DNA from: an uncultured delta proteobacterium
GTDB taxonomy: Bacteria > Myxococcota_A > Polyangia > Polyangiales > Polyangiaceae
DNA length: 64,000 nt
Reading direction: 5' to 3'
Assembly (NCBI GenBank): GCA_963782055.1
Contig: CAWAIF010000003.1
Coordinates: 4,384,001-4,448,000, forward strand
In this document: positions 1-64,000 of the stretch, piece after piece
How positions within the stretch are numbered: the stretch's first letter is position 1
How the letters are laid out: every line of letters begins with the position of its first letter
Notes under the pieces: model-generated
What the model was told of the DNA's origin: nothing
Database searches by the model: none
Seen by the model: the letters and a program-made list of their open reading frames with translations, nothing else
Made by a program: the position numbers and the translations under genes

Positions 1-419
1 AGCGCGACAGCCGCCGACCCCGCGAGCCCGTGCACCAGGCCGACCGCGAGCGAGCGAAGGCCGCGGCTCAGACCGCCCGCGCGCTCCGCGGCGTCCCGCG
101 CGGCGTGCGCGGCCGCGTCCAGCCGGCGGGTCGCGCCGGTGAGGTTGAGCGCCCCGAGCAGCACGAGCATCACCGCGACGGCCATCTCCAGCCCGAGCCC
201 GAGCCGTGGCGGGATGACCAGGCCGAGCACCACGATCGCCCCGCCCACGCCGAGGATGGTCACGGTGTGCCCCACGCCCCAGAGGCCGCCCAGCAGCGCG
301 GCGGACCGCACGCTGCGCTCGCGCGTCGCGAGCGTGGAGACGGCCACGACGTGGTCGGCGTCGGTCGCGTGGCGGACGCCGAGGAAGAGCCCCAGAAGGA
401 GCACGGACCATGCGGTCAT
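1..419 (-). CDS. High-affinity nickel/cobalt transporter (NicO/HoxN/UreH-like), 3' end outside window
   Basis: Own translation from ATG 419: MTAWSVLLLGLFLGVRHATDADHVVAVS...LWGVGHT; RHAxDxDH and GHT motifs of NiCoT/UreH-type transporters. Confidence 0.8.
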   Translation of the reverse strand, partial: MTAWSVLLLGLFLGVRHATDADHVVAVSTLATRERSVRSAALLGGLWGVGHTVTILGVGGAIVVLGLVIPPRLGLGLEMAVAVMLVLLGALNLTGATRRLDAAAHAARDAAERAGGLSRGLRSLAVGLVHGLAGSAAVA

Positions 420-488
420 CGACGCCGGGTGTAGCAGCTCGCGCGCCCCGTAGCACGTCCTTTCGGGATCGTGCTACGCGACGAGGCC

Positions 489-2279
489 TCACCCGTTGGC
501 CGCCCGCGGGGGGGCCGCGTAGAGCGTCGCCAGCCGATCGGCGTGCCGCGCGAGCACCTCCCGCCGCTTCAGCTTGAGCGTGGGCGTGAGCAGGCCGTTG
601 TCGACGCTGAAGTCCTCGGTGACCAGGATGAAGTCACGCGGGCGCTCGTAGTGCCGGAAGCCGGCGGCGTGCGCCTCCAGCTCCTCCGCCACGAGCTTCC
701 GCACGTTCGGGTCGCTGGCGAGGTCCGGGCCCAGGGTGATGCCTGTTGCCTCGGCCCAGTGGCGCACCGCCTCCGGGTCGACGACCACGACCGCCACGTT
801 GAAGGGCCGCCCCTCGCCGTGGACGAAGACGTTCGCCATGTAGGGGGAGAGCTTCAGCTCCTCCTCCAGCGGCGAGGGCATGACGTACTTGCCGTTCTGC
901 AGCTTGTACTGCTCCTTGATCCGACCGGTGACGAAGAGGTACCCGTCGTCGTCCACGTGGCCCAGATCGCCCGTACGCAGCCCGCCGTCGTCGGTGAAGG
1001 CGCGGGCGTTTTCCTCCGCGCGGCGGTGGTAGCCGAGCATCACGTTCGGGCCGTAGACGACGATCTCCCCCTCCCCCGGCTCGGTCCCCGCGCTGGTGTC
1101 GATGTCCACCAGCACGCCGGGCAGCACGCGACCCACGCTGCCGAGCTTGCGGTGTCCGGGGAAATTGACGGCGACGATGGGGCTCGTCTCGGTCAGGCCG
1201 TAGCCCTCGTAGACGGTGATCCCCAGGGCGTCGATGAACTCGGCCACCTCGCGACCGAGGGTGGCGCTCGCGCTGATGGCGTACTTGAGGCGCCCGCCGA
1301 ACTTCTCCCGGATCTTGCTGAAGACCGCCCTCTGGTCCAGCGCGAGGTCGATCCGCTCCACCGGCCCGAGCGACTCGCCGTGGGCGCGCTTGATCGCCCC
1401 GCGGATCCCCGTCCGGATGACCCGCTGCACGATGCCCGGGCGGTCGGAGATCTGCTGGTTCACCGAGTCGTAGATGCGGTTGAAGATGCGCGGCACCGCG
1501 AACAAGATCGTGGGCTTCACCTCGGCGAGGTTGGCGATGAGGTTCTTCAGGTCGTCGTTGATGGCGACCGAGCACCCCATGCTGATCATGCCGTGGACCT
1601 CGGCCGTCTGGCCGTAGGAGTGCGCCCACGGCAAGAAGGAGAGCGCCCGGTCCTCCGGATCGAAGGTGAAGACCGCGTGCACCGCGCTGATGTTGGACGC
1701 GATGTTGCCGTGACTGAGGAGCACGCCCTTCGGGAGCCCGGTGGTGCCGGACGTGTAGATGAACCCGGCGACGTCGCGCGGGTCGGGTGAGCGCGCAGGC
1801 ACGGGCGAGCGCGCACCGGCGGCGAGCAGCGCGGCGTACGAGGTGGGGTCGTCCGGCGGGCGCTCCAGCCCCACCACGTGCTGCAGCTCGGGCAGGTCGG
1901 GGAGCAGCGCGACGAGCTGGCGGTAGACCTCCTCGTCGGCGGCGATCACCACCTTGGCGCCGCAGTCGTGGAGAATGAAGCGCCACTCGCTCGGTCGCTG
2001 CGCCCGGTACATCGGCACGAAGGCAGCCTCCAGCCCGTACGTCGCGTAGGCCGCCACCGCCCACTCCACGCGGTTGTCCGAGACGATGGCGACGCGGTCC
2101 GCCCTCCCGACGCCGAGGCTCGCCAGCCCCCCGCGGAAGCGGTCGATCAGCGACAGCAGCTCGGCGTAGGTCGTCCAGCTCCACGCGCCTCCGCGCTTGG
2201 TGCCATAGAGATCGCGACCGCCGTAGCGCGCGCAGCTCTTCTGATAGAGGTCGACCAGGTTTCGAAACTGCTCCGCCAT
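489..2279 (-). CDS. fadD: Long-chain fatty acid-CoA ligase (AMP-binding)
   Basis: IYTSGTTGLPKG, YEGYGLTETSP and RTGDLG adenylate-forming motifs, 596 aa. Confidence 0.9.
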   Translation of the reverse strand: MAEQFRNLVDLYQKSCARYGGRDLYGTKRGGAWSWTTYAELLSLIDRFRGGLASLGVGRADRVAIVSDNRVEWAVAAYATYGLEAAFVPMYRAQRPSEWRFILHDCGAKVVIAADEEVYRQLVALLPDLPELQHVVGLERPPDDPTSYAALLAAGARSPVPARSPDPRDVAGFIYTSGTTGLPKGVLLSHGNIASNISAVHAVFTFDPEDRALSFLPWAHSYGQTAEVHGMISMGCSVAINDDLKNLIANLAEVKPTILFAVPRIFNRIYDSVNQQISDRPGIVQRVIRTGIRGAIKRAHGESLGPVERIDLALDQRAVFSKIREKFGGRLKYAISASATLGREVAEFIDALGITVYEGYGLTETSPIVAVNFPGHRKLGSVGRVLPGVLVDIDTSAGTEPGEGEIVVYGPNVMLGYHRRAEENARAFTDDGGLRTGDLGHVDDDGYLFVTGRIKEQYKLQNGKYVMPSPLEEELKLSPYMANVFVHGEGRPFNVAVVVVDPEAVRHWAEATGITLGPDLASDPNVRKLVAEELEAHAAGFRHYERPRDFILVTEDFSVDNGLLTPTLKLKRREVLARHADRLATLYAAPPRAANG

Positions 2280-2495
2280 CGCGCGCCTCCGGCTGTCGTT
2301 CGCAGGTAGACAAGCATCCGCCGTGCCCCGGCCCTCCGGCGGCGCGGTTCGGCCCCCCGCGCACCACCCGACCGACGCAAGCCGTGCGACCGCGCGAAGG
2401 TGGTGCAGGGCCGCACCGCCCGCCGGGAGCCCCCTCTGGAGCCCAGCATCGTGCCCATCGCCGCCCGGCCCGAAGTGCGGCTACACTGCAGCAGC

Positions 2496-3218
2496 ATGAA
2501 AGAATCCACGGTCTCCATCCCGACGCACGACGGCCCGATGGATCTCTTCGTCGCGCTCCCCGACGACGCGCACGCCCGCCCGGCGATGCTCGTCATGCAG
2601 GAGGCGTTCGGGGTAAACCCCCACATCAAGGACGTGTGCGCGCGCCTCGCGGGCGAGGGCTACGTCGCCATCGCGCCCGACCTCTTCCACCGCGCGGGCA
2701 AGGGTCTGGTCTTCGACTACGGCGACCTGGCGAAGGTCATGCCGGCGGTCTCCACCGTGACCAACGCCACCCTGGAGGCCGACGTGCTCGCGGCCCTCGC
2801 GCACGCCCGCAAGATGCCCGAGATCGCCCCGACGCGGGTGGGCGTCGTCGGCTTCTGCATGGGCGGCTTCACCGCATTCCTGGCCGCGTGCCGCACCGAC
2901 GTGCGCACGGCGGTGTGCTTCTACGGCGCCGGCCTCGTGCGGGCGCGGCCGAACATCGCGCTCTCGCCGCTCCTGCCGGAGACGCGCCACATCCGCGCCC
3001 CCATCCTGATGTTCTTCGGCGACGCCGACGCGAGCATTCCCCTCACCGACGTCGACGCGATCCGCGCCGAGCTCAAGGGGCAGGAGAAGGTCCACGAGAT
3101 CGTCGTGTACCCGAACGCCGGCCACGGCTTCTTCTGCGACAAGCGCGCCGCCTACCACGAGGAGTCGGCGCGCGACGCGTGGACGCGCACCCAGGCGTGG
3201 CTCAGGGCCCGGCTCTGA
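2496..3218 (+). CDS. Dienelactone hydrolase family protein
   Basis: QEAFGVN, GFCMGG nucleophile, YPNAGHGF. Confidence 0.9.
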   Translation: MKESTVSIPTHDGPMDLFVALPDDAHARPAMLVMQEAFGVNPHIKDVCARLAGEGYVAIAPDLFHRAGKGLVFDYGDLAKVMPAVSTVTNATLEADVLAALAHARKMPEIAPTRVGVVGFCMGGFTAFLAACRTDVRTAVCFYGAGLVRARPNIALSPLLPETRHIRAPILMFFGDADASIPLTDVDAIRAELKGQEKVHEIVVYPNAGHGFFCDKRAAYHEESARDAWTRTQAWLRARL

Positions 3219-3225
3219 TCGACGA

Positions 3226-3411
3226 TCAGGCCTTCAGCGTGCGCAGGCCGACGAGCCTGTAGAGCGGGCAGAACCCGACGATCCCGGTGACCAGCGGCAC
3301 CAGGCCGATCAGCCCGAGGTACGTCCTGGGTCCGACGAACACGAGCGCCAGCAGGCCGAGGCCGAGGACCACGCGCACGACGCGGTCGAGCATTCCTTCG
3401 TTCTTGAACAT
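3226..3411 (-). CDS. DUF2892 (YgaP-like) small membrane protein
   Basis: MFKNEGMLDRVVRVVLG...GFCPLY signature. Confidence 0.85.
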   Translation of the reverse strand: MFKNEGMLDRVVRVVLGLGLLALVFVGPRTYLGLIGLVPLVTGIVGFCPLYRLVGLRTLKA

Positions 3412-3491
3412 GGCATCACCCTCCAGGCGGCGCGGCGACGCGCGTCGCGATCGCAGGTGAGAGCCGTCCGCCGGGCGGAGGGGTTCGGACC

Positions 3492-4292
3492 TCAGGAGCC
3501 GACGTTGCTCGGCCGCGCCGCCCACACCTTCAGCGCGGCCTTCACGCGGGCCTGCACCACCGGGCTCACCGACTCGCTCGACGCGCGGCGGCACATGGCC
3601 AGCGCGCGCTTGAGCGCCTCGCACCGGATGTCGCACGCCGGGCAGCTCGCCAGGTGATCCTCCATGCTCGCGCAGTCGGCCGCGCTGAGGTCACCCTCCA
3701 GCTTGCGCGAGAGCAGGGCCATCACGTCGGGGCAGGCGGGCGTCAGCGGCGGCGCGTCCTGGTCCAGGATGGGGGCGAGCGCGCGGCGCAGCGACTCGCG
3801 CGCGCGGTGCAGCCGGCTCTTGAGCGCATCCACCGAGATGCCCAGCGCCTCCGCCGCCTCCGGCGCGGTGAGGCCCTCGACGTCGCGCAGCACGATGACC
3901 TCGCGGTGCTCGTCGGACAGGCCGTCCAGCGCGCGCGCGAGCTCCAGCTCCAGCTCCCGCCGGGCGGCGCCCTCCTCCGGCGAGGGCGCCTCGTCCTGGG
4001 GCTCGGGCGCCTCGTCGTCGTGGGCCATGGGCTGGTTCTTCAGCCCGCGGCGCCGGCGCGCGCAGGCGCTGCGCGTCAGGGCGAACACCCAGCTGGAGAG
4101 CGAGGAGCGTCCCTCGAAATCCCCGAGGTGCTGCGCGATGGCGAGCAGCGTGTCCTGCAGCACGTCCTCGGCGTCGGGTGCGCTCTTGCACATACGCATC
4201 CCGAACCGGTAGACGGACGGCGCCACGCTCTGCAACAGCTCCTGCAAAGCCTCGGCGTCGCCCTGGCGGGCGCGATCGATCAGCGGGTCCAT
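3492..4292 (-). CDS. ECF sigma-70 factor fused to a C-terminal zinc-finger anti-sigma-like domain
   Basis: DAEDVLQDT, region 4 (EAAEALGISVDALKSRLHRAR), C-terminal HLASCPAC (HxxxCxxC). Confidence 0.85.
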   Translation of the reverse strand: MDPLIDRARQGDAEALQELLQSVAPSVYRFGMRMCKSAPDAEDVLQDTLLAIAQHLGDFEGRSSLSSWVFALTRSACARRRRGLKNQPMAHDDEAPEPQDEAPSPEEGAARRELELELARALDGLSDEHREVIVLRDVEGLTAPEAAEALGISVDALKSRLHRARESLRRALAPILDQDAPPLTPACPDVMALLSRKLEGDLSAADCASMEDHLASCPACDIRCEALKRALAMCRRASSESVSPVVQARVKAALKVWAARPSNVGS

Positions 4293-4381
4293 GAGCGTTT
4301 CTTGCACTTGCTTGCAGAAAGAAGCAACCGTGCGCACCCTTCTCGTGGCCGCCCGGCTCTTCCTCGATTACAGAGATAGCC

Positions 4382-4786
4382 ATGAATCCGACCCCCGCCA
4401 ACGCCCGCCGCGCCAACTGGAAGGAGCTCGGCCTGAGCTTCGACGCGGCGCTGGAGAAGCTGCCCGAGGCCCTGAAGAAGGAGGGCTTCGGCGTCATCAC
4501 GCAGGTCGACATGAAGGCGACGCTCAAGGAGAAGCTGGGCGTCGACTTCAGGCGTTACCGCATCATCGGCGCGTGCAACCCCAAGTTCGCGCACGAGGCG
4601 GTGACGGCCGATCCGCAGGTGGGCATCCTGCTCCCGTGCAACGTGGTGCTCTACGAGCGAGACGACGGCAAGACCATGCTCGGCATCATCGATCCCGTCG
4701 AGCAGCTCGGCGGCGACGGCGGGGACATGGCGAACGTGGCGCGCGCTGTGCGCGACAGGCTCGCCAACGTCCTCGCCGCCATGTGA
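4382..4786 (+). CDS. DUF302 domain protein
   Basis: EGFGVITQVD, GACNP, LLPCNVV. Confidence 0.85.
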   Translation: MNPTPANARRANWKELGLSFDAALEKLPEALKKEGFGVITQVDMKATLKEKLGVDFRRYRIIGACNPKFAHEAVTADPQVGILLPCNVVLYERDDGKTMLGIIDPVEQLGGDGGDMANVARAVRDRLANVLAAM

Positions 4787-4805
4787 GGAGCGCGGAGCGC
4801 GGGCG

Positions 4806-5327
4806 TCAGCCCTTGATGGCTTCCACCTCCAGCTCGATGTCGATGCGGTCGCCGACGAGCACGCCGCCGGTCTCCAGCGCCTGATTCCACGTCAGACCGA
4901 AGTCCTTGCGGTCGACCTGCGCCTTGGCGGAGAAGCCGGCGCGCTCGTTGCCCCAGGGGTCCTTCCCGGTGCCCGTCCGCTCGCCGTGCAGCACGACCTC
5001 GCGCGTCGCGCCGTGCATCGTCAGCTCGCCGGTCACCTTGAACGCGTCCGCCGTGCCCTCCACCTTCTTGCTGCGGAAGGTGAGCTTCGGAAACTTCTCG
5101 ACGTCGAAGAAGTCCGCGGAGCGCAGGTGGCCGTCGCGCTTCTCGTCGCGCGTCTCGATGCTCGCCGCCTCGATGTCGACCGAGACGGTGGACTTCTCGA
5201 AGGGCTCCTCCAGCACCAGCGCGCCGGAGAACTTGGTGAACGTCCCGCGCACCTTCGCGAAGACCATGTGCCGGACGGTGAAGTGAACCCCCGAGTGTGA
5301 CGTGTCGATCTTCCAGGTCGTTGCCAT
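4806..5327 (-). CDS. YceI family lipid/polyisoprenoid-binding protein
   Basis: WKIDTSHS, RDGHLRSADFFD, DRKDFGLTWN. Confidence 0.9.
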   Translation of the reverse strand: MATTWKIDTSHSGVHFTVRHMVFAKVRGTFTKFSGALVLEEPFEKSTVSVDIEAASIETRDEKRDGHLRSADFFDVEKFPKLTFRSKKVEGTADAFKVTGELTMHGATREVVLHGERTGTGKDPWGNERAGFSAKAQVDRKDFGLTWNQALETGGVLVGDRIDIELEVEAIKG

Positions 5328-5591
5328 GTTTTCGTTTGCCTCCGGGCGACAACCTAGCCACGAGCTCCATCTTTGAAATCGGCAAACGGTGGATGGTGTC
5401 CATCGATCCGATCGATGGCGTGCGGGCCCGCCGTTCGCGCCGGCCCCGCGGTGCTACGCCCCGTGCGGGACACGACGCCGCACGCGCACACGTCGCGCCC
5501 GGATGCGCACTTATCGCAGGGCCGCGAGGGGCCCACGCCGCAACTCGCGGCACTTTCCCCTGCGGTACGCATGTTGCGATGGCCCCTGCGC

Positions 5592-5993
5592 ATGACGCGC
5601 ATTCTGGTGGTGGACCGGGAGCGCTCGACCCTCAGAGCCTTCCAGGCGCTGCTCGGCCAGGACGGCCACGAGGCCGAGACGTGCCATCACCACGGTGACG
5701 CTCTGGAGCGCCTCGGACGCGGGAGCAGCTACGCCGCGGTGATCGTGGACGCCGGCCACTACCCGTACGACGGCGTCCAGCTGGTCCGCGCGGCGCGCCG
5801 CGCCCCCGGGGCCCCCTGTGTCTTTCTGATGTGCGCCAGCGAGCCCAGCGCGCGGATGCGGCTCGCGGCGCCCTGCCTGGTCCTGCAGAAGCCGGTGGAC
5901 TATTCGCTCGTCCACGCGGCCATCACCTCCTGCCGCTCGTGCGGGCATTGCCGCCGCCACGGCGCCTGTCACGCCAGCGGCCATCACGAGTGA
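5592..5993 (+). CDS. Single-domain response regulator receiver
   Basis: RILVVD...IVD...LQKPVD receiver pattern. Confidence 0.6.
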   Translation: MTRILVVDRERSTLRAFQALLGQDGHEAETCHHHGDALERLGRGSSYAAVIVDAGHYPYDGVQLVRAARRAPGAPCVFLMCASEPSARMRLAAPCLVLQKPVDYSLVHAAITSCRSCGHCRRHGACHASGHHE

Positions 5994-6071
5994 GCCCGCC
6001 CGCGCCGGGCGCCGCGCGGATCCGGGCGGCGCTCCCCCGATTCGTACGGTCGGGCCTTGACGGCCGCATGC

Positions 6072-6089
6072 GGAATGAATATTCATTCC
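6072..6089. promoter_or_regulatory. Putative TetR operator 1
   Basis: Perfect palindrome GGAATGAATATTCATTCC just upstream of the tetR ATG. Confidence 0.75.
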
Positions 6090-6093
6090 TCCC

Positions 6094-6666
6094 ATGACGG
6101 TGGAGGACAAGCGGGAGGCCATCCTCTCGGCGGCCCTGGAGCTCTTCGCGGAGCGGGGCTTCCACGGCACCGCGGTGCCCGCCATCGCCGAGCAGGCCGG
6201 CGTGGGCGCGGGGACGATCTACCGCCACTTCGAGAGCAAGGAGGCCATCGTCAACGCCCTGTATCAGCGCCACAAGGCGGCGATGGTCGCGTCCATCCTG
6301 GACGACTTCCCCTTCGCGGCGCCCACGCGCGAGCAGCTCCACCACTTCGTCACGGGGGTGCTCGCCTTCGCGCGCAAGCACCCCACCGCCTTCAAGTTCC
6401 TCGAGCTCCACCACCATGCCCCCTACCTGGACGCCAAGAGCCGGGACGCGGAGATGCAGGTGATGACCCTCGCCAACCGGTTCTTCGAGCAGAACGAGCG
6501 CGGCCGCGTCATCCGGCGCGCGCCGCCGGGGGTGCTGGGCGCCCTGGTGTGGGGCGCGGTCGTGGGCCTCGTCCGCGCCGCGTGGGAGGGCCGCGCCAAT
6601 CTGTCGGCCAAGAGCGAGAAGGCCTTCGAAGAAGCCCTCTGGGACGCCATCCGGCGCCCCGATTGA
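6094..6666 (+). CDS. TetR/AcrR family regulator
   Basis: N-terminal HTH (FAERGFHGT...IAEQAGVGAGTIYRHFESKE). Confidence 0.92.
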   Translation: MTVEDKREAILSAALELFAERGFHGTAVPAIAEQAGVGAGTIYRHFESKEAIVNALYQRHKAAMVASILDDFPFAAPTREQLHHFVTGVLAFARKHPTAFKFLELHHHAPYLDAKSRDAEMQVMTLANRFFEQNERGRVIRRAPPGVLGALVWGAVVGLVRAAWEGRANLSAKSEKAFEEALWDAIRRPD

Positions 6667-6686
6667 AGCGACCCTGTGTCCAAAAT

Positions 6687-6704
6687 GGAATGAACGTTCA
6701 TTCC
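6687..6704. promoter_or_regulatory. Putative TetR operator 2
   Basis: Perfect palindrome GGAATGAACGTTCATTCC upstream of the SDR gene; differs from operator 1 only at the 2 central bases. Confidence 0.75.
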
Positions 6705-6731
6705 TCTTATCCCCAAGGAGACCTGCCTGCC

Positions 6732-7619
6732 ATGAAGAAGCTGACCATCCTCGTCACCGGCGCGACCGCCGGCATCGGCCGTCACACCGCCCTCGCCCTC
6801 GCCCGGCGCGGCCACCGCGTCTTCGCGACGGGCCGCCGGCAGCACGCGCTCGATGCCCTGGCGAAGGAAGCGGCGGGGCTGGAGCTGGAGACGCTGACGC
6901 TCGACGTGACGAAGGCCGAGTCCATCGCCGCCGGGAAGGCCGCCATCGACGCGGCGACGGGCGGGTACGGCGTGGACGCGGTCGTGAACAACGCGGGCTA
7001 CGGGCTGCTCGGCCCGCTGGAGGAGCTGGACGACGCCGCGCTGCACGCGCAGTTCGAGACCAACGTCTTCGGGCTGATGGCGGTGACGCGCGCCTTCGTC
7101 CCGGCGATGCGCGCGCGCGGGTTCGGCCGCGTGGTCAACGTGAGCAGCATCGGCGGGCGCGTCGTCTTCCCGATGATGGGCGCGTACAACGCCACCAAGT
7201 TCGCGGTGGAGGCGCTGAGCGACGCGCTTCGCCTCGAGCTCGGGCCGTTCGGCGTCGGCGTGTCGCTCATCGAGCCCGGGATGATCCAGACCGAGTTCAC
7301 CGACGTCGCGCTGGGCGGGCTGGAGGTGCCGGAGGGCTCGCCGTACGCGCCCGTCGTCGCCGACTCCGAGCGGATGCGCAAGGCCTTCGAGGCGACGGGC
7401 GTGGGCCCGGAGCACGTGGCGCGCGCCATCCGCAAGGCGCTGGAGTCGCGGCGGCCGGCGGCGCGCTACGTGGCGCCGTGGCGGAGCTACCTCGGCATCT
7501 ACGCCTTCCGGCTGCTGCCGACGTCGTGGATGGACGCCATCCTGCGCGCCGCCACCGGCCTCACGCGACGCAAGCTCGCGCGGGGCGGGGCGGCCCGCGC
7601 CCTCCCCGCGGGCGCCTGA
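6732..7619 (+). CDS. Short-chain dehydrogenase/reductase
   Basis: TGATAGIG, NNAG, YNATK (YxxxK). Confidence 0.92.
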   Translation: MKKLTILVTGATAGIGRHTALALARRGHRVFATGRRQHALDALAKEAAGLELETLTLDVTKAESIAAGKAAIDAATGGYGVDAVVNNAGYGLLGPLEELDDAALHAQFETNVFGLMAVTRAFVPAMRARGFGRVVNVSSIGGRVVFPMMGAYNATKFAVEALSDALRLELGPFGVGVSLIEPGMIQTEFTDVALGGLEVPEGSPYAPVVADSERMRKAFEATGVGPEHVARAIRKALESRRPAARYVAPWRSYLGIYAFRLLPTSWMDAILRAATGLTRRKLARGGAARALPAGA

Positions 7620-7669
7620 CCCTGCCGACGAGCTTTGCTCTGCTGTGACGCGAGGCTATCCTCGCGGCC

Positions 7670-9862
7670 GTGTTCAACCACTGGTTCCCCGATTACTTCC
7701 CGATCCGGGACCCGGTGCTCATCTTCGCGATCGTCCTGATCCTCTTTCTGGGGTCGCCCATCGCGATGGCGCGCTTCCGCCTGCCCGGGATGATCGGCCT
7801 GCTGCTCGCGGGCGCCATCCTGGGCCCGCACGCGCTGGGCATCCTGGCGCGCGACGCCTCCTTCGTGCTGCTCGGCGCGGTGGGGCTCATCTACATCATG
7901 TTCACCGCGGCGCTGGAGGTGGACCTCTCCGCCTTCCGCAAGCACGGGGTGCAGAGCGTCATCTTCGGCATCCTCACGTACATGCTGCCGCAGGGCCTGG
8001 GCACGCTCATGGCCCACTACCTGCTCGGCTTCAAGTGGCCGCCGGCGATCCTGCTCGCCAGCATGTTCGCGTCGCACACGCTGCTCGGCTACCCCATCGT
8101 GAGCCGCCTCGGGCTTTCGTCGAACAAGGCGGTGACGGCGACGGTCGGCGGCACCATGATCACCGACACCGCCGCGCTGCTCACCCTGGCGGTGATCGCC
8201 GGCATGTCCACCGGCGAGGTGAACGAGGCGTTCTGGTGGCGGCTGGGCGTCTCCCTCACCCTCTTCGTCGCCGCCATCCTCATCGGCCTGCCCATGCTCG
8301 GGCGCCGCTTCTTCCGGCGCTTCGCCGAGGACGGGCCGGGCCAGTTTGTCTTCGTGCTCACCTCGGTGTTCCTGTGCGCGGCGCTCTCGCACGTGGCGGG
8401 CCTGGAGCCCATCGTCGGGGCGTTCCTCGCCGGGCTCGCCCTCAACCGCCTCATCCCGCACCAGAGCCCGCTGATGAACCGCCTCACCTTCACCGGCGAG
8501 GCCATCTTCATCCCCTTCTTCCTGCTCTCCGTCGGCATGCTGCTCGACGCGCGCGTGCTCTTCGGCGGGCTGGAGACGTGGGCGGTCGCCATCGGCATGA
8601 CGGTGACGGCGGTGGTGGCGAAGTACCTGGCCGCGAGCACGGCGCGCGTGCTCTTCCGCTTCCGCAAGGAGGAGGGCCGCGTGATGTTCGGCCTGAGCGT
8701 GGTGCAGGCCGCGGCGACGCTCGCGTCGGTCATGGTGGGCAACCGCATCGGGCTCTTCGACGACGCGGTGGTCAACGGCACCATCATCATGATCCTCATC
8801 ACCTGCATCCTGGGGCCGGCGATCGTGTCCAAGTACGCGCCGGCGATGGCGGAGGCGGAGGCCCGGGAGAAGAAGGACCCCGCGGCGGCGCGCGGCGTGC
8901 TGGTGCCGCTCATGGCCGCCGACCAGGCCGAGGCGGCGATGGAGCTCGCCCTGCTGCTGCGAGGCGACGACAAGAAGGAGCCGCTCTACCCGGCCTTCGT
9001 CGCGGCGGAGGGCGGCGACGTGGCCGGGGCGATGGCCGCCGCCGACAAGATCCTCGCGCCGGCGGTGGCGCAGGCGAGCGCGGCGGATTGCCCGGTGGTG
9101 CCGGTCAAGCGGGTGCACAACGACCCGGGCCGCACGCTCGTGCGCACGCGCAAGGAGCTGGGGGTCAAGCACGTGGTCGTGCCGTGGGACGCCGCGCCGA
9201 GCAAGGGCGCGCCGGTCCCGGGGAGCTCCACCGCGCCGCCGCCCTCGGTCGCGCCGGCGGGTGGGGGGCAAGGCGAGCGGGTGCGCATGGGCCACGTCGT
9301 CGACGAGCTCACCGCCGACGCCGGGGTGAACCTCTTTCTCGGCCGGCTGCCCCACCCGCTCGGGACGTGCAGCCGGGTGGTGCTGCTGGTGCCCCCGCAC
9401 GCGGTCTCCGGCGAGGGCTTCCGGGGCGGGGCGGAGACGCTGGCGCACCTGTGCAAGGCCCTCGGCGCGTCGCTGGTGGTGATCGGCCCCGACCAGGACG
9501 CCGCGCTGCTCAAGGAGGCGCTCGGCCACGGCGGCGACCTTCGCCTGGAGCTGGTGCCGTACGCGAGCTCCCGCGCGTGGCTGCCGCTGATGACCGACCA
9601 CGTCCGGCCCGCCGACCTCGTCGTGCTTTACGGCGTGCGCGAGCAGGAGCCCGCCTTCTCGGCGGAGTACCGCGACTTCGCGCTGCGCGTCTTCTTCCGC
9701 TACCCGGACAACAATCTCATCGTCTTCTACCCGGTGGCGCCCTCGGCGGCGGCGGCGGCGGCGCTCGCCCCGGCGGCCGTGCCCGAGCCGGCGCCCGTCA
9801 CGCAGCCCATGCCGCAGCGGACGGTGGTGATGCGCCCGACCGGACCGAAGCAGGGCTCCTGA
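7670..9862 (+). CDS. Cation:proton antiporter (CPA2) with soluble C-terminal extension
   Basis: Multiple TM helices, ILGPHALG, GAFLAGL, IPFFLLSVG. Confidence 0.85.
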   Translation: MFNHWFPDYFPIRDPVLIFAIVLILFLGSPIAMARFRLPGMIGLLLAGAILGPHALGILARDASFVLLGAVGLIYIMFTAALEVDLSAFRKHGVQSVIFGILTYMLPQGLGTLMAHYLLGFKWPPAILLASMFASHTLLGYPIVSRLGLSSNKAVTATVGGTMITDTAALLTLAVIAGMSTGEVNEAFWWRLGVSLTLFVAAILIGLPMLGRRFFRRFAEDGPGQFVFVLTSVFLCAALSHVAGLEPIVGAFLAGLALNRLIPHQSPLMNRLTFTGEAIFIPFFLLSVGMLLDARVLFGGLETWAVAIGMTVTAVVAKYLAASTARVLFRFRKEEGRVMFGLSVVQAAATLASVMVGNRIGLFDDAVVNGTIIMILITCILGPAIVSKYAPAMAEAEAREKKDPAAARGVLVPLMAADQAEAAMELALLLRGDDKKEPLYPAFVAAEGGDVAGAMAAADKILAPAVAQASAADCPVVPVKRVHNDPGRTLVRTRKELGVKHVVVPWDAAPSKGAPVPGSSTAPPPSVAPAGGGQGERVRMGHVVDELTADAGVNLFLGRLPHPLGTCSRVVLLVPPHAVSGEGFRGGAETLAHLCKALGASLVVIGPDQDAALLKEALGHGGDLRLELVPYASSRAWLPLMTDHVRPADLVVLYGVREQEPAFSAEYRDFALRVFFRYPDNNLIVFYPVAPSAAAAAALAPAAVPEPAPVTQPMPQRTVVMRPTGPKQGS

Positions 9863-9865
9863 CGC

Positions 9866-10261
9866 TCAGCCCTTCCCCAGCAACACCGCGGCCGTGAGCA
9901 CGACGACGACGGCGAGCGCGACGCCGACGAACTTCCAGTCGCGCTCGCGCGACCAGATGCCGACCAGCGCGACGACGCGGACCATGGGCGTGAGGCCGAG
10001 CACGGCGACGCCCAGCGCGGTGAGCAGGAGGCCGGTGTCGTGCTGCGAGAAGATGGCGAAGAGGGGCACGGCCGGCGCCTGCGCCTGGCCGGAGATCAGG
10101 TGGAGCAGGACGCCCGCGGCCATCAGCACGCTGGCGACGAGAAGCCCGCCGCGCAGGATCATCTGCACGATGCGGTGCTCGCCCCTGGACGACGACTCGG
10201 CCGCGGCCTCCTGCGGCGTCTCCGCTTCCTCCGGTGTCTCGCTCCCGGTCATCGCATCCAC
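9866..10261 (-). CDS. DUF1634 membrane protein
   Basis: LTPMVRVV...ERDWKF; downstream of a TauE gene. Confidence 0.75.
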   Translation of the reverse strand: MDAMTGSETPEEAETPQEAAAESSSRGEHRIVQMILRGGLLVASVLMAAGVLLHLISGQAQAPAVPLFAIFSQHDTGLLLTALGVAVLGLTPMVRVVALVGIWSRERDWKFVGVALAVVVVLTAAVLLGKG

Positions 10262-11091
10262 CCGCTGCCCTTGAGGAGCATCTGCAGCGCCACGCCGACG
10301 AGCACCACGGCGAGCACGTAGCGCAGTGCCTTGGGGTGCACGCGCTGGGCGAGGCGGGTGCCCGCGAGCGAACCGACGATGACGCCCAGCACCACCGGCG
10401 CGGCGATGGTCGGGTGCACGTAGCCGCGGGCGAAGTACACGACCAGGCTCGCCACCGCCGTCACGCCGATCATGAAGTTGCTGGTGGCCGCGGCGACGCG
10501 GATGGGCACGCGCATGCCCAGGTTCATCGCGGGGACCTTGAGGAACCCGCCGCCCACGCCGAGCATGCCGGAGACCGCGCCGGCCAGGAGCGCGATGGAG
10601 CTCCCGATGGCGAGGCGCTCGGCGCGGTAGTGCACGAGCTGCCCCTCCCGCTGGTCGAAGTAGGCGCCGGCCAGGGCGCCGCGCTCCTCGTAGCCGTGGG
10701 CGGTGGTGGCGCCGCCGCCCGCCGCCTTCTTCTTCGCCGAGTCGCGCCCGGCGATCATGAGCACCGACGTGACGATGAGCATCAGGCCGAAGGCCACCTG
10801 GAGCGCCGAGACCGGGATGAGCACCGCGACCAGGCCGCCGGTGATGCCGCCCAGGGTGGTGGTGACCTCCAGCGCCATCCCCAGGCGCATGTTGGTGAGG
10901 CCCGAGCCTACGTAGACACCGCCGGCGGCGGTGGAGGTGGCGATGACCGAGACGAGCGACGTCGCCACCGCGATGCGCACGTCGATGCCGAACGCCAGCG
11001 AGAGCACCGGCACCAGGATGACGCCGCCGCCGATGCCGACGAGCGCACCGAGCACGCCCGCGAACACGCCCACGAGGGCGAGGAGCAGCAT
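10249..11091 (-). CDS. Sulfite exporter TauE/SafE family
   Basis: GIGGGVILVP, GVGGGFLKVP, ATSNFMIG. Confidence 0.88.
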   Translation of the reverse strand: MLLLALVGVFAGVLGALVGIGGGVILVPVLSLAFGIDVRIAVATSLVSVIATSTAAGGVYVGSGLTNMRLGMALEVTTTLGGITGGLVAVLIPVSALQVAFGLMLIVTSVLMIAGRDSAKKKAAGGGATTAHGYEERGALAGAYFDQREGQLVHYRAERLAIGSSIALLAGAVSGMLGVGGGFLKVPAMNLGMRVPIRVAAATSNFMIGVTAVASLVVYFARGYVHPTIAAPVVLGVIVGSLAGTRLAQRVHPKALRYVLAVVLVGVALQMLLKGSGWMR

Positions 11092-11278
11092 GGTGGTGAG
11101 CGACAGCGTCAGGGGACCCGCCTCCGGCTCATGAGTGCCTCCTTCCTATCAGCTTCGCGGCCGTGGTGCGACGATTCCTCCCGCCGCCGAGCCGGGACGC
11201 GGCCGCTCCGCAGGACGGGCAAAGCATGCGTGGGTGAGATGCATCTCGTCGCCGGAGCGGTTCGCTTCCGCCCGACCG

Positions 11279-12913
11279 CTACAGGCACTCCGGCTTGGGG
11301 ATCCGCATACCCTGCGCGTCGAGGACGTACGGCGGATTGCAGTGGCCGGTCGGCTTCACGGCGTGATGCGTGGTGGTCTTGACCACCGGCTTGGGCGCGG
11401 TCGCGGTCGCGGTGACCGGCGGCGTGACGGTCGCCTTCGCGGTGGCCGGCGGAGGCGACGTCTCCGCGGCGGTGACCGGCGGCGCTGCGACGGCCGGGGC
11501 GGTGCCCGTGAGCGGCGGCGCCGCGGCGGTGTGCGCCGGCAGCTCCACCGCACGGGTCGTGGGGGTCGGCGGCGGGGGCGCCGTGGCCACCGGGGCGGAC
11601 GTCGCGGGCACCACCGGCGGCGACGACGCCACGCTGCGGTGCCTGGCCAGCACGACGTAGCCCGCCGTGCCGGCCACCAGCATGAACGCGCCCACCAGGA
11701 CGGCGCCGATCCAGATGGGGACGGGGGTCCGCAGGCCCGGCGGCGACGCCACGCTGAAGTCGGTCACCTGCGAGGTGGGGGCGGGCAGCGGTCCGGAGGA
11801 CGGCGGCGGCGGCGCGGGAGGGAGGGAGTACGCGCGCGCCGTCGTGGGCGCCTCCGATGCGTCCTCTGCTTCCTCCGCCACCTCCATGGCCTGGGAGGCA
11901 CGGGCCACCAGAGCCGCGGAGATGGCGGGCGTCTTGCTCTCCATCTCCGCCACGCTCGCCTCCCGCTTCAGGAAGGACTTCCCCGCGAGCTGGCGCACCA
12001 GCTCCGCCACCTGACCGGGCGTGGCGTACGCCACGCGCTGCGCGTGCTCCGCCATCTCCCACGCCGTGGCGAAGCGCTGGTCGGGATCCTTCGCCAGGCC
12101 GCGCATCACCAGCGCGTCCACCTCCGGCGGGAGACCGGGCACGTGGACGCTCGGCGGGTCCACCTTCGCCTGGACGATCCGCTGCAGCGTGCGCACCTCG
12201 TTGCCGGCGTCGAAGAGGCGGCGGCCGACGAGCATCTCCCACAGCACGACCGACGCGGCGTACACGTCGCTCCGCCCGTCGATGGTATCGACGCTGATCT
12301 GCTCCGGCGACATGTAGGCGATCTTGCCCTTGAGCGTGCCGTCCTGCGTCGTCTGGAGCCGGCCGACCGCCTTCGCCACGCCGAAGTCCACGACGCGCGC
12401 GACGCCGTCGATACCCACCAGCACGTTCTGCGGCGACACGTCGCGGTGGACGATGTGCAGCGGCCGCCCGTGGTCGTCCTTCGCCTCGTGCGCGGAGTGC
12501 AGTCCGTACAGGACGTTGGCGATGATGCTCATCGCGTGCGGCACCGGGATGCCCCCGCCCGTCGCCGCCCGCGAGGCGCGCATGAGGCGCGAGAGCGACT
12601 CGCCGTGCACGTAGTCCATCACCACGAAGAGCTCACCCTTGAGCACCACCACGTCGAGGGTGGACACCACGTTGGGGTGGCGGATGCGCGCCGCCACGCG
12701 CGCCTCGTCCAGGAACATCGCGACGAACTCGGGGTCCCTCGCGAAGTGGGGGTGCAGCCGCTTGATGGCCACCGTCCGCGCGAAGCCGACGGGCCCCATC
12801 AGGCGTCCCAGGTGCACCGTCGCCATGCCGCCGGAGGCGATGGCGTCGCAGAGCATGTAGCGCCCGACAATCCGCCCGTCCTGGATGCCGTCGGGGTCCA
12901 TCGTCGGGCTCAT
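11279..12913 (-). CDS. Membrane-anchored Hanks-type Ser/Thr protein kinase
   Basis: GGMATV, VAIK, HRDVSPQN, DFG, YMSPEQ; TM helix and Pro/Thr-rich tail. Confidence 0.92.
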   Translation of the reverse strand: MSPTMDPDGIQDGRIVGRYMLCDAIASGGMATVHLGRLMGPVGFARTVAIKRLHPHFARDPEFVAMFLDEARVAARIRHPNVVSTLDVVVLKGELFVVMDYVHGESLSRLMRASRAATGGGIPVPHAMSIIANVLYGLHSAHEAKDDHGRPLHIVHRDVSPQNVLVGIDGVARVVDFGVAKAVGRLQTTQDGTLKGKIAYMSPEQISVDTIDGRSDVYAASVVLWEMLVGRRLFDAGNEVRTLQRIVQAKVDPPSVHVPGLPPEVDALVMRGLAKDPDQRFATAWEMAEHAQRVAYATPGQVAELVRQLAGKSFLKREASVAEMESKTPAISAALVARASQAMEVAEEAEDASEAPTTARAYSLPPAPPPPSSGPLPAPTSQVTDFSVASPPGLRTPVPIWIGAVLVGAFMLVAGTAGYVVLARHRSVASSPPVVPATSAPVATAPPPPTPTTRAVELPAHTAAAPPLTGTAPAVAAPPVTAAETSPPPATAKATVTPPVTATATAPKPVVKTTTHHAVKPTGHCNPPYVLDAQGMRIPKPECL

Positions 12914-13123
12914 CGCCGCCCTGGCCCGTCCGGCCTCACCACGCGCTCACGCCGGTGACCATCGAGTGCAGGCCCACGCTGCCGCAGCAGGCACCGACCG
13001 ACCCGGCCAGCGCGATGACCTTCCTTACCCGCACCTTGCAAGGGTCGCACGGAGGGGGGCGCCGCACAAGCCGACCCCGTCGCGCCGGGCGTGCGTTTGG
13101 GATAGTCTCGGAGCACGCTCGCG

Positions 13124-16100
13124 ATGGTCCCCGCCCCGCTCACCGACGCGCTCCGGACGCTCGCCACTGCCGCGGCGACACCCGAGCAGGAAGCGGAGCT
13201 GCGCCGCCGCTGGGGGCCGGGCGCGAGGACCGGCGAGCCTCTCGCCGCGCTCCCGGACGACGTGCGCGCCGCCGCCAATCTCGCGGGCGCGGAGCTCCCG
13301 GCGCTGACGCGGACCGACGACACGCTGGCGGCGCTCGCCGCGCTGGTGAGCGGGCCGGAGGGCGCGGCCCTCCTCGCGTGGTGTGGGTCGAGCACCTGGC
13401 GCCGCGACGTGACGATGGCGCCGCTCCTGAAGGCCGCCGCCAAACAGGAGGCCCTCGCCGCGGGCGGGGTCGCCGCGGCGCGCGCCCGGGTGGTGCTGGG
13501 GCCGCTGGCCGACGCGCTCGCGTGCGCCCCGCTGCTGGGCGACGGCGCCGCCCTGGCCGCCCCGGAGAACGCGGAGGCCCGCGCGCGCCTGGAGATCCTG
13601 GTGTGGGAGGCGGGCTCGAGCGCCCTGGAGGTGCCCGACCTGGGGCCGTGGCTCTGGGGATCGCGGTCGACCTTCGAGGTGATGATCCACCAGCCGGCGC
13701 GCGGCAGCCTGCGCGGCCGGGTGCTCGCCGCGCGGTGCCTCGAGGTGAGCGTCGGCGCGATGCCGGCGACGACCGACCCGGAGCTCATCGGCCTGACGCT
13801 CCAGGTGCTGCAGCCGCTGCTGCTGCACCCCGAGCCGCTCGTCTGGGTGCACGCCGCGCGCGCGCTCGGTCGGCTCACCGGCGCCTTCGAGCAGATGGAG
13901 GGCACCCTGCTCGACTGGGTGCTCGGCGAGTCCACGCTGCTCCGCCAGCGGGCGATGACCGCCTTCGCGTCGCTGCCGGCGCGACGCCTCAAGCTGCTCG
14001 CGCCGCACCTGCTCGCCGTCATCCGCTCGCAAGAAGAGGAGCCGTGGGTGCTGGCGGCGGTCGCCGCGGCCACGCCCTACCTCTTCTTCGAGCGGCGGGA
14101 CATCTGGGATCGCCTCGCCGCGCGCATCCTCGACGGCGACGGCGGCGCGATCACCGCGCGCGCGCTGGCCAAGGGGCTCGCCTCGCTCTGGCGGCGCGGC
14201 CTGCAGCAGCCGGACGTGGAGAGCCCGCTCCGCGCCCTTCGCGAGATGGCGCGCCGCGCCCCCGACAACTCGCTCGACGAGCTGCGCCGCTGGATCGAGG
14301 TGACGGCGGTGACCGACGCCATCGACGGCGCCGAGCGCGATCCGCTCGACCTGGAGCTCGGCCTGGAGAACCTGGTGCGCGTGGCCGCGCAGTACGACGA
14401 CGAGGAGGCGGACGCCCGCTCGGCGCGCTTCGCCGGGTCGCTCGCCTCCGCGTTCCAGGAAGCGCGGCGGATGGCCGTCGGCACCGGCAGGCTGCGGCAG
14501 CGCGCCGCCGCCATCAACGCGCTGGAGGGGTGCGCGCGCGCCTTCGCCCTGCGCCTGTGGGCCCCGCTGCTGGCGACCCGCCCGGTGGGCACGCCAATCG
14601 AGGAGCCGGACCTGGCGGACACGTGGAAGATGCTCGCCAGCGCGCCGGCGGAGCTGCTCGATCTGGTCAAGGAGCGGCGGCAGCTCGCGGCGGGCGACAT
14701 GGAGCTCGACCTCCCGCTGGAGGTGCTGGCCATCCGCCTCGGCGGCTACGCCCTCGACGCGTGCGGGGAGGACGACGCCCTCGGGCCCGGCCGCGGCCCG
14801 ACGGCGCACGAGACCTGCCTCTGGCTGCGCAAGGTGGAGGGCCTGGCCGACGGCTCGCGCGAGCCGCCGCCGCCCCTCAAGAGCGCGCTCTCCAGCCTCT
14901 TCTGGCGCCTTGTCGACACCACGCAGGGCACCGCGCTCGGGGAGGTGGACGACGTGCGCTGGCTCGGCCCCTTCGCCGCCTGGTGGGCGCTGGTGATCGA
15001 CCGTCCGGCGATGCTCCTGCAGCTCGCCACCGCGCTGCCCATGCTCCTTCCGGAGGCGCTCTCCCTCTGCTGCGAGCGCGCGGAGGCGCTGCGCACCGCG
15101 GTCTCCTCGAGCGAGGGCGAGGGCAAGTGGGGGCCGGCCGCGACCGAGGCGCTCGTGTCGCTCCACGCCGGCGACTGCGAGCTCGCGCACTCTCTCGCCG
15201 CCCTCTCGCGCGCGCTCCAGGCGTTCGGCGCGGCGGGCGGCAACCGCCCCAACCTGGACGGCCTCTGTCTGGACCTGGTGCTCGCCGCCAACCGCCTCCA
15301 CGGCGCGCTCGCCAACCCGGTCAAGGCGCTGCATCCCACGCCGGACAACGGCGACGACGACTCCCTCGCCCGCGCCGAGACGGAGAACGCGCCGCGCGTG
15401 GCGGCCCTCGTCGCGCGATCCATCCGCGCGCGCGACACCACGATGCTGGACGTCTGGTTCGCCTCGCTCGGCCCGGTCACCTCCGCTCTGCTGGAGGCCG
15501 CCGTCTCCGGCGCGATCCGCCGCACGCCGCCCCCCCCGCCGGCGCCCAAGAAGGCCGAGCCCAAGGTCATCGAGGGCTACGAGCTGGTGAAGCCCATCGG
15601 CGAGGGCGGCATCGGCTCGGTGTGGCTGGTGCGCAAGCCCGGCGCCGACCGCCTCTTCGTCCTGAAGATCCCCAAGGCGGAGGCGCTGACCACCGCCACG
15701 CCGACCGAGCGCGACGGCATCCTCGCCTCCTTCATCGAGGAGGCCAAGGCGCTGGCCGGCCTCTATCACCCCAACGTCGCCAACATCATCGACCGCGGCG
15801 TCTCCAGCGGCGTGCCCTTCCTGGTGCTCGAGTACCTGATCGGCGCCGACCTCAAGCAGTACTCCGACGCGCGCCGCATGACCCTCTTCGAGCTGCGCCA
15901 GGTGGTGCAGGAGGCATGCGCCGGCCTCTCCGCGCTGCACGGCGCCGGCCTGGTGCACCGCGACATCAAGCCGGCCAACATCTGGCTGCGCCTCCCGCTC
16001 CGCGGCGGGGAGAGGTTCGACCCGGCGAAGCACCGCGATCCGGCGCGCGCGCAGCCCCTCGCCGCGGTGGTCATCGACTTCGGCATGGTGCGCGCCATCC

Positions 16101-16441
16101 GCGTGCCGCAGGAGAGCAGCGGGCGCTTCGTCGCGGGCACCGCCGGGTACATCGCGCCGGAGCAGGTGCTCGACCCGGTGGAGCTGGACGGGCGCGCCAA
16201 CCTCTACTCTCTCGCCGGCACCATCTACAACGTGACCACCGGACGCGCCTTCTTCGATGAGATCGAGAGCCCGCGCGATCGCATCATCGCCCACATGCGC
16301 CGCGATCCCTTCGAGGACATGGGCCGGCTACGCGTCTTCCCCCAGGCCGTGGCCAGGATGCTGCGTGCGGCGACGGTGAAGAACCCGCTCGACCGCCCCA
16401 CACCGATGGAGTTCGGCCGGGAGTTCGCCGCCGCGATCTGA
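13124..16441 (+). CDS. Large protein with helical N-terminal region and C-terminal Ser/Thr kinase
   Basis: GEGGIG, HRDIKPAN, DFG, YIAPEQ in the last ~290 aa of 1105 aa. Confidence 0.85.
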   Translation: MVPAPLTDALRTLATAAATPEQEAELRRRWGPGARTGEPLAALPDDVRAAANLAGAELPALTRTDDTLAALAALVSGPEGAALLAWCGSSTWRRDVTMAPLLKAAAKQEALAAGGVAAARARVVLGPLADALACAPLLGDGAALAAPENAEARARLEILVWEAGSSALEVPDLGPWLWGSRSTFEVMIHQPARGSLRGRVLAARCLEVSVGAMPATTDPELIGLTLQVLQPLLLHPEPLVWVHAARALGRLTGAFEQMEGTLLDWVLGESTLLRQRAMTAFASLPARRLKLLAPHLLAVIRSQEEEPWVLAAVAAATPYLFFERRDIWDRLAARILDGDGGAITARALAKGLASLWRRGLQQPDVESPLRALREMARRAPDNSLDELRRWIEVTAVTDAIDGAERDPLDLELGLENLVRVAAQYDDEEADARSARFAGSLASAFQEARRMAVGTGRLRQRAAAINALEGCARAFALRLWAPLLATRPVGTPIEEPDLADTWKMLASAPAELLDLVKERRQLAAGDMELDLPLEVLAIRLGGYALDACGEDDALGPGRGPTAHETCLWLRKVEGLADGSREPPPPLKSALSSLFWRLVDTTQGTALGEVDDVRWLGPFAAWWALVIDRPAMLLQLATALPMLLPEALSLCCERAEALRTAVSSSEGEGKWGPAATEALVSLHAGDCELAHSLAALSRALQAFGAAGGNRPNLDGLCLDLVLAANRLHGALANPVKALHPTPDNGDDDSLARAETENAPRVAALVARSIRARDTTMLDVWFASLGPVTSALLEAAVSGAIRRTPPPPPAPKKAEPKVIEGYELVKPIGEGGIGSVWLVRKPGADRLFVLKIPKAEALTTATPTERDGILASFIEEAKALAGLYHPNVANIIDRGVSSGVPFLVLEYLIGADLKQYSDARRMTLFELRQVVQEACAGLSALHGAGLVHRDIKPANIWLRLPLRGGERFDPAKHRDPARAQPLAAVVIDFGMVRAIRVPQESSGRFVAGTAGYIAPEQVLDPVELDGRANLYSLAGTIYNVTTGRAFFDEIESPRDRIIAHMRRDPFEDMGRLRVFPQAVARMLRAATVKNPLDRPTPMEFGREFAAAI

Positions 16442-16573
16442 AGCGGCATCGCCTCGTCGCCGGCGCGCTCGTCGGGATCCTCCCGCCCGGGGTGTGCCAC
16501 GCATGGCACACCGGCCTTCGCGGAAATTCCGGCGTTTCTCCCTGGTACGCCTCCTGCTCTGTCACCGGGCGAG

Positions 16574-18718
16574 GTGATGACCATGTTCACGCGTTTCGCC
16601 TGGGTGATGGGGCTGGGGGTAGCAGCGGCGGTGGCGAGCGGCTGCAGCGGCGGCGGGGGCGATCTCGGCGCGATGCAGTCGGCGGTGCTCACGCGCGCCT
16701 CCAGCTGCCAGGACCTGCAGGCGGCGCTGCGCGCCGACGCCCGGGCGAAGGTCAACGCGTACTTCGACGGCCAGGAGTACTGGCTGCAGCACCGGAGCAG
16801 CGGCGGCCTCTTCGGTGGAGGCGTGGACGTGGCCAACGCCGGGGCGGCGCCCCCCAAGTCGAGCGACACCGCGACCGACTACTCGCAGACCAACACGCAG
16901 GTGGCGGGCGTCGACGAGGCGGACATCGTCAAGAACGACGGCAAGTACATCTACGACCTGCACGGCAGCTCCTTCAAGGTCATCCAGGCCTTCCCGGCCG
17001 ACCAGCTCCAGTCGACGAGCAGCGTCGGCATCGAGGGCTACCCGAGCGAGATGTTCGTCGACTCCGGGCGCGCGGTGATCTTCTCCAGCGTCCCGGCGAG
17101 CCCGGTGTTCGCGGCGGCGGGCGTCCCGCGCAAGACGCCCTACGGCTACTGGGGCGCGGGCTGGTGGGGCGGCGCGTGGGGGGCGCCCGCCTGCCTGGGC
17201 TGGAGCTGCGGCACGTACATCTCCGACCCGGTGACCAAGGTGACGGTCCTGTCGCTCGCCGACGTCGCCAACCCCCAGGTCGTGCGCGAGATGTACTTCG
17301 AGGGCAGCTACCTCTCCTCCCGCCGCATCGGCTCGCACGTGCGCGCGGTGCTCACCGGCGACGCACACTTCCCGGAGCTCCAGTACTACCCGCAGGACTA
17401 CACCGGGGACTGGAGCGACACGAGCGCCCTGGTGAACGCCTACGAGAAGCTGCGCGCCAAGGACCTGGCCACCATCGACGCGATGACCGCCGCCGACTGG
17501 CTGCCCTTCGCCTTCGAGAAGACGGGCGGGAAGACCACCGGACGGCAGATGGCCTGCCAGGACTACTACACCACCACCGCCGGCTCGACGGAGTACGGCC
17601 TCACGCAGGTGGTCAGCTTCAATCTGGACCAGCCGGCGCAGGCGCCCGGCGACATCGGCATCGAGGGCTCGGCCGACACGCTCTACTCCAGCGCCGACAC
17701 CATGGTGCTCGCCTCCCGCGGGTGGCGCAGCAACTGGTGGTGGGACTACGACCAGCTCCCGGTCGGCTTCTCCTTCACGTACACGCACCTGCACGCCTTC
17801 GACATCGCGAGCGACCCCGAGCACCCGACATACCTGGGCTCCGGCACCCTGCCCGGCATGATCAAGGACCAGTTCTCCCTCGACGAGAAGGGCGGCGTGA
17901 TCCGCGTCGCCACGACCGAGGCGCGCGCCGAGCACGTGGCGACGCACGGCGGGCACATGGGCTTCGTCAGCATCGCCCACGTCTTCACCATGGGCGCGAA
18001 GGACGGGCGGCTGGTGCAGCTCGGCAGCGCGGGAGACATCGCCGACAACGAGCAGATCATGTCGACGCGCTTCGTGGGCGACCACGCGTACGTGGTGACC
18101 TATCGCTCCGTCGACCCGCTCTTCGTCGTGGACACGAGCAACGCGGCGGACCCGAAGCTCGTCGGCTCGCTGAGCATCCCCGGCTTCTCCGAGTACATGC
18201 AGCCCATCGACGACACGCACCTCCTCACCATCGGCAAGGACGGCGGCAGCAGCGGCGCGTGGAGCGGCAACCTGGCCCTGCAGCTGTTCGACGTGTCCAA
18301 CCCCACCGCGCCGGCGCTGGTCTCCAAGTACAGCTTCGCCGGGCAGTGGGGCTACTCCGAGGCGGAGTACCAGCACAAGGCGTTCACCTGGTACCCGCAG
18401 CGCGGCCTGCTGAGCTTCCCCTACTGGACCTACGACCCGAGCTACACGACGATGCACTCCACCGCCGAGCTCTTCAAGGTGGACCTCAAGGGCGGCATCT
18501 CCCACGTCGGCTCGGTGGACCACACGCCGCTCTTCGGCAGCGCCACCAAGGGCTACTGCGGCGGCTACATGACCCCCATGGTTCGCCGCAGCGTCTTCAT
18601 GGACGACGACATGTACTCCGTCTCCTACGGCGGCGTCGTCGCGACCAACACGCTGGACATGTCGCAGGTGAAGACGCTCTCGCTGGGCGCCCCGGTGCTG
18701 GACGGCTACTGCTACTGA
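16574..18718 (+). CDS. Secreted beta-propeller domain lipoprotein
   Basis: Lipobox ASGC; YSQTNTQVAGVDEADIVKNDG, DPLFVVD, IPGFSEY. Confidence 0.85.
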   Translation: MMTMFTRFAWVMGLGVAAAVASGCSGGGGDLGAMQSAVLTRASSCQDLQAALRADARAKVNAYFDGQEYWLQHRSSGGLFGGGVDVANAGAAPPKSSDTATDYSQTNTQVAGVDEADIVKNDGKYIYDLHGSSFKVIQAFPADQLQSTSSVGIEGYPSEMFVDSGRAVIFSSVPASPVFAAAGVPRKTPYGYWGAGWWGGAWGAPACLGWSCGTYISDPVTKVTVLSLADVANPQVVREMYFEGSYLSSRRIGSHVRAVLTGDAHFPELQYYPQDYTGDWSDTSALVNAYEKLRAKDLATIDAMTAADWLPFAFEKTGGKTTGRQMACQDYYTTTAGSTEYGLTQVVSFNLDQPAQAPGDIGIEGSADTLYSSADTMVLASRGWRSNWWWDYDQLPVGFSFTYTHLHAFDIASDPEHPTYLGSGTLPGMIKDQFSLDEKGGVIRVATTEARAEHVATHGGHMGFVSIAHVFTMGAKDGRLVQLGSAGDIADNEQIMSTRFVGDHAYVVTYRSVDPLFVVDTSNAADPKLVGSLSIPGFSEYMQPIDDTHLLTIGKDGGSSGAWSGNLALQLFDVSNPTAPALVSKYSFAGQWGYSEAEYQHKAFTWYPQRGLLSFPYWTYDPSYTTMHSTAELFKVDLKGGISHVGSVDHTPLFGSATKGYCGGYMTPMVRRSVFMDDDMYSVSYGGVVATNTLDMSQVKTLSLGAPVLDGYCY

Positions 18719-18755
18719 GCGACGCCGGCGGGACGGGCGGGAGGCCCTCCCCTTC

Positions 18756-19523
18756 TCAGGGCGACTTGGTCGCGGGGTGCTGCGGCTTGCACTTCTGCAC
18801 CGCGGGGACCTTGTCGAGCGACACCAGGTTGGCGGTGATCTCCTCCGGCGTGTATTTGCCGCGGATGGCCTTCCACACGCACTCGCACGTCGGCTTGTGG
18901 TCCGGCTTGTCCTGCACGCAGAGGCCCATGAAGTCCGCCTTCGCGATGGCCTCGGGGAGCTTGCCCTTGCAGGCGTGCACCATCGACTTCTTCGCGTCGT
19001 CGAAGCGGGGGCCCTTGAAGTCGCCGACGAAGTCGACCAACTGCAGCTTCTTGCGGAGGTTGGTCCACGCGCAATCGCAGTAGGGGGCCTTCGCCGTCTG
19101 ATCGCCCGCGCAGCCCTTGAGGAAGTTGTCCTTGATCACCGGCTCCGGGAGCTTGCTCCCGCAGGCCTGCACCGTGCGCGTCTTGAGCAGCTCCAGCTTC
19201 TCCGGCGGCGGCCGCTGGCTGAGGTCGGTGTCCTTGAAGATGTCGGCGAACTGCTCGAAGCCGCAGGCGCAGTACTCCTGAGCGTGCGTCTGCTTGACGC
19301 AGCCGGCCATGAAGGGCACGCGCTGCGACTCCATCGTCGGCTTGGGGGGCGGCGTCTCGCTGCTGGCCGAGCTGGTGCCGGACGCCGAGGGCGCGGGCGG
19401 CAACGGCGTGGCTGCGGTCTCGGAGGCGGCGGGGGTGGCGGGCGCGGGGGTGGGGCTGCCTCCGCAGGCGGCGGCGACGGCGGCCAGCGTGACGACCAGG
19501 ACCGGAAGGGTGGTGGGGCGCAT
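18756..19523 (-). CDS. Lipoprotein with repeated Cys motifs
   Basis: Lipobox AAAC; three FxxxC...CxC repeats. Confidence 0.7.
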   Translation of the reverse strand: MRPTTLPVLVVTLAAVAAACGGSPTPAPATPAASETAATPLPPAPSASGTSSASSETPPPKPTMESQRVPFMAGCVKQTHAQEYCACGFEQFADIFKDTDLSQRPPPEKLELLKTRTVQACGSKLPEPVIKDNFLKGCAGDQTAKAPYCDCAWTNLRKKLQLVDFVGDFKGPRFDDAKKSMVHACKGKLPEAIAKADFMGLCVQDKPDHKPTCECVWKAIRGKYTPEEITANLVSLDKVPAVQKCKPQHPATKSP

Positions 19524-19552
19524 GCGCCCGCGTACACCGGAGCGGGGCGCGC

Positions 19553-20263
19553 GTGAAGGGGAGATCGCCGGGCTGGAAGAGCTGCGCTAGGATGGCGGGC
19601 GTGGGGCACCGGCAGCGCGGGCATGGAGGAGCGGTCGTGGCAGGGGGGCAGCCCCCGAGGGCCCGGCACGCCCGGCCACGGACCCTGCTCGCCGGCGCGG
19701 TGCTCCTCGCCGCGTCCCTCGTCGCGACGACGGGCGCGGGCGCACCCGCCACCGTCCACGTGCCCCTCGTGTGCTCGCGCGGGAGCAACGGCGGCAGCTA
19801 CGACGCGGTGGTGACCGTCCCCTTCTCCGCGCCGACGGGCAGCACCTACACGGTGCGGATCGAGGCGCTCCCCTCCCCCAAGATCTCCCACACCGGCCTG
19901 CACTACATCTACGACTGGCAGGCGGACTGGCTGCTCCCCCAGGGCGCCGAGTACGTCGAGGGCTCCGCCCACGTGGTGCCCAACACCGGATCGCAGAACG
20001 TCCGCGACACCGCCCGCGTCTGGCACGACACCCGCGGCGTGCACCTCATCCTGCCCGGGCACGTGCAGAACGGCGGCAGCTACACCCCGCCGGTCGTGGA
20101 GTTCAAGCTCAAGGCGCTCGCCACCGCGGGCAAGGTCCTGGAGGTGAAGCTCGACCGGACGCAGGTGAAGGCCAACGTCTTCTTGCTCGGCGATCTCACC
20201 ACCACGTGCGATCCCGCCCCGCGCCCGCGCACCATCGGGATGACCGGCGTGGTGGCGCCCTGA
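19553..20263 (+). CDS. Secreted hypothetical protein (start uncertain)
   Basis: Signal-like hydrophobic stretch, beta-rich body, GC3-biased codons. Confidence 0.55.
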   Translation: MKGRSPGWKSCARMAGVGHRQRGHGGAVVAGGQPPRARHARPRTLLAGAVLLAASLVATTGAGAPATVHVPLVCSRGSNGGSYDAVVTVPFSAPTGSTYTVRIEALPSPKISHTGLHYIYDWQADWLLPQGAEYVEGSAHVVPNTGSQNVRDTARVWHDTRGVHLILPGHVQNGGSYTPPVVEFKLKALATAGKVLEVKLDRTQVKANVFLLGDLTTTCDPAPRPRTIGMTGVVAP

Positions 20264-20267
20264 TCAG

Positions 20268-20924
20268 TCACCCTCCGGGCGCGGGCACGCGGGGGGCGCG
20301 CCGCACGACGAGGGCGACGAGACCGCTCAGGACAGCCGCGAAGAAGCACCAGACGGAGAGGAAGCCCGCGCGGTACAGGAGCCCCGTCGCCGCGAAGGCG
20401 ATCGCCACCGACGCCGCGAGCCACGAGGTCCCGCGCACCGAGGAGACCAGCAGCGGCGCGGCGACCAGCGCCAGGTAGACGAAGGGCGCGAGGTGCTTCG
20501 CCGGGACGTCGATCTGGACCCAGTAGTAGAGGTTGCCGTAGGCGATGCACGCATTGGAGGCGCGCAGGGTGGCGCACGCCATGAGGTACGCGCCGAGCGC
20601 GGCGCCAGCGGCCGCCAGCGCGAGGAGCGCGGTCCGGCGCGCCCGGACGCGCTCCACCAGCGCGAGCGCCGAGGGGACGTAGAGCGGCCACACGAAGAGC
20701 GCGAAGAAGAGGAAGGCGCGCGCCAGGGGCGTGCTCTCCACGTGGAAGGGCGCCGCATCGAGCGCGAGCCACACCGCGCCTTCGCACGCCTGCTGCCCGG
20801 CGAAGACCAGGGGGACCGCCGCGAGCCCCAGGTGCCGGCGGGTCGGCGCGCCACGGACCGACAGGGCGCCGATCGCGCCGAGCGCGGCCGCCGCGCCGAA
20901 GCTCGCCCGGGCGGAGAAGCACAC
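20268..20924 (-). CDS. DUF6629-like membrane protein
   Basis: GTG start MCFSARASF, QQACEGAVW, SVWCFFAA. Confidence 0.7.
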   Translation of the reverse strand: MCFSARASFGAAAALGAIGALSVRGAPTRRHLGLAAVPLVFAGQQACEGAVWLALDAAPFHVESTPLARAFLFFALFVWPLYVPSALALVERVRARRTALLALAAAGAALGAYLMACATLRASNACIAYGNLYYWVQIDVPAKHLAPFVYLALVAAPLLVSSVRGTSWLAASVAIAFAATGLLYRAGFLSVWCFFAAVLSGLVALVVRRAPRVPAPGG

Positions 20925-21027
20925 GGGCGGGAGGCTAGCAGATGCCCGCGCGCGGCGACGCCGGCCGGATCGGCGCCCCCATGCCCCGACATCACGCGCT
21001 TCCAGCGGCAACGCAGAAGGTGATAAG

Positions 21028-21450
21028 CTGGAGGCCGTGAACGTTGGAAAGGGGGAGCGACGCTGGGAGGCCGATGGGGCCGCGGTCGTGCTCGAGCAGC
21101 CGGCGCGGGGCGTGCTGGTGTTTCGCATGTCCGGCCGGATGATGCCCGGCCTGGTCGAGCACTTCCGCGGCGCGGTGGCGCCGTTCGTCGCGGCGAACGA
21201 GCGGGTGGACCTCTTCTTCGACACCTTGAAGATGTCCGGCTATCACCCGCAGTTCCGCGATCGGATGACGGAATGGCACAGGGATATCAAGCCCCACACC
21301 CGCTCGGCGCATGTCTACGTGAGCTCGAAGCTCATCGGGATGGCGATCGCGATCGCGAACATGGTGACGGGCGGCATCCTGAAGAGTCACACCGACCGTA
21401 ACGCGTTCGAGCGCGCGATCTCCGCCGCCGTGCGCCAGACCGCGGCGTAG
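21028..21450 (+). CDS. Hypothetical STAS/SEC14-like protein (start uncertain)
   Basis: Protein-like 3' part of ORF 20731-21450. Confidence 0.5.
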   Translation: MEAVNVGKGERRWEADGAAVVLEQPARGVLVFRMSGRMMPGLVEHFRGAVAPFVAANERVDLFFDTLKMSGYHPQFRDRMTEWHRDIKPHTRSAHVYVSSKLIGMAIAIANMVTGGILKSHTDRNAFERAISAAVRQTAA

Positions 21451-21459
21451 GCGGGACGC

Positions 21460-21963
21460 ATGCGGGGGTTCCTTTTCCGTCGCGGCTTCGTGCTGCCGGT
21501 GGTGGTGGTCGGCGTGATCCCAGCCGCGATCCTGATCGTCCTCCACGGCGGGCTCGCCCTGTCGCCGGCGGCGCTCTCCGTCGGCGCGGTCGTCTTCGGG
21601 ATCGGCTTCGCGCTGCTGCTGTCGACCACGCGTCTGTTCAGCAAGAACGGCGGCAGCCTCGCCCCGTGGAATCCGCCGAAGCGCATGGTGGCGAGCGGCC
21701 CGTATCGCTACCTGCGCAATCCGATGATCCTCGGCATCTTCGTGATGCTGGTCGGCCTCGCCGTCGGCTTCGAGTCGCGAGCGATCGCGATCTGGTTTGC
21801 GATCTTCTTCGCCGCCAAGCAGATCTACATCCGCTTCGACGAGGAGCCGGCGCTGCGGAAGCGCTTCGGAGAGGACTACGCCGCCTACTGCGCGGAGGTA
21901 CCCCGGTGGATCCCGCGGCTTTCGCCGGCGAAGGAGCGTCGATCCCGCTCGTCCCAGGCCTGA
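21460..21963 (+). CDS. Isoprenylcysteine carboxyl methyltransferase/PEMT family
   Basis: GPYRYLRNPM, EEPALRKRFGEDY, VPRWIP. Confidence 0.85.
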   Translation: MRGFLFRRGFVLPVVVVGVIPAAILIVLHGGLALSPAALSVGAVVFGIGFALLLSTTRLFSKNGGSLAPWNPPKRMVASGPYRYLRNPMILGIFVMLVGLAVGFESRAIAIWFAIFFAAKQIYIRFDEEPALRKRFGEDYAAYCAEVPRWIPRLSPAKERRSRSSQA

Positions 21964-22130
21964 GCAACGAAGCCCTCGGAGCAGATCGACGAGCGCATCG
22001 CAGGCATCACCGACTGGCGCGGCGAGATACTCGCCGCGATCCGGCGGATCTTGCTGGAAGCCGACCCGGCGGTCATGGAGGACTGGAAGTGGATGGGGAC
22101 CCCCGTCTGGGACTGCGACGGGATGGTCTC
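21964..22130 (+). pseudogene. Truncated DUF1801 (YdhG-like) fragment
   Basis: PSEQIDERIAGITDWRGEILAAIRRILLEADPAVMEDWKWMGTPVW, then similarity is lost; no proper start. Confidence 0.6.
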
Positions 22131-22244
22131 TCTCACCCGACGGGCAAGGCAGCTCCCGGCCCCGCCCGGAAGGTCGCCCGCCGCGCGGCCTCGACTCTCC
22201 CGCTCTCTCCCGACCGGAGGCGCGCGCGCGAGGGCGGGCGCGAA

Positions 22245-24269
22245 TCACCGGGCCGCGACCTGCCGCCGGATCTCCGCCAGCGTCCAGCGCGCGGTCTCCT
22301 CCGCCCCCTTCCCGTCCGGGTGCAGGCCATCCGGGCGAATCGGCTCGCCGTCGCTGAAGATGACGCAATCGGGCGTCGGGCACACGTGCCTGGCCACGTC
22401 CACCGTCGGGAAGTGGTGCGCCGCCGCGACGCTCGCGAGCAGCCCGTTGAAGCAGTCGACGTGCTGCACCGTGTCGCGCGCGCGCCACCGGCCGAGCGGA
22501 TAGGGCACCAGCGTGATCACCACCTGCCCGGCGTCCTTGCCCATGGCCGCGATGAGCTCCTCCAGCCGCGCGCGGTAAGCCTGCTGCCAGCCGGCGTCGC
22601 ACGACCACTCGTACTTGCCGTCCTGGTCGATCTTGGCGAGGTACGCGCCGCCCAGCACGATGAGCGTCACGTCCGGCTTCACCTCCCTCACGTCCGACGC
22701 CCAGTGCGCCGCGCACCCGCCGGCGTCGTTCTGCTTCCCCGCGGTGTGCCCGGCGTGGAAGATCTGGCTCCGCAGGATGCTGCAGTTGCCCACCCCGCGC
22801 TCGGCGACGAAGGCGTGCGCGCTCTCTTGCCGGTAGCGCAGCGCCACCCCCAGCTTGCCCGCCACCGAGTCGCCCAGCGTGAGGATGCGCAGCGTCCCTG
22901 GCGGCAGCGCGCTCGCCGGCGGCAGCGTGTGGCTGTCGACGGAGTACGGCGTGGGCCACAGCGTGTCGAGGATCGCCTTCATCGGCGGCCGCGGCGCGAC
23001 CTGCTTCGGCGTCGCCCTCGGGAAGGTGGCCCAGACCACCACCAGCGCCGCCCCCGCGAACGCCGACGGCACGACGAACCGTGCCCGCGCGAAGGTGAGG
23101 CCGTGGACGCGGATCGGCCGCTCCAGGTACCGGTAGGAGGTGACCGCGATGCCGAAGGTGACCGCCAGCCGCACCATCTCCAGCCACGGCTCGCGCAGGT
23201 GCGTGCGCTCCAGCGTCAGCACGCAGTCCACCGGCCAGTGCCAGAGGTAGACGCCGTAGCTGATGGTGCCCACGTACGCGAGCGGCCGGAAGGAGAGGCC
23301 GCGCGCGACGAAGCTCGCCGGGCCGCACACCGCGCAGGCGATGAGCGCCAGACACGCCAGCTCGGTGAGCCAGAAGCCGCCGTGGTAGAGGAAGGGCGAC
23401 TGACCGTCGAGCGCGAGCCACGCAGAGGTCGTGCCGGCGAGCGCGACGAAGCCGAGGACGTCGAGCACGCGCACCTTCGCGCCGAGCCTCGCGCCGAGAT
23501 CCCTCGACGGCGGGAAGGTGAGCGCGAGCACCGCGCCGGCCAGGATGGCGGCGGCGCGGGTGTCGGTGCGGAAGTACGCGCGCGAGGTGGCGTCGGGATC
23601 GTAGGCGTGGAGCATCGCCACGACCGACAGCCCCAGCAGCACCAGCGTCACCCCCAGCATCACGCGCCGGCCGCGGCGCAGCACCACCAGCACCAGCGTG
23701 AAGAGCAGCGGCCAGACGACGTAGAACTGCTCCTCGATCGCCAGGCTCCAGGTGTGCTCCAGCGGCGAGGGCGCGGCGAAGAGCTGCCAGTAGCTCTTCT
23801 GGGAGAAGACGGCGCGCCAGTTGGCGACGTACCCGAGCGTCGCCAGCGCGTCGCCGCGCAGGGAGGCGAGCTCGTCCGGCTTGGCGAACACTACCGCGTA
23901 GAGCGCCACCGCGGGCATCAGCGAGAGCAGCGCGGGGAAGAGGCGTCGCGCGCGGCGCACCCAGAAGTGGGCGAGGTCCACGCGACCGGTGTCGCGCACC
24001 TCGGCGAGCAGGATGCTGGTGATGAGATAACCGGAGAGGACGAAGAAGAGGTCGACGCCCAGGTAGCCGCCGGGCAGCAGGCCGTTGGCGTGGAAGAAGA
24101 CGACGCCCAGCACCGCAAGCCCGCGCAGGCCATCCAGGCCGGGCAGGTGTGGGATGCCGCGCTTCACCCGGGGGGTGGGCGCGGTCGGCTGTGCGGTCAC
24201 GTCGTCGGCCACGGCGAGGCCGGGCACCATAGCCGGAGCCGGCCCCAGTTTCGAGTCGGGAGCGATCAC
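22245..24269 (-). CDS. Acyltransferase-3 + SGNH hydrolase (OatA-like O-acyltransferase)
   Basis: LDGLRGLAV, GVDLFFVLSG, HTWSLAIEEQFY, GDS, DGLH. Confidence 0.9.
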   Translation of the reverse strand: MIAPDSKLGPAPAMVPGLAVADDVTAQPTAPTPRVKRGIPHLPGLDGLRGLAVLGVVFFHANGLLPGGYLGVDLFFVLSGYLITSILLAEVRDTGRVDLAHFWVRRARRLFPALLSLMPAVALYAVVFAKPDELASLRGDALATLGYVANWRAVFSQKSYWQLFAAPSPLEHTWSLAIEEQFYVVWPLLFTLVLVVLRRGRRVMLGVTLVLLGLSVVAMLHAYDPDATSRAYFRTDTRAAAILAGAVLALTFPPSRDLGARLGAKVRVLDVLGFVALAGTTSAWLALDGQSPFLYHGGFWLTELACLALIACAVCGPASFVARGLSFRPLAYVGTISYGVYLWHWPVDCVLTLERTHLREPWLEMVRLAVTFGIAVTSYRYLERPIRVHGLTFARARFVVPSAFAGAALVVVWATFPRATPKQVAPRPPMKAILDTLWPTPYSVDSHTLPPASALPPGTLRILTLGDSVAGKLGVALRYRQESAHAFVAERGVGNCSILRSQIFHAGHTAGKQNDAGGCAAHWASDVREVKPDVTLIVLGGAYLAKIDQDGKYEWSCDAGWQQAYRARLEELIAAMGKDAGQVVITLVPYPLGRWRARDTVQHVDCFNGLLASVAAAHHFPTVDVARHVCPTPDCVIFSDGEPIRPDGLHPDGKGAEETARWTLAEIRRQVAAR

Positions 24270-24317
24270 CCCGGCGGAGGCGGGCGCGCCCAGGTTGAGC
24301 TATAGAGGCGTGGCCTC

Positions 24318-25577
24318 ATGTCGATCGCCAGCATCCGCCTTCTCGCCTTGCTTCCGCTTCTTCTCTGCCTCGGCTGTGGCGAGAGCACGCCCGCCGGCCC
24401 GGACGACGCCGGCGCCGACGAGGACGCCGACGCGGGCATCCCCTGCGAGGGCAGCGGCATCAGCAAGGGCCCCTGGGTGCTCGCCATGGATGAGACGCAC
24501 GTCACGGTGCGCTGGGAGGCGTGCCGCGCCGGCACCTCCGGCGACATCACCTACGTGCCCGAGGCGGGCGGCGCCGCCGCCACGGCCACCGCCACCGAGA
24601 CGCCGACGGTGGTGACGACGACGTTCAGCGCCCCGCTCAACCCCAACGCCACGCCGGACTACGCGGGCACCTGGTACATGCACGACGCCGCGCTCTCCGG
24701 CCTGGCGCCGGCCACCTGCTACACCTACGCCCTCGCCGCCGACGCGACCCGCACCGGGCGCTTCTGCACCTCGCGCAAGCCGGGCGATCCCATCCGCTTC
24801 CTCGCCATCGGCGACACCAACCCCGCGCTGGGCGACTCCACGACGAACGTGCTCAGCCACGTGCTGCCGAAGAACCCCGACTTCACCCTGCATCTGGGCG
24901 ACATCGAGTACTACGACTCCACGCTGGAGACCTGGGCGCTCTGGGCCGGGAAGATGCAGCCGCTGCTGTCGCAGGGCGCCTTCCTCCCCGCCGTCGGCAA
25001 CCACGAGCTGGAGAAGCCGACGGAGTATGCAGAGTACACCCTTCGCTTCTTCCACGGCGCGGGCTTCGACGGCAACGACGAGCACTACCACTTCGAATCG
25101 GGGGGCGTGCACTTCTTCGTGCTGGATACGCAGGAGCCCACCGACGGCAGCTCGGCGCAGGCGGCGTGGTTCGCCGAGCAGATCGTCGAGGCGGAGCAGC
25201 AGCCGGGCTACCGCTTCTCCATCGTCTACTTCCACAAGCCCTTCGTGACGTGTGGAGACACCGGCGACGACCCGGCGGCGCGCCAGTACTTCGAGCCGCT
25301 CTTCCTCCAGCACAAGGTGCCGCTCGTCCTCCAGGCGCACATGCACGGCTACGAGCGCTTCGAGATCGGCGCGCTCACGTACGTGACGAGCGGCGGGGGC
25401 GGCGGCGCCATCGGCGACGTGAACCAGAACGTCTCGCGCAGCTACTGCAGCGACCGCGTGGTGTCCGGCGGCTTCTTCAACGGCACCGTCATCGACGTGG
25501 ACGCCACCACGCTCACCGGCACGGTCATCGACGACCAGGGCGTGGTGAGGGACACTTTCCAGAAGACGGTGCCCTGA
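24318..25577 (+). CDS. Purple acid phosphatase-like metallophosphoesterase lipoprotein
   Basis: Lipobox LGC; GD, GDIEY, GNHE, HMHGYER. Confidence 0.85.
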   Translation: MSIASIRLLALLPLLLCLGCGESTPAGPDDAGADEDADAGIPCEGSGISKGPWVLAMDETHVTVRWEACRAGTSGDITYVPEAGGAAATATATETPTVVTTTFSAPLNPNATPDYAGTWYMHDAALSGLAPATCYTYALAADATRTGRFCTSRKPGDPIRFLAIGDTNPALGDSTTNVLSHVLPKNPDFTLHLGDIEYYDSTLETWALWAGKMQPLLSQGAFLPAVGNHELEKPTEYAEYTLRFFHGAGFDGNDEHYHFESGGVHFFVLDTQEPTDGSSAQAAWFAEQIVEAEQQPGYRFSIVYFHKPFVTCGDTGDDPAARQYFEPLFLQHKVPLVLQAHMHGYERFEIGALTYVTSGGGGGAIGDVNQNVSRSYCSDRVVSGGFFNGTVIDVDATTLTGTVIDDQGVVRDTFQKTVP

Positions 25578-25730
25578 GCCGGTTCGTGCGCGCGCATTTC
25601 TGAAGCGGACGGCGCTGAGCGCGGGGTGTCCGGGGTGTCCGGATGACTGTCCGCGGCCACCCCCCAGGCAGCGCATATCCCGAAGATCGCACCCGTTTCC
25701 TGCTGGCATGGGACGCGCACTGGCCAGGGC

Positions 25731-27452
25731 GTGTCGTCCCTCGCCGCGCCGTACGCGCCTCGGCAGCCCACCGAGACGCCGCTCTACCGCCTCGTCCGCG
25801 CCGGCCTGCAGACCTTCCTCCGCTGGGCGCGCGAGAGCTACAGCAAGCCCGTCCCCCGCTACGTCCAGCAGGATCTCCGCGGCTACCTGAAGTGCGGCGT
25901 CTTTCGCCACGGCTTCCTGCGCGCGCATTGCGACGCCTGCGGCCACGATCTGCTCGTCGCGTTCTCCTGCAAGGGCCGCGGCGTCTGCCCGAGCTGCGCG
26001 GGACGCCGCATGGCGAACACCGCCGCCCACCTGGTCGACCGCGTCCTCCCGGACGTCCCCCTCCGCCAGTACGTCCTGTCCCTTCCGTACGAGCTCCGCC
26101 GCCTCGCCGCCTTCGACCCCGTGGTGCTCCGCGCGCTCGCGCGCATCTTCGCGGACGCCATCTTCGCCAGCCACCGCCGCCGCGCCCGCGCAGCGGGGTT
26201 CGATCAGGTCGCCAGCGGCGCGGTCACCTGCGTCCAGCGCTTCGGGGGGAGCCTCAACCTCAACGTCCACTTCCACACCATCGTCATGGACGGCGTCTTC
26301 CTGCGCGAGCCGGACGGCTCCCTCGGCTTCGTGCCCTTGCCGATGCCCACCCGCGCCGAGCTGCAGCAGCTCGTCACCGCCGTCAGCCGTCGCGCCATCG
26401 CGTGGCTCCGCCGCCACGGTCACCTCTCCGAGGATCCGGTGGACCTCGACGTCGAGCCGAGCGCCCTCGACGCCTGCGTGGCTCTCGCGATGCAGCGCCC
26501 GAAGGTGCTGAAGCTCGCGATCGACCCCGGCGGCGACGACGACGACGACGCAGCCGCCCCCGCCATGGCTCACCGCGCGGTGGAGGACACCGGCTTCAAC
26601 CTCCACGCCGGCGTCCGCGTCCGGGACAATCTCGCCCGCGAGCGCCTCTGCCGCTACGCCCTGCGCCCCGCGCTCGCCCTCTCGCGCCTACGCCTCCTGC
26701 GCGACGGCCGCGTCGCCTACCGCGTCAAGCAGCCGCGCGCGGGCAAGGCGAAGCACATGATCCTCACTCCGGTGGAGCTCCTCGCCCGCGTCGCCGCGCT
26801 CGTCCCGCCGCCGCGCTACCCACTTGTCCGCTACCACGGTGTCCTCGCCCCCCGATCGTCGTGGCGGAAGCTCGTGGTCCCCAGGCCGCGTGAGCCGTCC
26901 GCCCCGTCCTGCGGGCCTCCGCGTCCTTCGCGCCCCCTCGTCCCCGCGAAACCCGGGCAGCCCATCGAGAGGCGGGCGCATCGCGACACCACACATGCGG
27001 CAGAGAGGCCCGACCCCGTGCGCCGCGATCCCGCGGGGGCGGCCAGCACCACGAGCGCGCCGCCCGCGGGCCAGCTCGCCCTCCCCCTCCCGGTCCCGCC
27101 ACCCGCGCCCGAGACCGCCGCACCCGCGGCCGCCGCAGACCTCCACGTGCGCCGTCTCGCACCCAACGTCGTCGCCGTGGGCCACTGGGAGCGCCTTCGC
27201 CGCGGCCTTCTCTACGCAGCGACATCCCGCATCGACTGGCCGCGCCTGCTCCGCCGCACCTTCGAGATCGACGTGCTCCAGTGCCCGACCTGCGGGGGCC
27301 GCCTCCGTCCCCTCGCCGTCATCACCGACGACGCCGCCGTGGTCCGCATCCTCCGCGCTCTCGACCTCCCCGCCGAAGCCCCCGCACCTGCCCGCGCCCG
27401 CGATCCGACCGACCTCCTCGACCTCGCCGCAGACGACCCCCCCGCCGCCTGA
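25731..27452 (+). CDS. ISCR/IS91-family rolling-circle HUH transposase, intact (573 aa)
   Basis: Zn-binding CDAC...SCKGRGVCPSC, HUH motif NVHFH, single catalytic Tyr RYALRP, RYHGVLAP, C-terminal WPRLLRRTFEIDVLQCPTCGG. Confidence 0.9.
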   Translation: MSSLAAPYAPRQPTETPLYRLVRAGLQTFLRWARESYSKPVPRYVQQDLRGYLKCGVFRHGFLRAHCDACGHDLLVAFSCKGRGVCPSCAGRRMANTAAHLVDRVLPDVPLRQYVLSLPYELRRLAAFDPVVLRALARIFADAIFASHRRRARAAGFDQVASGAVTCVQRFGGSLNLNVHFHTIVMDGVFLREPDGSLGFVPLPMPTRAELQQLVTAVSRRAIAWLRRHGHLSEDPVDLDVEPSALDACVALAMQRPKVLKLAIDPGGDDDDDAAAPAMAHRAVEDTGFNLHAGVRVRDNLARERLCRYALRPALALSRLRLLRDGRVAYRVKQPRAGKAKHMILTPVELLARVAALVPPPRYPLVRYHGVLAPRSSWRKLVVPRPREPSAPSCGPPRPSRPLVPAKPGQPIERRAHRDTTHAAERPDPVRRDPAGAASTTSAPPAGQLALPLPVPPPAPETAAPAAAADLHVRRLAPNVVAVGHWERLRRGLLYAATSRIDWPRLLRRTFEIDVLQCPTCGGRLRPLAVITDDAAVVRILRALDLPAEAPAPARARDPTDLLDLAADDPPAA

Positions 27453-27488
27453 CCACGCGGCAGCGCGCCCGTCCGACTAGCGCGTGCT

Positions 27489-27588
27489 CACCCTGGTCCG
27501 TCCTTCCAGTGACACCGGACGGCCCCACTTCGCATAAGATGGATTCCGTAAACTTTCGCGCCCGACCGCGCTAGGATTTCCTATGCGC
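27489..27588 (+). repeat. Repeat A copy R1
   Basis: Direct sequence match. Confidence 0.97.
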
Positions 27589-27901
27589 TACGTTCCGGCC
27601 AGGGCTCATCGAAGGTGAAACCCTCTAGCATGCTGAGTCGGCCAGAACGGATGAAGAGCACGAATCCGACACCGCGGACTAGGCCGCCGACCTCTGCGTA
27701 AACATCGCTGATCTGGAAGTCTCCATCTGCGAGTGGTGCGCCTGCATCCACAGCGAAGTCGCAAAAAAAGCCGACGCCAGTTCGCCTCCGCCCGACAACG
27801 CGAGCCGCATCGGCCTGTAGTCGAAGGGTAGCTAGTGTCGGATCATCGCCGGCGAGTTGCTTGTCGAGCACGGCGCGTTCCAATGTGCTTAAGTTATCCA
27901 T
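27581..27901 (-). CDS. Immunity-protein-like hypothetical; stop codon supplied by R1
   Basis: GGAGGT RBS; TGVGFFCDF...GFVLFIRSGRLSMLEGFTFDEPWP; lower GC. Confidence 0.55.
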   Translation of the reverse strand: MDNLSTLERAVLDKQLAGDDPTLATLRLQADAARVVGRRRTGVGFFCDFAVDAGAPLADGDFQISDVYAEVGGLVRGVGFVLFIRSGRLSMLEGFTFDEPWPERSA

Positions 27902-27928
27902 GTCAGGTCCGTACCTCCTAGCTAGGGA

Positions 27929-28028
27929 GCGCATAGGAAATCCTAGCGCGGTCGGGCGCGAAAGTTTACGAAATCCATCTTATGCGAAGTGGGGCCGTCC
28001 GGTGTCACTGGAAGGACGGACCAGGGTG
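27929..28028 (-). repeat. Repeat A copy R2 (inverted)
   Basis: Reverse complement of the consensus. Confidence 0.97.
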
Positions 28029-28487
28029 GATTACGCGCAACTTTATTCGGCATTGTATGACAGACTACGAGACGAAGCTCGCTGAGATCCATGGTCGCGT
28101 CGGGACGAATGATGCATATGTGGACTATATTCGCCCGAAGGTGGAGCGCGCGATCGACGAGAAGTACCCTGACCTGGTCGTAGCTGAGGTGGACGAGTCA
28201 TGATCCGCGGCGGGCTACGGCCGAACGCCTCAAGCAGCGGCCGTCCCGTCCGGTTCGCTTCTCGGTGCTCATCGGCGGCGAGCTGGTGCGGCTGCGGGCC
28301 GAGTGCGGGCCGGGCGACGAGTCGGAGCCGGTCATTACCATAATGTTGCCGGACGAGGATTGAAACGGAAGGAAAGGTCAAATCATGAAAGTAATAGAAT
28401 TCAACGCGGAAAAGATAGCCATGTTAGCGGTGGCCAACTTATTCGAGCAGGTGGAGTCGCTGCTCGAAAAGGTTGAAACGAGGAACT

Positions 28488-28588
28488 CACGTAGGTCCGG
28501 GTTTTCCAGTCGGAGCGAACGAACCTTTTCGTATGACGTGTGTTTCGTAAACTTTTCCCGCCCGATCGCGCTAGGATTTCCTATGTGC
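28488..28588 (+). repeat. Repeat A copy R3 (degenerate)
   Basis: 3' half TTTCGTAAACTTTTCCCGCCCGATCGCGCTAGGATTTCCTATGTGC well conserved; 5' half diverged (CACGTAGGTCCG..TTCCAGT). Confidence 0.8.
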
Positions 28589-28888
28589 CTCGCCTGGCGA
28601 GAACATGAAGCTCTCGTCGGCGTTCTGCATGACGTGCCCGTCGTCGGCGTCGAGCTCGCGGACCATGTCGCGACGAAGACGAGCGAGACCGCGCTGCACG
28701 TCGCTGAAGACGCACGGGAGGCCTGGTATGCTCTGGAAGAAGGGTCCGACGATGGACGGAGACCGTCGAGGGTGGTCCATGACCTACGAACGTGTCGCCT
28801 GGTGCTTTCTTCGTCGCTCGGTCAGCGCCGAGGCCATCGGCGGGAGGCTCGCTCCTTCGCCTCCCGAACCGCGACGATCCGCTCGACT

Positions 28889-28988
28889 CACCCTGGTCCG
28901 TCCTTCCAGTGACACCGGACGGCCCCACTTCGCATAAGATGGATTCCGTAAACTTTCGCGCCCGACCGCGCTAGGATTTCCTATGCGC
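28889..28988 (+). repeat. Repeat A copy R4
   Basis: Identical to R1. Confidence 0.97.
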
Positions 28989-29356
28989 CGCGAGCCGGGC
29001 GCGTTGGTGTGCGCGAGCTCGTCGACGAGGATGAGGGACGGCTTTCGTTCGAGCGCCTTGTCGAGGTCGAACTCCTCGACGGCGACGCCTCGGTGCTGCT
29101 CCTTGCGCCTCGGGAGCAGCTCGAGGCCGATGACGAGCCCCGCGGTGTCGTAGCGGCCGTGCGTCTCGACGATGCCGATGACTACGTCGCGGCCCCCGTC
29201 CTTCTCGAGGCGCGCCGCCTCGAGCATCGCGTACGTCTTGCCGACGCCGGGCGCCGCGCCGAAGAAGATGGTCAGCTTGCCGCGATGCTCGCGCTTCTCC
29301 TCCTCGGTGACCTGCCGGAGGAGCTCGTCGGGGTCGCGGCGCGCGCCGAGGGCCAT
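28989..29356 (-). pseudogene. kdpD: KdpD N-terminal fragment cut at R4
   Basis: GKLTIFFGAAPGVGKTYAML...LVDELAHTNAPGSR, then reads into the repeat. Confidence 0.92.
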
Positions 29357-29375
29357 TGACCGAAGATACCTCGGG

Positions 29376-31529
29376 TCAGACGAGATGGAGCGCGACGAGG
29401 ATGACGTCGATCAGCTTGATGCCCACGAACGGAACGACGACGCCGCCGAGGCCGTAAATCAGGAGGTTGCGGCGGAGCAGGGCCGCCGCGCCGAGCGCTC
29501 GGTACCGAACGCCCCGGAGGGCGAGCGGGATGAGAGCGATGATGACGAGGGCGTTGAAGATCACCGCGGAGAGGATCGCGCTCTTGGCGGTCTCGAGGTG
29601 CATGATGTTGAGCGCGCCGAGCGCCGGGTACGTGCCGAGGAAGACCGCCGGGATGATCGCGAAGTACTTGGCGACGTCGTTGGAGAGGCTGAAGGTCGTC
29701 AGCGCGCCCCTCGTGATGAGCAGCTGCTTGCCGATCTCGACGATCTCGATGAGCTTCGTGGGGTTCGAGTCGAGGTCGACCATGTTGCCGGCCTCCTTCG
29801 CGGCCTGCGTGCCGGAGTTCATCGCGACGGCCACGTCGGCCTGGGCGAGCGCCGGCGCGTCGTTCGTGCCGTCGCCGGTCATGGCGACGAGGCGCCCACC
29901 GGCCTGGTTCTCGCGGATGAGCTTGAGCTTGGTCTCGGGCGTGGCCTGCGCCAGGAAGTCGTCGACGCCGGCCTCGGCGGCGATCGCCGCCGCGGTCATC
30001 GGGTTGTCGCCGGTGATCATGATCGTCTTGATGCCCATGCGGCGGAGCTCGGAGAAGCGCTCCTTGATGCCACCTTTGACGATGTCCTTGAGCTCGATGA
30101 CGCCGAGCACCCTCTCGCGCTCGGCGACCACCAGCGGCGTCGCGCCGCGCTTGGCGATCGTGTCGACGGCGCGCTGCACGTCGCCCGGGAACGTGCCGCC
30201 CTTGGCGCGAACGTAGGCCTCGATCGCATCGGCGGCGCCTTTTCGGATCTCGCGATCCTTGGTGTCGACGCCGCTCATCCGGGTCTGCGCGCTGAAGGGA
30301 ACGAAGGTCGCGTCGAGGTCGGCCATCGCGCGCTCGCGCACGCCGAATTTCTCCTTCGCGAGGATGGTGATGCTCCGGCCCTCCGGGGTCTCGTCCGCGA
30401 TGGACGCGAGCTGGGCCGCCTCGGCGAGCGCCTCGGGCTTCACGCCCGGCGCGGGCACGAAGGACGACGCCTGGCGGTTGCCGAGCGTGATCGTCCCGGT
30501 CTTGTCGAGCAGGAGCACGTCGACGTCGCCCGCCGCCTCGACGGCCCGCCCCGAGGTGGCGATGACGTTGGCCTGGACCATGCGGTCCATTCCCGCGATG
30601 CCGATCGCGGAGAGCAGCGCGCCGATGGTCGTGGGGATGAGGCATACGAGCAGCGCGACGAGCGCGGTGATGCTGATCGGCTCCCCCTTTCCGGCCGCGT
30701 GCACGCTGAAGATGGAGAACGGCAGGAGCGTGACGCAGACGAAGAGGAAGATGATCGTGAGCGCGGCGAGGAGGATGTCGAGGGCGATCTCGTTGGGAGT
30801 CTTCTGGCGCTTGGCGCCCTCGACCATCGCGATCATGCGATCGAGGAAGGCCTCTCCGGGGTTGGCGCTCACGCGCACGATGATCCAGTCGGACAGGACG
30901 CGCGTCCCGCCGGTGACCGCGCTGCGATCGCCGCCGCTCTCGCGGATGACCGGCGCGCTCTCACCGGTGATCGCGCTCTCGTCGACCGAGGCGACGCCAA
31001 GGACGATCTCTCCGTCGACCGGGATGAAATCGCCGGTCTCGACGAGGACGACGTCGCCCTTGCGGAGCGCCGTCGACGCGACGCGCGTCACGGCGGCGTC
31101 GCGCTCCGGCCGCGCGAGCTGCTTGGCCTGGATGTCGCGGCGAGACTTGCGGAGCGCGTCGGCCTGCGCCTTGCCGCGCCCCTCGGCCATCGCCTCGGCG
31201 AAGTTGGCGAAGAGCACGGTGAACCAGAGCCAGGCGGAGATGGCGCCGATGAAACCGGGCGACGCCTCGCCGTGCCCCCCGAGCGCGTGGAAGAAGAGCA
31301 GCGTCGTCAGCAGGCTGCCGACCTCCACAACGAACATCACCGGGTTCTTGATCTGATGGCGCGGGTCGAGCTTCGCGAAGCTGGCGCCGATCGCGCCCTT
31401 GACGATCGCGGCCTCGAAGAGCGGGCGCGCGACGGCGCCTTTGTCGCCTTCGCCGGCGGCGCGATCGCGCGCGGGCGCCGCCGACGGCGCGCCGGGGGCG
31501 ACAGGTGCGGTGGGGTTCTCGTGTTTCAT
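29376..31529 (-). CDS. kdpB: K+-transporting P-type ATPase subunit B
   Basis: [27 protein letters not shown]. Confidence 0.96.
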
Positions 31530-32080
31530 CGGAGTGCGTCCAGAGCGAGGTTCAGTTCCAGCACGTTGACGATCCGGTCGGGGGTGAGCGGACCGCCGGG
31601 AGAGACAGTCTGTGCGTCGATGAGCGACTCGACGCGTGCGACCGGCAAGCCGCGGGCGTGGGCGACTCGCTCGGCCTGGTAGCGCGCGGCCTCGGCGCTG
31701 ATGTGGGGATCGAGGCCGCTGCCGGACGCGGCGACGAGATCGGCCGGGATGGGCTCGTCGGCGGTGGCCGCGTACGTCCCGACGAGCTTGGTCGCGCGGT
31801 CGGTGAGGTCCGAGCTCGTCGGCGACTTGTTGCTGCCGCCGGCGGCCGAGGCGTTGTAGTCGACCGCAGAGGGCCGCGGCCAGAAGTACTTCGGGCTCTC
31901 GAACTTCTGAGCGATGAGCCGGCTGCCCACGACCGCACCGTTCGGCCCGCGCAGGAGCGAGCCCTCGGCGCCGTCGTGGTCGACGACCTGGGCGAACGCG
32001 AAGACGAGCAGCACGTAGCCGACGACGCAAACGAGGATCGTGGCGAGCGCGACACGCAGACTGGCGAGGAGCGATTGCAT
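31526..32080 (-). CDS. kdpC: K+-transporting ATPase subunit C
   Basis: [29 protein letters not shown]. Confidence 0.95.
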
Positions 32081-32090
32081 GGCTTTACCC

Positions 32091-33767
32091 TCAGTGCATG
32101 AACTGGAAGTGCTCGGCGATGGGACCGAGCGCCGCCACCGGGAAGAAGGTGAGCGCTCCGACCACGACGATCGTCGCGGCGAGCATCACCCCGAAGGTGC
32201 TGTCGCGCACGCCGAGCGTCCCGCTGGACTCCGCCGTGGCCTTCTTCGACGCGAGTGACCCGGCGATCGCGAGCGGAAGGATGATGGGGATGAAGCGCGC
32301 GAGCATCATGACGACGCCGGTCGCGATGTCCCAGGGCGCCGTCCCGTCGCCGAGGCCCTCGAACCCCGAGCCGTTGTTGGCGCTCGCCGAGCTGAACTCG
32401 TAGAGCATCTCGCTGAAGCCGTGGGGGCCGGTGTTGTTCAGCGTCGTGGTCCCCCAGGACGTCACGGCGAAGATCGCCGTGCCGCCGAGGACGAGGAACG
32501 CATGAGCGAGGAGCGCGAGCGCCGCGAGCTTCACCTCCCGCGCCTCCACGCGCCGGTTCAAGTACTCCGGCGTGCGGCCCACCATCATCCCGGCGATGAA
32601 GACCGCGATGACGATGTAGAGGAACATGTTGATCATCCCGACGCCGACGCCGCCGAACGTCTCGTTGAGCCACATCCCGATCATCGGAAAGAGCCCGGTC
32701 ATCGGGTTGAGGCTGTCGTGCATCGCGCCGACCGAGCCGTTGCTCGTCGAAGTGGTCATGACCGCCCAGAGCGGCCCGGTGGCCGCGCCGAAGCGGAGCT
32801 CCTTGCCCTCGAGGTTCGGCAGATGCGTGATCGGCAGGCCCGCGAAGGCCGCCGTCGGCGCCTGCTCGAAGTGGACCGCGCCGCCGACCTTGACGAGCAG
32901 GAGCGCCATCATGACGGCGAAGACGACCGTCGCGTGACCCATGCGCGAGGTCATGCGGCCGAACATCCACACGCACGCCATCGGGATCTGGGTGATCGCG
33001 ATCAGCTCGACGGCGTTGGTCCAGAACGACGGGTTCTCGAACGGATGCGTGCTGTTCGGGCCGAAGAAGCCGCCGCCGTTGGTGCCGATCTGCTTGATGG
33101 CCACGAAGGCTGCAACCGGACCTCGGGCGATGAGCTGCTCGGCGCCTTCGAGCGTCGTCGCGTGGGCCGCGCCGTGGAAGGTCATCGGCATCCCGCCCAG
33201 GGTCAGGAGGAAGGCGACGCCGACCGCGACCGGCAAGAAGACGAGGAAGGTCGCCCGCTGGAGGTCGACGAAGAAGTTCCCGAGCTGCTTGCGCCCGGCG
33301 AGTCCGCGCGCCATCGCCGCGAGCGCGGCGACGCCGGTCGCCGCCGAGACGAACTGGAGCCACATCAGCGCGAAGAGCTGCGAGAGGTAGCTCATCTGCT
33401 GCTCGCCGGAGTAGTGCTGGAGGTTCGTGTTCGTGGTGAACGACGCCGTCGTGTTGAAGACGGTGTGGGGCTCGAGCGCCTTCATCCCGTCCGGGTTGAG
33501 CGGCAGGTGCTGCTGGAGCGCCATCACGCCGTAGCTCACGACGAACATGACGACGTTGAAGACGAGCATGTCGACCGCGTACCGCTTCCAGCCGTGCTCT
33601 TCGCGGCCGAGCTTGCCGGCGACGGCCACGAAGAGGCGGTCCAGCCGCTCGCGGCGCGGACCGGCGCTCTCGCCGGGATCCATGGCCCATTTCATGTAGC
33701 GACCGAGCGGCCACGAGAGCGCCGCGCAGCCGCCGACGATGAGAATGACGAACAGGAGCGCGCTCAT
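32091..33767 (-). CDS. kdpA: K+-transporting ATPase subunit A
   Basis: SFTTNTNLQHYSGE, KQIGTNGGG, NNGSGF. Confidence 0.96.
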   Translation of the reverse strand: MSALLFVILIVGGCAALSWPLGRYMKWAMDPGESAGPRRERLDRLFVAVAGKLGREEHGWKRYAVDMLVFNVVMFVVSYGVMALQQHLPLNPDGMKALEPHTVFNTTASFTTNTNLQHYSGEQQMSYLSQLFALMWLQFVSAATGVAALAAMARGLAGRKQLGNFFVDLQRATFLVFLPVAVGVAFLLTLGGMPMTFHGAAHATTLEGAEQLIARGPVAAFVAIKQIGTNGGGFFGPNSTHPFENPSFWTNAVELIAITQIPMACVWMFGRMTSRMGHATVVFAVMMALLLVKVGGAVHFEQAPTAAFAGLPITHLPNLEGKELRFGAATGPLWAVMTTSTSNGSVGAMHDSLNPMTGLFPMIGMWLNETFGGVGVGMINMFLYIVIAVFIAGMMVGRTPEYLNRRVEAREVKLAALALLAHAFLVLGGTAIFAVTSWGTTTLNNTGPHGFSEMLYEFSSASANNGSGFEGLGDGTAPWDIATGVVMMLARFIPIILPLAIAGSLASKKATAESSGTLGVRDSTFGVMLAATIVVVGALTFFPVAALGPIAEHFQFMH

Positions 33768-33859
33768 GGCTTTTGCTCCGTACGCGCCGTCGCGCTGGTG
33801 AGCGCGAACATCAGCGCGAAGCACGCGAGGCCGAGCAGCAGGTAGAGAAGGTTGCTCAT
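33764..33859 (-). CDS. 31-aa hydrophobic peptide between kdpF and kdpA
   Basis: MSNLLYLLLGLACFALMFALTSATARTEQKP; ATGA overlaps with both neighbours. Confidence 0.6.
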   Translation of the reverse strand: MSNLLYLLLGLACFALMFALTSATARTEQKP

Positions 33860-33948
33860 TGCATCGACTCCGGTTTCAGCATCGCGAACATCAGGTAGAC
33901 GAAGAGCGCGGCGGCGACGACGAGGCCGATCCAGTAAAGGGGTGTCAT
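33856..33948 (-). CDS. kdpF: K+-transporting ATPase subunit F
   Basis: MTPLYWIGLVVAAALFVYLMFAMLKPESMQ; YLxxAxxxPE signature; AGGAG RBS. Confidence 0.85.
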   Translation of the reverse strand: MTPLYWIGLVVAAALFVYLMFAMLKPESMQ

Positions 33949-33961
33949 GGGAGACTCCTGA

Positions 33962-35353
33962 TCAGAACCAGGCGGTGGCGCCGAGGGTGAGGGTGTCTTG
34001 GGAGGTGGTGTTGGGCACGTACGGCGTCGTGACGCCGTCGCCGGTGACCTGACCGCGGAAGAACATGTCGCCGTCGGCATGGTCGTGGCGGTACTCCAGC
34101 CGGATGGAGAGGTGGTCGGGCGTCGGGCGGACGTCGATCGTCGCCGTGGCCGAGCTGACCCAGTCGGTGGGCCAGAGGATGGCGGACGCGCCGGTCGGAA
34201 CGGACTCGTAGAAGGCGTCGCCGCGCGCCGCGAGGTAGAGCCAATCGGCGATCTTCACGCGCGCGTAGAGCGCGCCGGCGGCCCAGCTCGACGTCCCGAA
34301 GCGGTTCGGCTCGAAGCCGCTGTTCGCGTGCAGCAGCATCGAGAAGCGCGAGTTGAAATCGAGCTGAGCGTAGCCGTCGAAGTCGCTCCGCCAGTACGGC
34401 CCCTCCGGCGCTCCGGTCGACCGCTCGACGCCGCCGAAGTAGAGCAGGTGTCCGGTGAAGATGCCCTTCTTGTAATCGACGCTCGTCGAGACCGATTTTT
34501 CGTCGTTGTTGTCGACGACGCTGTTCCAGCCGTTGTAGCCGGCGAGCGTCGCGACGAGACCGTTGCCGAAGTCGTAACTGGCGCGAACGCCCGTGTGATA
34601 GGCCGGCAGCGCGAAGAACACGTCGGAGCGCGACCAGTTCCAGTTGTCCTTGGCCGCGATCCCCTCGGCACCGATCGGAGACAGGAAGAGCCCCGCCTGA
34701 AGCAGCAGCCCGTTTCCGATGGGGGCCTTCCAGCCGAGGTTTGCCTCCTGGACGTACTTCCAGAGATCGCCGTCGCTGGCCGCCGCGCCGCCCGCCCCAG
34801 GCGAAACAGGCTCGCCGAGATAATAGGTCGACGGCGTCTGACCCACTTGCAGCACGACCTTCGCGGTGACGCTCGCGTAGTCGAGCGTGGCGCCGGCGGC
34901 GACGTTCTGGAGCGTGAAGGTGTTGTGGCGGTTGTCGTAGCCGCGATAGTTCGTGATGCCGTTGGACGGCTCGTTGAAGTTCCACGAGTACGCCGTCTCG
35001 ACGTAGCCGAGCGGCGTCACCTTGGCCTCCGGCGCCGCGTCGGTCTTCACCGCGGGGGCCACCTGCGCGGGCGGCGCGGCGGAGGACTGCGCCGCCGACG
35101 CGGTGGGTTGCGCGGCGCTGGGCTGCGCAGCGGCGGTCGTGGCCGGCGGCGGGGGCGCGGTCTGCGACGGGGCGGCGCTGCCCTGCTGGGCGGTCGAGGT
35201 CGGCTGTCCTGCGTCCACCGTCGCCGTCGCCTGCGCCGTCTCGCTCGGCGCGGGCTGCGCGAGCACCGGAACGGCGAACGCGACGACCGAAAGGCACGCG
35301 ACACCGGCGAGGATTCGAGAGCGAGAGTGGGTCATGGCTTTTGAGGAGGTCAT
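33962..35353 (-). CDS. Putative outer-membrane porin/beta-barrel
   Basis: Signal peptide, GYVETAYSWNFNEP, NWNWSRS, C-terminal F; first gene of the kdp unit. Confidence 0.75.
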   Translation of the reverse strand: MTSSKAMTHSRSRILAGVACLSVVAFAVPVLAQPAPSETAQATATVDAGQPTSTAQQGSAAPSQTAPPPPATTAAAQPSAAQPTASAAQSSAAPPAQVAPAVKTDAAPEAKVTPLGYVETAYSWNFNEPSNGITNYRGYDNRHNTFTLQNVAAGATLDYASVTAKVVLQVGQTPSTYYLGEPVSPGAGGAAASDGDLWKYVQEANLGWKAPIGNGLLLQAGLFLSPIGAEGIAAKDNWNWSRSDVFFALPAYHTGVRASYDFGNGLVATLAGYNGWNSVVDNNDEKSVSTSVDYKKGIFTGHLLYFGGVERSTGAPEGPYWRSDFDGYAQLDFNSRFSMLLHANSGFEPNRFGTSSWAAGALYARVKIADWLYLAARGDAFYESVPTGASAILWPTDWVSSATATIDVRPTPDHLSIRLEYRHDHADGDMFFRGQVTGDGVTTPYVPNTTSQDTLTLGATAWF

Positions 35354-35557
35354 GTCGATGGCGCGTGGACGTTAAGGACCGGCGAATAAAGAAACGATAA
35401 ATTCGGCGTTTCGCCGCGCGCGGTCGCTCGAGGGCAGCAAGGCATGGGCCACCTCTGCAGAGCGCGCATGTCCCCTTCGCGGGAAGCGCGCGCCCACGCG
35501 TAGCACGTGTGCGGGTGGGTCATGCGCTCACGCCATGCACCCAGCGACGGACCACGG

Positions 35558-35770
35558 TCAGTGTCGCGCCGCAGGCGCGGCTTGTGTCTCCGCTGACTCT
35601 TGAAAGAGGGGTCGAGCTCCAGCGCGCGCGCCGCGCTCCGACTGGGCCGCGATCGACGCCACGACCGCGAGCAGGGCGAGCGAGGTGACGAGCGAGCCCA
35701 CCAACCAGGCGATGGGAACGACCGAGTCCACGAGGCGCATGACTTCTGGCGGGGTTACGTCGGGCTTCAT
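35558..35770 (-). CDS. Small membrane hypothetical protein
   Basis: ATG start, one TM segment. Confidence 0.35.
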   Translation of the reverse strand: MKPDVTPPEVMRLVDSVVPIAWLVGSLVTSLALLAVVASIAAQSERGARAGARPLFQESAETQAAPAARH

Positions 35771-36028
35771 GATGCGATCACGTTAGGAACCGCGCGCCAA
35801 AGAAACGGTAAATTCGGTTCGGACTCCTCCGTTTGAGCGCGATGGCTCGCGCCCGCCGGCGGCAGCGGCGCGAGCCGGCAACAGAGAGACTACTCTCGCC
35901 GGCGTCCGGTGACTCCGGTTGGCGTTGCGCACCGGCGGGGAGGACGAGGCTGGCTCGGCGAGCGAAGGAAGCGCCAGGTCCGGCCATTTAGTGAGCCTTT
36001 AGCGGTGGCTGGTCATACTGCCTGCGTC

Positions 36029-36268
36029 ATGTCTCACCCTTACCGGACGCCAGCGAGCGAGCCCGAGAGCCCGGCGCCGCGCGACACGCGCGCCGCGCTG
36101 GTGCTCGACGCCGAGATCGTGCTCCTGATCATCTCGACGATTGGCGTCGTGCACGGCTGCCGGCAGGGCTTCACCGCCGTCGACGGCGCCGCCTTCGCGG
36201 CGTTCCTCTTCTCCGCGCGGGAGATTGTCCGCGCCGTGTGGCGCCGGTACCGCGTCGCTCCCGGTTGA
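36029..36268 (+). CDS. Small membrane hypothetical protein
   Basis: MSHPYRTP..., two hydrophobic segments. Confidence 0.45.
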   Translation: MSHPYRTPASEPESPAPRDTRAALVLDAEIVLLIISTIGVVHGCRQGFTAVDGAAFAAFLFSAREIVRAVWRRYRVAPG

Positions 36269-36306
36269 TCGGACGCCCCCGGGCGTACTGGCGTACCATC
36301 GGTGCG

Positions 36307-36748
36307 ATGAACCCCACCGCAGCGCGCGCCCGCACGCTGGCGCACATGCGTCGTGTGCTCGCCGGCGCCACCGTCGCCGCGGCGGGCTGCTCGCACGAAA
36401 CGGCGCCGCCCACCACCGTGGTGCTGCCGGCGGCTCCGCCCGCGTCGGTCGCCGCGGCGAGCGCCGACGCGGGAGCACCCGCGCCCTCGGGAACAGCGGT
36501 GGCCGCTGCCTCGGCGTCGGCCCGGCGCGTGACGCCGAACCTCAACCCGCTCACGACGCACCCGATGATGGGGTCGGACCCTGTGCCCCCGCCCTCCTAT
36601 TGCCCGGGCGTGGGCAAGGCCTCGAAGGCGTCGGGACGGCTGTTGCACGACGCCGCCGGCACGCTCGTGGAGCTCACCGTCTCGCTCCCCGCCTCCGGCC
36701 CGAACGCCGCGACCTTCTCCGCCGCCGGGCAGCCGTCGGCCGCGCAAC
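36307..36748 (+). pseudogene. Lipoprotein truncated at R5
   Basis: Lipobox AAGC; ORF has no own stop and reads into the repeat. Confidence 0.6.
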
Positions 36749-36848
36749 CACCCTGGTCCGTCCTTCCAGTGACACCGGACGGCCCCACTTCGCATAAGAT
36801 GGATTCCGTAAACTTTCGCGCCCGACCGCGCTAGGATTTCCTATGCGC
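36749..36848 (+). repeat. Repeat A copy R5
   Basis: Identical to R1. Confidence 0.97.
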
Positions 36849-36850
36849 CC

Positions 36851-38770
36851 ATGACCGACCTCGACAGCCCCCTGTCGACGGTGCCTCACCCCAACGACAC
36901 CCAGGCCATGCGGGCCTACACGCAGACCTACGACTACGACGAGGTCGGCAACATCCTCGGGATGTTCCACACCGCCACCAGCGCCAACTGGAACCGCCAC
37001 TACACCTACGACTCCTCCAGCAACAAGCTCGCCACGACCGAGATGCCCGGCAATCCCTCCGGCGGCCCCTACTCCGGCACCTACTCCCACGACGAGCGCG
37101 GCAACATGACGGCCATGCCGCACCTGTCCACCATCGCGTGGGACTGGGCCGACCGCATGCAGAGTGCGGACCTCGGCGGAGGTGGTACGGTCTACTTCGT
37201 GTACGACTCCGCCGGCCAGCGCGTGCGCAAGGTCTGGGACAAGACGAGCGCCCTGCGCGACGAGCGCATCTACCTCGGCGGGTACGAGATCTGGCGGGAG
37301 TCGACCGTCTCCGGCGGGACTGCCACGGTGCAGGAGGAGCGACAGACCCTGCACGTCATGGACGACGTGCGGCGCATCGCGATGGTCGAGACCCTCACGG
37401 TGACGGGCGGGAGCACCGTGACCTCGCCGACGTCACGGCAGCGCTACCAGCTCGCCGATCAGCTCGAGTCCACGTGCGTCGAGGTCAAGGAGGACGGGAG
37501 CATCATCTCCTACGAGGAGTACTTCCCCTTCGGGGCAACGTCCTTCCGGTCGGAGACCGGGGAGGTCAGCAAGCGCAGGTACCGCTACAACGGCAAGGAG
37601 AGGGACGAGGAGACCGCGCTGCACTACTACGGGGCGCGGTACTACGCGGCGTGGCTTGGGAGATGGACACGACTAGACCCGGTCACCGTTGACGGGCCAA
37701 ACCGTTATGCCTATGTCCGTAACAACCCCGTTCGCATCCGAGATCCTCACGGTCTGGCGGGAGACCCAAGACTCACCAGCCTCGAAAATGCAGCACGGGG
37801 CGCGGTTGCCGTGGTAGCCGGGAGAGTCGGGATTGACCCCGCAGCAGCAGCAAGCGCAACCGCAGACCTAGAACAGCGCGCAAGGGACGCACTGTTCCGA
37901 CAGCAGCGGCAGCACGTGGGGCCGCGACACCTAACGAGCCTCCGACGCACAGACGAGCTAAACGTTCAGACCCCTACGGAGAAACTCCACCTTCCAAAAG
38001 TGCGCTCTGCCACTACACAGGCGTTGACTGCGGGCGGCGAGGGCGGCAACGGCAGCGTACGCATACGCACATACCCAACTGGTCGACCAATACACACTGT
38101 ACCGGATCCGGTGGGACAACCTGGCGCGATCGAGGGAATGATCCCGGTGTGGGGGGCAGGCCGGACTGCCATTGATGAACTCCAGCGCAACCACCCGGTG
38201 GCGGGGATCTTCTGGTCCGGCATGGCGATCAGCGACATCTTCTTCGTCAAAGGCGCAGTGGTCGGGGGCGCGCGTGCGCTTGGCCGTCTCGCGTTCCGGG
38301 AGCTTCTTGAACAGAGCGAGCGAAATAGCGCAGAAGGGTTAGCGCGAGCGGGAAGAACTCTTTATGAGGGAGAAGCTTCGCGCGGCCTGGAGAGCCTCAA
38401 ACAGGAGCAGGGTGCAGGACGAGCCGTGGCGACACAGGAAGAGAGGGCCCTTTTCGATGCAAGCAAGACTACCGACACACTTTACCAGGGAACCGCAACA
38501 ATAGACAACAACGGCGCGCGGTTCATAAAGGCCACGTCGATTTTGGCAAAGATGCAGCTTACCGCAGTCCAGAAGGCTCAAGTAGTTCAGGGCTTTGCAA
38601 CAAAGATTGGGTTCGGATTCGGAGCGGAAGGTCTCGTCAGCAAAGATGCGTATCTACTGCTCCGTTCAGAGGACCACAGATACGCCTTCCGCTTCCTTAG
38701 GGCGACCGGCGCCATTGAGTACGGAAAGTTCGATATGGCAACCATGAACTATGCGTGGAAGCAACTATGA
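36851..38770 (+). CDS. 5'-truncated RHS protein: repeat-associated core plus unknown C-terminal toxin
   Basis: YDYDEVGN, YYGARYYAAWLGRW, YAYVRNNP..DPHG; GC drops after the core. Confidence 0.88.
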   Translation: MTDLDSPLSTVPHPNDTQAMRAYTQTYDYDEVGNILGMFHTATSANWNRHYTYDSSSNKLATTEMPGNPSGGPYSGTYSHDERGNMTAMPHLSTIAWDWADRMQSADLGGGGTVYFVYDSAGQRVRKVWDKTSALRDERIYLGGYEIWRESTVSGGTATVQEERQTLHVMDDVRRIAMVETLTVTGGSTVTSPTSRQRYQLADQLESTCVEVKEDGSIISYEEYFPFGATSFRSETGEVSKRRYRYNGKERDEETALHYYGARYYAAWLGRWTRLDPVTVDGPNRYAYVRNNPVRIRDPHGLAGDPRLTSLENAARGAVAVVAGRVGIDPAAAASATADLEQRARDALFRQQRQHVGPRHLTSLRRTDELNVQTPTEKLHLPKVRSATTQALTAGGEGGNGSVRIRTYPTGRPIHTVPDPVGQPGAIEGMIPVWGAGRTAIDELQRNHPVAGIFWSGMAISDIFFVKGAVVGGARALGRLAFRELLEQSERNSAEGLARAGRTLYEGEASRGLESLKQEQGAGRAVATQEERALFDASKTTDTLYQGTATIDNNGARFIKATSILAKMQLTAVQKAQVVQGFATKIGFGFGAEGLVSKDAYLLLRSEDHRYAFRFLRATGAIEYGKFDMATMNYAWKQL

Positions 38771-39261
38771 TAGACGAGAATCGCAGATGGCTAGCAATCT
38801 ACTTGGAGTGCGCAGGGCCTGGTGCGGCCAGCGCCCGAGCACTCGAACAGTACGGCGCGAGCGCTGTCGCCGCAGCCCGCGCACACTGGGCCGGGCGCTT
38901 TCTCATTGGGCGCACATCTATCGGAGATATACTTGATGAACTGGGCAAGCCGGAGCGCGCCGAGGGAGGCAGACTCTACTACCGACTACCTACGAGGGAG
39001 AGCTACTACTACATGCTGACGGCCAAGAACGACATTTTGGTCGGCGCGGCATTCGTACGAAAGGAAGGGGTCCGACGGCGCCCGTTTAGTCAGTTCGATG
39101 CGAGTGCGGCAGAGTTGCTTCGGCGAATGGGCGCGACTCAAGAGGAGGTCTTTGCTTGGCTTGGGCCGCCCGCGGAGGAGTTTGGTTGGTGGCCGAATGA
39201 GACGTGGAGGTACGGTGACGGCACGTTTCTCGAATTTCGACACGGAATGATGGACTTGTAG
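38767..39261 (+). CDS. Putative cognate RHS immunity protein
   Basis: ATGA overlap with the RHS stop, lower GC, small size. Confidence 0.65.
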   Translation: MIDENRRWLAIYLECAGPGAASARALEQYGASAVAAARAHWAGRFLIGRTSIGDILDELGKPERAEGGRLYYRLPTRESYYYMLTAKNDILVGAAFVRKEGVRRRPFSQFDASAAELLRRMGATQEEVFAWLGPPAEEFGWWPNETWRYGDGTFLEFRHGMMDL

Positions 39262-39376
39262 ACTCAACTGGGCATCGTCCCGCGGCATGTTGAAAGTTGA
39301 GGTGTGTTTGAACAGCGTCACGTAGATCGAGGGAGAGACGCGCCGATCTGGTCACGTTCCGCGAGGGGCGGATAAA

Positions 39377-41031
39377 CCTGGATTTCGCTCGCACCGGTCC
39401 TCGGAGCGGGCGCGGGCGTCGCACGGGTCGGCGCGTCCCGGATCGGTGCCCGGCACGGCTGCCGCGCACGATAAGCGCGTAGCGTGAGCACACGTCCCCC
39501 TTTCCCCCGCCTCGCAAACCAAGTTGTGTGCCGGTCAATTCAGCATCGGGCGAGGAGCGAGTCGCAGCTGCCAGCGACCCCCGACGCGCAGCAGGCGAGC
39601 GGGCACCAGGACGCAGGCGCGACGCATCCAGGTCGCGCGCCAGTGTGCCACGGCGGTCCCCGGGCACAGCGACAGCACCCAGCGACGCATCAGGTTGTAG
39701 GCCAGCAGCTTGAGCAGCAACGCGGCCTCGTTGGCGTCGAAGGTGTTCGTCGGGGCGTAGCCGATGCCGAAGGCGTTCTTGAGCTCGGCGAAGAGCGGCT
39801 CGATCCCCGCCCGGCCGTCGTAGAAGCGCGCCACGTCGTCGGCGTCGCGGTCGTGATCGTTGGTCAGGTAGACCTGCGCCGAGTAGTCGAGGTCCTCCCA
39901 GAGGTGGACCTGCTTGCCGGTGTCGCGCTCGCTGGTCCGCACCGCCACCACGCGCCAGCCGGGAGGCCAGTCGTCGCGGCGGAAGTCCACCACGGCGACC
40001 TGTCGCGTCGGCTCGCCGAAGGCATCGCGATCGGTCGTGCGCCAGCGCGTCGTGCGCGCGACGGCGCTCATCAGGTTGGCGGTCTGCCGCATCTTCGCCA
40101 CGAAGTACGCCCCGCCGCGCTCGACCGCAGAAAGCAGCGCTGCAGACTCTCCGCCGGAGTCGATCCGCATCGTCACCACGGCTTTCGGCGCGGCGCGATG
40201 CAGCCGTCCGATCCACTGCGCGATGTCCTCGACGTCGTCCTCGCCGATGCCCGTGTCGCCCGGCCGCAGCCGCGCTCCGAGCATCGTATCGGTCTCGGCG
40301 ATGCGCGCCAGGATCGGGTGATAGCTCACGCGGCCGTGGTAGCGCGGGTTGTAGCCGACGTGCGCTCCCTCTTGCTCGCCGAACAGCGGCGTCACCGTCG
40401 TGTCCACGTCGATGGTCAGCTCCTTGGCGCGGAGCTTGGTGAGCGGCTCGAGCCCCTGCTCGGCCATCAGCTCTTCCAGCCTCTCGAGCTCGCGGCCCCT
40501 GAAGCGCCGCAGATCGTCGTAGAGCACGTCGATGCTCGGCACGATGCCGCCGGCGAGGTGCCGGAACACCGGGTCCGTCGCGAGCACCTCGAAGTCGAAG
40601 ATGCGCCGCGCTCCCGCCACCGACGCGTCGAGCAGAAGCTGAATCTGCGCCGCCATCGGATAGACCACCTGCGCTCCGGTCTTGAGGTGCCCGAAGTCCC
40701 GCCGAAGCCGACGCCCGAGTCCAATCCCCTGCACGAACGCGTTGAAGGACGCGAGGCCCCCGAGTCCCGACAACCTCGGGTCCGGCCGCCCCACCTCCAG
40801 CCCGCTCGCGCGTGCTCGCCGCACCCGGCGATTCGCCCGCTGCCACTCCCACCCCTCGGGACGCTTGCTTCCGAGCTGCTCTCGTCGCACCTTCTGGGTG
40901 CTCGGCGTGTCGCTTGCTGTTGTCTTCATCAACTCCATCAACCGGCGCGCCGAGCGCTAAATTCCAGGGCGCGCGTCGATTTTCAGGAGCGTGCATCATG
41001 CAACCGTCGCCGGAATGGAGCGAAATCTAGG
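39377..41031 (-). mobile_element. IS1380-family insertion sequence, complete
   Basis: IRs CCTGGATTTCGCTC / GAGCGAAATCTAGG; 5-bp TSD ATAAA (39372-76, 41032-36). Confidence 0.9.
39535..40941 (-). CDS. IS1380-family DDE transposase
   Basis: IDVDTT, FGEQEGAHVGYN, RIDSG, YDGRAGIEPLFAELK. Confidence 0.9.
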   Translation of the reverse strand: MMELMKTTASDTPSTQKVRREQLGSKRPEGWEWQRANRRVRRARASGLEVGRPDPRLSGLGGLASFNAFVQGIGLGRRLRRDFGHLKTGAQVVYPMAAQIQLLLDASVAGARRIFDFEVLATDPVFRHLAGGIVPSIDVLYDDLRRFRGRELERLEELMAEQGLEPLTKLRAKELTIDVDTTVTPLFGEQEGAHVGYNPRYHGRVSYHPILARIAETDTMLGARLRPGDTGIGEDDVEDIAQWIGRLHRAAPKAVVTMRIDSGGESAALLSAVERGGAYFVAKMRQTANLMSAVARTTRWRTTDRDAFGEPTRQVAVVDFRRDDWPPGWRVVAVRTSERDTGKQVHLWEDLDYSAQVYLTNDHDRDADDVARFYDGRAGIEPLFAELKNAFGIGYAPTNTFDANEAALLLKLLAYNLMRRWVLSLCPGTAVAHWRATWMRRACVLVPARLLRVGGRWQLRLAPRPMLN

Positions 41032-41110
41032 ATAAACGAAGCCCCTCAGAAGACTTGTCCGAAGACCTTCTGAGGGGCTCGCCTCCGAGTTGTCGAGACC
41101 GGAGGTGGAC

Positions 41111-41296
41111 ATGTTCGACCAGATCGAGCTTGGGAGCGAGTTTTTCGAGGGGCTGACCAAGATCGACGAGCGGATCGCGCGGGCGGTGGCCGCACGGGGC
41201 TGCGTGTGGTGCGGGGGCCCACTGCACCGCGCGGACCATCCCCGCAAGCCACGCGGGCTGATCGCGGTCGCCGCGGAGGCCTTGGGTCGCCTGTAA
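41111..41296 (+). pseudogene. Truncated CxxC protein, probable IS accessory-gene remnant
   Basis: GGAGG RBS; GCVWCGGPLHRADHPRKPRG; ends abruptly. Confidence 0.45.
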
Positions 41297-41462
41297 TACC
41301 CCAGCGAGACTCCGGAGCCCCCTCATCAATCCGTCACGTCCAGAATCGCGCCCCCTCCGCCCACACGTCTCCCGTCCTCCCGTCACGCGCGAGACCGCCA
41401 TGTCAAAGACCGAGGCGCCGGACCGACTTCCTCTCCGGCGCCCATCGCTACCCGCTGTTGAA

Positions 41463-42788
41463 CCTGGATTTCGCTCGCACCGGTCCTCGGAGCGGGCGCG
41501 GGCGTCGCACGGGTCGGCGCGTCCCGGATCGGTGCCCGGCACGGCTGCCGCGCACGATAAGCGCGTAGCGTGAGCACACGTCCCCCTTTCCCCCGCCTCG
41601 CAAACCAAGTTGTGTGCCGGTCAATTCAGCATCGGGCGAGGAGCGAGTCGCAGCTGCCAGCGACCCCCGACGCGCAGCAGGCGAGCGGGCACCAGGACGC
41701 AGGCGCGACGCATCCAGGTCGCGCGCCAGTGTGCCACGGCGGTCCCCGGGCACAGCGACAGCACCCAGCGACGCATCAGGTTGTAGGCCAGCAGCTTGAG
41801 CAGCAACGCGGCCTCGTTGGCGTCGAAGGTGTTCGTCGGGGCGTAGCCGATGCCGAAGGCGTTCTTGAGCTCGGCGAAGAGCGGCTCGATCCCCGCCCGG
41901 CCGTCGTAGAAGCGCGCCACGTCGTCGGCGTCGCGGTCGTGATCGTTGGTCAGGTAGACCTGCGCCGAGTAGTCGAGGTCCTCCCAGAGGTGGACCTGCT
42001 TGCCGGTGTCGCGCTCGCTGGTCCGCACCGCCACCACGCGCCAGCCGGGAGGCCAGTCGTCGCGGCGGAAGTCCACCACGGCGACCTGTCGCGTCGGCTC
42101 GCCGAAGGCATCGCGATCGGTCGTGCGCCAGCGCGTCGTGCGCGCGACGGCGCTCATCAGGTTGGCGGTCTGCCGCATCTTCGCCACGAAGTACGCCCCG
42201 CCGCGCTCGACCGCAGAAAGCAGCGCTGCAGACTCTCCGCCGGAGTCGATCCGCATCGTCACCACGGCTTTCGGCGCGGCGCGATGCAGCCGTCCGATCC
42301 ACTGCGCGATGTCCTCGACGTCGTCCTCGCCGATGCCCGTGTCGCCCGGCCGCAGCCGCGCTCCGAGCATCGTATCGGTCTCGGCGATGCGCGCCAGGAT
42401 CGGGTGATAGCTCACGCGGCCGTGGTAGCGCGGGTTGTAGCCGACGTGCGCTCCCTCTTGCTCGCCGAACAGCGGCGTCACCGTCGTGTCCACGTCGATG
42501 GTCAGCTCCTTGGCGCGGAGCTTGGTGAGCGGCTTGAGCCCCTGCTCGGCCATCAGCTCTTCCAGCCTCTCGAGCTCGCGGCCCCTGAAGCGCCGCAGAT
42601 CGTCGTAGAGCACGTCGATGCTCGGCACGATGCCGCCGGCGAGGTGCCGGAACACCGGGTCCGTCGCGAGCACCTCGAAGTCGAAGATGCGCCGCGCTCC
42701 CGCCACCGACGCGTCGAGCAGAAGCTGAATCTGCGCCGCCATCGGATAGACCACCTGCGCTCCGGTCTTGAGGTGCCCGAAGTCCCGC
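41463..42788 (-). mobile_element. Second IS1380 copy, 5' end removed at R6
   Basis: Near-identical to 39377-40702 (one substitution seen, E>K); lacks the second IR and N-terminal codons. Confidence 0.92.
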
Positions 42789-42888
42789 CACCCTGGTCCG
42801 TCCTTCCAGTGACACCGGACGGCCCCACTTCGCATAAGATGGATTCCGTAAACTTTCGCGCCCGACCGCGCTAGGATTTCCTATGCGC
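42789..42888 (+). repeat. Repeat A copy R6
   Basis: Identical to R1. Confidence 0.97.
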
Positions 42889-43154
42889 TCGTCGTCCGCT
42901 TCGACGCGAAGACCCCATCCTCGCTGCCGAAGCTCCCTTCGTGGAGTGGGTCGTTTTTCTAAGACGGAGCGCGGTCGCCGAAGGCAGCTAGGTCCGGGAC
43001 TTCCAATCGGGCTCTTCTGGGTTTCGGGTGGCAGCCAACAGCGGACGGCGGTTCCCGCCGTCCCGTCGGTCCCGTCGCATGGTCGGGTGAGGCCGGCGCG
43101 TGGCGCATCAGGGCGCACGGGTTGGCGAGGCGGAGGTCCGAGGGTCTACGATGC

Positions 43155-43254
43155 CACCCTGGTCCGTCCTTCCAGTGACACCGGACGGCCCCACTTCGCA
43201 TAAGATGGATTTCGTAAACTTTCGCGCCCGACCGCGCTAGCATTTCCTATGCGC
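43155..43254 (+). repeat. Repeat A copy R7
   Basis: Variant TTTCG / TAGCAT. Confidence 0.97.
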
Positions 43255-43262
43255 TCCTCTGT

Positions 43263-43388
43263 GACATCAGCGTACGCGACGGCTGGGCTGCACGCGAGTC
43301 CGGCAGGTGTGCGAGCGTCGAATGGCAGGACACTGAGCGCGGGGGTAGCACCTACCGCGCAGTCACGCCCTCACCCCACGCGACGGCG
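43263..43388. repeat. Repeat B copy 1 (126 bp)
   Basis: Direct repeat of 46996-47121 with a few substitutions. Confidence 0.9.
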
Positions 43389-43571
43389 ACGCACCACCAG
43401 CGCGATCCCCAGCGCGAGCGCCGACAGCGCAGGCCACGAGCCGCGCGAGCTCTCCCCCGCCGCGTGACAGCCGCACCCGCCGTCCTCGTTGATCGGCGGC
43501 GCGCCCAGGCCCTTCGTCGCGCACCCTCTGAGCGCGAGGGCGGCGACGAACAGTGCGGCGGGATCGCGGGA

Positions 43572-44390
43572 TCAGTCGTAGCAATCGAGCCCCCCTGGGA
43601 GGGACGCATGGAGCGCGTGGCACACGTCACGATTGAGGCATAGGCCGTTCTGCTTCGCAACGGACTCGTCTCCCGGCGGGGACGGGTACACCGCGCACGT
43701 GTAGTTTCCCACCGTGGGACACGCCGCGATCACGGTGCCTCCCTGCACGACGCAGCGGGGAAAGGACGCAGGATCCTCGGGGTTCCCGCTGCAGCAGAAC
43801 TGCGCGCAGATCCCGATGGGGTGGTCCGGACCCTGCCCCACGCAGCGGTCCAGCGCGCCGTGGGCGGTGTCGCAAGGCCCGCACGGCCCCCCGCACATGG
43901 AGTGATCCTCATGCACGAGGGGATCGGAGTCCGGACATGAGCTGGCTGCTGGGATGGCGCGCCCATCGTACGGGACCTTGTCGCCATACCAGCATACGTC
44001 ACCGGCTCCCAGCTTGCGGAGGTCGTCGCAGACCTCAAGCGGAACGCACTCGAAGGAGCCCTGCGAGCGCTGCACGCAACCCTGCCCGGCGTCGCACACG
44101 GCGCAGGGCGTCTGCCCCCTGTCGGGCAGGTCGGCGAAGCACACGCCGTACGCCGAGTTCGAACCGTCACCCGTCACGAGCGGGATACAGCCACCGGGGC
44201 AGTCGGTCAGGTCACCGCACGTCCCGCCGCAAAGTCGCGCACCGGCCACGGTGCAGGTGGGCCCCGCGTCGATGGCGCCGCTGTATGGAGCAGGGGGCGC
44301 CACCCTTCCGCCGCAGCACACCACCGTCACCGCGACCGCGAAGGTGAGCGGCGCAAGTGCGCCTACGGCCGTCAGCCTACGGCGTTGCAT
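43572..44390 (-). CDS. Cys-rich lipoprotein
   Basis: Signal + CCGG, DAG linker, CGGxCGxC motifs; paralog of the next gene. Confidence 0.7.
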   Translation of the reverse strand: MQRRRLTAVGALAPLTFAVAVTVVCCGGRVAPPAPYSGAIDAGPTCTVAGARLCGGTCGDLTDCPGGCIPLVTGDGSNSAYGVCFADLPDRGQTPCAVCDAGQGCVQRSQGSFECVPLEVCDDLRKLGAGDVCWYGDKVPYDGRAIPAASSCPDSDPLVHEDHSMCGGPCGPCDTAHGALDRCVGQGPDHPIGICAQFCCSGNPEDPASFPRCVVQGGTVIAACPTVGNYTCAVYPSPPGDESVAKQNGLCLNRDVCHALHASLPGGLDCYD

Positions 44391-45159
44391 CGCAAAGCGC
44401 GCCGCCCGGGTAGTTCGACTGCGCCGCCTGGCAGCCGGCCGCGTCCATGCAGAAGCCATGATTGGCCAACGGCTGTCCGTCAGGCGACGACTTCAGGACG
44501 AAGCACGAGGCCCCCGAGGGACACGGTGACACGCCACCATCCTGGACCACGCACGCCGCGGTGGCCGACCACGTCGGCACGCAGATCCCCCAGGGATGGT
44601 CCGGCGAGCGCCCGATGCACCACTCGTCCACCTTGCATCCGCCGCAGTTGCCACCGCAGATGCGGAAGCCGGGGAAGGTCGGGCAGTTGGAAGGCTCGGG
44701 CAAAGGCGCCCCGGTCCAGGGCTTCCAATCGGCGTAGCGCACGCGGCTCGCACCGCCGTTGTTTGCGAAGAGCACACCGACCTCGTACGGGAAGGCCGTC
44801 CAGGCGTCCGGCGCGAGCGTGGACTCGGCGATGTAGACCTCCCCATCAAACGCAGGTACACGACCCACACCCACCTTGGCCGACTCGCACATACCAACCT
44901 GATCGACGTCGAACGAGAAGCACGACTCACACACGCTACCGCGAGTCTGCTTGTCGGGCGGGAAGCATCCGTGGGTTCCGTTGCAGACTGCATAGATTCC
45001 ATCCGCCGTCACGCACGCATCGGCGACTCCACCGTCCACGGGGATGGCGCTGTCCACGGAGGCATCGCCGCCCGCTGGCGAGACGGTCCCACCGCATCCC
45101 AGGACGAGACAGCCGCCGACCCAGGCGAGCGCCTCCCATCTCTCAATGAAATGTCGCAT
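44377..45159 (-). CDS. Cys-rich lipoprotein
   Basis: Lipobox VLGC; shares YxDxxPxxGxxxP...CP...CGGxCGxC...CxGxxPDHPxGIC with 43572-44390. Confidence 0.7.
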   Translation of the reverse strand: MRHFIERWEALAWVGGCLVLGCGGTVSPAGGDASVDSAIPVDGGVADACVTADGIYAVCNGTHGCFPPDKQTRGSVCESCFSFDVDQVGMCESAKVGVGRVPAFDGEVYIAESTLAPDAWTAFPYEVGVLFANNGGASRVRYADWKPWTGAPLPEPSNCPTFPGFRICGGNCGGCKVDEWCIGRSPDHPWGICVPTWSATAACVVQDGGVSPCPSGASCFVLKSSPDGQPLANHGFCMDAAGCQAAQSNYPGGALCDATP

Positions 45160-46980
45160 GCGCAAACCCTCGTACCGACTGCGTGCTTGCTGGCGTCCGG
45201 CCACAGAGCTGCTGCACGGCGTTCGGCGCGATATTCGGCGACAACGAACTCAGGGCCAGGTAGATCCCGAACGCTTCGTTCAGGAACTCGTCGGGCGGGA
45301 CACTCTGGAAGTTGGGGCCGTCGAAGAAGACGGCCTCCACGCTATCGGGAAATACATTCAGACGCTTCGCACGAATGATCACCTCGCACACGGGAGCTCC
45401 AGTCTGAATGAGTTTGCCTGTCAGTGGATCCTTGCTCTGATTGTATACGGCACCAGGCAATTCGTATTTCGGATAGAAATTACACCGTACGTTATGGTAG
45501 TAGTTCGGGTCTCCGTTGAACGGCTGGGTAACCGTGTCTGCGAGCGCTTGGGGGTCAGAGACGGGATATGTCGTCCCACCGCCAAGCACAAGCAAGTGGA
45601 GATTGTTTGCCGCGTTGGCACAGAAGTCGGCCTCGTGCCAGCTCGCGCGATCGACTTTGTTCGGATCCCCGATGTCCTCTGCGGGCGAACCCGAATCCGG
45701 ATAGGTACCGGCGGCCCACATCGTCACGGAGTCCGTGCTCTGGCAATGCTGAAAACAGCTCTCGGGGCGCGGACCATTCGTTGCGCTGCAGTTCACTCCA
45801 GCCGGCGGGAAGGGGGCGGGAACCGGCTGAGCCTGTCCTCCCTTGAAGGTCCCTGCAGGTCCTTCGAGCGCCGCTAGTTTGGCTCCCTGGGGCACCTTCG
45901 TCTTGAGCGCCTGGTTCACCTTGTCATGACCGAGGTTGAAGAAGTCCGGACCGGCGAAGTCCCACGTGTTGACGATGGGAGGATCGACGGAGAAGACGCC
46001 GTCGTCCAGGTGGAAAAGGTAAGTTAGATTGGCATCGAAGCGCGCCTGCTCGAGCACCTGGAAGATCACCGGCGTCCACCACAGATCGGCGTGGGTGCTC
46101 AGCACGAAGCCACCCTTCGGCGCGTAGTCCACGAACGATGCCAGACCGACGTCCGAGATGTCATACGCCCAGACCACGTTGTTGCTATGGAACTGCACCG
46201 AGTTCCTCACGGTACTGAAGCTACCCTGAATCGCCTGCCGCTGCGAACAGAGTCCGTGCCGCAGGACCGAGATACCCTTGATCGTCCCACCGAAGTCCGC
46301 CGCGGCGCCGGCGACGTCGGCACTGCAGGCGACGGCACTCGAGCAATTGAGTTGGTTCGGCGGACAGGAGCACGTGAAGTCGTTCTGAATCAGCGGCCAT
46401 TCGAGCTTGGGTGCTTGGGCCTGGTTCGGGAACGGGATACTCACTGCGTTCGGCAGCGTCACGCCGGGTGGCGGCTGCGTCGCCGGGTCGCTCTCTGGCA
46501 CGACCGGCCAGAGATCGCCAGGCGCGAACGTCTCCCGGGCCCAGTCGAGCCACCGACCCAGGTTCAGTGGGTCTGGGTTCGCGCCACCGACGATCGACTC
46601 CAACGTGCGACGGTACTCGACCGGATCGCGCGCCATGACGACGACTTCCTCCTGCATCGGCACGGTAGAGAAATTGTCGGTGTAGCGCACCGAGAGCCGC
46701 GCGGAGGAGAACGGGATCAGCGACGCGGGGCCCAGCGCCTTGTCGTTGTAGAAGAAGGACTGCGCGTACCCCGTCGAGCTGCTGAACGCGACGCTGCCGT
46801 TGGAGAGCACCTGCAAGTTCCCCCCGATGCCGGTGTTCAGGTCGATGCAGGCCGTGGCCCCACCTAGCAGCCCGGCGACGACGAGCGCGGTTCCGCACGC
46901 CCACGCGGCGCGACGCCACGACCTGCGACGACGAACGCTCTCACCCTGCCTGCCTGCCTGCCTGCCTGCGCGATCTTCAT
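45143..46980 (-). pseudogene. Large lipoprotein, frameshifted in a (CAGG)6 tract after the ATG
   Basis: GAGGAG RBS + ATG 46980 is out of frame with the signal peptide (...LLGGATAC) and the 557-aa ORF. Confidence 0.65.
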
Positions 46981-46995
46981 GCCACCCTCCTCGCC

Positions 46996-47121
46996 GACAT
47001 CAGCGTACGCCACGGCTGGGCTGCACGCGAGCCCCGTACGTGTGCGGGCGTCGAATGGTAGGACACTGAGCGCGGGTGTAGCACCTACCGCGCAGTCACG
47101 CCCTCACCCCACGCGACGGCG
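46996..47121. repeat. Repeat B copy 2
   Basis: Direct repeat of 43263-43388. Confidence 0.9.
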
Positions 47122-47291
47122 GAGCGTACGGGATTTGAGCGCGGTTTTCCACGAGCCTCGAGCCCTCGGGGCACCGCCGGCGGCGGTGTGGTGGTGCGCC
47201 TGAACGTCGCATGGCGGCCGCGGCGGCGGGCGGAGCGCCGGTTTCCACGGGATTCTCGCCTCTCGCGCGCACCGGTCCCTGCCCGAGAGCG

Positions 47292-47652
47292 TCAGGCGGC
47301 GACGATGGCGCCGGCGATGCGGCGGATGACGGCGCTGCGGTAGTAGGGCGGAGCGCGGGCGGGCGCGCGCGGCGGGACGTCGTGCGGCTCGCCGAGCCCC
47401 TCGAGAAACCTCCGGATGCCGCGCGGCTCCTGCACCATCGCGACGAGCTTCATGCGGCCCTCGCACTTCGGGCACTTCTGCACGTCCACCGCGAAGGTCC
47501 GTGCCATGAGCTCCGCCCAAGGCCAGTAGCGCGAGCGCTTCGGCTTGTCGTCGTCCTGCGCTGTCGCCGGCGCGGAGGCGGGCGGGCGGCGGACGATCTT
47601 CGGGCGCACTTTGCTGGCGGAGGCGAGCACGCCGGCGTAGCGGACAATGTGA
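47292..47652 (-). pseudogene. C-terminal fragment of a second ISCR/IS91-type transposase
   Basis: VRYAGVLA...WAELMARTFAVDVQKCPKCEGRMKLVA...PARAPP, homologous to the C-terminus of 25731-27452. Confidence 0.85.
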
Positions 47653-47863
47653 CTCTGTACCGGCGTTGGATGCAAAGCCATTTTCTGCTTCTTCTTCGTT
47701 TTCCTGGTCTCGTTTGGTCGTGACGACGATTTGCTCGGCATGGAGGTGTCCCTTCGCCGCTGGTTGGCGGCGCGTGCAGCAGACTGGTCGCGCTCTGGTG
47801 ACGCGCAGCGTCGAGCTTCCCCTCGATTGACTCTTCGCGTTCATCGGACAGCGGGCTCGTCGC

Positions 47864-47963
47864 CACCCTGGTCCGTCCTTCCAGTGACACCGGACGGCCC
47901 CACTTCGCATAAGATGGATTTCGTAAACTTTCGCGCCCGACCGCGCTAGCATTTCCTATGCGC
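47864..47963 (+). repeat. Repeat A copy R8
   Basis: Same variant as R7. Confidence 0.97.
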
Positions 47964-48099
47964 CCATCACTCCGCCGGCGTGCTCGGTGAGCCCAGTGAC
48001 CCAGTGAGCCCTCAGGGCTTCCGCGGATCGCAGTCTGTTTCGGGGGCGACTGCACGCTTCTGGGCTATGCTTTGCTGTCTTCCCTTCCAGAGGTCACGA

Positions 48100-48471
48100 A
48101 TGTCCTTCGACCGCCGTTCGCGAAGAACGCTGTCCATCGTCCACCGCGGCACCGTCGCGATCGCGGCGCTCGTCCTTTTGGCTGCAGCGATGGCGACGCT
48201 CTCATGCAGCACCGACTCCTCGGAGTGCAACTCGCCCGACGTGGTCGTCCATTACGACTGCACGCCGCTGGACGCCGGCACCGGTACGCCGGGGTGCTAC
48301 GGGACGTTGCCGTTCCAGGGGAAGTACTACCCGCCGCCGGACTACGACGCGCGCTTCCCGGTCGGCTGCAACGCCCGGCCGCCTGGCTGCGCCAACATCT
48401 CGTGCCAGTGCGGCAGGCCGCTCGGCGACCCGGACGCGCGTCCGGACTGGATGTGCGTGCAGTACCTGTGA
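48100..48471 (+). CDS. Small Cys-rich lipoprotein
   Basis: Lipobox TLSC, DAG motif, Cys-rich mature part. Confidence 0.6.
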   Translation: MSFDRRSRRTLSIVHRGTVAIAALVLLAAAMATLSCSTDSSECNSPDVVVHYDCTPLDAGTGTPGCYGTLPFQGKYYPPPDYDARFPVGCNARPPGCANISCQCGRPLGDPDARPDWMCVQYL

Positions 48472-48560
48472 CGAGCGGGACCGTTCGTCGGCCCAGACCA
48501 GCAGGCGCAGCAGCACGCGCCAAGCCGTGCCGGCATTTGACGCCGGGCGCGGAGGTTCGT

Positions 48561-49064
48561 ATGGGGCTCTGCATGCGCACGGGACTCGTGGTGGTCGGCT
48601 CGCTCTTCCTCGTCGCGTGCGGGGCGTCGGCGCCGCCGCCCGCCGCCGCGCATCCGTCGCCGGCGGTCGGCAGCGCGCACCCGTCGCTCGCGATCACCGG
48701 CGTGACCTGCGACGACGCGGCGGCGGCGGCGGGCGCGCGGCTGGCGTTCGACCGCGCGAAGGGGGCGCTGGAGCGGCTGCCCGGCGTCGAGTCGGTGTCG
48801 ATCGGGGAGTGCGACGTGTTCTGGGCGGGGCACTTCTATCAGTCGATCGATCCGACCTTCACCGTGCCCGCGGTGGTGGGGCCGGCGCACGAGTGCGGGG
48901 TGCGCGTCGCCTTCCGGGACCAGGAGTCGCTCAGGCACTACGCCGACGCCGCGTTCGTCCTGGGGACGTTCATCCCGTACGGGACGCAGACGGAGGTGAA
49001 GCGCGCGCGGACGTGCGGGGTGCTCGCGGGCGCGCCGGCGGGAGCGGCCGCCGCCTCGAAGTGA
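48561..49064 (+). CDS. Lipoprotein
   Basis: GGAGG RBS, lipobox LVAC. Confidence 0.65.
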   Translation: MGLCMRTGLVVVGSLFLVACGASAPPPAAAHPSPAVGSAHPSLAITGVTCDDAAAAAGARLAFDRAKGALERLPGVESVSIGECDVFWAGHFYQSIDPTFTVPAVVGPAHECGVRVAFRDQESLRHYADAAFVLGTFIPYGTQTEVKRARTCGVLAGAPAGAAAASK

Positions 49065-49279
49065 GGTAGCGTCGCCGCGGGGCCGCGTAGCAAATGGGCG
49101 CGGGCTGCCATTTGGTTTGGGATCCCGCTAAGTGTAGTCGTGATGGTTGTCGCACGCTTGGTCCATAATCCGTATGGAGGGTTCCGGGTCGTCGCGACGA
49201 CCGACAGGCAAGCGGATGTCGCCTGTGTGAGGCGCGCGGTTGTGGCAACGGGCTGGTCGGAGTTGAAGACGGGGAAGGC

Positions 49280-49479
49280 CACCCTGGTCCGTCCTTCCAG
49301 TGACACCGGACGGCCCCACTTCGCATAAGAGGGATTTCGTAAACTTTCGTGCCCGACAGCGCTAGCATTTCCTATGCGCCACCCTGGTCCGTCCTTCCAG
49401 TGACACCGGACGGCCCCACTTCGCATAAGATGGATTTCGTAAACTTTCGCGCCCGACCGCGCTAGCATTTCTTATGCGC
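49280..49479 (+). repeat. Repeat A copies R9+R10, head-to-tail with no spacer
   Basis: Junction ...CCTATGCGC|CACCCTGG... at 49379/49380. Confidence 0.97.
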
Positions 49480-49791
49480 CTCGAGGGTGACCGACTGGCC
49501 ACCGAGGCAGATGTCAGCGTCGAGAGCGGGCCCCGTCAACGTCCCGAACGCGGGGACGTAGTACGGCTGCGCCATCACGGCGGCGGAGGTGCACGCGGGG
49601 ATGCCCACGAGCCCCGCGTCGCCCGCGTCGAAGGCGTCCGGCTTCACGCCCGCCTCGGAGACGCAGGTCGCTGCATCCTGGATGGCGGGGGCACCGGCAT
49701 CGACGGGCGCGAGCGGTCGGCCGTGCCGCGAGCTGCAGGCCACGAGCGCGGCGGCGACGGCCACCACGCACAGGATGTTTCGAGCCTCCAT
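49480..49791 (-). pseudogene. Lipoprotein truncated at R10
   Basis: Lipobox LVAC, DAG motifs; stop lies inside the repeat. Confidence 0.6.
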
Positions 49792-49944
49792 GTCGTCCCT
49801 CCGACGCAGCATGCCACCCGTCGCGGCGCAGTGCTACGCGCTCACCCGCCACGACGTGGCCATCCTCGTCTTCCGGCCAGTCTCCGCGTCGCGCTGACCA
49901 GACGCGGCCCGGTGCGGCTCTCCCTCAACGGCTGTCGAACGTCG

Positions 49945-50442
49945 TCATTGACAGGTTTCCACGGGGCTCGTTCCGGACCGGCACGCGAGCACCGCCATCG
50001 CAGGCGAGCAGTCGGCGAGCTCCCGCTCGTCTGGACTGTCGCAGGCAGCCGCGCGGCAAGCGCAGGACGCTGCCACGGCGTCGTGACAGCAATGCCCGCC
50101 GCTCGGAGGCGAGCACGAGGGGACCAGCGTCCCTCCGCACACGACGTTGAGGCCGCAGTAGCAGAAGTCGGCTTGCTGACAGCAGCGGATGGCGTCGCTC
50201 GCGCACATGCAGGCGGTGGTCACACCCGCGTCGACGGTCGCGCAGCAGTGTGCAGCGCCGCCGAGTGAGCTGGGCGAGCAGGAGCCCGAGGTGGCGATCG
50301 CCTTCTGGCAGGAACACGTGTAGCCGTCACCGGAGCAGCTCAGGACGGCGTCGCCCACGCCGGAGGAAGAGCAGGCGAGGAGACATGCTGCGGCGATGGG
50401 AAGAACGCTCGCGACGATGTGGCAGGGTCTTTCCGGAGCCAT
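49945..50442 (-). CDS. Very Cys-rich lipoprotein
   Basis: Lipobox LLAC, repeated HCC...CxC. Confidence 0.65.
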   Translation of the reverse strand: MAPERPCHIVASVLPIAAACLLACSSSGVGDAVLSCSGDGYTCSCQKAIATSGSCSPSSLGGAAHCCATVDAGVTTACMCASDAIRCCQQADFCYCGLNVVCGGTLVPSCSPPSGGHCCHDAVAASCACRAAACDSPDERELADCSPAMAVLACRSGTSPVETCQ

Positions 50443-50583
50443 CGATGCCTCCCTTTCCACGATCTTGCAGGTGATACGCTTGCGGTCAATGCGCTGGCGC
50501 TCGCCGCCACACGAGCACCGTGGACCGCGTCGCGGGGAGCAGCAGTTCGTCGACGGTGCTCGAGGGCCGATTCCGAAGACCCC

Positions 50584-51102
50584 ATGGACCGGCTCGACGC
50601 GATGGAGAGCGGGCCGGACCGCAAGGCCACGCGCAAGGCGGACCAGGCCGCGCTGGCGACGCTGGAGAGTCGCGGCCTGACGAAGGAGGCGCGCAAGCAG
50701 GCCAGGGACCTGGTCACCCTGGTGGAGACGACGCCCGCCCCCGCGCCCGTCGAGGAGCAGCCCGCGCCGGAGACGGACCAGCGGATGCTGGCGCTGACGG
50801 AGCTGCACGCCTGGGTGCAGGACTGGTCGGACTGCGCGCGCGCGGTGATCACCCGGCGGGATCAGCTCCTGCGCCTCGGCATCGGCAAGCGCAAGGCGCG
50901 CGGGTCGTCGGCCGCGGCGAAGGCGCGGCCCGCGGCGCCCGCGCCGGTGGTCGCGCCCGCGCCGGAGGTGAAGCCCGCGGCTCCGGCGGGGCCGTCCCTC
51001 ATCGAGATGGGCGGTCCGATCGCGGCGCTTCCCCCCGCGCAGCTCAACGGGAAGAGCAACGGGGTGGTCGCGCTCCCGGTGAACGGAGGTGCGCACGGCT
51101 GA
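50584..51102 (+). CDS. Hypothetical protein, probably 5'-truncated
   Basis: Strong GC3 bias from ~50580; helical domain plus Pro/Ala tail. Confidence 0.5.
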   Translation: MDRLDAMESGPDRKATRKADQAALATLESRGLTKEARKQARDLVTLVETTPAPAPVEEQPAPETDQRMLALTELHAWVQDWSDCARAVITRRDQLLRLGIGKRKARGSSAAAKARPAAPAPVVAPAPEVKPAAPAGPSLIEMGGPIAALPPAQLNGKSNGVVALPVNGGAHG

Positions 51103-51176
51103 CGAGGCGACGCCGAGATGTTGCGCGGGAGCGCGCGGTCCTCTCCGGAAGAGGGGGCCGCGCGTTTTCCGTTTTG

Positions 51177-51890
51177 TCACCCGGCCATTCCGTTCGCCCG
51201 CGTCGCCGGGCCGAGCCGATATCCCACACCCGAGACCGGTTCGATCTCCACACCCAGAGGGAGCAGCTTCGACCGCAGGCGGCGGAGTGCCTCATGGATC
51301 GCGTGGCGATCGTGCGACGGCTCGTGCCCGAGCCGCACCAGGAGCTCGGCGAATGTCACCGTCTCGGGAAATCGGGCGATGAGCTTCGCCAGCAGAAGGG
51401 CCTGACTCGAGGTGAGGGAGACGGATTCACGGCCGACATGGAGCACCTTGCTTCGCGAATCGAGGAGCAAGGCCGCCGCCGGCGGGCGGGTGACGAGGTG
51501 CTCCCCCGACGTGCGCCGGGCGAGCGCGCGGACCTGCTCGAAGAAGACCGTGAGGTCGGCCAGCGGCGTCGGCATGGTCACGTCCGCGCCGGCGCGCAGA
51601 CCCTCCGCCCGATCCTCCACGGACCAGTCCCTCGCGGAGTAGAGAAGCACCGGCGTCCGCGCGACGGCCCGGATCGCGCGCGCGACGTCTACGCCGTTCA
51701 TCTGGCCACGGCCGAGGTCCCAGTCGGTGGCGACGACGTCGAACTTGCCGTCGCGCACGAGGGAGAGCGCCTCCTCGGGCGACGCGGTCAGCAGCCAGTC
51801 CCACGTCGCCGCAGGATGATGGGCGATCTCCCGCGCGAAGGCTCGCCGGATCAGATAGTCGTCGTCGACCAGCAGTACCCGCATCCCCAC
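51177..51890 (-). CDS. OmpR-type response regulator (REC + winged helix)
   Basis: VLLVDDD, GLRAGAD, LRRLRSKL, GVGYRL. Confidence 0.8.
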   Translation of the reverse strand: MGMRVLLVDDDYLIRRAFAREIAHHPAATWDWLLTASPEEALSLVRDGKFDVVATDWDLGRGQMNGVDVARAIRAVARTPVLLYSARDWSVEDRAEGLRAGADVTMPTPLADLTVFFEQVRALARRTSGEHLVTRPPAAALLLDSRSKVLHVGRESVSLTSSQALLLAKLIARFPETVTFAELLVRLGHEPSHDRHAIHEALRRLRSKLLPLGVEIEPVSGVGYRLGPATRANGMAG

Positions 51891-52034
51891 CTCCTGGCTA
51901 CGAGCCTACCACCTTCTCATGGCCAGGGCGCGCTAGACATCACTCGTACAATCCGTCAGTGACTGGCCGCGGACGTGGATGTGACGATCCGGCGACGACT
52001 GGGTGCGCGTTTCCGTAGACCCGCCTACACCCGC

Positions 52035-53438
52035 CTACTGATCCGCGGCAAGCGGGATGTCGGCAACGGGATTCTGCTGGATCCCGAGCTCCGGGCCATT
52101 CTGGTCCCACTGGCTCCACAGCACGTCGTTGATGACGCTCCCTCCCATGATGAACTCGTACTTCACCGGTTGCAGCTCCCGGCGGGTGCCGTCCGCCAAC
52201 CGCAGAAGCTCGACATCAGGCCCCCTTTGGGAGGACCCGCCGCCCCCGCCCCACATCAAATAGCCGTCGCTCATCCGCGAGCCGCAGCCTCCGCCACAGA
52301 GAGCCTCGCCCACGCCCACCACCGGCTGCACGGACGCGGGGTCCGGCGTATAGGGGCTGGTGTAGAGTACGTTGCTCGCGTAGTTGTTCGAGGACTCGAT
52401 CCAGGTGATCGCGGTCCCGTCAGTCGCGAGATCGTGGGCGACAGTGCCTTGCGGGAGGTTCGGACGAAACGGCCGCACGCCGTTCGTCTGATCCCACACG
52501 TAGGCCTGGTCGGCGCCATCGAAGACGCCATCGAAGAAGACCGCTCCGTCGTCGTTCACAGTCACGTGGAGGTCCGCGATGGACAGCGGCTGTCCGCTGT
52601 ACTTCAACGCCGTGAGCTGCTTGGTCGCCCGATTCTCGATGACGATGGCGCCGGTAGAATCGAAGATGTGGGCGACGTACGCTTTCCCGGGGTAGCTGCT
52701 GTCCAGAAGCGTGTTCGCGGTGGGCACGCTGTTGCCGGGGATCAAGGAGTCCGGGCTTGTCTTGGCCAGCAGCTCGTCCGCGGTGCCGATGATCTCGCGG
52801 TACTCCTTCACCTGGCTGCCCGCGTCCACACCGGGTCGTACCGATTGGACGAGGACCGCGGTGTCGCCGTACAGCGTGCTGATGGACTCCAGGCAGGGAT
52901 CGTCTCCGTCGTGTCGCCAGGCGCCGATGATCCCCGCGTTCTGCCGCCACAGCACGAACTCCCGCTGGTACGGGGCGTAGTCCCTGCCGAAGAAGAGCAA
53001 CACGTCGCCCTGGCTGGACCGGGTCGCGTCGAGGCGAGCGAGCTGCATTCCCTTGACCGGTGTCCAGTCCTGCACGAGCTGCTGGCAACCCGGACGCCCG
53101 GAGGAGCACGCCTTCCAGTGCAGGGGTGGAACCTGCGCGAGCATCGCCTTGTCCGCCGGCTGGTAGAGGCCGCAGCCGGGGTCCGACCACGGCGCCTTCA
53201 CCCAGCCGTCGACGAAACCGGGCACCGTCCCGTCGGACAGCGCGGCGTCGGCAGCGCCGGTGTCCGGCCCCGCCTCCGGCGGGCCCGCGTCACGGCGTGT
53301 CTTGCCGTACGAGTCGGGGCCGCCATCGGCGGGCTGGGCCCCCGGATCGCTGCACGATCCGGCCGCCATCAGTACGCCCAGCGCGGCGACGGCCGCCGCT
53401 GGAAGCGCCCACGCGAACCGCCGCCTCATGATGCGCAT
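52035..53438 (-). CDS. Secreted lipoprotein, unknown function
   Basis: Lipobox AGSC, DAG/DTG linker, WKAC...GC. Confidence 0.7.
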   Translation of the reverse strand: MRIMRRRFAWALPAAAVAALGVLMAAGSCSDPGAQPADGGPDSYGKTRRDAGPPEAGPDTGAADAALSDGTVPGFVDGWVKAPWSDPGCGLYQPADKAMLAQVPPLHWKACSSGRPGCQQLVQDWTPVKGMQLARLDATRSSQGDVLLFFGRDYAPYQREFVLWRQNAGIIGAWRHDGDDPCLESISTLYGDTAVLVQSVRPGVDAGSQVKEYREIIGTADELLAKTSPDSLIPGNSVPTANTLLDSSYPGKAYVAHIFDSTGAIVIENRATKQLTALKYSGQPLSIADLHVTVNDDGAVFFDGVFDGADQAYVWDQTNGVRPFRPNLPQGTVAHDLATDGTAITWIESSNNYASNVLYTSPYTPDPASVQPVVGVGEALCGGGCGSRMSDGYLMWGGGGGSSQRGPDVELLRLADGTRRELQPVKYEFIMGGSVINDVLWSQWDQNGPELGIQQNPVADIPLAADQ

Positions 53439-53618
53439 TCTGGCCCGGACAGGCCCGGGCGGCCACAGAAAAGCTGGGCCATCGTCACTGGCACAGCGAC
53501 GACACGGAGCCGAAGGAGACCGGGGCCGGGGTCACCGCCACGTCGTCGAATAGAGTGTAAGTGGCGTCCCCGGGCCAGCCGTCGTCGTGGCTGGTGAGCG
53601 TCAGGGTGTAGCTGTCGC

Positions 53619-53718
53619 CACCCTGGTCCGTCCTTCCAGTGACACCGGACGGCCCCACTTCGCATAAGATGGATTCCGTAAACTTTCGCGCCCGACCGCG
53701 CTAGGATTTCCTATGCGC
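53619..53718 (+). repeat. Repeat A copy R11
   Basis: Identical to R1. Confidence 0.97.
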
Positions 53719-53973
53719 CCGGAGGCGTACCTCGATAGTGGCCTAGGAGCAAGCCTCCCCGGCGCCCGCTGGCGACTGCCTGTTCCCCGCGCCGAGGTCC
53801 GCCCCGTGCAGCACACCAGCCTCCCCGATGGCGCGCGCGAGCGCGACATCGAGGGGAGGGGCGCCACGCGCAGGGCTCGCGCGCAAGCCGTCGTGCGTGC
53901 CGTAGTCCGTGCTCATGCACCCACCGCCGGCACGCGCGACGGCGAGCACGAGCCCGAGCATGGCGCCCGGAGG

Positions 53974-55437
53974 GGGAATGTCCCCGGCGATGTTGAACTT
54001 CTGAAGTTGTAGCGGCGGCTCCTTGGCCGGCCTGAGAATCGGGTCGACCAAGAACCAACTGCCCGGGACGGGGCAAGGAGCCGCCATGAAGAAGAGAGCC
54101 GCAAAGAGGAACAGGAAGCAAGAGGCGTCGGCGGGGGCCGCGCTGCCGGAGGCGTTCCGGCAGATGGTCCTGCCGATGATCGCCGGCATCGAGGTCACTC
54201 GGAGCGGCTTGCTGGCGTTCGTCCACGCGATGGGTCGCGCCGCACTCGACGAGCTTCTTCGGGGCGAGGCCGAGCGCGTCGCTGGCCCGAAGGGCAAGCA
54301 CGTCGCTGGTCGTGCCGCGCACCACTGGGGTACGACCCACACGCCGCTGCCGTTCGGTGGGCGTGACATCGTCGTGCAGCGGCCGCGCGTCCGCAGCAAG
54401 GACGGGCGCGAGGTCGCCTTGCCGTTGGTGGAGGAGCTTCGTCGTCGCGACCCGCTGCCCGACCGGGTCGCCGAGCAGATCGTGCTCGGCGTCTCGACGC
54501 GCGGCTACGAGCGGAGCCTGGAGCCGGTCGCGGCCGGAACCAGGACGCGGCGCGCGAGCAAGAGTGCGGCGAGCCGGGCGCTCGTGGACAAGACCACGGA
54601 GAGGATGAGCGCGTTCCTCCGCCGCCGTCTTGACGCGCTCGACATCGTGGCGATGTTCGCCGACGGACTGGAGGTGGCGAGCCAGACAGTCATCGTGGCC
54701 CTCGGCGTCACGGCCGACGGGACGAAGGTGCCGCTGGGCCTCTGGCTCGGCTCGACGGAGAACGCGGCGGTCTGCACCTCGCTCGTGCAGAACCTGGTCG
54801 AGCGGGGGCTGAGGATCGACGGCAAGATCCTGTGCGTGATCGACGGCGGCAAGGGGCTGCGCAAGGCGCTCTGCGACGTGCTCGGGTCGAGCGCGGTGCT
54901 GCAGCGCTGCCAGGTCCACAAGACGCGCAACGTCCGCGACCATCTGCCCGACTCGCGCAGGGCGTACGTGAGCGGCCAGATGCGCGAGGCGTACCGGACG
55001 CGCAACGCGAAGGTCGCCAAGAAGCGCCTGCTTCAGCTCGCGTCGTGGCTCGACAAGAACGGCGAGGACGCGGCGGCCGGCAGCCTGCGCGAGGGTCTCG
55101 ACGAGACGCTCACCGTGCTCAAGCTCGGCCTCCATCCCACCCTCTGCCGCACCTTCGCGACGACCAACGCCATCGAGAACATGAACGGGACCATCCGCCG
55201 CATCACGCGCAACGTGAAGCGCTGGCGCGGCGGCCCGATGATCCGCCGCTGGGTCGCCCTCGCGGTGGTCGAAGCGCAGAAGAAGTTTCGGCGCGTGAAG
55301 GGTCACGCCCACATGTCCGCGCTCGTCCGCGCCCTGCGCCCCGAGCAGCTCCCCGTTGCCGACGAGGAGAAGGTCGCGTAGTCCATCAGACCGCCGCCGG
55401 TGCGACTGCCAAGTTCAACACGGCGTGGGACATCCCC
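53974..55437 (+). mobile_element. IS256-family insertion sequence
   Basis: Imperfect IRs GGGAATGTCCC..TGTTGAACTT / AAGTTCAACA..GGGACATCCCC; 8-bp TSD CCCGGAGG. Confidence 0.88.
54086..55381 (+). CDS. IS256-family (Mutator) transposase
   Basis: GVSTR, FADG, IDGGKGL, QRCQVHKTRN, TTNAIE. Confidence 0.92.
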   Translation: MKKRAAKRNRKQEASAGAALPEAFRQMVLPMIAGIEVTRSGLLAFVHAMGRAALDELLRGEAERVAGPKGKHVAGRAAHHWGTTHTPLPFGGRDIVVQRPRVRSKDGREVALPLVEELRRRDPLPDRVAEQIVLGVSTRGYERSLEPVAAGTRTRRASKSAASRALVDKTTERMSAFLRRRLDALDIVAMFADGLEVASQTVIVALGVTADGTKVPLGLWLGSTENAAVCTSLVQNLVERGLRIDGKILCVIDGGKGLRKALCDVLGSSAVLQRCQVHKTRNVRDHLPDSRRAYVSGQMREAYRTRNAKVAKKRLLQLASWLDKNGEDAAAGSLREGLDETLTVLKLGLHPTLCRTFATTNAIENMNGTIRRITRNVKRWRGGPMIRRWVALAVVEAQKKFRRVKGHAHMSALVRALRPEQLPVADEEKVA

Positions 55438-55457
55438 CCCGGAGGGGCATCCCTCCT

Positions 55458-55681
55458 CCATGCGCTCGTACACCCAGACCTGCGACTACGACGAGGTCGG
55501 CAACATCCTCGGGATGTTCCACACCGCCACCAGCGCCAACTGGAACCGCCACTACACCTACGACTCCTCCTCCAACAAGCTCGCCACGACCGAGATGCCC
55601 GGCGATCCCTCCGGCGGCCCCTACTCCGGCACCTACTCCCACGACGAGCGCGGCAACATGACCGCCATGCCCCACCTGTCT
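55458..55681 (+). pseudogene. Short RHS fragment paralogous to ~36906-37128, cut at R12
   Basis: MRSYTQTCDYDEVGNILGMFHTATSANWNRHYTYD...MTAMPHLS. Confidence 0.85.
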
Positions 55682-55781
55682 CACCCTGGTCCGTCCTTCC
55701 AGTGACACCGGACGGCCCCACTTCGCATAAGATGGATTTCGTAAACTTTCGCGCCCGACCGCGCTAGCATTTCTTATGCGC
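55682..55781 (+). repeat. Repeat A copy R12
   Basis: Same variant as R10 (TAGCATTTCTTATG). Confidence 0.97.
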
Positions 55782-56026
55782 CTCCTCAGGAGAGCTGGGA
55801 GACCCGTCGCAGGCGTCGCCGGAGAAGGAAGAAGAACAAGCCATGCAGTTGTCTCTGCTACCGCAAGGGCTGGGGCCCAAGCGCGCTGGGACAAAAGGAT
55901 AGCCCAGATGATTGCAAGTCCGCGTGTCAGGATAGTCCCGTTGGTCCCTACGACGCCTACAAATACGGTGGCTCGAATCCCACATGGTTTGACTGAACCC
56001 GATTGTGGGGCGGCGGGAGCTGAGGC

Positions 56027-56536
56027 ATGACGGTGTTGGGTCCTGATAGCTTTTGGACCACCGCGTCGATGGTCGCGAGGCGACCTGCATGGGTCCCGGT
56101 GCAAGCCGCCTATGAGCTGAAGCGCCCAGTGCTCGTGCTGGGAAGGCAGTGGACGCTTTGTTGCAAGCTGCACCTAATACCGGTCCTTCGCCGGCGCCGG
56201 CCTTTGGGCAGTGTGGCTATTCGTGCTAGTGTCACAATGTGGCCGCCACGATACGCAGCCAAGTACCGAGAACGGCTGAAGCAAGCTGGTTGGTACAAGG
56301 TGGTGGCCGCGGAACTGCGAGTGCTTGGGTACCACGGCACGTGGTGCGATTGGGAGAACGGGAAGATGGCTGATTTCTGGAAGGATATTGCCTCGGCTGA
56401 CGACGTTGGCCGCGAACTCGCACAACTGGAGCAGTTCGATCCCGCCACTCCGGAGCCGGCGGACGAGCGAAGCCGGTTGCCCAACCGCCGAACGTCCCGC
56501 GCACGGCCGGGCCACCCTGGTCCGTCCTTCCAGTGA
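56027..56536 (+). CDS. Hypothetical protein, stop inside R13
   Basis: Lower GC; ATGA overlap with ORF 55776-56030. Confidence 0.45.
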   Translation: MTVLGPDSFWTTASMVARRPAWVPVQAAYELKRPVLVLGRQWTLCCKLHLIPVLRRRRPLGSVAIRASVTMWPPRYAAKYRERLKQAGWYKVVAAELRVLGYHGTWCDWENGKMADFWKDIASADDVGRELAQLEQFDPATPEPADERSRLPNRRTSRARPGHPGPSFQ

Positions 56537-56612
56537 CACCGGACGGCCCCACTTCGCATAAGAGGGATTTCGTAAACTTTCGCGCCCGACCGCGCTAGGA
56601 TTTCATATGCGC
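56513..56612 (+). repeat. Repeat A copy R13
   Basis: Variant AGAGGG / TTTCATATG. Confidence 0.97.
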
Positions 56613-57101
56613 CTCATGAACCAGCACGATCCTGGCGCGCCCTTCTACGCGGACTTCGGTCGCGTCGGCGCGACCAACCTGACCGGGCAGGATCTTGGCC
56701 GTTACGTCCATGGGGCGATTGGCCAGAAGTACGTGGACATGTGGGGACCCATGCGCCTGCTCGAGCGGCCGCTCTCCGCCGAGCAGGACAGCCACAGGCC
56801 GGGGTCCACGCGCAACGACTTCGAGCACGGGTACATCCTCTTCGGCCCCGGGGGTGCGTTCGAGGTGCATGGCGCGATCGCGGACGCCTACGCCTGGGGC
56901 TACGGCAACCCCACGTTCGGGCACCCTACGCTGGACGGCGGGTGGCTGGGGCTGCCCACCTCGGACGAGAAGGACGTCCCTGAGTGGTTCTCTCTCTGGT
57001 GCGCCGGCGGCCGGGTGAACGACTTCGAGGGCGGATCCATCACGTGGTGCCCGCACCGAAATTCGGAGATCCAGTTCTGGAAGGGGGTGTGGTTCTCATG
57101 A
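56607..57101 (+). CDS. LGFP-repeat-like protein fragment in frame with the repeat ATG
   Basis: DFEHGYI, VHGAIADAY, WLGLPTSDE, DFEGGSITW. Confidence 0.65.
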   Translation: MRLMNQHDPGAPFYADFGRVGATNLTGQDLGRYVHGAIGQKYVDMWGPMRLLERPLSAEQDSHRPGSTRNDFEHGYILFGPGGAFEVHGAIADAYAWGYGNPTFGHPTLDGGWLGLPTSDEKDVPEWFSLWCAGGRVNDFEGGSITWCPHRNSEIQFWKGVWFS

Positions 57102-57346
57102 CGTGCGGAACGCTGCGAGCTTGCAAGGGCCTGGCGGCTGCCCTCATCACGGCCTTGGCCGGGTGTAGTTCCACCGGGCGTGTGGTGGATGCCGGAACGA
57201 CTGATGCCGGTGGTTCCGATGCCACAAGGCCCTGCGCCCCGGCCGGGGAGGGGTGCGGTATTCAAGGAAGCTATGGCGAAAGTAACTGCTGTCCTGGCTT
57301 CAACTGCATCAAAACGAACCCGGCCTCCGTGCCCCATTGTCTGTGA
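57098..57346 (+). CDS. Small lipoprotein with knottin-like 6-Cys domain
   Basis: Lipobox LAGC; C-x6-C-x9-CC-x4-C-x10-C; ATGA overlap. Confidence 0.6.
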   Translation: MTCGTLRACKGLAAALITALAGCSSTGRVVDAGTTDAGGSDATRPCAPAGEGCGIQGSYGESNCCPGFNCIKTNPASVPHCL

Positions 57347-57376
57347 AGGCGAACGTCTGACTTTGGATGCCATGCT

Positions 57377-57426
57377 CACCCTGGTCCGTCCTTCCAGTGA
57401 CACCGGACGGCCCCACTTCGCATAAG
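57377..57426 (+). repeat. Repeat A copy R14, left half
   Basis: Positions 1-50 of the consensus, ends ...CGCATAAG. Confidence 0.95.
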
Positions 57427-57753
57427 TAAGAGTCGATTGCGTGAGCGCGCCGGGTCGCGGCGGCGGTCGCGTGGCGCGGGTGCGCGGTCGCGAAATCGAC
57501 GGTTGGACGAAGCCGGTGCGCGGCAGCGGCGAGGCGGTGGCCTCGGAGCCCTATGGGGAAGTTGGCGGCGTGTGGGTCACGTGTGCGGGTGCGCGAGGTG
57601 CGGAGCGGGCGGCGGGACGGCGCTCGACGCGGGCGTCCCGGAGCGCGCAGCGGGCAGCCGTGCGTGCTCGGAGGCCGGGTTTTCGTGGCGTGGATGGACA
57701 GGGGCCTGGGCCGCACTCGTGGAGCGAGCGCAGTGGAGCACGACGCGGGGAGA

Positions 57754-57979
57754 TCATGCGGCCCCCGGCGGGTCGCGAGCTCGGGGCTCCGGCAGCGCGG
57801 TACGCACGAGGGCAGGCGTGTGGCAAGCGGGGCAGCGGTGCAGGTCGATGCCCGCGATTCGCAGCAGCAGGTCGGCGGCGTCGACACGGCGCACCGGTCG
57901 CGCAGCGGGCGCCGCGTGCGGACCCAGTCTGCGGCGTGCGGTCTCGAGGCGCGTGGTGGCGTGGCTGGCGGAGTGCAGG
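57754..57979 (-). pseudogene. IS91 transposase C-terminal part, separated by IS66
   Basis: Own translation LHSASHATTRLE...GIDLHRCPACHT...RDPPGAA* continues ...KIRHYGLH. Confidence 0.85.
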
Positions 57980-58053
57980 GTAACCCATCGGTGATCTGAC
58001 GTACTCCCCGGCGGGACGGATCCCCGCTACGCGCATTGGCGGAGGTCAGCGCG

Positions 58054-58386
58054 ATGGGAAAGCGGGACGGTGCGCGGCAGTGGCGGCAGTGGACGGAGCA
58101 GCAGGCGCGGGCGGCCCTCGCGGAGCTCGCGGCGAGCGGTGAGAGCGCGGCGGGCTTCGCGCGGCGCAAGGGCGTGTCGTCGCAGCGGCTCGCGTACTGG
58201 AGGGGCCGCCTCGCGCGTCCGGCGAGCACGGAGTTCGTGGCCGTGGAGCTTGCGGGCGACAGCCTGGCGCGGTGGATGGAGATCGTCGTTGGGGGTGTGG
58301 TCGTTCGCGTGCGGGAGGAGCTGGACGCGGAGCGGGTGGCGCAGCTGGTGAGGGCGCTCGGGCGGCAGGTGGGCGGCGCGTGCTGA
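58054..58386 (+). CDS. tnpA: IS66 TnpA
   Basis: [14 protein letters not shown]...LAYWR, FVAVEL. Confidence 0.85.
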
Positions 58387-58754
58387 CGCTGCCGCCCGGC
58401 GTGCGCGTGTTCGTCGCGACCGAGCGCGTCGACGGGCGCAAGGGGATCGACGGGCTCTCGGTGCTCGTGCGGTCACGGTTCGCCGAGGACCCGCTCTCGG
58501 GGACGATGTTCGTCTTCTTCTCGCGTCGCGCCGACCGCGTGCGAGTCCTGTACTGGGATCGCGACGGCTACGTGCTCATCACCAAGCGGCTGGAGAAGGG
58601 AAGCTACCGGTTGCCGTGGCCCGGCGAGGGAGGGCGCGCGGTCATCGAAGCGGCGGAGCTGCTCCTGGTGCTCGAGGGGATCGAGCTTCGCGGGGCCGGC
58701 CGGCGGATGCGCTGGTCGCCCTCCCCCCGTGTGCGACCGGCGCCCACTTTGTGA
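58380..58754 (+). CDS. tnpB: IS66 TnpB accessory protein
   Basis: [23 protein letters not shown]. Confidence 0.9.
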
Positions 58755-58822
58755 GATCCATCTTCGTGGCTGCGATCGAATCGTCTTTCCATCGGGCGCG
58801 CCCTGCGGCAAAGAGGATCAGC

Positions 58823-60424
58823 GTGTCCGCGTCGAGCAACAAGCACCCGCCCATCACCAGCGCGATCGAGCCCGATCTCGGCGCGGTGAGGAAGTTCATC
58901 GCGGACATGATCGCCAGGGGCGCCGTCGCCGAGCTGATCGCTGCGGTCGTGGGGTTGCTCGTGCGCATGCGCGAGCTCAACACGGAGTTGATGCGCAGGG
59001 TCGCGAGCAAGTCGCGCAGGCGCCCGCCCAACGAGGCGATGCGGCGCCTGCAGATGGAGCTGCCGTTTCTGTGCGCGCCCGCCGCCAACGATGGCGCCAA
59101 ACCCGGCCTCCCCCGGGAGAAGAAGCCGAGGAAGCGCGGCGCCCACAAGCCCACGCCGCATGGCCGGCCCAAGCTGCCGGCGCACCTGCCGCGCGTCCCC
59201 AACGTGCTCCTGGTCCCCGCCGCCGATCGCGTGTGTCCGGACTGCGACGTCGCGCTCACGCGCGTCTGCCTCAAGACCACGGCGGAGAAGCTCGACGTCA
59301 GGCCGTCGGAGTACATCGTCGTGCAGACGCAGCTCGAGACGTGCTCCTGTCCCAAGTGTCGCCGCTACCTCGTGACCGCGCCCACCCCGGACGAGGTCGT
59401 GGATCGTGGGCTGCTCGGCGACGAGCTTCTCGTGCAGGCGCTGGTGGATCACTACCAGGACGCGGTGCCGTGGGAGCGGATGGAGCGCAACGCGCGACAA
59501 CAGGACGTGCCGCTCGCCGCCAACACGGTGGCGTCCTCCGTCGGGAAGGTGATCGACCTGTTCGACCCCGTCGTGCGCCACATCCGCGAGGCGTGCCTGT
59601 CGTCGAGCTTCACCGCGCTCGACGCGACGCGCATGCCCGTGCTCGACCCGACGCATCCGCTCGGCATCAAGAGCGGCGCGCTCTGGCTCATCGAGGGGGA
59701 TCATCGCCATGCGTGCTTCCTCTACGCGCCGAGCGGCCACGCCGAGCACCTGAAGAAGTTCTTCGAGGGCCGCACGCTCCGCAGCGTGATGTGCGATGGG
59801 TCGCCCACCAACAACTGCGTCGAGCACGCCGGCGGCCATCGTGGCGGCTGCAACGCCCATGGCCGGCGCGGCCTGGTCGAGGCGCTTCGTCGCGGCGACG
59901 CGCGCGCCGTGCCCGGGCTGGAGCTCTACGCCAAGATCTTCCACGTCGACGCCCAGTCCAGGCGCGCAGGCGAGAGCATCGACCGGCGCTTCGAGCGGCG
60001 CCTCGAGGACAGCGCGCCCATCGTGGCCGAGCTTCGCGCCTGGCTCTCCCTGCGCCTCGCCGACGTCGAGCCCAGGAGCGTGCTCGGCCAGGCGCTCCGC
60101 TACCTCGATCGCCAGTGGTCGCGCCTCACGGCCTTCCTTCGCGATCCGCGCATGGAGCTCACCAACAACGAGGTCGAGGCCGGACTTCGGACCTGGGTCC
60201 TCGATCGCAAGACGTGGCTCTTCGTCGGCCACGAGCAGAGCGCACGCCGCGCCGCCGACGCCCTCACCCTCCTCACCACGTGCAAGAAGATGGCGATCGA
60301 CCCGCGCGCCTACTTGCGCGACACCCTCGCGAGGATCCTCGCTGGTGAGAAGAGCCTGGCGGCGCTGCTGCCGGAGACCTACGCGGCCTCGCGCGCCGAG
60401 CGGGCGCCACCCCGCGCCGCGTAG
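58823..60424 (+). CDS. tnpC: IS66 TnpC DDE transposase
   Basis: GRPKLPAHLPR, CPDC, DAT, CNAHGRR, NNEVE, DPRAYLRD. Confidence 0.9.
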   Translation: MSASSNKHPPITSAIEPDLGAVRKFIADMIARGAVAELIAAVVGLLVRMRELNTELMRRVASKSRRRPPNEAMRRLQMELPFLCAPAANDGAKPGLPREKKPRKRGAHKPTPHGRPKLPAHLPRVPNVLLVPAADRVCPDCDVALTRVCLKTTAEKLDVRPSEYIVVQTQLETCSCPKCRRYLVTAPTPDEVVDRGLLGDELLVQALVDHYQDAVPWERMERNARQQDVPLAANTVASSVGKVIDLFDPVVRHIREACLSSSFTALDATRMPVLDPTHPLGIKSGALWLIEGDHRHACFLYAPSGHAEHLKKFFEGRTLRSVMCDGSPTNNCVEHAGGHRGGCNAHGRRGLVEALRRGDARAVPGLELYAKIFHVDAQSRRAGESIDRRFERRLEDSAPIVAELRAWLSLRLADVEPRSVLGQALRYLDRQWSRLTAFLRDPRMELTNNEVEAGLRTWVLDRKTWLFVGHEQSARRAADALTLLTTCKKMAIDPRAYLRDTLARILAGEKSLAALLPETYAASRAERAPPRAA

Positions 60425-60486
60425 CCCTCACGGACATGCGCTCCGGGGGGCTGACGCGCCGCCGGGGCCGTGCTTTCGTGCACGTC

Positions 60487-60945
60487 ATGTTGCCGCTCGA
60501 AGGCTCGTTGCTGGAGAAGTTGCGCAAGATCGAGGCGCTCCACGCGGGCACGCGCGTGGATGGCGAGCGCGAGGCCGCGCGGCGCGCCGCCGAGCGCATT
60601 CGTGCCCGGCTCGCCGAGCTTCGCGGCCGCGAGCAGGACACCCTGCTCCACTACACCCTGCCCGATCCCTGGACACGCAGGCTCTTCGTCGCGCTGTGTC
60701 GCCGCTACGGTCTCGTCCCCTTTCGCGAGAGCGGCCGCCGGTACACCACCGTCCAGGTGCGCGCACCCAAGGCCTTCCACGACCACACGCTCTGGCCGCA
60801 GTTCCTCGCGCTCTCCGAGGAGCTCAACGCGCACCTCGACGAGCTCACCACCCGCGTCATCCGCGAGGCGATCAACGACGACGTGAGCGACCCGCAAGAC
60901 GGCGCTCCGCCCAAGGCGCTGCCCGAGCCGACTCGCGGCGCCTGA
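60487..60945 (+). CDS. Hypothetical passenger protein inside IS66
   Basis: LEKLRKIEALHAG..GEREAA; lies between tnpC and the right IR. Confidence 0.65.
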   Translation: MLPLEGSLLEKLRKIEALHAGTRVDGEREAARRAAERIRARLAELRGREQDTLLHYTLPDPWTRRLFVALCRRYGLVPFRESGRRYTTVQVRAPKAFHDHTLWPQFLALSEELNAHLDELTTRVIREAINDDVSDPQDGAPPKALPEPTRGA

Positions 60946-61036
60946 CGCCGTCATGGCTCCAGCCGACGGCGGGCGGACAGCACGCGCCAGTCGCCGGATC
61001 AACAGGCCCCGTGGACGTCGATCACCGATGGGTTAC

Positions 61037-61979
61037 GGTGCAGGCCGTAGTGGCGGATCTTGACGAAGCCGCGCGGCAGCACGTGCTGGACGAAGCGCGC
61101 GAGCAGCTCCTCGGCCGGGACGGTGACCGACTTGCCGTCTCTGGTGCGGAAGGTGACGCCGCGCTCGCCCATCGAGACGAAGCGGTGGTTGGAGATGCCG
61201 ACGCGGTGAGTGTAGCGACCGAGGTAGCGGATGACCTGAGCGGGGCCGCCGAAGGGTCGCTTGGCGTAGACGACCCAGGCCTTGCGTCGGAGCGCCAGCA
61301 GGTCGACGCCGCCCAGGTCGACGAGGCCGCGCGCGTGGGCGCGCTCGAGAGCGGCGAGCATCTTGCCGCGAAAGAGCGCGCCCATCACGCGCACGGGGAA
61401 GAGGAAGCGACGGCGCGCGCGCACCCAGCGCGCGGCGTGGCCGGTGAGTCCGCCGCCGGTGACGATGGCGTGCACGTGGGGGTGGAAGAGCAGCGCGCGC
61501 GTCCAGGTGTGCAGGACCATCGTGACGCCGAGCTCGGCGCCGAGCCACTTCGGATCCCGCGCGAGGGTGGCCAGCGTGTCGGCCGCGCTCGCGAAGAGCA
61601 TGTCGAAGACCCGCGCGCGCGAGCGCCGCGCGACGGCGCGCAGCTCGGCGGGGAGCGTGAAGACGACGTGGAAGTAGTGCACGGGCAGAATGCGCTCGAG
61701 CCGCGTGGCGACCCACCGCGCCTGCGCGAGCGACTGGCACTTGGGACAGTGCCGGTTGCGGCACGAGTTGTACGACGGTCGCTCGAGCCCGCACGCGGTG
61801 CACACGTCCAGATGTCCGCCCAGCGCGGCGGTCCGGCATCGCTCGATCGCCCGCAGCGCCGACCGCTCCTCGGGACGCAGCACGCGGCCGCCGGCGAAGG
61901 CCTCGCCGTGGGCGCGCACCACGTCCGCGAGCTCGATGGGCGCCGCGCGCGTGCGCGCGGGCGCACACGACGGGTGCAT
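61037..61979 (-). pseudogene. IS91-family transposase, N-terminal part (IS66-interrupted)
   Basis: SCRNRHCPKC, HPHVH, YLGRY (Y2), KIRHYG. Confidence 0.92.
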
Positions 61980-61985
61980 CGGGGC

Positions 61986-62831
61986 TCAGGGCAGCGCGTC
62001 GAGGGGGCTCTGAATCGACTGCACGCGGGCGGTGCTCACGTGCAGGTAGGCCATCGTGCTCCTGAGCGACGCGTGCCCGAGCAAGACCTGCAACGTGCGA
62101 AGGTCGGTCCCTGCGTCGAGCAGGTGCGTGGCGAAGCTGTGGCGCAGCGTGTGCGGCGACACGCGCCGGGTGATGCCCGCGCGCCGCGCCGCCTTGAGGA
62201 TCGCCCGGTGGACGGCCGCGCGCGTGAGGAGCGTCCCGGGCACGCGCCCCGGAAACAGTTGCGGTCCTGCGGGTCGTGACGCCTTCCAGTACGCGCGCAG
62301 CGTCGCCAGCAGCCTCGCGCTGAGCATCACGTAGCGCTCACGCCCGCGCTTGGTGTGCCGCACGTGCAGGAGCATCCGCTTCGGATCGATGTCGTCCACC
62401 CGGAGCTTGCACACCTCGCTCACGCGCAGCCCCGCCCCGTAGGCGAGCATCACCAGGGCCCGGTGCTTGTGGCTCGTGAGCGACGCGAGCAGCCGCGCCA
62501 CCTCCGCGCTCGTCAGCACCACCGGCACGTGCATCGGCACCCGCATGCGCGCCATCCCCAGCGTCGCCTCCGGCCGCTCCAGCGTCACCTCGTAGAGAAA
62601 CCTCAGCGCGGCCGCGTGCACGTTGACCGTCAGCGCCGCCAGCCTGCGCTCCGCCACCAGGTGCAAAAGGAACGTCCGGATCTCCGCCGCCCCCAGCGCG
62701 CACGGCGACCGCCCGTGGTACTGCGCGAACCGCCGCACGCACCCCACGTACGTGGCGATCGTGTTGGCGCTCATCCCTCGCAGCGCGAGGTCCTCGCTCA
62801 TCGTGTCCCGCAGTCTTCGCTTCGCACCCAT
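61986..62831 (-). CDS. Tyrosine recombinase/integrase
   Basis: GLRVSE, HTLRHSFATH, LLGH, TMAY. Confidence 0.93.
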   Translation of the reverse strand: MGAKRRLRDTMSEDLALRGMSANTIATYVGCVRRFAQYHGRSPCALGAAEIRTFLLHLVAERRLAALTVNVHAAALRFLYEVTLERPEATLGMARMRVPMHVPVVLTSAEVARLLASLTSHKHRALVMLAYGAGLRVSEVCKLRVDDIDPKRMLLHVRHTKRGRERYVMLSARLLATLRAYWKASRPAGPQLFPGRVPGTLLTRAAVHRAILKAARRAGITRRVSPHTLRHSFATHLLDAGTDLRTLQVLLGHASLRSTMAYLHVSTARVQSIQSPLDALP

Positions 62832-63009
62832 CGCGGCCTCCTTCGGCTCCGCGCGCGCCCACGAGCGGGCGGCGCGCGCCGCAGGATCGCCCGCATCACG
62901 GCACGCGAGGGCTACGAGGCGGGCTCGTCAGCGCGCACACGGCTCGCGGGGCTCCCGGGTCGCGAGCGAGCTTGATGCGGAGCCACGCTGCCGCGCAGCG
63001 GCTTCGTCC

Positions 63010-63062
63010 AAGATGGGTTTCGTAAACTTTCGCGCCCGACCGCGCTAGGATTTCCTATGCGC
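63010..63062 (+). repeat. Repeat A copy R14, right half
   Basis: AAGATGGGTTTCGTAAAC...TTTCCTATGCGC. Confidence 0.95.
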
Positions 63063-63118
63063 CGGCGGATGCGTTGCTGCGGGTGACCTCGACCTGCCGC
63101 ACCGGGCCGCCCTGGCGC

Positions 63119-63495
63119 TCAGCGCGCGAAGGCGATGACGTGGCCGTCGGGATCGAAGAGGTACGCGACGCTCGCGCCCCAGTCGCGCGGCTGGAGCTCG
63201 CTGATCATCCGTGCCCCCGCGGCGAGCGCGCGCGCCACGTGGGCCTCCGCGTCGGGCACGACGAGGTAGATCTCCGCTCGCGGTGCGCCGCTCGCACGGG
63301 AGGGGTCGACGGCATCACCGAGCAGCCGCGCGACGCCGCGCTCGGGCATGAGCCGAGCACGCAGCCGCCGAGGTCGAACTCGGTCATGCCGGGCACGTCG
63401 AGCGACGGCGCGACGTCGAAGACGCGGCTGTAGAAGTCTCGGCTCGCCGCCTGATCGCGGACGTAGAAGATGAAGTGCGCGCGCGACACGGTCAT
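63119..63495 (-). pseudogene. VOC/glyoxalase family protein with 1-nt frameshift near 63352
   Basis: FYVRDQAASRDFY in one frame, RDWG...DPDGHVI in another. Confidence 0.75.
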
Positions 63496-63615
63496 CTCGC
63501 GAGAATCGCACGGCGGGCTCGAAACGTCGCGCGTGGGCTCTACACGGAGCCCGCTGCGACGTCGGCGCGGCACGAGAGGCTTGTTGGACGACGGAGACTT
63601 CGCGCAGCCCGCGAA

Positions 63616-64000
63616 TCAGGCGACGTTCGCGGCGGCGCCGGCGGCCCAGAAGGCTCTCGCGGCCGCGAGCGGACCCGCGCCGAGGATCGCCACCATGACG
63701 GCGGTGAGCTGACGCGTGACGCCGTCATCGGTCGCCGTCTCCACCAGCGTGCGCACGCCAGCGTGCGGATCGGTGCCGTGGGCGGCCAGGATGGAGAGCA
63801 GCCGGCGCTCGCCGAGCGCGTCGACGAGGTCGTTCGACGCGAGGAGGAAGACGTCGCGCTCGCGGACGTCGGTGACCGTGGTGGGGATCTCGGGCGGTGC
63901 CTCCATGCCGAGCGCCCGCACCAGCACGTTCCGAGGGAACGCGGCGCGGGCCTCGAGGTCGGCCGCCTGCACGGCACCCTGGTCGGCGAGGTGGTTCAAG
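63616..64000 (-). CDS. PP2C-type Ser/Thr phosphatase-like protein, partial
   Basis: RNVLVRALG, DVFLLASNDL, LTAVMV. Confidence 0.6.
   Translation of the reverse strand, partial: LNHLADQGAVQAADLEARAAFPRNVLVRALGMEAPPEIPTTVTDVRERDVFLLASNDLVDALGERRLLSILAAHGTDPHAGVRTLVETATDDGVTRQLTAVMVAILGAGPLAAARAFWAAGAAANVA

What the first reader, a model, noticed from the sequence alone, without database searches (positions are those of the whole stretch)
25731..63062. ISCR-type HUH transposase followed by a 14-repeat array of captured DNA: candidate new gene-capture system
Seen: an intact single-Tyr ISCR-like transposase is followed 36 bp later by 14 copies of a sharply bounded 100-bp repeat (starts 27489, 27929 inverted, 28488 degenerate, 28889, 36749, 42789, 43155, 47864, 49280, 49380, 53619, 55682, 56513, 57377 split). 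Thirteen of the 14 are co-oriented with the gene. Intervening segments are unrelated and measure 340, 459, 300, 7760, 5940, 266, 4609, 1316, 0, 4139, 1963, 731 and 764 bp. Established: IS91/ISCR enzymes mobilise adjacent DNA by rolling-circle read-through. Inference: this is an integron/CRISPR-like storage array built by an HUH enzyme rather than IntI or Cas1, holding kb-scale, gene-boundary-blind 'spacers'. I know of no described system with this architecture.
Basis: partly seen in the sequence, partly recalled or inferred. Interest (0 to 1): 0.95.

Follow-up and report, generated by a model that had tools for sequence, protein, structure and literature searches.

The report
ISCR transposon with arrayed end-modules
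An intact rolling-circle (ISCR-type) jumping gene is followed by many solo copies of its own 100-base tail that separate unrelated, often truncated pieces of DNA; this extends a known gene-capturing element rather than being a new kind of system.

Summary
A 573-aa HUH transposase gene (25731-27452) is followed 36 bp later by a sharply bounded 100-bp repeat that recurs at the stated coordinates, 13 of 14 copies co-oriented.

The repeat is not a new kind of array repeat. It is the terminal module of the ISCR-like element itself. Its 3' end carries the motif that ends ISCR1 and ISCR2 (…TTCCTAT.C), and the protein has the ISCR single-Tyr motif LERLCRY.

Genome-wide, all 19 full-length copies lie in three arrays, each beginning about 40 bp downstream of a copy of this gene. 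Copies decay with distance from the gene. Six of 9 testable homologous loci in other genomes have their own tail repeated downstream.

Cargo is strain-specific DNA cut without regard to gene boundaries. One 4-kb segment occurs as three overlapping excerpts with independent boundaries.

The split copy holds a second IS91-family element (integrase plus two-Tyr transposase) that lands at the unit's centre.

Best reading: serial HUH rolling-circle events anchored on miniature ter-ori modules. This extends known IS801 miniature fragments and ISCR oriIS 'sandwiches'. An adaptive integron/CRISPR-like store is not supported. The scan has noted similar orphan-end arrays on other genomes.

The parts
25624..27588 (+). 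ISCR-like element ('ISY'): left boundary, transposase gene, 36-bp linker and its own 100-bp terminal module
   Evidence: 1969 bp are shared at 97.6% with the copy at C3 5.265-5.267 Mb. The upstream flanks are unrelated.
25731..27452 (+). 573-aa HUH transposase with ISCR-type single Tyr
   Evidence: Pfam Y2_Tnp and Zn_Tnp_IS91. 39-41% identical to ISCR1 and ISCR2 over residues 8-416. HFH at H180/H182, LERLCRY with Y309, and a C-terminal CxxCGG ribbon.
27489..27588 (+). Unit R1: the element's own terminal module. The 5' half carries a short palindrome at the sharp left edge (ter-like). The 3' half ends in the ISCR-type oriIS motif …GGATTTCCTATGCGC.
27589..27928 (-). Spacer 1: 100% copy of a small gene that on contig C2 lies just downstream of an Rhs/YD-repeat ORF (putative orphan immunity gene)
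27929..28028 (-). Unit R2, the only inverted copy (99%)
28488..28587 (+). Unit R3, a diverged full-length copy
28588..28888. Spacer 3: 98% copy of C3 6832600-6832888. On the right the homology ends 1 bp before the next unit. On the left, by reading the flanks, it runs to the preceding unit; the blastn match itself starts 7 bp in.
28889..28988 (+). Unit R4 (the reference copy). It cuts kdpD after 101 of 210 profile positions.
28989..36748 (-). Spacer 4: second, diverged kdp locus (kdpD' fragment, kdpB, kdpA, porin; no kdpC), 81-83% identical to the native operon and to congeners
36749..36848 (+). Unit R5
41454..42788 (-). IS4/IS5-type IS copy truncated at the edge of unit R6. It lacks the last ~329 bp, which are not on the other side of R6.
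42789..42888 (+). Unit R6
43155..43254 (+). Unit R7
47864..47963 (+). Unit R8
49280..49479 (+). Units R9 and R10 in direct tandem with no spacer (an 'empty' unit)
49480..49819 (-). 5' fragment of a gene that is intact at C3 6961338-6962192, cut at the edge of R10
53619..53718 (+). Unit R11
55682..55781 (+). Unit R12
56513..56612 (+). Unit R13
57377..57426 (+). Left half (positions 1-50) of split unit R14
57427..63009 (-). Element X: IS91-family IS carrying a tyrosine recombinase (61986-62831) and a two-Tyr Y2 transposase (60999-61979), inserted at the centre of R14. It is itself broken by a ~3.06-kb IS66-family insertion (about 57980-61037).
63010..63062 (+). Right half (positions 48-100) of split unit R14

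Best explanation
This is an ISCR-family (IS91-related, single-Tyr HUH) rolling-circle element. Its last 100 bp form a self-contained miniature module. The left edge is sharp and terminator-like (…GC|CACCC plus a short palindrome), and the right end is the ISCR-type origin end (…TTTCCTATGCGC|Y).

The transposase nicks at the origin end. Most rounds stop 100 nt later at the internal terminator and release miniature modules. Rounds that miss a terminator carry along neighbouring DNA of arbitrary length. Products are re-inserted next to short cleavage-like motifs, preferentially beside an existing origin end near the gene. Co-oriented modules separated by unrelated excerpts of DNA therefore pile up downstream of the gene, and older units decay distally.

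Shown here: the identity of enzyme and ends, the gene-array linkage here and in other genomes, non-contiguous junctions with a flank consensus, overlapping excerpts, and the decay gradient.

Inferred: the nick positions, the direction of transfer, which neighbouring repeat a piece of cargo travels with, re-insertion at existing origin ends, and growth at the head of the array. I give about 0.35 to that specific sub-model.
For: - Enzyme: Pfam Y2_Tnp and Zn_Tnp_IS91. 39-41% identity to ISCR1 and ISCR2 transposases. HFH motif, LERLCRY and the C-terminal zinc ribbon are shared with both.
- Ends: ISCR1 ends …GGTTTATACTTCCTATACC 232 bp after its stop and ISCR2 ends …GCGTTTATTCTTCCTATAC. The window unit ends …GGATTTCCTATGCGC, and units of homologues end …GAACTTCCTAGCC, …GAATTTCCTATCC and …GAACTACCTATTCC. 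A GT(A/G)AACT block is invariant in 7 of 7 aligned units, including an acidobacterial one.
- Distribution: 19 of 19 full-length copies in the genome lie in 3 arrays, each starting 39-42 bp after a copy of the gene. Co-orientation is 13 of 14, 17 of 17 and 5 of 5.
- Other genomes: 5 of 8 homologous loci with at least 2.8 kb of downstream DNA repeat their own tail in direct orientation, plus congener G006 with 4 copies in 6.5 kb. G043 has 9 listed copies over 31 kb, 8 of them co-oriented.
- The unit's left edge falls at the same place in relatives: GCGTGCT|CACCC, AACGTGCT|CAAAT, AACGTGTT|CAAAT, GACGTGGT|CAAAT.
- Flanks: [G/C][C/T]| lies before position 1 in 29 of 29 copies, and a pyrimidine follows position 100 in 19 of 19 full copies. 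There is no target duplication. The three full-length elements are followed by TACG, TACG and TCCG.
- This matches the IS91 rule that the terminator tetranucleotide resembles the target tetranucleotide beside oriIS (PMC13181058, passages read).
- Two independent truncated copies both start at CGAC, position 75. This resembles the IS801 miniature fragments (PMC3189936).
- Junctions are not simple insertions: 3 of 3 testable ones are non-contiguous (kdpD'; a truncated IS copy; a gene fragment at 49480).
- Segment T occurs only 3 times in the genome, as overlapping excerpts with different left and right boundaries, each bounded by units.
- Decay with distance from the gene: Spearman rho -0.73 (n=26) and -0.73 (n=17).
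Against: - No transposition intermediate or junction polymorphism was seen. The only public runs are soil-metagenome contigs that do not bridge a unit.
- The decay gradient is not monotonic. The third copy in this array is the most diverged proximal one, and the second copy is inverted.
- Source loci of the copied spacers carry no unit beside them today, which a purely replicative capture from this genome would predict.
- Spacer 1 is flanked by origin ends on both sides, which no simple one-ended scheme yields.
- Three of 9 testable homologous loci show no repeat within 5.9-10 kb.
- Predicted single-strand folding of the units is not better than shuffles (z from -1.9 to +0.7).
- The data do not say which flanking unit a cargo belongs to.
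- According to PMC6218425 (2018), no ISCR element had been shown to transpose experimentally.
Confidence: 0.62

Rival explanations
1. Passive debris. The 100-bp module is a miniature derivative that once proliferated. The arrays are a plastic island where homologous recombination, deletions and other IS activity between 100-bp repeats produced the truncated, shuffled segments. The transposase at the head is incidental to present-day structure, and there is no directed re-insertion at origin ends.
For: [quoted passage not shown] The arrays are rich in other IS: IS4/5-type, IS256-type, IS66 and X. Distal parts contain inverted and partial copies. Earlier scan notes on other genomes reached this reading.
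Against: Homologous recombination cannot create new unit-to-cargo boundaries, yet segment T has three different left and three different right boundaries. Both flanks show a sequence consensus, 29 of 29 and 19 of 19. All 19 full copies sit in gene-headed arrays, with 9 copies 100% identical to the reference. The same architecture recurs with unrelated unit sequences in 6 of 9 testable loci.
Confidence: 0.22
2. One reading: a dedicated, selectively maintained acquisition platform analogous to integrons or CRISPR. A resident HUH enzyme stores captured DNA for the host's benefit.
For: Each array begins beside the gene, and the decay gradient is compatible with growth near the gene. The gene-linker-unit layout is conserved over about 50% protein divergence and across phyla. 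Some cargo is a complete accessory gene, such as the putative immunity gene in spacer 1.
Against: There is no orientation bias among predicted cargo ORFs (11 on +, 16 on -). Many pieces are gene fragments or IS remnants. No promoter-like site was found in the units. The element itself is multi-copy and mobile, with three copies in unrelated flanks. One of the three copies is frameshifted.
Confidence: 0.1
3. Integron-like cassette recombination driven by the tyrosine recombinase of element X, with the 100-bp unit as its att site.
For: X sits at position 48-50 of the unit in 6 of 7 copies examined with both halves present. Both junctions share CTTCG…AAG.
Against: X's transposase was not found in 4 of 5 other array-bearing genomes, and the fifth has only a 41-residue fragment. 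Their integrase hits are generic (32-48% identity), and none lies near an array mapped. In G042 the units are split by IS1595- and IS5-type IS instead. Read on X's coding strand, the junctions fit the IS91 rule (CTTG…|CTTA).
Confidence: 0.03
4. Assembly artefact: the junctions are chimeric.
For: Junctions could not be verified with reads.
Against: The genome is in 3 contigs, with the window on a 7.0-Mb contig. Spacers are unique and kb-sized, and the units are only 100 bp. The same architecture is seen in independently assembled genomes.
Confidence: 0.02

Closest known systems
ISCR elements (ISCR1, ISCR2/ISVsa3; the ISCR branch of the IS91 family)
   Same: Single-Tyr HUH transposase with the LERLCRY motif and a C-terminal zinc ribbon. 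oriIS with …TTCCTAT.C lies 100-230 bp downstream of the gene. Variable DNA lies on the oriIS side. No inverted repeats and no target duplication (PMC6218425).
   Different: Only 36-39% protein identity, with a ~80-residue Pro/Ala-rich insert. The tail is a discrete 100-bp module with a sharp, conserved left edge, and it occurs as 14-26 co-oriented hits per long array (A1 26, A2 17, A3 5) in chromosomes of soil-type bacteria. The ISCR2 tail averages 1.4 places per plasmid (4042 places in 2917 records).
IS801 miniature right-end fragments and one-ended transposition (Bardaji et al. 2011, PMC3189936)
   Same: Fragments consisting only of the origin end, starting at a terminator-like tetranucleotide, are mobile in trans. 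The full element can also carry 290-1431 nt of adjacent DNA.
   Different: Those fragments are 229-679 nt, were trapped singly on a plasmid, and are not arranged in arrays. Here one 100-bp form dominates and is arrayed beside the gene.
ISCR28 'sandwich' of two sequential oriIS capturing the gene between them (Yuan et al. 2024). I saw this only as described in PMC12772301; the paper itself is not in the library.
   Same: DNA bounded by two co-oriented oriIS ends is treated as one capture unit.
   Different: That is a single unit with a remnant gene copy on a resistance plasmid. Here there are many units bounded by 100-bp modules, with a decay gradient.
Integrons
   Same: An enzyme gene at one end, followed by a co-oriented array of repeats separating cargo.
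   Different: The enzyme is HUH, not IntI. There are no attC-type sites, no common promoter logic, and cargo is kb-scale and not gene-sized. See the membership test.
Helitrons (eukaryotic rolling-circle transposons)
   Same: HUH-based capture of host gene fragments by terminator read-through (PMC4778049, abstract seen in a search listing).
   Different: Helitrons are eukaryotic and use a Rep-helicase fusion protein. The relation is analogy only.

Membership tests
IS91/ISCR family | HUH nuclease motif in a Y2_Tnp-type transposase with an N-terminal zinc-binding domain | tested here: met
   Pfam PF04986 (98.7 bits) and PF14319 (60.3 bits). HFH at H180/H182 is invariant in the alignment.
ISCR subgroup | Single catalytic Tyr (…LERLCRY…) instead of the IS91-type Y-x-x-x-Y | tested here: met
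   The window protein has LERLCRYALRP; ISCR1 and ISCR2 have LERLCRYISRP. X's enzyme has RYLGRYTHR, with two Tyr.
ISCR subgroup | oriIS end with a conserved terminal motif downstream of the gene | tested here: met
   The unit ends …GGATTTCCTATGCGC, 136 bp after the stop. ISCR1 ends …ACTTCCTATACC and ISCR2 ends …TCTTCCTATAC. The motif is conserved in homologues' units.
IS91/ISCR family | No terminal inverted repeats and no target-site duplication; short target motif beside oriIS | tested here: met
   Flanks of 19 full copies show no duplication and have Y after position 100. The three full-length elements are followed by TACG, TACG and TCCG.
IS91/ISCR family | Defined terIS at the gene-proximal (left) end | tested here: inconclusive
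   The left boundary maps to about 25624 by comparison of copies. No recognisable ter motif was found there. A ter-like edge lies instead between the gene and oriIS.
IS91/ISCR family | Rolling-circle transposition through single-stranded circles | not testable with these tools
   The public runs hold only short metagenome contigs.
Integron | IntI-type tyrosine recombinase with adjacent attI, and attC sites bounding gene-sized cassettes | tested here: not met
   The gene at the head is an HUH transposase. The only tyrosine recombinase lies inside IS element X. Spacers range from 0 to 7760 bp and cut genes.
CRISPR | Short repeats (about 25-40 bp), short spacers and cas genes | tested here: not met
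   Repeats are 100 bp and spacers reach 7.8 kb. No Cas family appears among the 37 ORFs scanned against Pfam.
MITE (miniature derivative of an IS) | Short non-coding element made of the ends of a parental IS, mobilised in trans, dispersed in the genome | tested here: inconclusive
   The unit is short and derived from the parental tail. It lacks inverted repeats and target duplication, and it is arrayed, not dispersed: 19 of 19 full copies lie in arrays.

The most novel reading that the evidence does not exclude
ISCR-type enzymes with an internal terminator form a widespread HUH-based acquisition platform. A resident transposase sheds 100-nt ter-ori minicircles and stitches kb-scale excerpts of DNA into an array that grows beside the gene. 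This would be a third array-building mechanism beside integrons and CRISPR. It would also explain why ISCR-linked variable DNA always lies on the oriIS side.
Probability: 0.2. Interest if true: 0.85.

Novelty: new variant of a known kind. Interest (0 to 1): 0.58.

Why it matters
ISCR elements are held responsible for moving many resistance genes. Yet, as of the 2018 paper I read (PMC6218425), none had been shown to transpose. Why their variable DNA lies on the origin side also fits the simple read-through model poorly; that second point is from my own knowledge.

This genome offers a young, apparently active natural system:
- two intact transposase copies and a third, frameshifted one;
- nine units 100% identical to the reference;
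- three arrays;
- overlapping excerpts of one source DNA.

It lies in a non-pathogenic, soil-type bacterium, and parallel arrays occur in other phyla. That gives defined substrates (a 100-bp module with two candidate nick sites) and clear predictions for biochemical and strain-comparison tests of how ISCR-type capture works.

Tried and rejected
- Public reads: 4 soil-metagenome runs were laid. X1 holds fragments of at most 834 bp with 0-2 differences, and none bridges a unit. This says nothing about junctions, circles or absence.
- Single-strand folding of six sequences, five units and the reverse strand of one (one search exceeded the size limit and was re-sent shorter): z from -1.9 to +0.7, not significant. 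I therefore do not rest anything on hairpins beyond noting short local palindromes.
- Outward promoter idea, by analogy with the ISCR1 POUT promoters of PMC6218425: the σ70-type scan of 27400-29100 found 0 sites. This is a simple consensus scan and may not suit this organism.
- Replication-direction bias as the cause of co-orientation: cumulative GC skew has its minimum at 1.5 Mb and its maximum at 3.5 Mb. That puts arrays A1 (+) and A2 (-) in one replichore with opposite orientations, so I rejected this idea. The skew profile is asymmetric, so the rejection is weak.
- My first idea, that the unit is the joined ends of element X (a MITE of X): rejected. The origin motif and the spacing match the 573-aa gene, and other genomes have arrays without X.
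- Synteny rival: the spacers are not neighbours in six congeners.
- Unit phase (cargo plus next unit, or unit plus next cargo): the T family did not resolve it.
- tRNA landmark: none in the window.
- Earlier-findings look-up by place: nothing recorded for this genome.
- Literature: seven searches, judged from listings and abstracts, turned up no paper describing long gene-headed arrays of miniature oriIS modules. Subscription papers, including Yuan 2024 and the Toleman 2006 review, were not read.

Full report
**Observation**

The ORF at 25731-27452 (+) is intact at 573 aa. It matches Pfam Y2_Tnp (E 5.4e-28) and Zn_Tnp_IS91 (E 1.8e-16).

Thirty-six bp after its stop codon starts a 100-bp sequence.
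- eleven full + copies at 95-100% identity;
- one inverted copy (27929-28028, 99%);
- one diverged copy (about 28488-28587);
- one split copy (57377-57426 and 63010-63062).

The spacer lengths are as stated. Thirteen of 14 co-oriented gives p = 0.002.

**What the enzyme is**

tblastn against plasmids gave ISCR2 (ISVsa3) and ISCR1 transposases at 39-41% identity over residues 8-416. I aligned the protein with ISCR1, ISCR2 and two homologues from other phyla. It shares three features with them:
- the HUH motif (HFH, H180/H182);
- the single-Tyr motif LERLCRY (Y309), identical to ISCR1 and ISCR2;
- their C-terminal CxxCGG ribbon.

Its extra length is a Pro/Ala-rich insert. 'Single-Tyr ISCR-like' is therefore correct.

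**What the repeat is**

Homologous loci from other genomes (43 loci) have different repeat sequences, but their 3' ends are alike: …GAACTTCCTAGCC, …GAATTTCCTATCC, …GAACTACCTATTCC. The window unit ends …GGATTTCCTATGCGC.

I read the DNA downstream of annotated ISCR1 and ISCR2 genes. ISCR1 ends …GGTTTATACTTCCTATACC exactly 232 bp after its stop, the length given for its oriIS region in PMC6218425. ISCR2 ends …GCGTTTATTCTTCCTATAC.

An alignment of seven units from six genomes, including an acidobacterium, keeps three blocks: a 5' block (TCA…GTCC…TTCCAG), an invariant GT(A/G)AACT, and the 3' ATTTCCTAT block.

So the first 'repeat' is the transposon's own origin-bearing tail, and the other copies are solo tails. 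Comparison of the gene copies in this genome puts the whole element at about 25624-27588: 1969 bp shared at 97.6%, with unrelated upstream flanks.

**Distribution in the genome**

blastn-short finds 62 hits. All 19 full-length copies at 95% or better lie in three arrays:

| Array | Position on C3 | Strand | Distance from gene copy to first unit | Co-oriented hits |
|---|---|---|---|---|
| A1 (this window and beyond) | 4.411-4.487 Mb | + | 39 bp | 13 of 14 in the window; 21 of 26 over the whole array |
| A2 | 5.177-5.265 Mb | - | 40 bp | 17 of 17 |
| A3 | 2.725-2.741 Mb | - | 42 bp (gene copy frameshifted) | 5 of 5 |

Outside the arrays there are only halves and partial copies. The unit is essentially private to this genome: 5 of 40 relatives gave only weak partial matches.

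Intactness falls with distance from the gene. Spearman rho is -0.73 (n=26) for A1 and -0.73 (n=17) for A2. With split halves merged the values are -0.69 and -0.92. Three caveats apply:
- the measure mixes truncation and divergence;
- the hits are not independent;
- the trend is not monotonic, because the third copy in A1 is strongly diverged and the second is inverted.

**Other genomes**

Eighteen loci hold the 3' end of a homologous gene.
- Eight have at least 2.8 kb of downstream DNA. Five of these repeat their own post-stop tail downstream in direct orientation (L001, L004, L007, L013, L016). Three do not within 5.9-10 kb (L002, L005, L021).
- None of the 10 loci with less than 1.8 kb downstream does.

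Congener G006 adds a sixth positive of nine, with four copies in 6.5 kb.

Whole-genome searches gave:
- G043: 9 listed copies over 31 kb downstream of the gene, 8 co-oriented and decaying with distance;
- the acidobacterial G041: 3 copies in series plus one distant;
- G042: 25 hits in clusters.

The left edge of the unit falls at the same place after the gene in four diverged relatives: GCGTGCT|CACCC, AACGTGCT|CAAAT, AACGTGTT|CAAAT, GACGTGGT|CAAAT. The layout gene - short linker - discrete module is therefore a conserved property of this subfamily and not an accident of one insertion.

**Junctions and cargo**

Flanks show no target duplication. They do show a consensus: [G/C][C/T] immediately before position 1 in 29 of 29 copies and halves, and a pyrimidine after position 100 in 19 of 19 full copies. 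The three full-length elements are followed by TACG, TACG and TCCG. The unit itself starts with CACC.

This fits the rule read in PMC13181058: in the IS91 family the tetranucleotide at the terminator resembles the target tetranucleotide beside oriIS. Two independent truncated copies both begin at CGAC, position 75. This resembles the IS801 right-end fragments that begin at terminator-like tetranucleotides (PMC3189936).

The units are not simple insertions. In 3 of 3 junctions where it can be tested, the flanks are not contiguous:
- kdpD is cut after 101 of 210 profile positions, and its remainder is nowhere nearby. An intact kdpD lies at 2.35 Mb.
- An IS copy lacks its last ~329 bp at unit R6, and these are not on the other side.
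- At 49480 a gene that is intact at 6.96 Mb is cut.

Three spacer segments are copies of single sites elsewhere. Spacer 1 is an exact 340-bp match bounded by the two units. Spacer 3 is 98% identical, ends 1 bp before the next unit, and by reading of the flanks reaches the preceding unit. The first 340 bp after R10 are 95% identical to a gene start at 6.96 Mb.

Spacer 1 is the small gene that on contig C2 follows an Rhs/YD-repeat ORF. By position it is a putative immunity gene; it has no family match.

The kdp segment is only 81-83% identical both to this genome's native operon and to congeners. Most of 42.9-57.4 kb has no nucleotide match in six congeners. The cargo is therefore strain-specific accessory DNA. 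Predicted cargo ORFs run 11 on + and 16 on -.

**Overlapping excerpts**

A roughly 4-kb segment, T, occurs only three times in the genome, all inside arrays.

| Copy | Left boundary | Right boundary |
|---|---|---|
| A3 | unit\|TCGAGCG… | continues for 7157 bp to the next unit |
| A2b | unit\|CAAC…, starting 23 nt earlier than A3 | …CTTCGAGC\|unit at T position 4020 |
| A2a | T is continuous with 1868 bp of other DNA on its left | …CATCGAGC\|unit at T position 3870 |

No copy contains another. All three must therefore derive from a longer source by independent events that set new unit-cargo boundaries on both sides. Homologous recombination between units cannot do this. It is what repeated nick-anchored capture or truncation would leave.

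The data do not tell whether a cargo travels with the unit before it or the unit after it.

**The split copy**

The insert at 57427-63009 is a 2518-bp element, X, here itself broken by an IS66-family insertion. X encodes, on the opposite strand, a tyrosine recombinase and a two-Tyr IS91-type transposase.

Six of 7 copies examined lie between unit positions 1-50 and 48-100. Read on X's coding strand the junctions are CTTG GACGAAG… …GACTCTTA|CTTA. That is an IS91-like terminator/target pair.

IS91-family members with an upstream integrase gene are known to me from recall only. An earlier scan note mentions the same subgroup.

X is not a conserved partner:
- its transposase was not found in 4 of 5 other array-bearing genomes;
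- integrase hits there are generic, and none lies near an array mapped;
- in G042 the units are split by IS1595- and IS5-type elements instead.

The unit's centre is therefore a landing site for several IS families.

**Comparison with what is known**

- Solo ISCR2 tails are common in plasmids: 4042 places in 2917 records, about 1.4 per record.
- IS801 right-end fragments of 229-679 nt transpose in trans, and IS801 carries 290-1431 nt of adjacent DNA (PMC3189936, abstract and passages read).
- A 'sandwich' of two sequential oriIS capturing the gene between them is attributed to Yuan et al. 2024 in PMC12772301. I did not see the original paper.

Seven literature searches, judged from listings and abstracts, showed no description of long, gene-headed arrays of a discrete 100-bp module.

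The scan's own earlier notes report co-oriented orphan ISCR-type ends in several other genomes and filed them as a known kind. I did not check those claims. They agree with my independent identification here.

**Verdict**

The finding is real, and the link to the HUH enzyme is well supported. It is best filed as a new variant of ISCR/IS91 rolling-circle capture, not a categorically new system. The integron/CRISPR analogy holds for layout only.

This case has several distinguishing features:
- the intact enzyme sits beside each array;
- the units are young and identical;
- the internal terminator-like edge is conserved;
- overlapping excerpts of one source DNA survive.

Together these make it a good natural model for testing how ISCR-type capture works.

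Noticed in passing
window 57427-63009; also at least 11 other places on C3: Element X (tyrosine recombinase plus two-Tyr IS91-type transposase, 2518 bp) is found almost only at the exact centre of the 100-bp unit. Six of 7 examined copies have both unit halves. This is a highly site-specific IS91-family element that parasitises another rolling-circle element's end.
   Followed up: partly
window 57980-61037: An IS66-family element (HTH ORF, a 602-aa DDE_Tnp_IS66 ORF and others) is inserted inside X, with about 7 bp of X repeated at both sides. This gives three levels of nesting: IS66 in X in the unit.
   Followed up: partly
window 28784-35353: The second kdp locus has kdpA, kdpB and a truncated kdpD only 20 bp after kdpB, with no kdpC. 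The native operon at C3 2.3457-2.3507 Mb has a 620-bp gap where kdpC would fit. A BBP2 porin gene lies beside kdpA, as in congeners.
   Followed up: partly
window 36851-38770 and 55400-55705; C3 5.2445-5.2536 Mb: A gene family with no Pfam match, except a weak RHS-repeat hit, recurs about every 3 kb in array A2 and twice in the window. It may be a set of Rhs-type toxin/immunity modules among the cargo.
   Followed up: no
L032 11660-12746 and L046 2767-4131 (genome G042 = G001): Units of the congener's own family are split at their centre by an IS1595-type and an IS5-type IS. The centre of these modules attracts unrelated IS families.
   Followed up: partly
window 27929-28028; G043 C10 91236-91323: In both this array and the G043 array, the second copy after the gene is the inverted one. 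This may be coincidence or a recurrent feature.
   Followed up: no
window 20000-25600: The three genes upstream of the element (DUF6629, acyltransferase-SGNH, metallophosphatase) match congeners at 70-77% but on different contigs in each. Synteny is low even outside the array.
   Followed up: no
window 47121-47645; C3 6.7753-6.7766 Mb and 2.7329-2.7344 Mb: Fragments of at least one further IS91-family element (32-39% identical protein) lie among the cargo and elsewhere in the genome.
   Followed up: no

Follow-up and report, generated by a model that had tools for sequence, protein, structure and literature searches.

Repeated oriIS modules behind an ISCR-type transposase gene: a likely capture array of units with a dif-like centre in an uncultured member of the Polyangiaceae

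The closest described relatives of the locus studied here are ISCR1 and ISCR2/ISVsa3, with which it has in common the transposase family, an oriIS lying 3' of the transposase gene and the end motif. Variable DNA is described on the oriIS side of ISCR elements and no ISCR had been shown to transpose as of 2018, according to the portion of text available from PMC6218425. ISCR28 has been reported as a two-oriIS "sandwich" capturing one gene (Yuan 2024, as cited in the available portion of PMC12772301), and miniature right-end derivatives of IS801, 229, 360 and 679 nt long, have left ends without a stem-loop in the available sections of Bardaji et al. 2011 (PMC3189936). Precedents thus exist for capture at the oriIS side, for miniature right ends and for the two-oriIS sandwich. 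Our locus differs from ISCR elements in that the recurring part is just the fixed end of 100 nt, present many times over in polarised arrays, in that the integron context is absent, and in an ori region of 136 bp compared to 232-235 bp in ISCR1 and ISCR2. A literature search, with most subscription papers outside its scope, found no paper on long arrays of a fixed ori module or on their dif mimic. As each part of the locus has a precedent, we would not propose a new class unless ordered growth or use of Xer recombination were shown.

The window (the whole 64,000-nt stretch of DNA that was analysed) carries at 25731..27452 on the + strand an open frame of 573 amino acids for an ISCR-group HUH rolling-circle transposase, as judged by its domains (Y2_Tnp and Zn_Tnp_IS91), its motifs (HUH at 180-182 and a single-tyrosine motif which aligns with those of ISCR1 and ISCR2) and its identity to its closest named plasmid relatives, ISCR2/ISVsa3 (~40%) and ISCR1 (39%). 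The single-tyrosine motif is what we take to distinguish ISCR from IS91. Two open copies and one frameshifted copy of the transposase gene are present in the genome, and as the two open copies align over 1973 bases at 97.6%, from C3:4409624 (equivalent to window position 25624) to the end of the repeat unit described below, the autonomous element is about 1.97 kb long. Its left end and upstream region lie at 25624..25730 (+), with a shared boundary at 25624 that rests on two copies only, no empty site having been seen, and this left end is dissimilar to the left half of the repeat. Both copies retain short direct repeats at 25624-25660 but diverge over the following 60 nt. In three congeners (3 of 5 loci) the 12 kb that follow the phosphatase gene lying upstream contained no transposase match, and no sigma-70 outward promoter or terminator was found in 27440-27640.

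A 100-bp unit had been predicted from the sequence at 27489-27588, and this was borne out, with the unit ending 136 bp past the transposase stop at 27452. This transposase-proximal unit, at 27488..27588 (+) if it is counted as 101 nt with the T at 27488, is marked by the copies and junctions as the template for the array repeats. The window contains 12 full copies (11 on the + strand and 1 on the - strand) plus 1 diverged variant and 1 copy split by an insertion; searching the genome (7.58 Mb in 3 contigs, ~72% GC) gave 19 full copies at 94% identity or more, and 33 complete units were compiled by hand genome-wide, with split, variant and worn units counted in. A DNA comparison with 40 other genomes gave matches in 5, all of them partial, and an exact 22-nt search of metagenome contigs gave 0 matches. 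No RNA run was listed for the organism. Contigs from two DNA runs, of which the organism makes up small shares, do not span the locus and the joints seen in them come from other organisms; two short contigs of run X2 contain the unit with different flanks and were not counted as support.

The right end of the unit (27565..27588, +) had been read as an ISCR-type oriIS, partly on a stated 14/19 match to the ISCR2 end. The reading was confirmed, though the similarity proved lower than stated: 12/19 against the ISCR2 record and 11/19 against ISCR1. Pairwise alignment to the ISCR1 and ISCR2 ends was rejected as proof of an oriIS, being no better than chance within those loci, where the last 22 nt match the fetched records at 13/22 (ISCR2) and 12/22 (ISCR1) and chance matches reach 13. 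The evidence comes instead from a profile built on the right boundaries of 11 homolog units, with the window and the ISCR sequences excluded, which ranked the ISCR2 and ISCR1 ends first of 7,194 and 7,086 positions respectively and put 14 window ends first among 127,952 positions. The ISCR1 end which it found coincides with the 22-mer and the 232-bp ori region in the literature (as given in the available parts of PMC13023784 and PMC6218425), and the register of the unit's end equals that of the published ISCR1 oriIS. The repeat is, with very little doubt, the oriIS module of an ISCR-group element.

Hairpins had been proposed at both ends of the unit, and both a 6-bp 5' stem with a 13-nt loop (an inverted repeat at 27498..27522, +) and a bulged 3' stem do appear in the predicted fold, but they are weak and unconserved. 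Folding of the whole unit was not beyond chance when compared to shuffles (z -1.39 and -1.30), nor did the 5' 40 nt stand out (z -0.75 and -1.41), the 3' 26 nt being the only part to fold better than shuffles (z -2.2 and -2.8). Of 30 right ends, 17 keep all 8 pairs of the 3' stem, and none of 13 homolog ends does so. Among 43 left halves, 37 have an unbroken 5' stem, and a worn copy shows one compensatory change in it. We therefore rejected folding as a sign that the hairpins are functional, given the weak z-scores and the absence of conservation. An alternative pairing, said to become perfect in two copies, is indeed perfect in them (49380-49479 and 55682-55781), but as a feature in its own right it is unsupported: it uses the XerC arm of the dif-like site considered below and, by eye, is not retained in homolog units. 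The 5' hairpin had also been suggested as a ter site; the fixed left end does act like a termination cut, but a variant family lacks the stem while keeping an identical left boundary, and the autonomous element's left end at 25624 has another sequence. The conserved feature on the left is thus the position of the cut plus a short T-C-A or T-C-T start, rather than a hairpin.

The units of the window are separated by segments of unrelated content, which we read as captured DNA, a feature that the original prediction had overlooked. The proximal unit is followed by a segment of 340 bp (27589..27928), identical to C2:3479-3818 at 100% over its full length, then by an inverted unit (27929..28028, - strand), a segment of 459 bp with a GC content of 0.57 that is the sole copy in the genome (28029..28487), the diverged variant unit (28488..28588, +), whose boundaries agree with those of the other units, also in an alignment read by eye, and which lacks the 5' stem though its centre is dif-like, and a segment of 300 bp (28589..28888), which matches C3:6832600-6832888 at 98% over 97% of its length. 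Both donor loci, on C2 and on C3, are repeat-free. A unit at 28889..28988 (+) precedes a 7.8-kb segment (28989..36748, - strand) with a porin gene, kdpA, kdpC, a kdpB-type ATPase gene and a kdpD truncated at the unit; this second kdp potassium-uptake operon is 64-81% identical to the native kdp locus. Repeat searches placed further units, all on the + strand, at 36749..36848, 42789..42888, 43155..43254, 47864..47963, 53619..53718, 55682..55781 and 56513..56612, together with two head-to-tail units at 49280..49479 in which the ori end is joined directly to a left end. At 39375-42788 lie two tandem DDE_Tnp_1_4 IS copies, the second truncated at a unit's left end, and 47121-47651 (-) is the 3' end of a second ISCR-like element, beside which 134 bp recur at 92% at 43255-43388, starting the same segment.

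Genome-wide, the 31 segments that were measured range from 266 to 11,939 bp (median 3,216), and they may truncate genes, as with kdpD, yet can hold whole operons; one DNA stretch is present in three segments with different ends. Most other segments either have no outside copy in the genome or match it only in IS-type multi-copy parts. At least one flank could be traced elsewhere in the genome for 21 of the 33 units, and the left and right flanks of each unit are unrelated to one another: the continuation of the donor matches the other flank at no more than 7 of 12 positions, the head-to-tail pair aside.

This bears on the original prediction of a free, non-autonomous mini-ISCR, under which units would have hopped singly into nearby DNA and the mosaic would have arisen via later deletions between units. 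The unit has an intact right end, a fixed internal left end and no transposase, as is expected of a miniature IS91-family element, and is itself probably such a product; the fixed ends and the head-to-tail pair fit as well. Miniature IS801 elements likewise consist of the right end plus an internal termination point, and in the available part of PMC3189936 they are mobilised by the parent transposase, are proven and make up 26% of IS801 insertions. Those, however, were trapped as plain target-gene insertions with a tetranucleotide end (PMC3189936, same sections), whereas our units have non-contiguous flanks, follow the junction rule described below and form arrays. None of the 21 traceable units interrupts a contiguous target, the donor loci are without a unit, and the copies are co-oriented and confined to few clusters, so that as the whole story independent hopping is largely refuted already and we regard it as quite improbable.

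The units instead stand co-oriented in arrays behind copies of the transposase gene, with arrays spanning about 76-90 kb, and their identity declines with distance from the transposase (rho -0.76 for 39 half-units and -0.84 for 23, the half-units in these correlations not being independent of one another). A third, short array lacked this trend (rho +0.32, n=7). The identity of segments to their donors does not change monotonically along the array (100, 98, 95-98 and 92-98%) and was not used as support. An isolated unit at C3:5977016-5980806 has a 188-bp left flank that recurs at 93% about 1 kb rightward.

The junctions follow a rule. At the left end of the unit the junction base is C in all 33 units, the cut lying between C and C in 22 and between C and T in 11, and because the donor has C there in three cases, the T found at the left junction comes from the transposase-proximal template. 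At the right end, the segment starts with a pyrimidine in 30 of 33 units (30 of 32 in another count), positions after the first base at the ori junction are free, and the tetranucleotide target of IS91, IS801 and IS1294 is not seen. By hand count, the donor at the segment end reads C then a pyrimidine (the C-Y rule) in 10 of 12 cases, several being multi-copy elements, while the donor or sister base before the segment start is C in 0 of 9, also by hand count, which argues against single hops of the unit, given that left junctions always have C. A full-length donor exists in the genome for just 2 of the 31 segments, so that the rule rests on about 20 junctions, several of them in multi-copy elements. 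Homolog units, of 82-185 bp, have a fixed start too. In the proximal copy it usually reads T-C-A or T-C-T, and in the array copies it is preceded by C, with the exceptions of loci L014, L023 and L067.

Such regularity also bears on the view that the arrays are by-products, scars of one-ended transposition, inversion and homologous recombination in a hot spot, with unordered growth. The arrays are indeed rich in IS copies, some inverted units exist, and most IS801 fragments were judged to be rearrangement products by Bardaji et al. in the sections available (PMC3189936). There are also short ori-only pieces of 26-36 nt, at C3:4469416, 4476447, 4485743 and 1152935, which are possibly earlier stops. 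Random rearrangement would not, however, be expected to give base-exact left ends across many unrelated unit families, nor the junction rule, the polarity and the exact donor copies, and so we give this explanation little credence. A capture array built by the transposase is in our judgement the likely reading, and within it we lean towards the unit being the right-end module of an ISCR-group rolling-circle element working as a capture tag.

The centre of the unit, in a way that the original prediction had likewise not noted, resembles the site at which host XerCD acts. A short dif-type motif search gave a computational candidate for the host dif at C3:3558740-3558767, 43 kb from the GC-skew maximum, which is single and uninterrupted and resembles published myxococcal dif sites in the available part of PMC2731167. 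Unit positions 39-66 (27527..27554, +) match this candidate at 23 of 28, with an 11-6-11 layout and an altered inner XerD arm. All 20 sites in the genome at 21-23/28 fall in units, and the best outside, at 20, is itself a worn copy; matches across unit copies count as one observation, not twenty. In relatives, the unit of genome G032 agrees with the dif candidate of its host at 19 of the 22 arm positions (reached in 0 of 200 shuffles), and the listed arm letters of unit and host candidate are identical in G157; both units share their hosts' XerC-arm variant, which differs from that of the source genome. Tested in one orientation against the source genome's dif, 8 of 32 homolog ends passed, 6 of them lying 36-48 nt from the ori end, while no match was found in the other 24 of 32, nor in the last 150 nt of ISCR1 and ISCR2. 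A host dif search in five relatives found one, with a looser pattern being noisy. In five loci (L020, L023, L031, L133 and L135) a motif of 11-6-11 layout, some 31 nt away from the ori end, is reverse-dif-like by eye. The dif-like centre probably binds host XerCD, while a working role for the host enzymes is a possibility that we hold tentatively.

Integrative elements exploiting Xer (IMEX) provide the nearest parallel for such a site. CTX and TLC have a rolling-circle HUH enzyme beside a dif mimic, and pdif sites come as inverted pairs. Like the units, IMEX of the CTX and TLC kind carry an 11-6-11 site resembling the host dif, an altered XerD arm having been studied for TLC attP (available part of PMC9226527). 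Our units differ from IMEX and pdif modules in being direct repeats, away from the chromosomal dif, and in that their segments end at the ori or the left cut and not at the dif spacer.

Host XerCD might, then, integrate, excise and shuffle [DNA + unit] circles that the transposase has produced, in the manner of pdif modules or IMEX phages. The match to dif, tracking host variants, speaks for this, as does Xer integration explaining the confinement of units to arrays; an XerD gene passes the cut-off (an XerC-like gene is just short at 322 bits against 335), and a tyrosine recombinase element, described below, already uses the site. The unit spacer is nearly constant and differs from the host dif spacer at 2 of 6 positions, so that exchange between units would be favoured. 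Module boundaries, however, lie at the unit ends rather than at a dif crossover, and the variant unit at 28488-28588, where hybrids would be predicted, is whole, so that its insertion is unlikely to have come about by a crossover at dif. Arrays also occur where no dif match was found (L056, L058 and L061), the negatives for L056 and L058 being weak as the looser search pattern is noisy and the G243 candidate dif is doubtful, and the inner XerD arm is altered at positions of the kind that matter for FtsK-driven recombination in V. cholerae (available part of PMC9226527). Taken together, this makes Xer-driven cassettes an unlikely account of the arrays.

One element does appear to be specialised on the dif-like site. 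A unit at 57377..63062 (+) is split there into a left half at 57377-57426 and a right half running to 63062. Between the halves (57427-63011) lies an integrase plus Y2 element, into which IS66 genes are in turn inserted. Its gene for a tyrosine recombinase (61986-62831) and its transposase-like gene of the IS91 two-tyrosine type (60999-61979) together occupy 60999..62831 on the - strand. Genome-wide, 12 of 13 left ends of this 2.5-kb element lie at the arm/spacer edge of a unit, the crossover being at the XerC-arm/spacer edge, which is presumably where XerC cuts. In a variant case there is no shared spacer, and such insertion without spacer homology suggests integration by a single-strand exchange. 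At 3 of 13 ends (C3:5212702-5216047, 6186555-6191356 and 2272361) the right end of the integrase element houses a group II intron-like element, which has a reverse-transcriptase frame and is in turn broken by a DDE-type frame; a group II intron at the unit centre was considered as a sign of a hairpin and rejected, as it sits within the integrase element's end. The dif-like centre of one unit also harbours an IS (C3:4450609-4452125) that has inverted ends and is accompanied by a short target duplication. In locus L070 (G120:C4), downstream of the transposase, there is a second type of unit whose left 60 nt are the same but which differs from just past the dif-like site, as if another element had integrated there.

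A transposase match at E<=1e-60 was found in 81 of 251 genomes of the order, and 143 loci were examined, of which 49 had the C-terminus plus 450 nt downstream, 32 gave ori calls (10 of these ends belonged to the training set of the profile) and 16 had at least 5 kb downstream. In 7 of these 16 the locus's own ori end is repeated, with 15 of 17 copies co-oriented, while the other 9 have no second ori end. As part of the loci were fetched as downstream DNA only, the observed 16:1 downstream bias is no fair test.

Returning to a capture array built by the transposase, the following order of strand transfers is put forward tentatively. The transposase would nick the bottom strand at oriIS, between a purine and G, IS91 being described as using bottom-strand circles in the available part of PMC13181058. 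Replication would stop after 100-101 nt at the internal cut, and the released strand would be joined to donor DNA at a C-Y site, with copying then running on along the donor for 0.3-12 kb until it happened to stop ahead of a pyrimidine. The resulting [donor DNA + unit] would insert at an existing oriIS junction, itself of C-Y type, mostly near the transposase. The dif-like centre may aid resolution or excision of pieces via XerCD, this being the least certain step. The model fits because the segment ends are asymmetric and the variant unit is whole and non-hybrid, but it leaves the inverted unit at 27929-28028 unexplained, with its two ori-type and two left-type neighbour ends (the first segment is bounded by ori junctions on either side, the second by left-end junctions).

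Taken further, the locus could be a polarised acquisition platform, in which an ISCR transposase samples kilobase pieces of its own or incoming DNA and files them with an ori tag, a dif mimic matched to the host lets XerCD excise or reshuffle them, and a second element has specialised on the site; in this full form the proposal is speculative and we consider it rather doubtful. In the way it works, though only in that, it would be like integrons and CRISPR, where an enzyme gene is followed by co-oriented repeats around foreign DNA, the youngest nearest the enzyme. The head enzyme here, however, is an HUH transposase and not IntI or Cas1-2, the repeats are near-identical and not attC-like, and the segments, at 0.27-12 kb, cut through genes such as kdpD, which sets the array apart from an integron.

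It has long been asked how ISCR elements come to collect genes next to oriIS, and this locus makes the capture step directly testable, as it provides a transposase in an open frame, a 100-nt candidate substrate whose two putative cut positions are placed to the base, exact donor loci and a junction rule. The host-matched dif mimic connects rolling-circle transposition with Xer recombination. The acquisition platform, if true, would be a third kind of capture array besides integrons and CRISPR, and would explain the captured genes on the oriIS side of ISCR elements.

Follow-up and report, generated by a model that had tools for sequence, protein, structure and literature searches.

Between positions 28,889 and 42,888 of the window, which is the whole 64,000-nt stretch analysed here, near-identical repeats of ~100 nt (R4, 28889-28988; R5, 36749-36848; R6, 42789-42888) stand at the ends of incomplete genes. 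The question raised by this locus is what these repeats are, and how genes came to be severed at them and joined to other DNA. The ~101-nt repeat is read here, with a probability of about 0.7, as a miniature, of constant length, derived from the oriIS end of a rolling-circle HUH transposon of ISCR/IS91 type, and the arrays of such repeats as the work of that element. The head of the window array is organized as follows:

25731..27452, + strand: IS91/ISCR-family HUH transposase of 573 aa at the array head (Pfam Y2_Tnp, E=5e-28; Zn_Tnp_IS91, E=2e-16)
27488..27588, + strand: R1, native ori end of the element, a 101-nt unit; identical end in 3/3 element copies
27589..27928, no strand: cargo of 340 nt, 100% identical to C2:3479-3818, with ori ends at both sides
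27929..28029, - strand: R2, the sole inverted intact unit of the proximal array
28488..28588, + strand: R3, a divergent unit (73/100 matches)
28589..28887, no strand: cargo, of which 28596-28887 is 98% identical to C3:6832600-6832888

The transposase contains both IS91/ISCR domains, zinc-binding and Y2_Tnp (PF04986, PF14319), with an HFH motif at residue 180. Canonical IS91, IS801 and IS1294 transposases have two catalytic tyrosines (YxxxY) and ISCR-type proteins have one; the head transposase differs from the canonical enzymes in having a single Tyr, in RYALR. The oriIS unit begins 36 nt past the transposase stop codon and, in R1, runs from its start through a hairpin and a mimic of the chromosomal dif site to the terminus ...TTTCCTATGCGC, a TTCCTAT-type motif as in ISCR. 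The ISCR1 end, as quoted in the available text of PMC13023784, is ...ACTTCCTATACCC. Further transposase copies lie at C3:5267127-5265159 and C3:2742741-2741136, and at all three copies the unit makes up the last 100 nt of the element. The left end of the head element is at approximately 25624. The two element ends are unlike each other, and the element thus has no terminal inverted repeats. In a search for terIS upstream of the gene, the left ends of the three copies had only patches in common, and the subterminal-palindrome test gave fold z-scores of -1.25 to -1.57, which are not significant. Folding of the unit itself also revealed no significant structure. The unit was rejected as a classical MITE, having neither terminal inverted repeats nor target-site duplications (TSDs), and flanks that are not contiguous.

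Three arrays are present in the genome, each headed by one transposase copy and extending downstream only. In the window array R2 and two distal degenerate units are inverted, and the other intact units are direct. Replication-strand bias was rejected as the cause of this common orientation because the arrays at 4.41 and 5.2 Mb run in opposite directions on one replichore. Among relatives, the element's own ori end was repeated at 6 of 23 loci examined, or 6 of the 11 with at least 2 kb of downstream DNA; all 11 extra ori copies were downstream and nine were direct. No array was found in the stretch downstream of the transposase of relative G112.

The remainder of the interval, and the array beyond it, contains the following features:

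28888..28988, + strand: R4 unit
28989..29356, - strand: kdpD 5' fragment, severed at the ori end of R4 (Pfam KdpD, 1-101 of 210)
29376..35353, - strand: intact porin (BBP2), kdpA, kdpC and kdpB, of foreign origin by sequence comparison (best DNA identity 82%, 60 family genomes)
36307..36747, + strand: lipoprotein-like gene, 147 aa remaining (paralog 240 aa), severed at the R5 left end
36748..36848, + strand: R5 unit
36849..39261, + strand: RHS-type C-terminal piece, severed at the ori end of R5, then a small gene, probably an immunity gene (93% to C3:5253582-5252756)
39375..41037, - strand: intact IS1380-family element (Pfam DDE_Tnp_1_4; 99.6-99.9% to four other copies)
41461..42787, - strand: IS1380 copy 2, severed at the left end of R6, ~335 nt missing
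42788..42888, + strand: R6 unit
43154..56612, + strand: units R7-R13 and their cargos (units start at 43154, 47863, 49279, 49380, 53618, 55681 and 56512; those at 49279 and 49380 are in tandem)

The original prediction held that genes are severed exactly at the repeats, and all four junctions of the interval do so, cutting kdpD, the lipoprotein gene, the RHS gene and IS1380. The kdpD frame (29356 down to 28989, - strand) reaches ...NAPGSR at R4, where kdpD was said to stop, and runs on into the repeat. This fragment corresponds to residues 5-121 of a 900-aa paralog in the genome, and the remainder of this second, cargo-borne kdpD was not found in the assembly. IS1380 copy 2 parts from the five intact copies exactly where the break had been placed. 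Of the two lipoproteins described as cut, that at 36307 retains 147 aa against 240 aa in its paralog, and that read from 49812, severed at 49480 in the R7-R13 region, retains 111 aa against 284 aa; a search of the assembly for the 3' parts of both paralogs gave only the paralogs themselves as full-length matches. The RHS piece at 36849, likewise described as cut, starts inside a homolog that extends upstream without a repeat. The missing parts had been stated to be absent across the repeat, and the genome as a whole agrees: 24 paired units are present, 15 are testable in that an in-genome homolog of the flank reveals its true neighbour, and by an eye tally 0/15 have that neighbour on the opposite side.

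The further claim that capture ignores gene boundaries holds in that cuts can sit inside genes, but it is too strong for the genome, of which the four mid-gene cuts in four junctions of the interval are not typical. A host-like open frame is found at 24/64 junctions genome-wide, against 62.7% of random array positions in a test that is biased. Cargo ranges from 0.3 to 12 kb and is often severed within genes, and it also includes an intact kdpACB operon and a cluster of type I restriction-modification genes.

Cargo origin was mixed. The kdp cargo, 81% identical to the genome's own operon, is foreign as judged by these identities. Two other cargos copy repeat-free loci within the same assembly, one of them C3:6832600-6832888, which has a repeat at neither end; these 98% and 100% matches indicate that the cargo is not all foreign. 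The 340-nt cargo holds a gene truncated 26 codons short of its end, and C2 was rejected as a plasmid donor because it carries dnaA. In addition, one cargo is present in three overlapping copies that are at least 99.9% identical (C3:5256707-5263903, 5223818-5227860 and 2731519-2738675). Their six ends are all different and every one is at a unit, which indicates that the cargo was copied out and then re-entered. Circular permutation of whole captured circles was considered and rejected, the cargo starting and ending in different genes or being a linear piece.

The junctions carry a simple base preference. In 34 of 37 junctions ori is followed by a pyrimidine (C or T), with positions 2-8 mixed, and in 30 of 31 the base before CACCC is a pyrimidine. 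Only this first base is constrained, in place of the tetranucleotide target of canonical IS91, IS801 and IS1294. The missing halves of severed sites were to be sought beside other repeat copies, and this yielded one pair only, at two distant repeats: the flank at window position 53719 complements the one left at C3:5244667, 0.8 Mb away, where the site was severed. On an intact paralog the left and right flanks of this pair abut with a gap of 0 for a 101-nt unit and a 1-nt overlap for one of 100 nt. This is the sole flank pair testable on an intact paralog (n=1), and it bears out the absence of a TSD. One or more joins thus look, from this alignment, like the outcome of a simple insertion without TSD whose two sides were later separated into different arrays, and insertion belongs to the history of the joins. 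The same-genus genomes G045 and G111 lack the unit and, at 65-81%, are too distant to reveal an empty site. The view of the repeats as joins between foreign segments rather than simple MITE insertions is accordingly upheld for the unrelated joins (0/15 simple) and the foreign kdp cargo, but not for the native cargo or the insertion in their history. KOPS polarity is uniform over the segment between the two arrays, so a single standing inversion between them is unlikely; an inversion near 5.25-6.0 Mb, hinted at by GC skew, was also ruled out by KOPS.

A three-step process probably accounts for these products. In the first step, the HUH transposase would nick at the ori end and halt at an internal site ~100 nt in, and the resulting miniature would be inserted before a pyrimidine without TSD, giving the left-hand joins. 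The split pair demonstrates one such insertion, and its chemistry is inferred from IS91/IS801. In the second, of which the products are seen, copying from a miniature would continue into the DNA on its left side and end at a substitute pyrimidine site. In the resulting circle, ori would be linked to the distal end of the cargo. This would give the right-hand joins and copy only one side of a severed gene. In the third, circles would enter at an existing unit and units would recombine with one another, which would give direct repeat-cargo-repeat order downstream of the transposase, move cargo between arrays and delete the rest. The recombinase in this third step is possibly, at somewhat less than even odds, host XerCD acting at the dif mimic, or RecA acting on the 100-nt stretch of identity. 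Two tyrosine recombinase genes, at C3:2840507 and C3:3892225, are candidates for the host's XerC and XerD. Circles were not seen, nor was any intact simple insertion (0/15) or miniature-bearing donor, though the first step predicts some transiently. The 340-nt cargo with its two flanking ori ends is not explained by these steps without an added inversion or second insertion, and the depletion of junctions in host-like frames needs selection or target preference on top of them.

A rival explanation is local insertion and decay, in which miniatures jump into an accessory island and their flanks are lost or exchanged through deletions or paired inversions between copies, with no copy-out capture. 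The split pair (C3:5244667 and window 53719) is the remnant expected from two successive inversions between opposed arrays, and IS1380 copy 2, 99.9% identical to its sisters, is severed five units from the head, which suggests cuts within the array. Most IS801 fragments are attributed to rearrangement in the available text of Bardaji (2011). However, deletion yields no duplicates, yet one cargo is present in triplicate, with new ends, and two repeat-free loci have been copied; all 15 testable units would have to be scars, and the KOPS polarity leaves no standing inversion. Local insertion and decay probably contributes but does not suffice, and as the whole explanation it is improbable. The absence of simple insertions (0/15), the absence of the unit at donor loci and the polarity of the arrays would suit a one-step capture. 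In this reading, foreign single-stranded DNA would be cut twice by the transposase and the excised piece placed at the head, between the old unit and a freshly copied one, much as spacers are acquired, and no free miniatures would exist. Unit identity also declines with distance from the head in the window array (rho -0.59, p=0.012, n=17), but this trend hangs on four distal copies, possibly of other element lineages, and the divergent R3 lies only 1 kb from the head. The right-half alleles are interleaved along the array, not inherited in order, and the gap-0 pair implies a real insertion; one-step capture is thus quite improbable.

Finally, the joins could be artefacts of a metagenome-type assembly in which unrelated sequences were connected at a 100-nt repeat. 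The right end of R3 is the only junction bridged by an independent contig among the matches listed, and that short-read contig spans it with 0 differences; in the public runs, searched as contigs, at most 20% of words matched, and missing cover at other junctions is therefore uninformative. The joins fall at exact unit ends, the missing halves are not in the assembly, the junction bases are non-random, unrelated assemblies have an equal layout, and the 7.0-Mb contig has one KOPS switch, at dif. Misassembly is therefore very improbable.

The dif mimic in R4 is placed as follows:

28927..28954, + strand: dif mimic inside R4, 11-6-11, its position constant across intact units

The mimic equals the chromosomal dif at C3:3558767 (- strand) in 19 of 22 arm bases, against a maximum of 14 in shuffles, and all sites with at least 17/22 in 7.58 Mb are dif or a unit. 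The host dif is 43 kb from the GC-skew maximum, at the KOPS switch. In 4/4 genomes with a dif candidate, each unit resembles the dif of its own host more closely than those of the other hosts. Cargo boundaries are the HUH unit ends, 39 and 34 nt away from the Xer-type site, and allelic variation among units lies mostly to the right of the edge between XerC arm and central region. Relatives G106 (14 copies) and G116 (8 copies) have same-direction ori-end arrays with variable left ends and without a dif core, which indicates that the mimic is not required for arrays; relative L030 likewise has no mimic.

A second IS91-type element lies within a unit:

57426..63011, - strand: second IS91-type element, inserted in unit R14 (Pfam)

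It encodes a tyrosine recombinase (61986-62831) and a Y2 transposase (60999-61979; motif RYLGRY), with IS66 within, and is inserted between the XerC-like arm and the central hexamer of R14. An XerC-like arm precedes 13/13 left ends of this element in the genome, with unmatched central hexamers. A 1.5-kb insert (C3:4450609-4452121) was rejected as IS1202, its single ORF and inverted ends looking IS66-like by eye. Tentatively, and with the odds against it, the ori end of an ISCR-like clade may have come to contain a dif mimic fitted to the host. Host XerCD would then insert circles that the HUH enzyme has made from any neighbouring DNA, and a polar array would grow, an acquisition platform akin to an integron but composed of an HUH transposase with a borrowed recombinase. 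IS91-type elements would in turn parasitise this array, their tyrosine recombinase integrating at the XerC cut position. Neither a dif mimic in ISCR/IS91 ori ends nor a link of rolling-circle transposition to XerCD was found in literature searches; the former point may be addressed by the IS91 terminal-sequence supplements of PMC13181058.

One-ended capture and fixed-length ori miniatures are already known from IS801 and ISCR. In the available text of PMC3189936, IS801 has fixed ori-end miniatures of 229, 360 and 679 nt and carries adjacent DNA, and in that of PMC6354349 its circles have a constant border at ori, whereas the tetramer at their other border varies. The present system shares with it, as described there, miniatures without TSD, circles with a distant substitute end and copies that serve as recombination substrates. 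In contrast, IS801 ends at defined tetramers (GAAC, CAAG and similar) in those accounts, where one pyrimidine is conserved here, and neither polar chromosomal arrays nor a dif-like site is described for IS801 in the available portions of the two papers. Similarly, ISCR elements, among them ISCR28 with its 'sandwich' arrangement and additional oriIS, have an HUH transposase, a downstream oriIS and DNA between successive oriIS copies; ~100 nt of oriIS suffices to move adjacent DNA, and circles re-enter by recombination (PMC13023784 and PMC13393415, available text; also Yuan et al., 2024, as cited in the accessible part of 10.1101/2025.01.22.634252). Unlike in ISCR, each array here has about a dozen extra ori copies, which share a single fixed left end and contain a dif mimic matched to the host, and the cargo is environmental accessory DNA rather than resistance genes.

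As in integrons, an enzyme is encoded at the head of a polar array in which repeats separate the cargo. Here that enzyme is an HUH transposase instead of IntI, the repeats are near-identical instead of variable attC hairpins, and the cargo of often severed genes differs from cassettes that hold whole genes. The pdif sites of Acinetobacter plasmids are bare 28-mers, usually of alternating orientation (C/D, D/C), with module boundaries at the Xer sites, whereas the site here forms part of a transposon end, almost every copy has direct orientation and cargo boundaries are at unit ends. The two systems are alike in having many XerCD-type sites between accessory modules (PMC11705084, available text) and other mobile elements that target the XerC side, in that case of the IS1202 family (10.1101/2022.12.17.520857 and PMC10132070, available text). 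In PMC11705084, as far as its available text goes, multiple Xer sites gave cointegrates and no fragment excision.

Gene capture by ISCR and its return to a replicon are still largely inferred from resistance loci. This genome makes every step of the model testable: its three natural arrays have fixed ends, donors are present in the genome, one insertion site is split and one cargo is triplicated. If the dif mimic is inert, the arrays would be a large but ordinary instance of ISCR/IS801 behaviour. If it works, rolling-circle transposition would be linked to XerCD, which would hint at a reason for the tyrosine recombinase genes that some IS91-family elements carry themselves. For the soil bacterium itself, whole functional units, namely kdpACB, the type I restriction-modification cluster and RHS modules, would have been moved in this way.

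The repeat, a unit of about 101 nt (unit length was taken as 101 nt), is the terminal 100 nt of an element of the IS91/ISCR type. This element encodes its HUH transposase at 25731-27452 (plus strand), directly before the native ori end, R1 (27488..27588). The unit terminates in TTTCCTATGCGC, which resembles the ori end given for ISCR1 in PMC13023784. By protein and by ori, the element falls in the IS91/ISCR group; it has neither the canonical tetranucleotide target nor the canonical two-tyrosine feature. C or T precedes CACCC in 30 of 31 junctions and directly follows the unit end in 34 of 37, with no further conserved position. The right end reads ATGCGC and offers an ATG into the cargo, the DNA between successive units, for example at window 56607, 55776 and 49474; fusions might be expressed from it. 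The closest relatives of the transposase are in records from Myxococcales or Deltaproteobacteria.

In this 7.58-Mb genome (72% G+C, three contigs, of which C2 is part of the chromosome because it carries dnaA), three copies of the transposase gene each head one array, extending downstream only. The window corresponds to C3:4384001-4448000.

Arrays and associated features (C2 and C3, contigs)
C3 4.41-4.49 Mb, plus strand: array 1
C3 5.27-5.18 Mb, minus strand: array 2
C3 2.74-2.73 Mb, minus strand: array 3
C3:5227961-5238335: type I restriction-modification cargo, second array
Window 36849-41451 and 53719-55680; C3:5244668-5256606; C3:2738776-2741139; C2:3815-5998: RHS-type modules
C3:5216068, C3:6186534 and C3:2272340: group II intron (RT and maturase domains) in the second element

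Half-units are scattered at 2.27 Mb and from 5.98 to 6.33 Mb. Arrays 1 and 2 run in opposite directions within a single replichore, as judged by the polarity motif KOPS. Unit identity declines with distance from the head (rho -0.59, n=17), a trend that depends on four distal copies, and unit alleles are interleaved along the array. The end of C2 (C2:550339-554203) holds degenerate units together with the 3' end of an IS91-like sequence, perhaps a fourth, older array at an assembly break. Among relatives, the transposase 3' end was examinable at 23 of 43 loci; its own ori end is repeated at 6 of these 23, all six being among the 11 loci for which 2 kb or more of downstream DNA is available, and the extra copies are all downstream (11/11) and mostly direct (9/11).

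Genes had been seen to be severed exactly at the repeats, and this was borne out. At R4, kdpD is cut on the ori side and keeps its sequence only to residue 121 (reference, a 900-aa paralog); the remainder of this second kdpD copy is absent from the assembly. The left end of R6 is where IS1380 copy 2 breaks from its five intact counterparts; one lipoprotein is truncated to 147 residues (from about 240) and the other to 111 (from about 284); and the RHS piece 3' of R5 begins within its homolog, which runs on without a repeat. The opposite flanks are indeed unrelated, the true neighbour being found by eye across the repeat in none of 15 testable units genome-wide. Testable units were those of 24 paired units (not counting the native ends (three), R3 as a variant, or ends that are degenerate or lack a partner) in which a flank had an in-genome homolog (85% or more) revealing its true neighbour. 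Among the contig pieces listed, a single junction is spanned by an independent one, the run of which may be the source sample.

The claim that capture ignores gene boundaries holds for all four cases in the interval first considered, which are not typical of the genome. Host-like open frames contain 24 of 64 junctions against an array background of 62.7% (90-nt window), or 18 of 64 against 57% (150-nt window), after exclusion of five that lie at a native or tandem end; this test relies on host codon usage and understates cutting, since it overlooks certain cuts known in genes of atypical composition. The joined segments had also been called foreign, which fits the kdp cargo and fails for two others: cargo 27589-27928 is identical to a C2 stretch without the repeat, and cargo 28596-28887 has 98% identity to a repeat-free locus 2.4 Mb distant. 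One further stretch lies in three cargos (7.2, 4.0 and 7.2 kb) at 99.9% identity or more, its six ends all different and each touching a unit. Deletion by itself cannot have produced these copies.

The arrays and their vicinity are rich in RHS-type toxin-immunity modules; the first cargo, of 340 nt, makes up the greater part of a small gene that lies 3' of the RHS gene on C2. The second array has among its cargos a type I restriction-modification cluster that includes an adenine methylase and a SocA/Panacea antitoxin gene. A multi-copy piece inside another cargo (window 47121-47651, minus strand) reads as the putative 3' end of another IS91-like transposase.

The unit core mimics dif. The chromosomal dif (C3:3558767, minus strand) is at the KOPS switch, 43 kb away from the maximum of GC skew. 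The unit shares 19 of its 22 arm positions and 4 of its 6 central positions; all genome sites with at least 17 arm matches are dif or a unit. Ten units, drawn from this genome and from relatives, were each compared with four dif candidates: 8 beat all 200 shuffles against some candidate, one further unit gave p=0.02 with a 7-nt spacer, and one (L030) matched none of the four. The own host's candidate scored highest for all four units that have one (19 vs 14-18, 14 vs 11-13, 17 vs 14-15 and 18 vs 12-13), the three foreign candidates being picked by pattern only and two hosts having near-identical dif. Among 19 intact units, the left half does not vary in 17 and the right half carries shared variants, a pattern mildly suggestive of exchange at the core. 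The mimic has the opposite orientation to ori in one clade (L007, L010, L013), where an ori-end-like motif (GCTTGAA...) lies just outside the unit's left boundary.

A second, IS91-type element with a tyrosine recombinase and a Y2 transposase (window 57426-63011 and 12 other left ends) is found exclusively at dif-like sites, where it separates the XerC-like arm from the central hexamer, with 13 of 13 left ends immediately 3' of the arm; it is absent from the chromosomal dif itself. We take this edge to be the XerC cut point. The element's right end provides a similar arm, and at least four different central hexamers are met. The same junction could result if an ordinary IS91-type element inserted at an AT-rich target, which would leave unexplained that all copies lie at dif-like sites. 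The second element itself looks like a Xer-exploiting element. Likewise clustered, split units occur in relative G121. A group II intron splits the second element's right end at the same base in three copies. A 1.5-kb insert with a single ORF and inverted ends, apparently IS66-like, lies within a unit's XerC-like arm (L133:2609-4121; C3:4450609-4452121).

Whether the arrays themselves are Xer-assisted is doubtful. Relatives G106 (14 ori copies over 160 kb) and G116 (8 over 40 kb) have arrays of one direction in which the left ends vary and the dif core is absent, so the mimic is not required for arrays. These arrays (G106:C2:1-160000, L089-L096; G116:C8:1574001-1614000, L107-L108) hold full and 5'-truncated IS91-like copies, one full copy being followed in tandem by an ori mini of 106 nt. 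Among the open-access papers listed for IS91 or ISCR with dif or Xer, no ori end with a dif mimic was described. Xer sites of Acinetobacter plasmids formed cointegrates and their modules were not excised (PMC11705084), which by analogy would agree better with circle entry than with excision.

As to how the joins arose, the left flank at C3:5244667 and the right flank at window 53719 meet with gap 0 on two intact paralogs, the sole such pair once a tandem R9/R10 artefact is excluded. It is best read as one TSD-free insertion, afterwards divided between arrays. The noted lack of TSDs gains support from one flank pair, the only one for which missing halves were found beside other repeat copies. 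A mini would insert first, the left flank would then be copied out one-ended from it, and copies would re-enter or exchange through recombination within the unit. The products of such capture are present in the arrays; the order of events and the recombinase are inferred. No circle was observed, nor any simple insertion left intact. As the identity of the array or unit, a classical MITE, a dif module and an integron were each rejected. The system is alike to IS801 minis in mode of action, and to one-ended capture by ISCR, including the ISCR28 sandwich (Yuan 2024, as cited in 10.1101/2025.01.22.634252). IS801 forms ori minis of fixed length and carries flanking DNA along (PMC3189936), and in its circles the ori border is constant and the far one varies (PMC6354349); IS91 makes no TSD and integrates bottom-strand circles (PMC13181058). 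By this analogy, each reaction proposed for capture has a precedent in the published behaviour of IS801.
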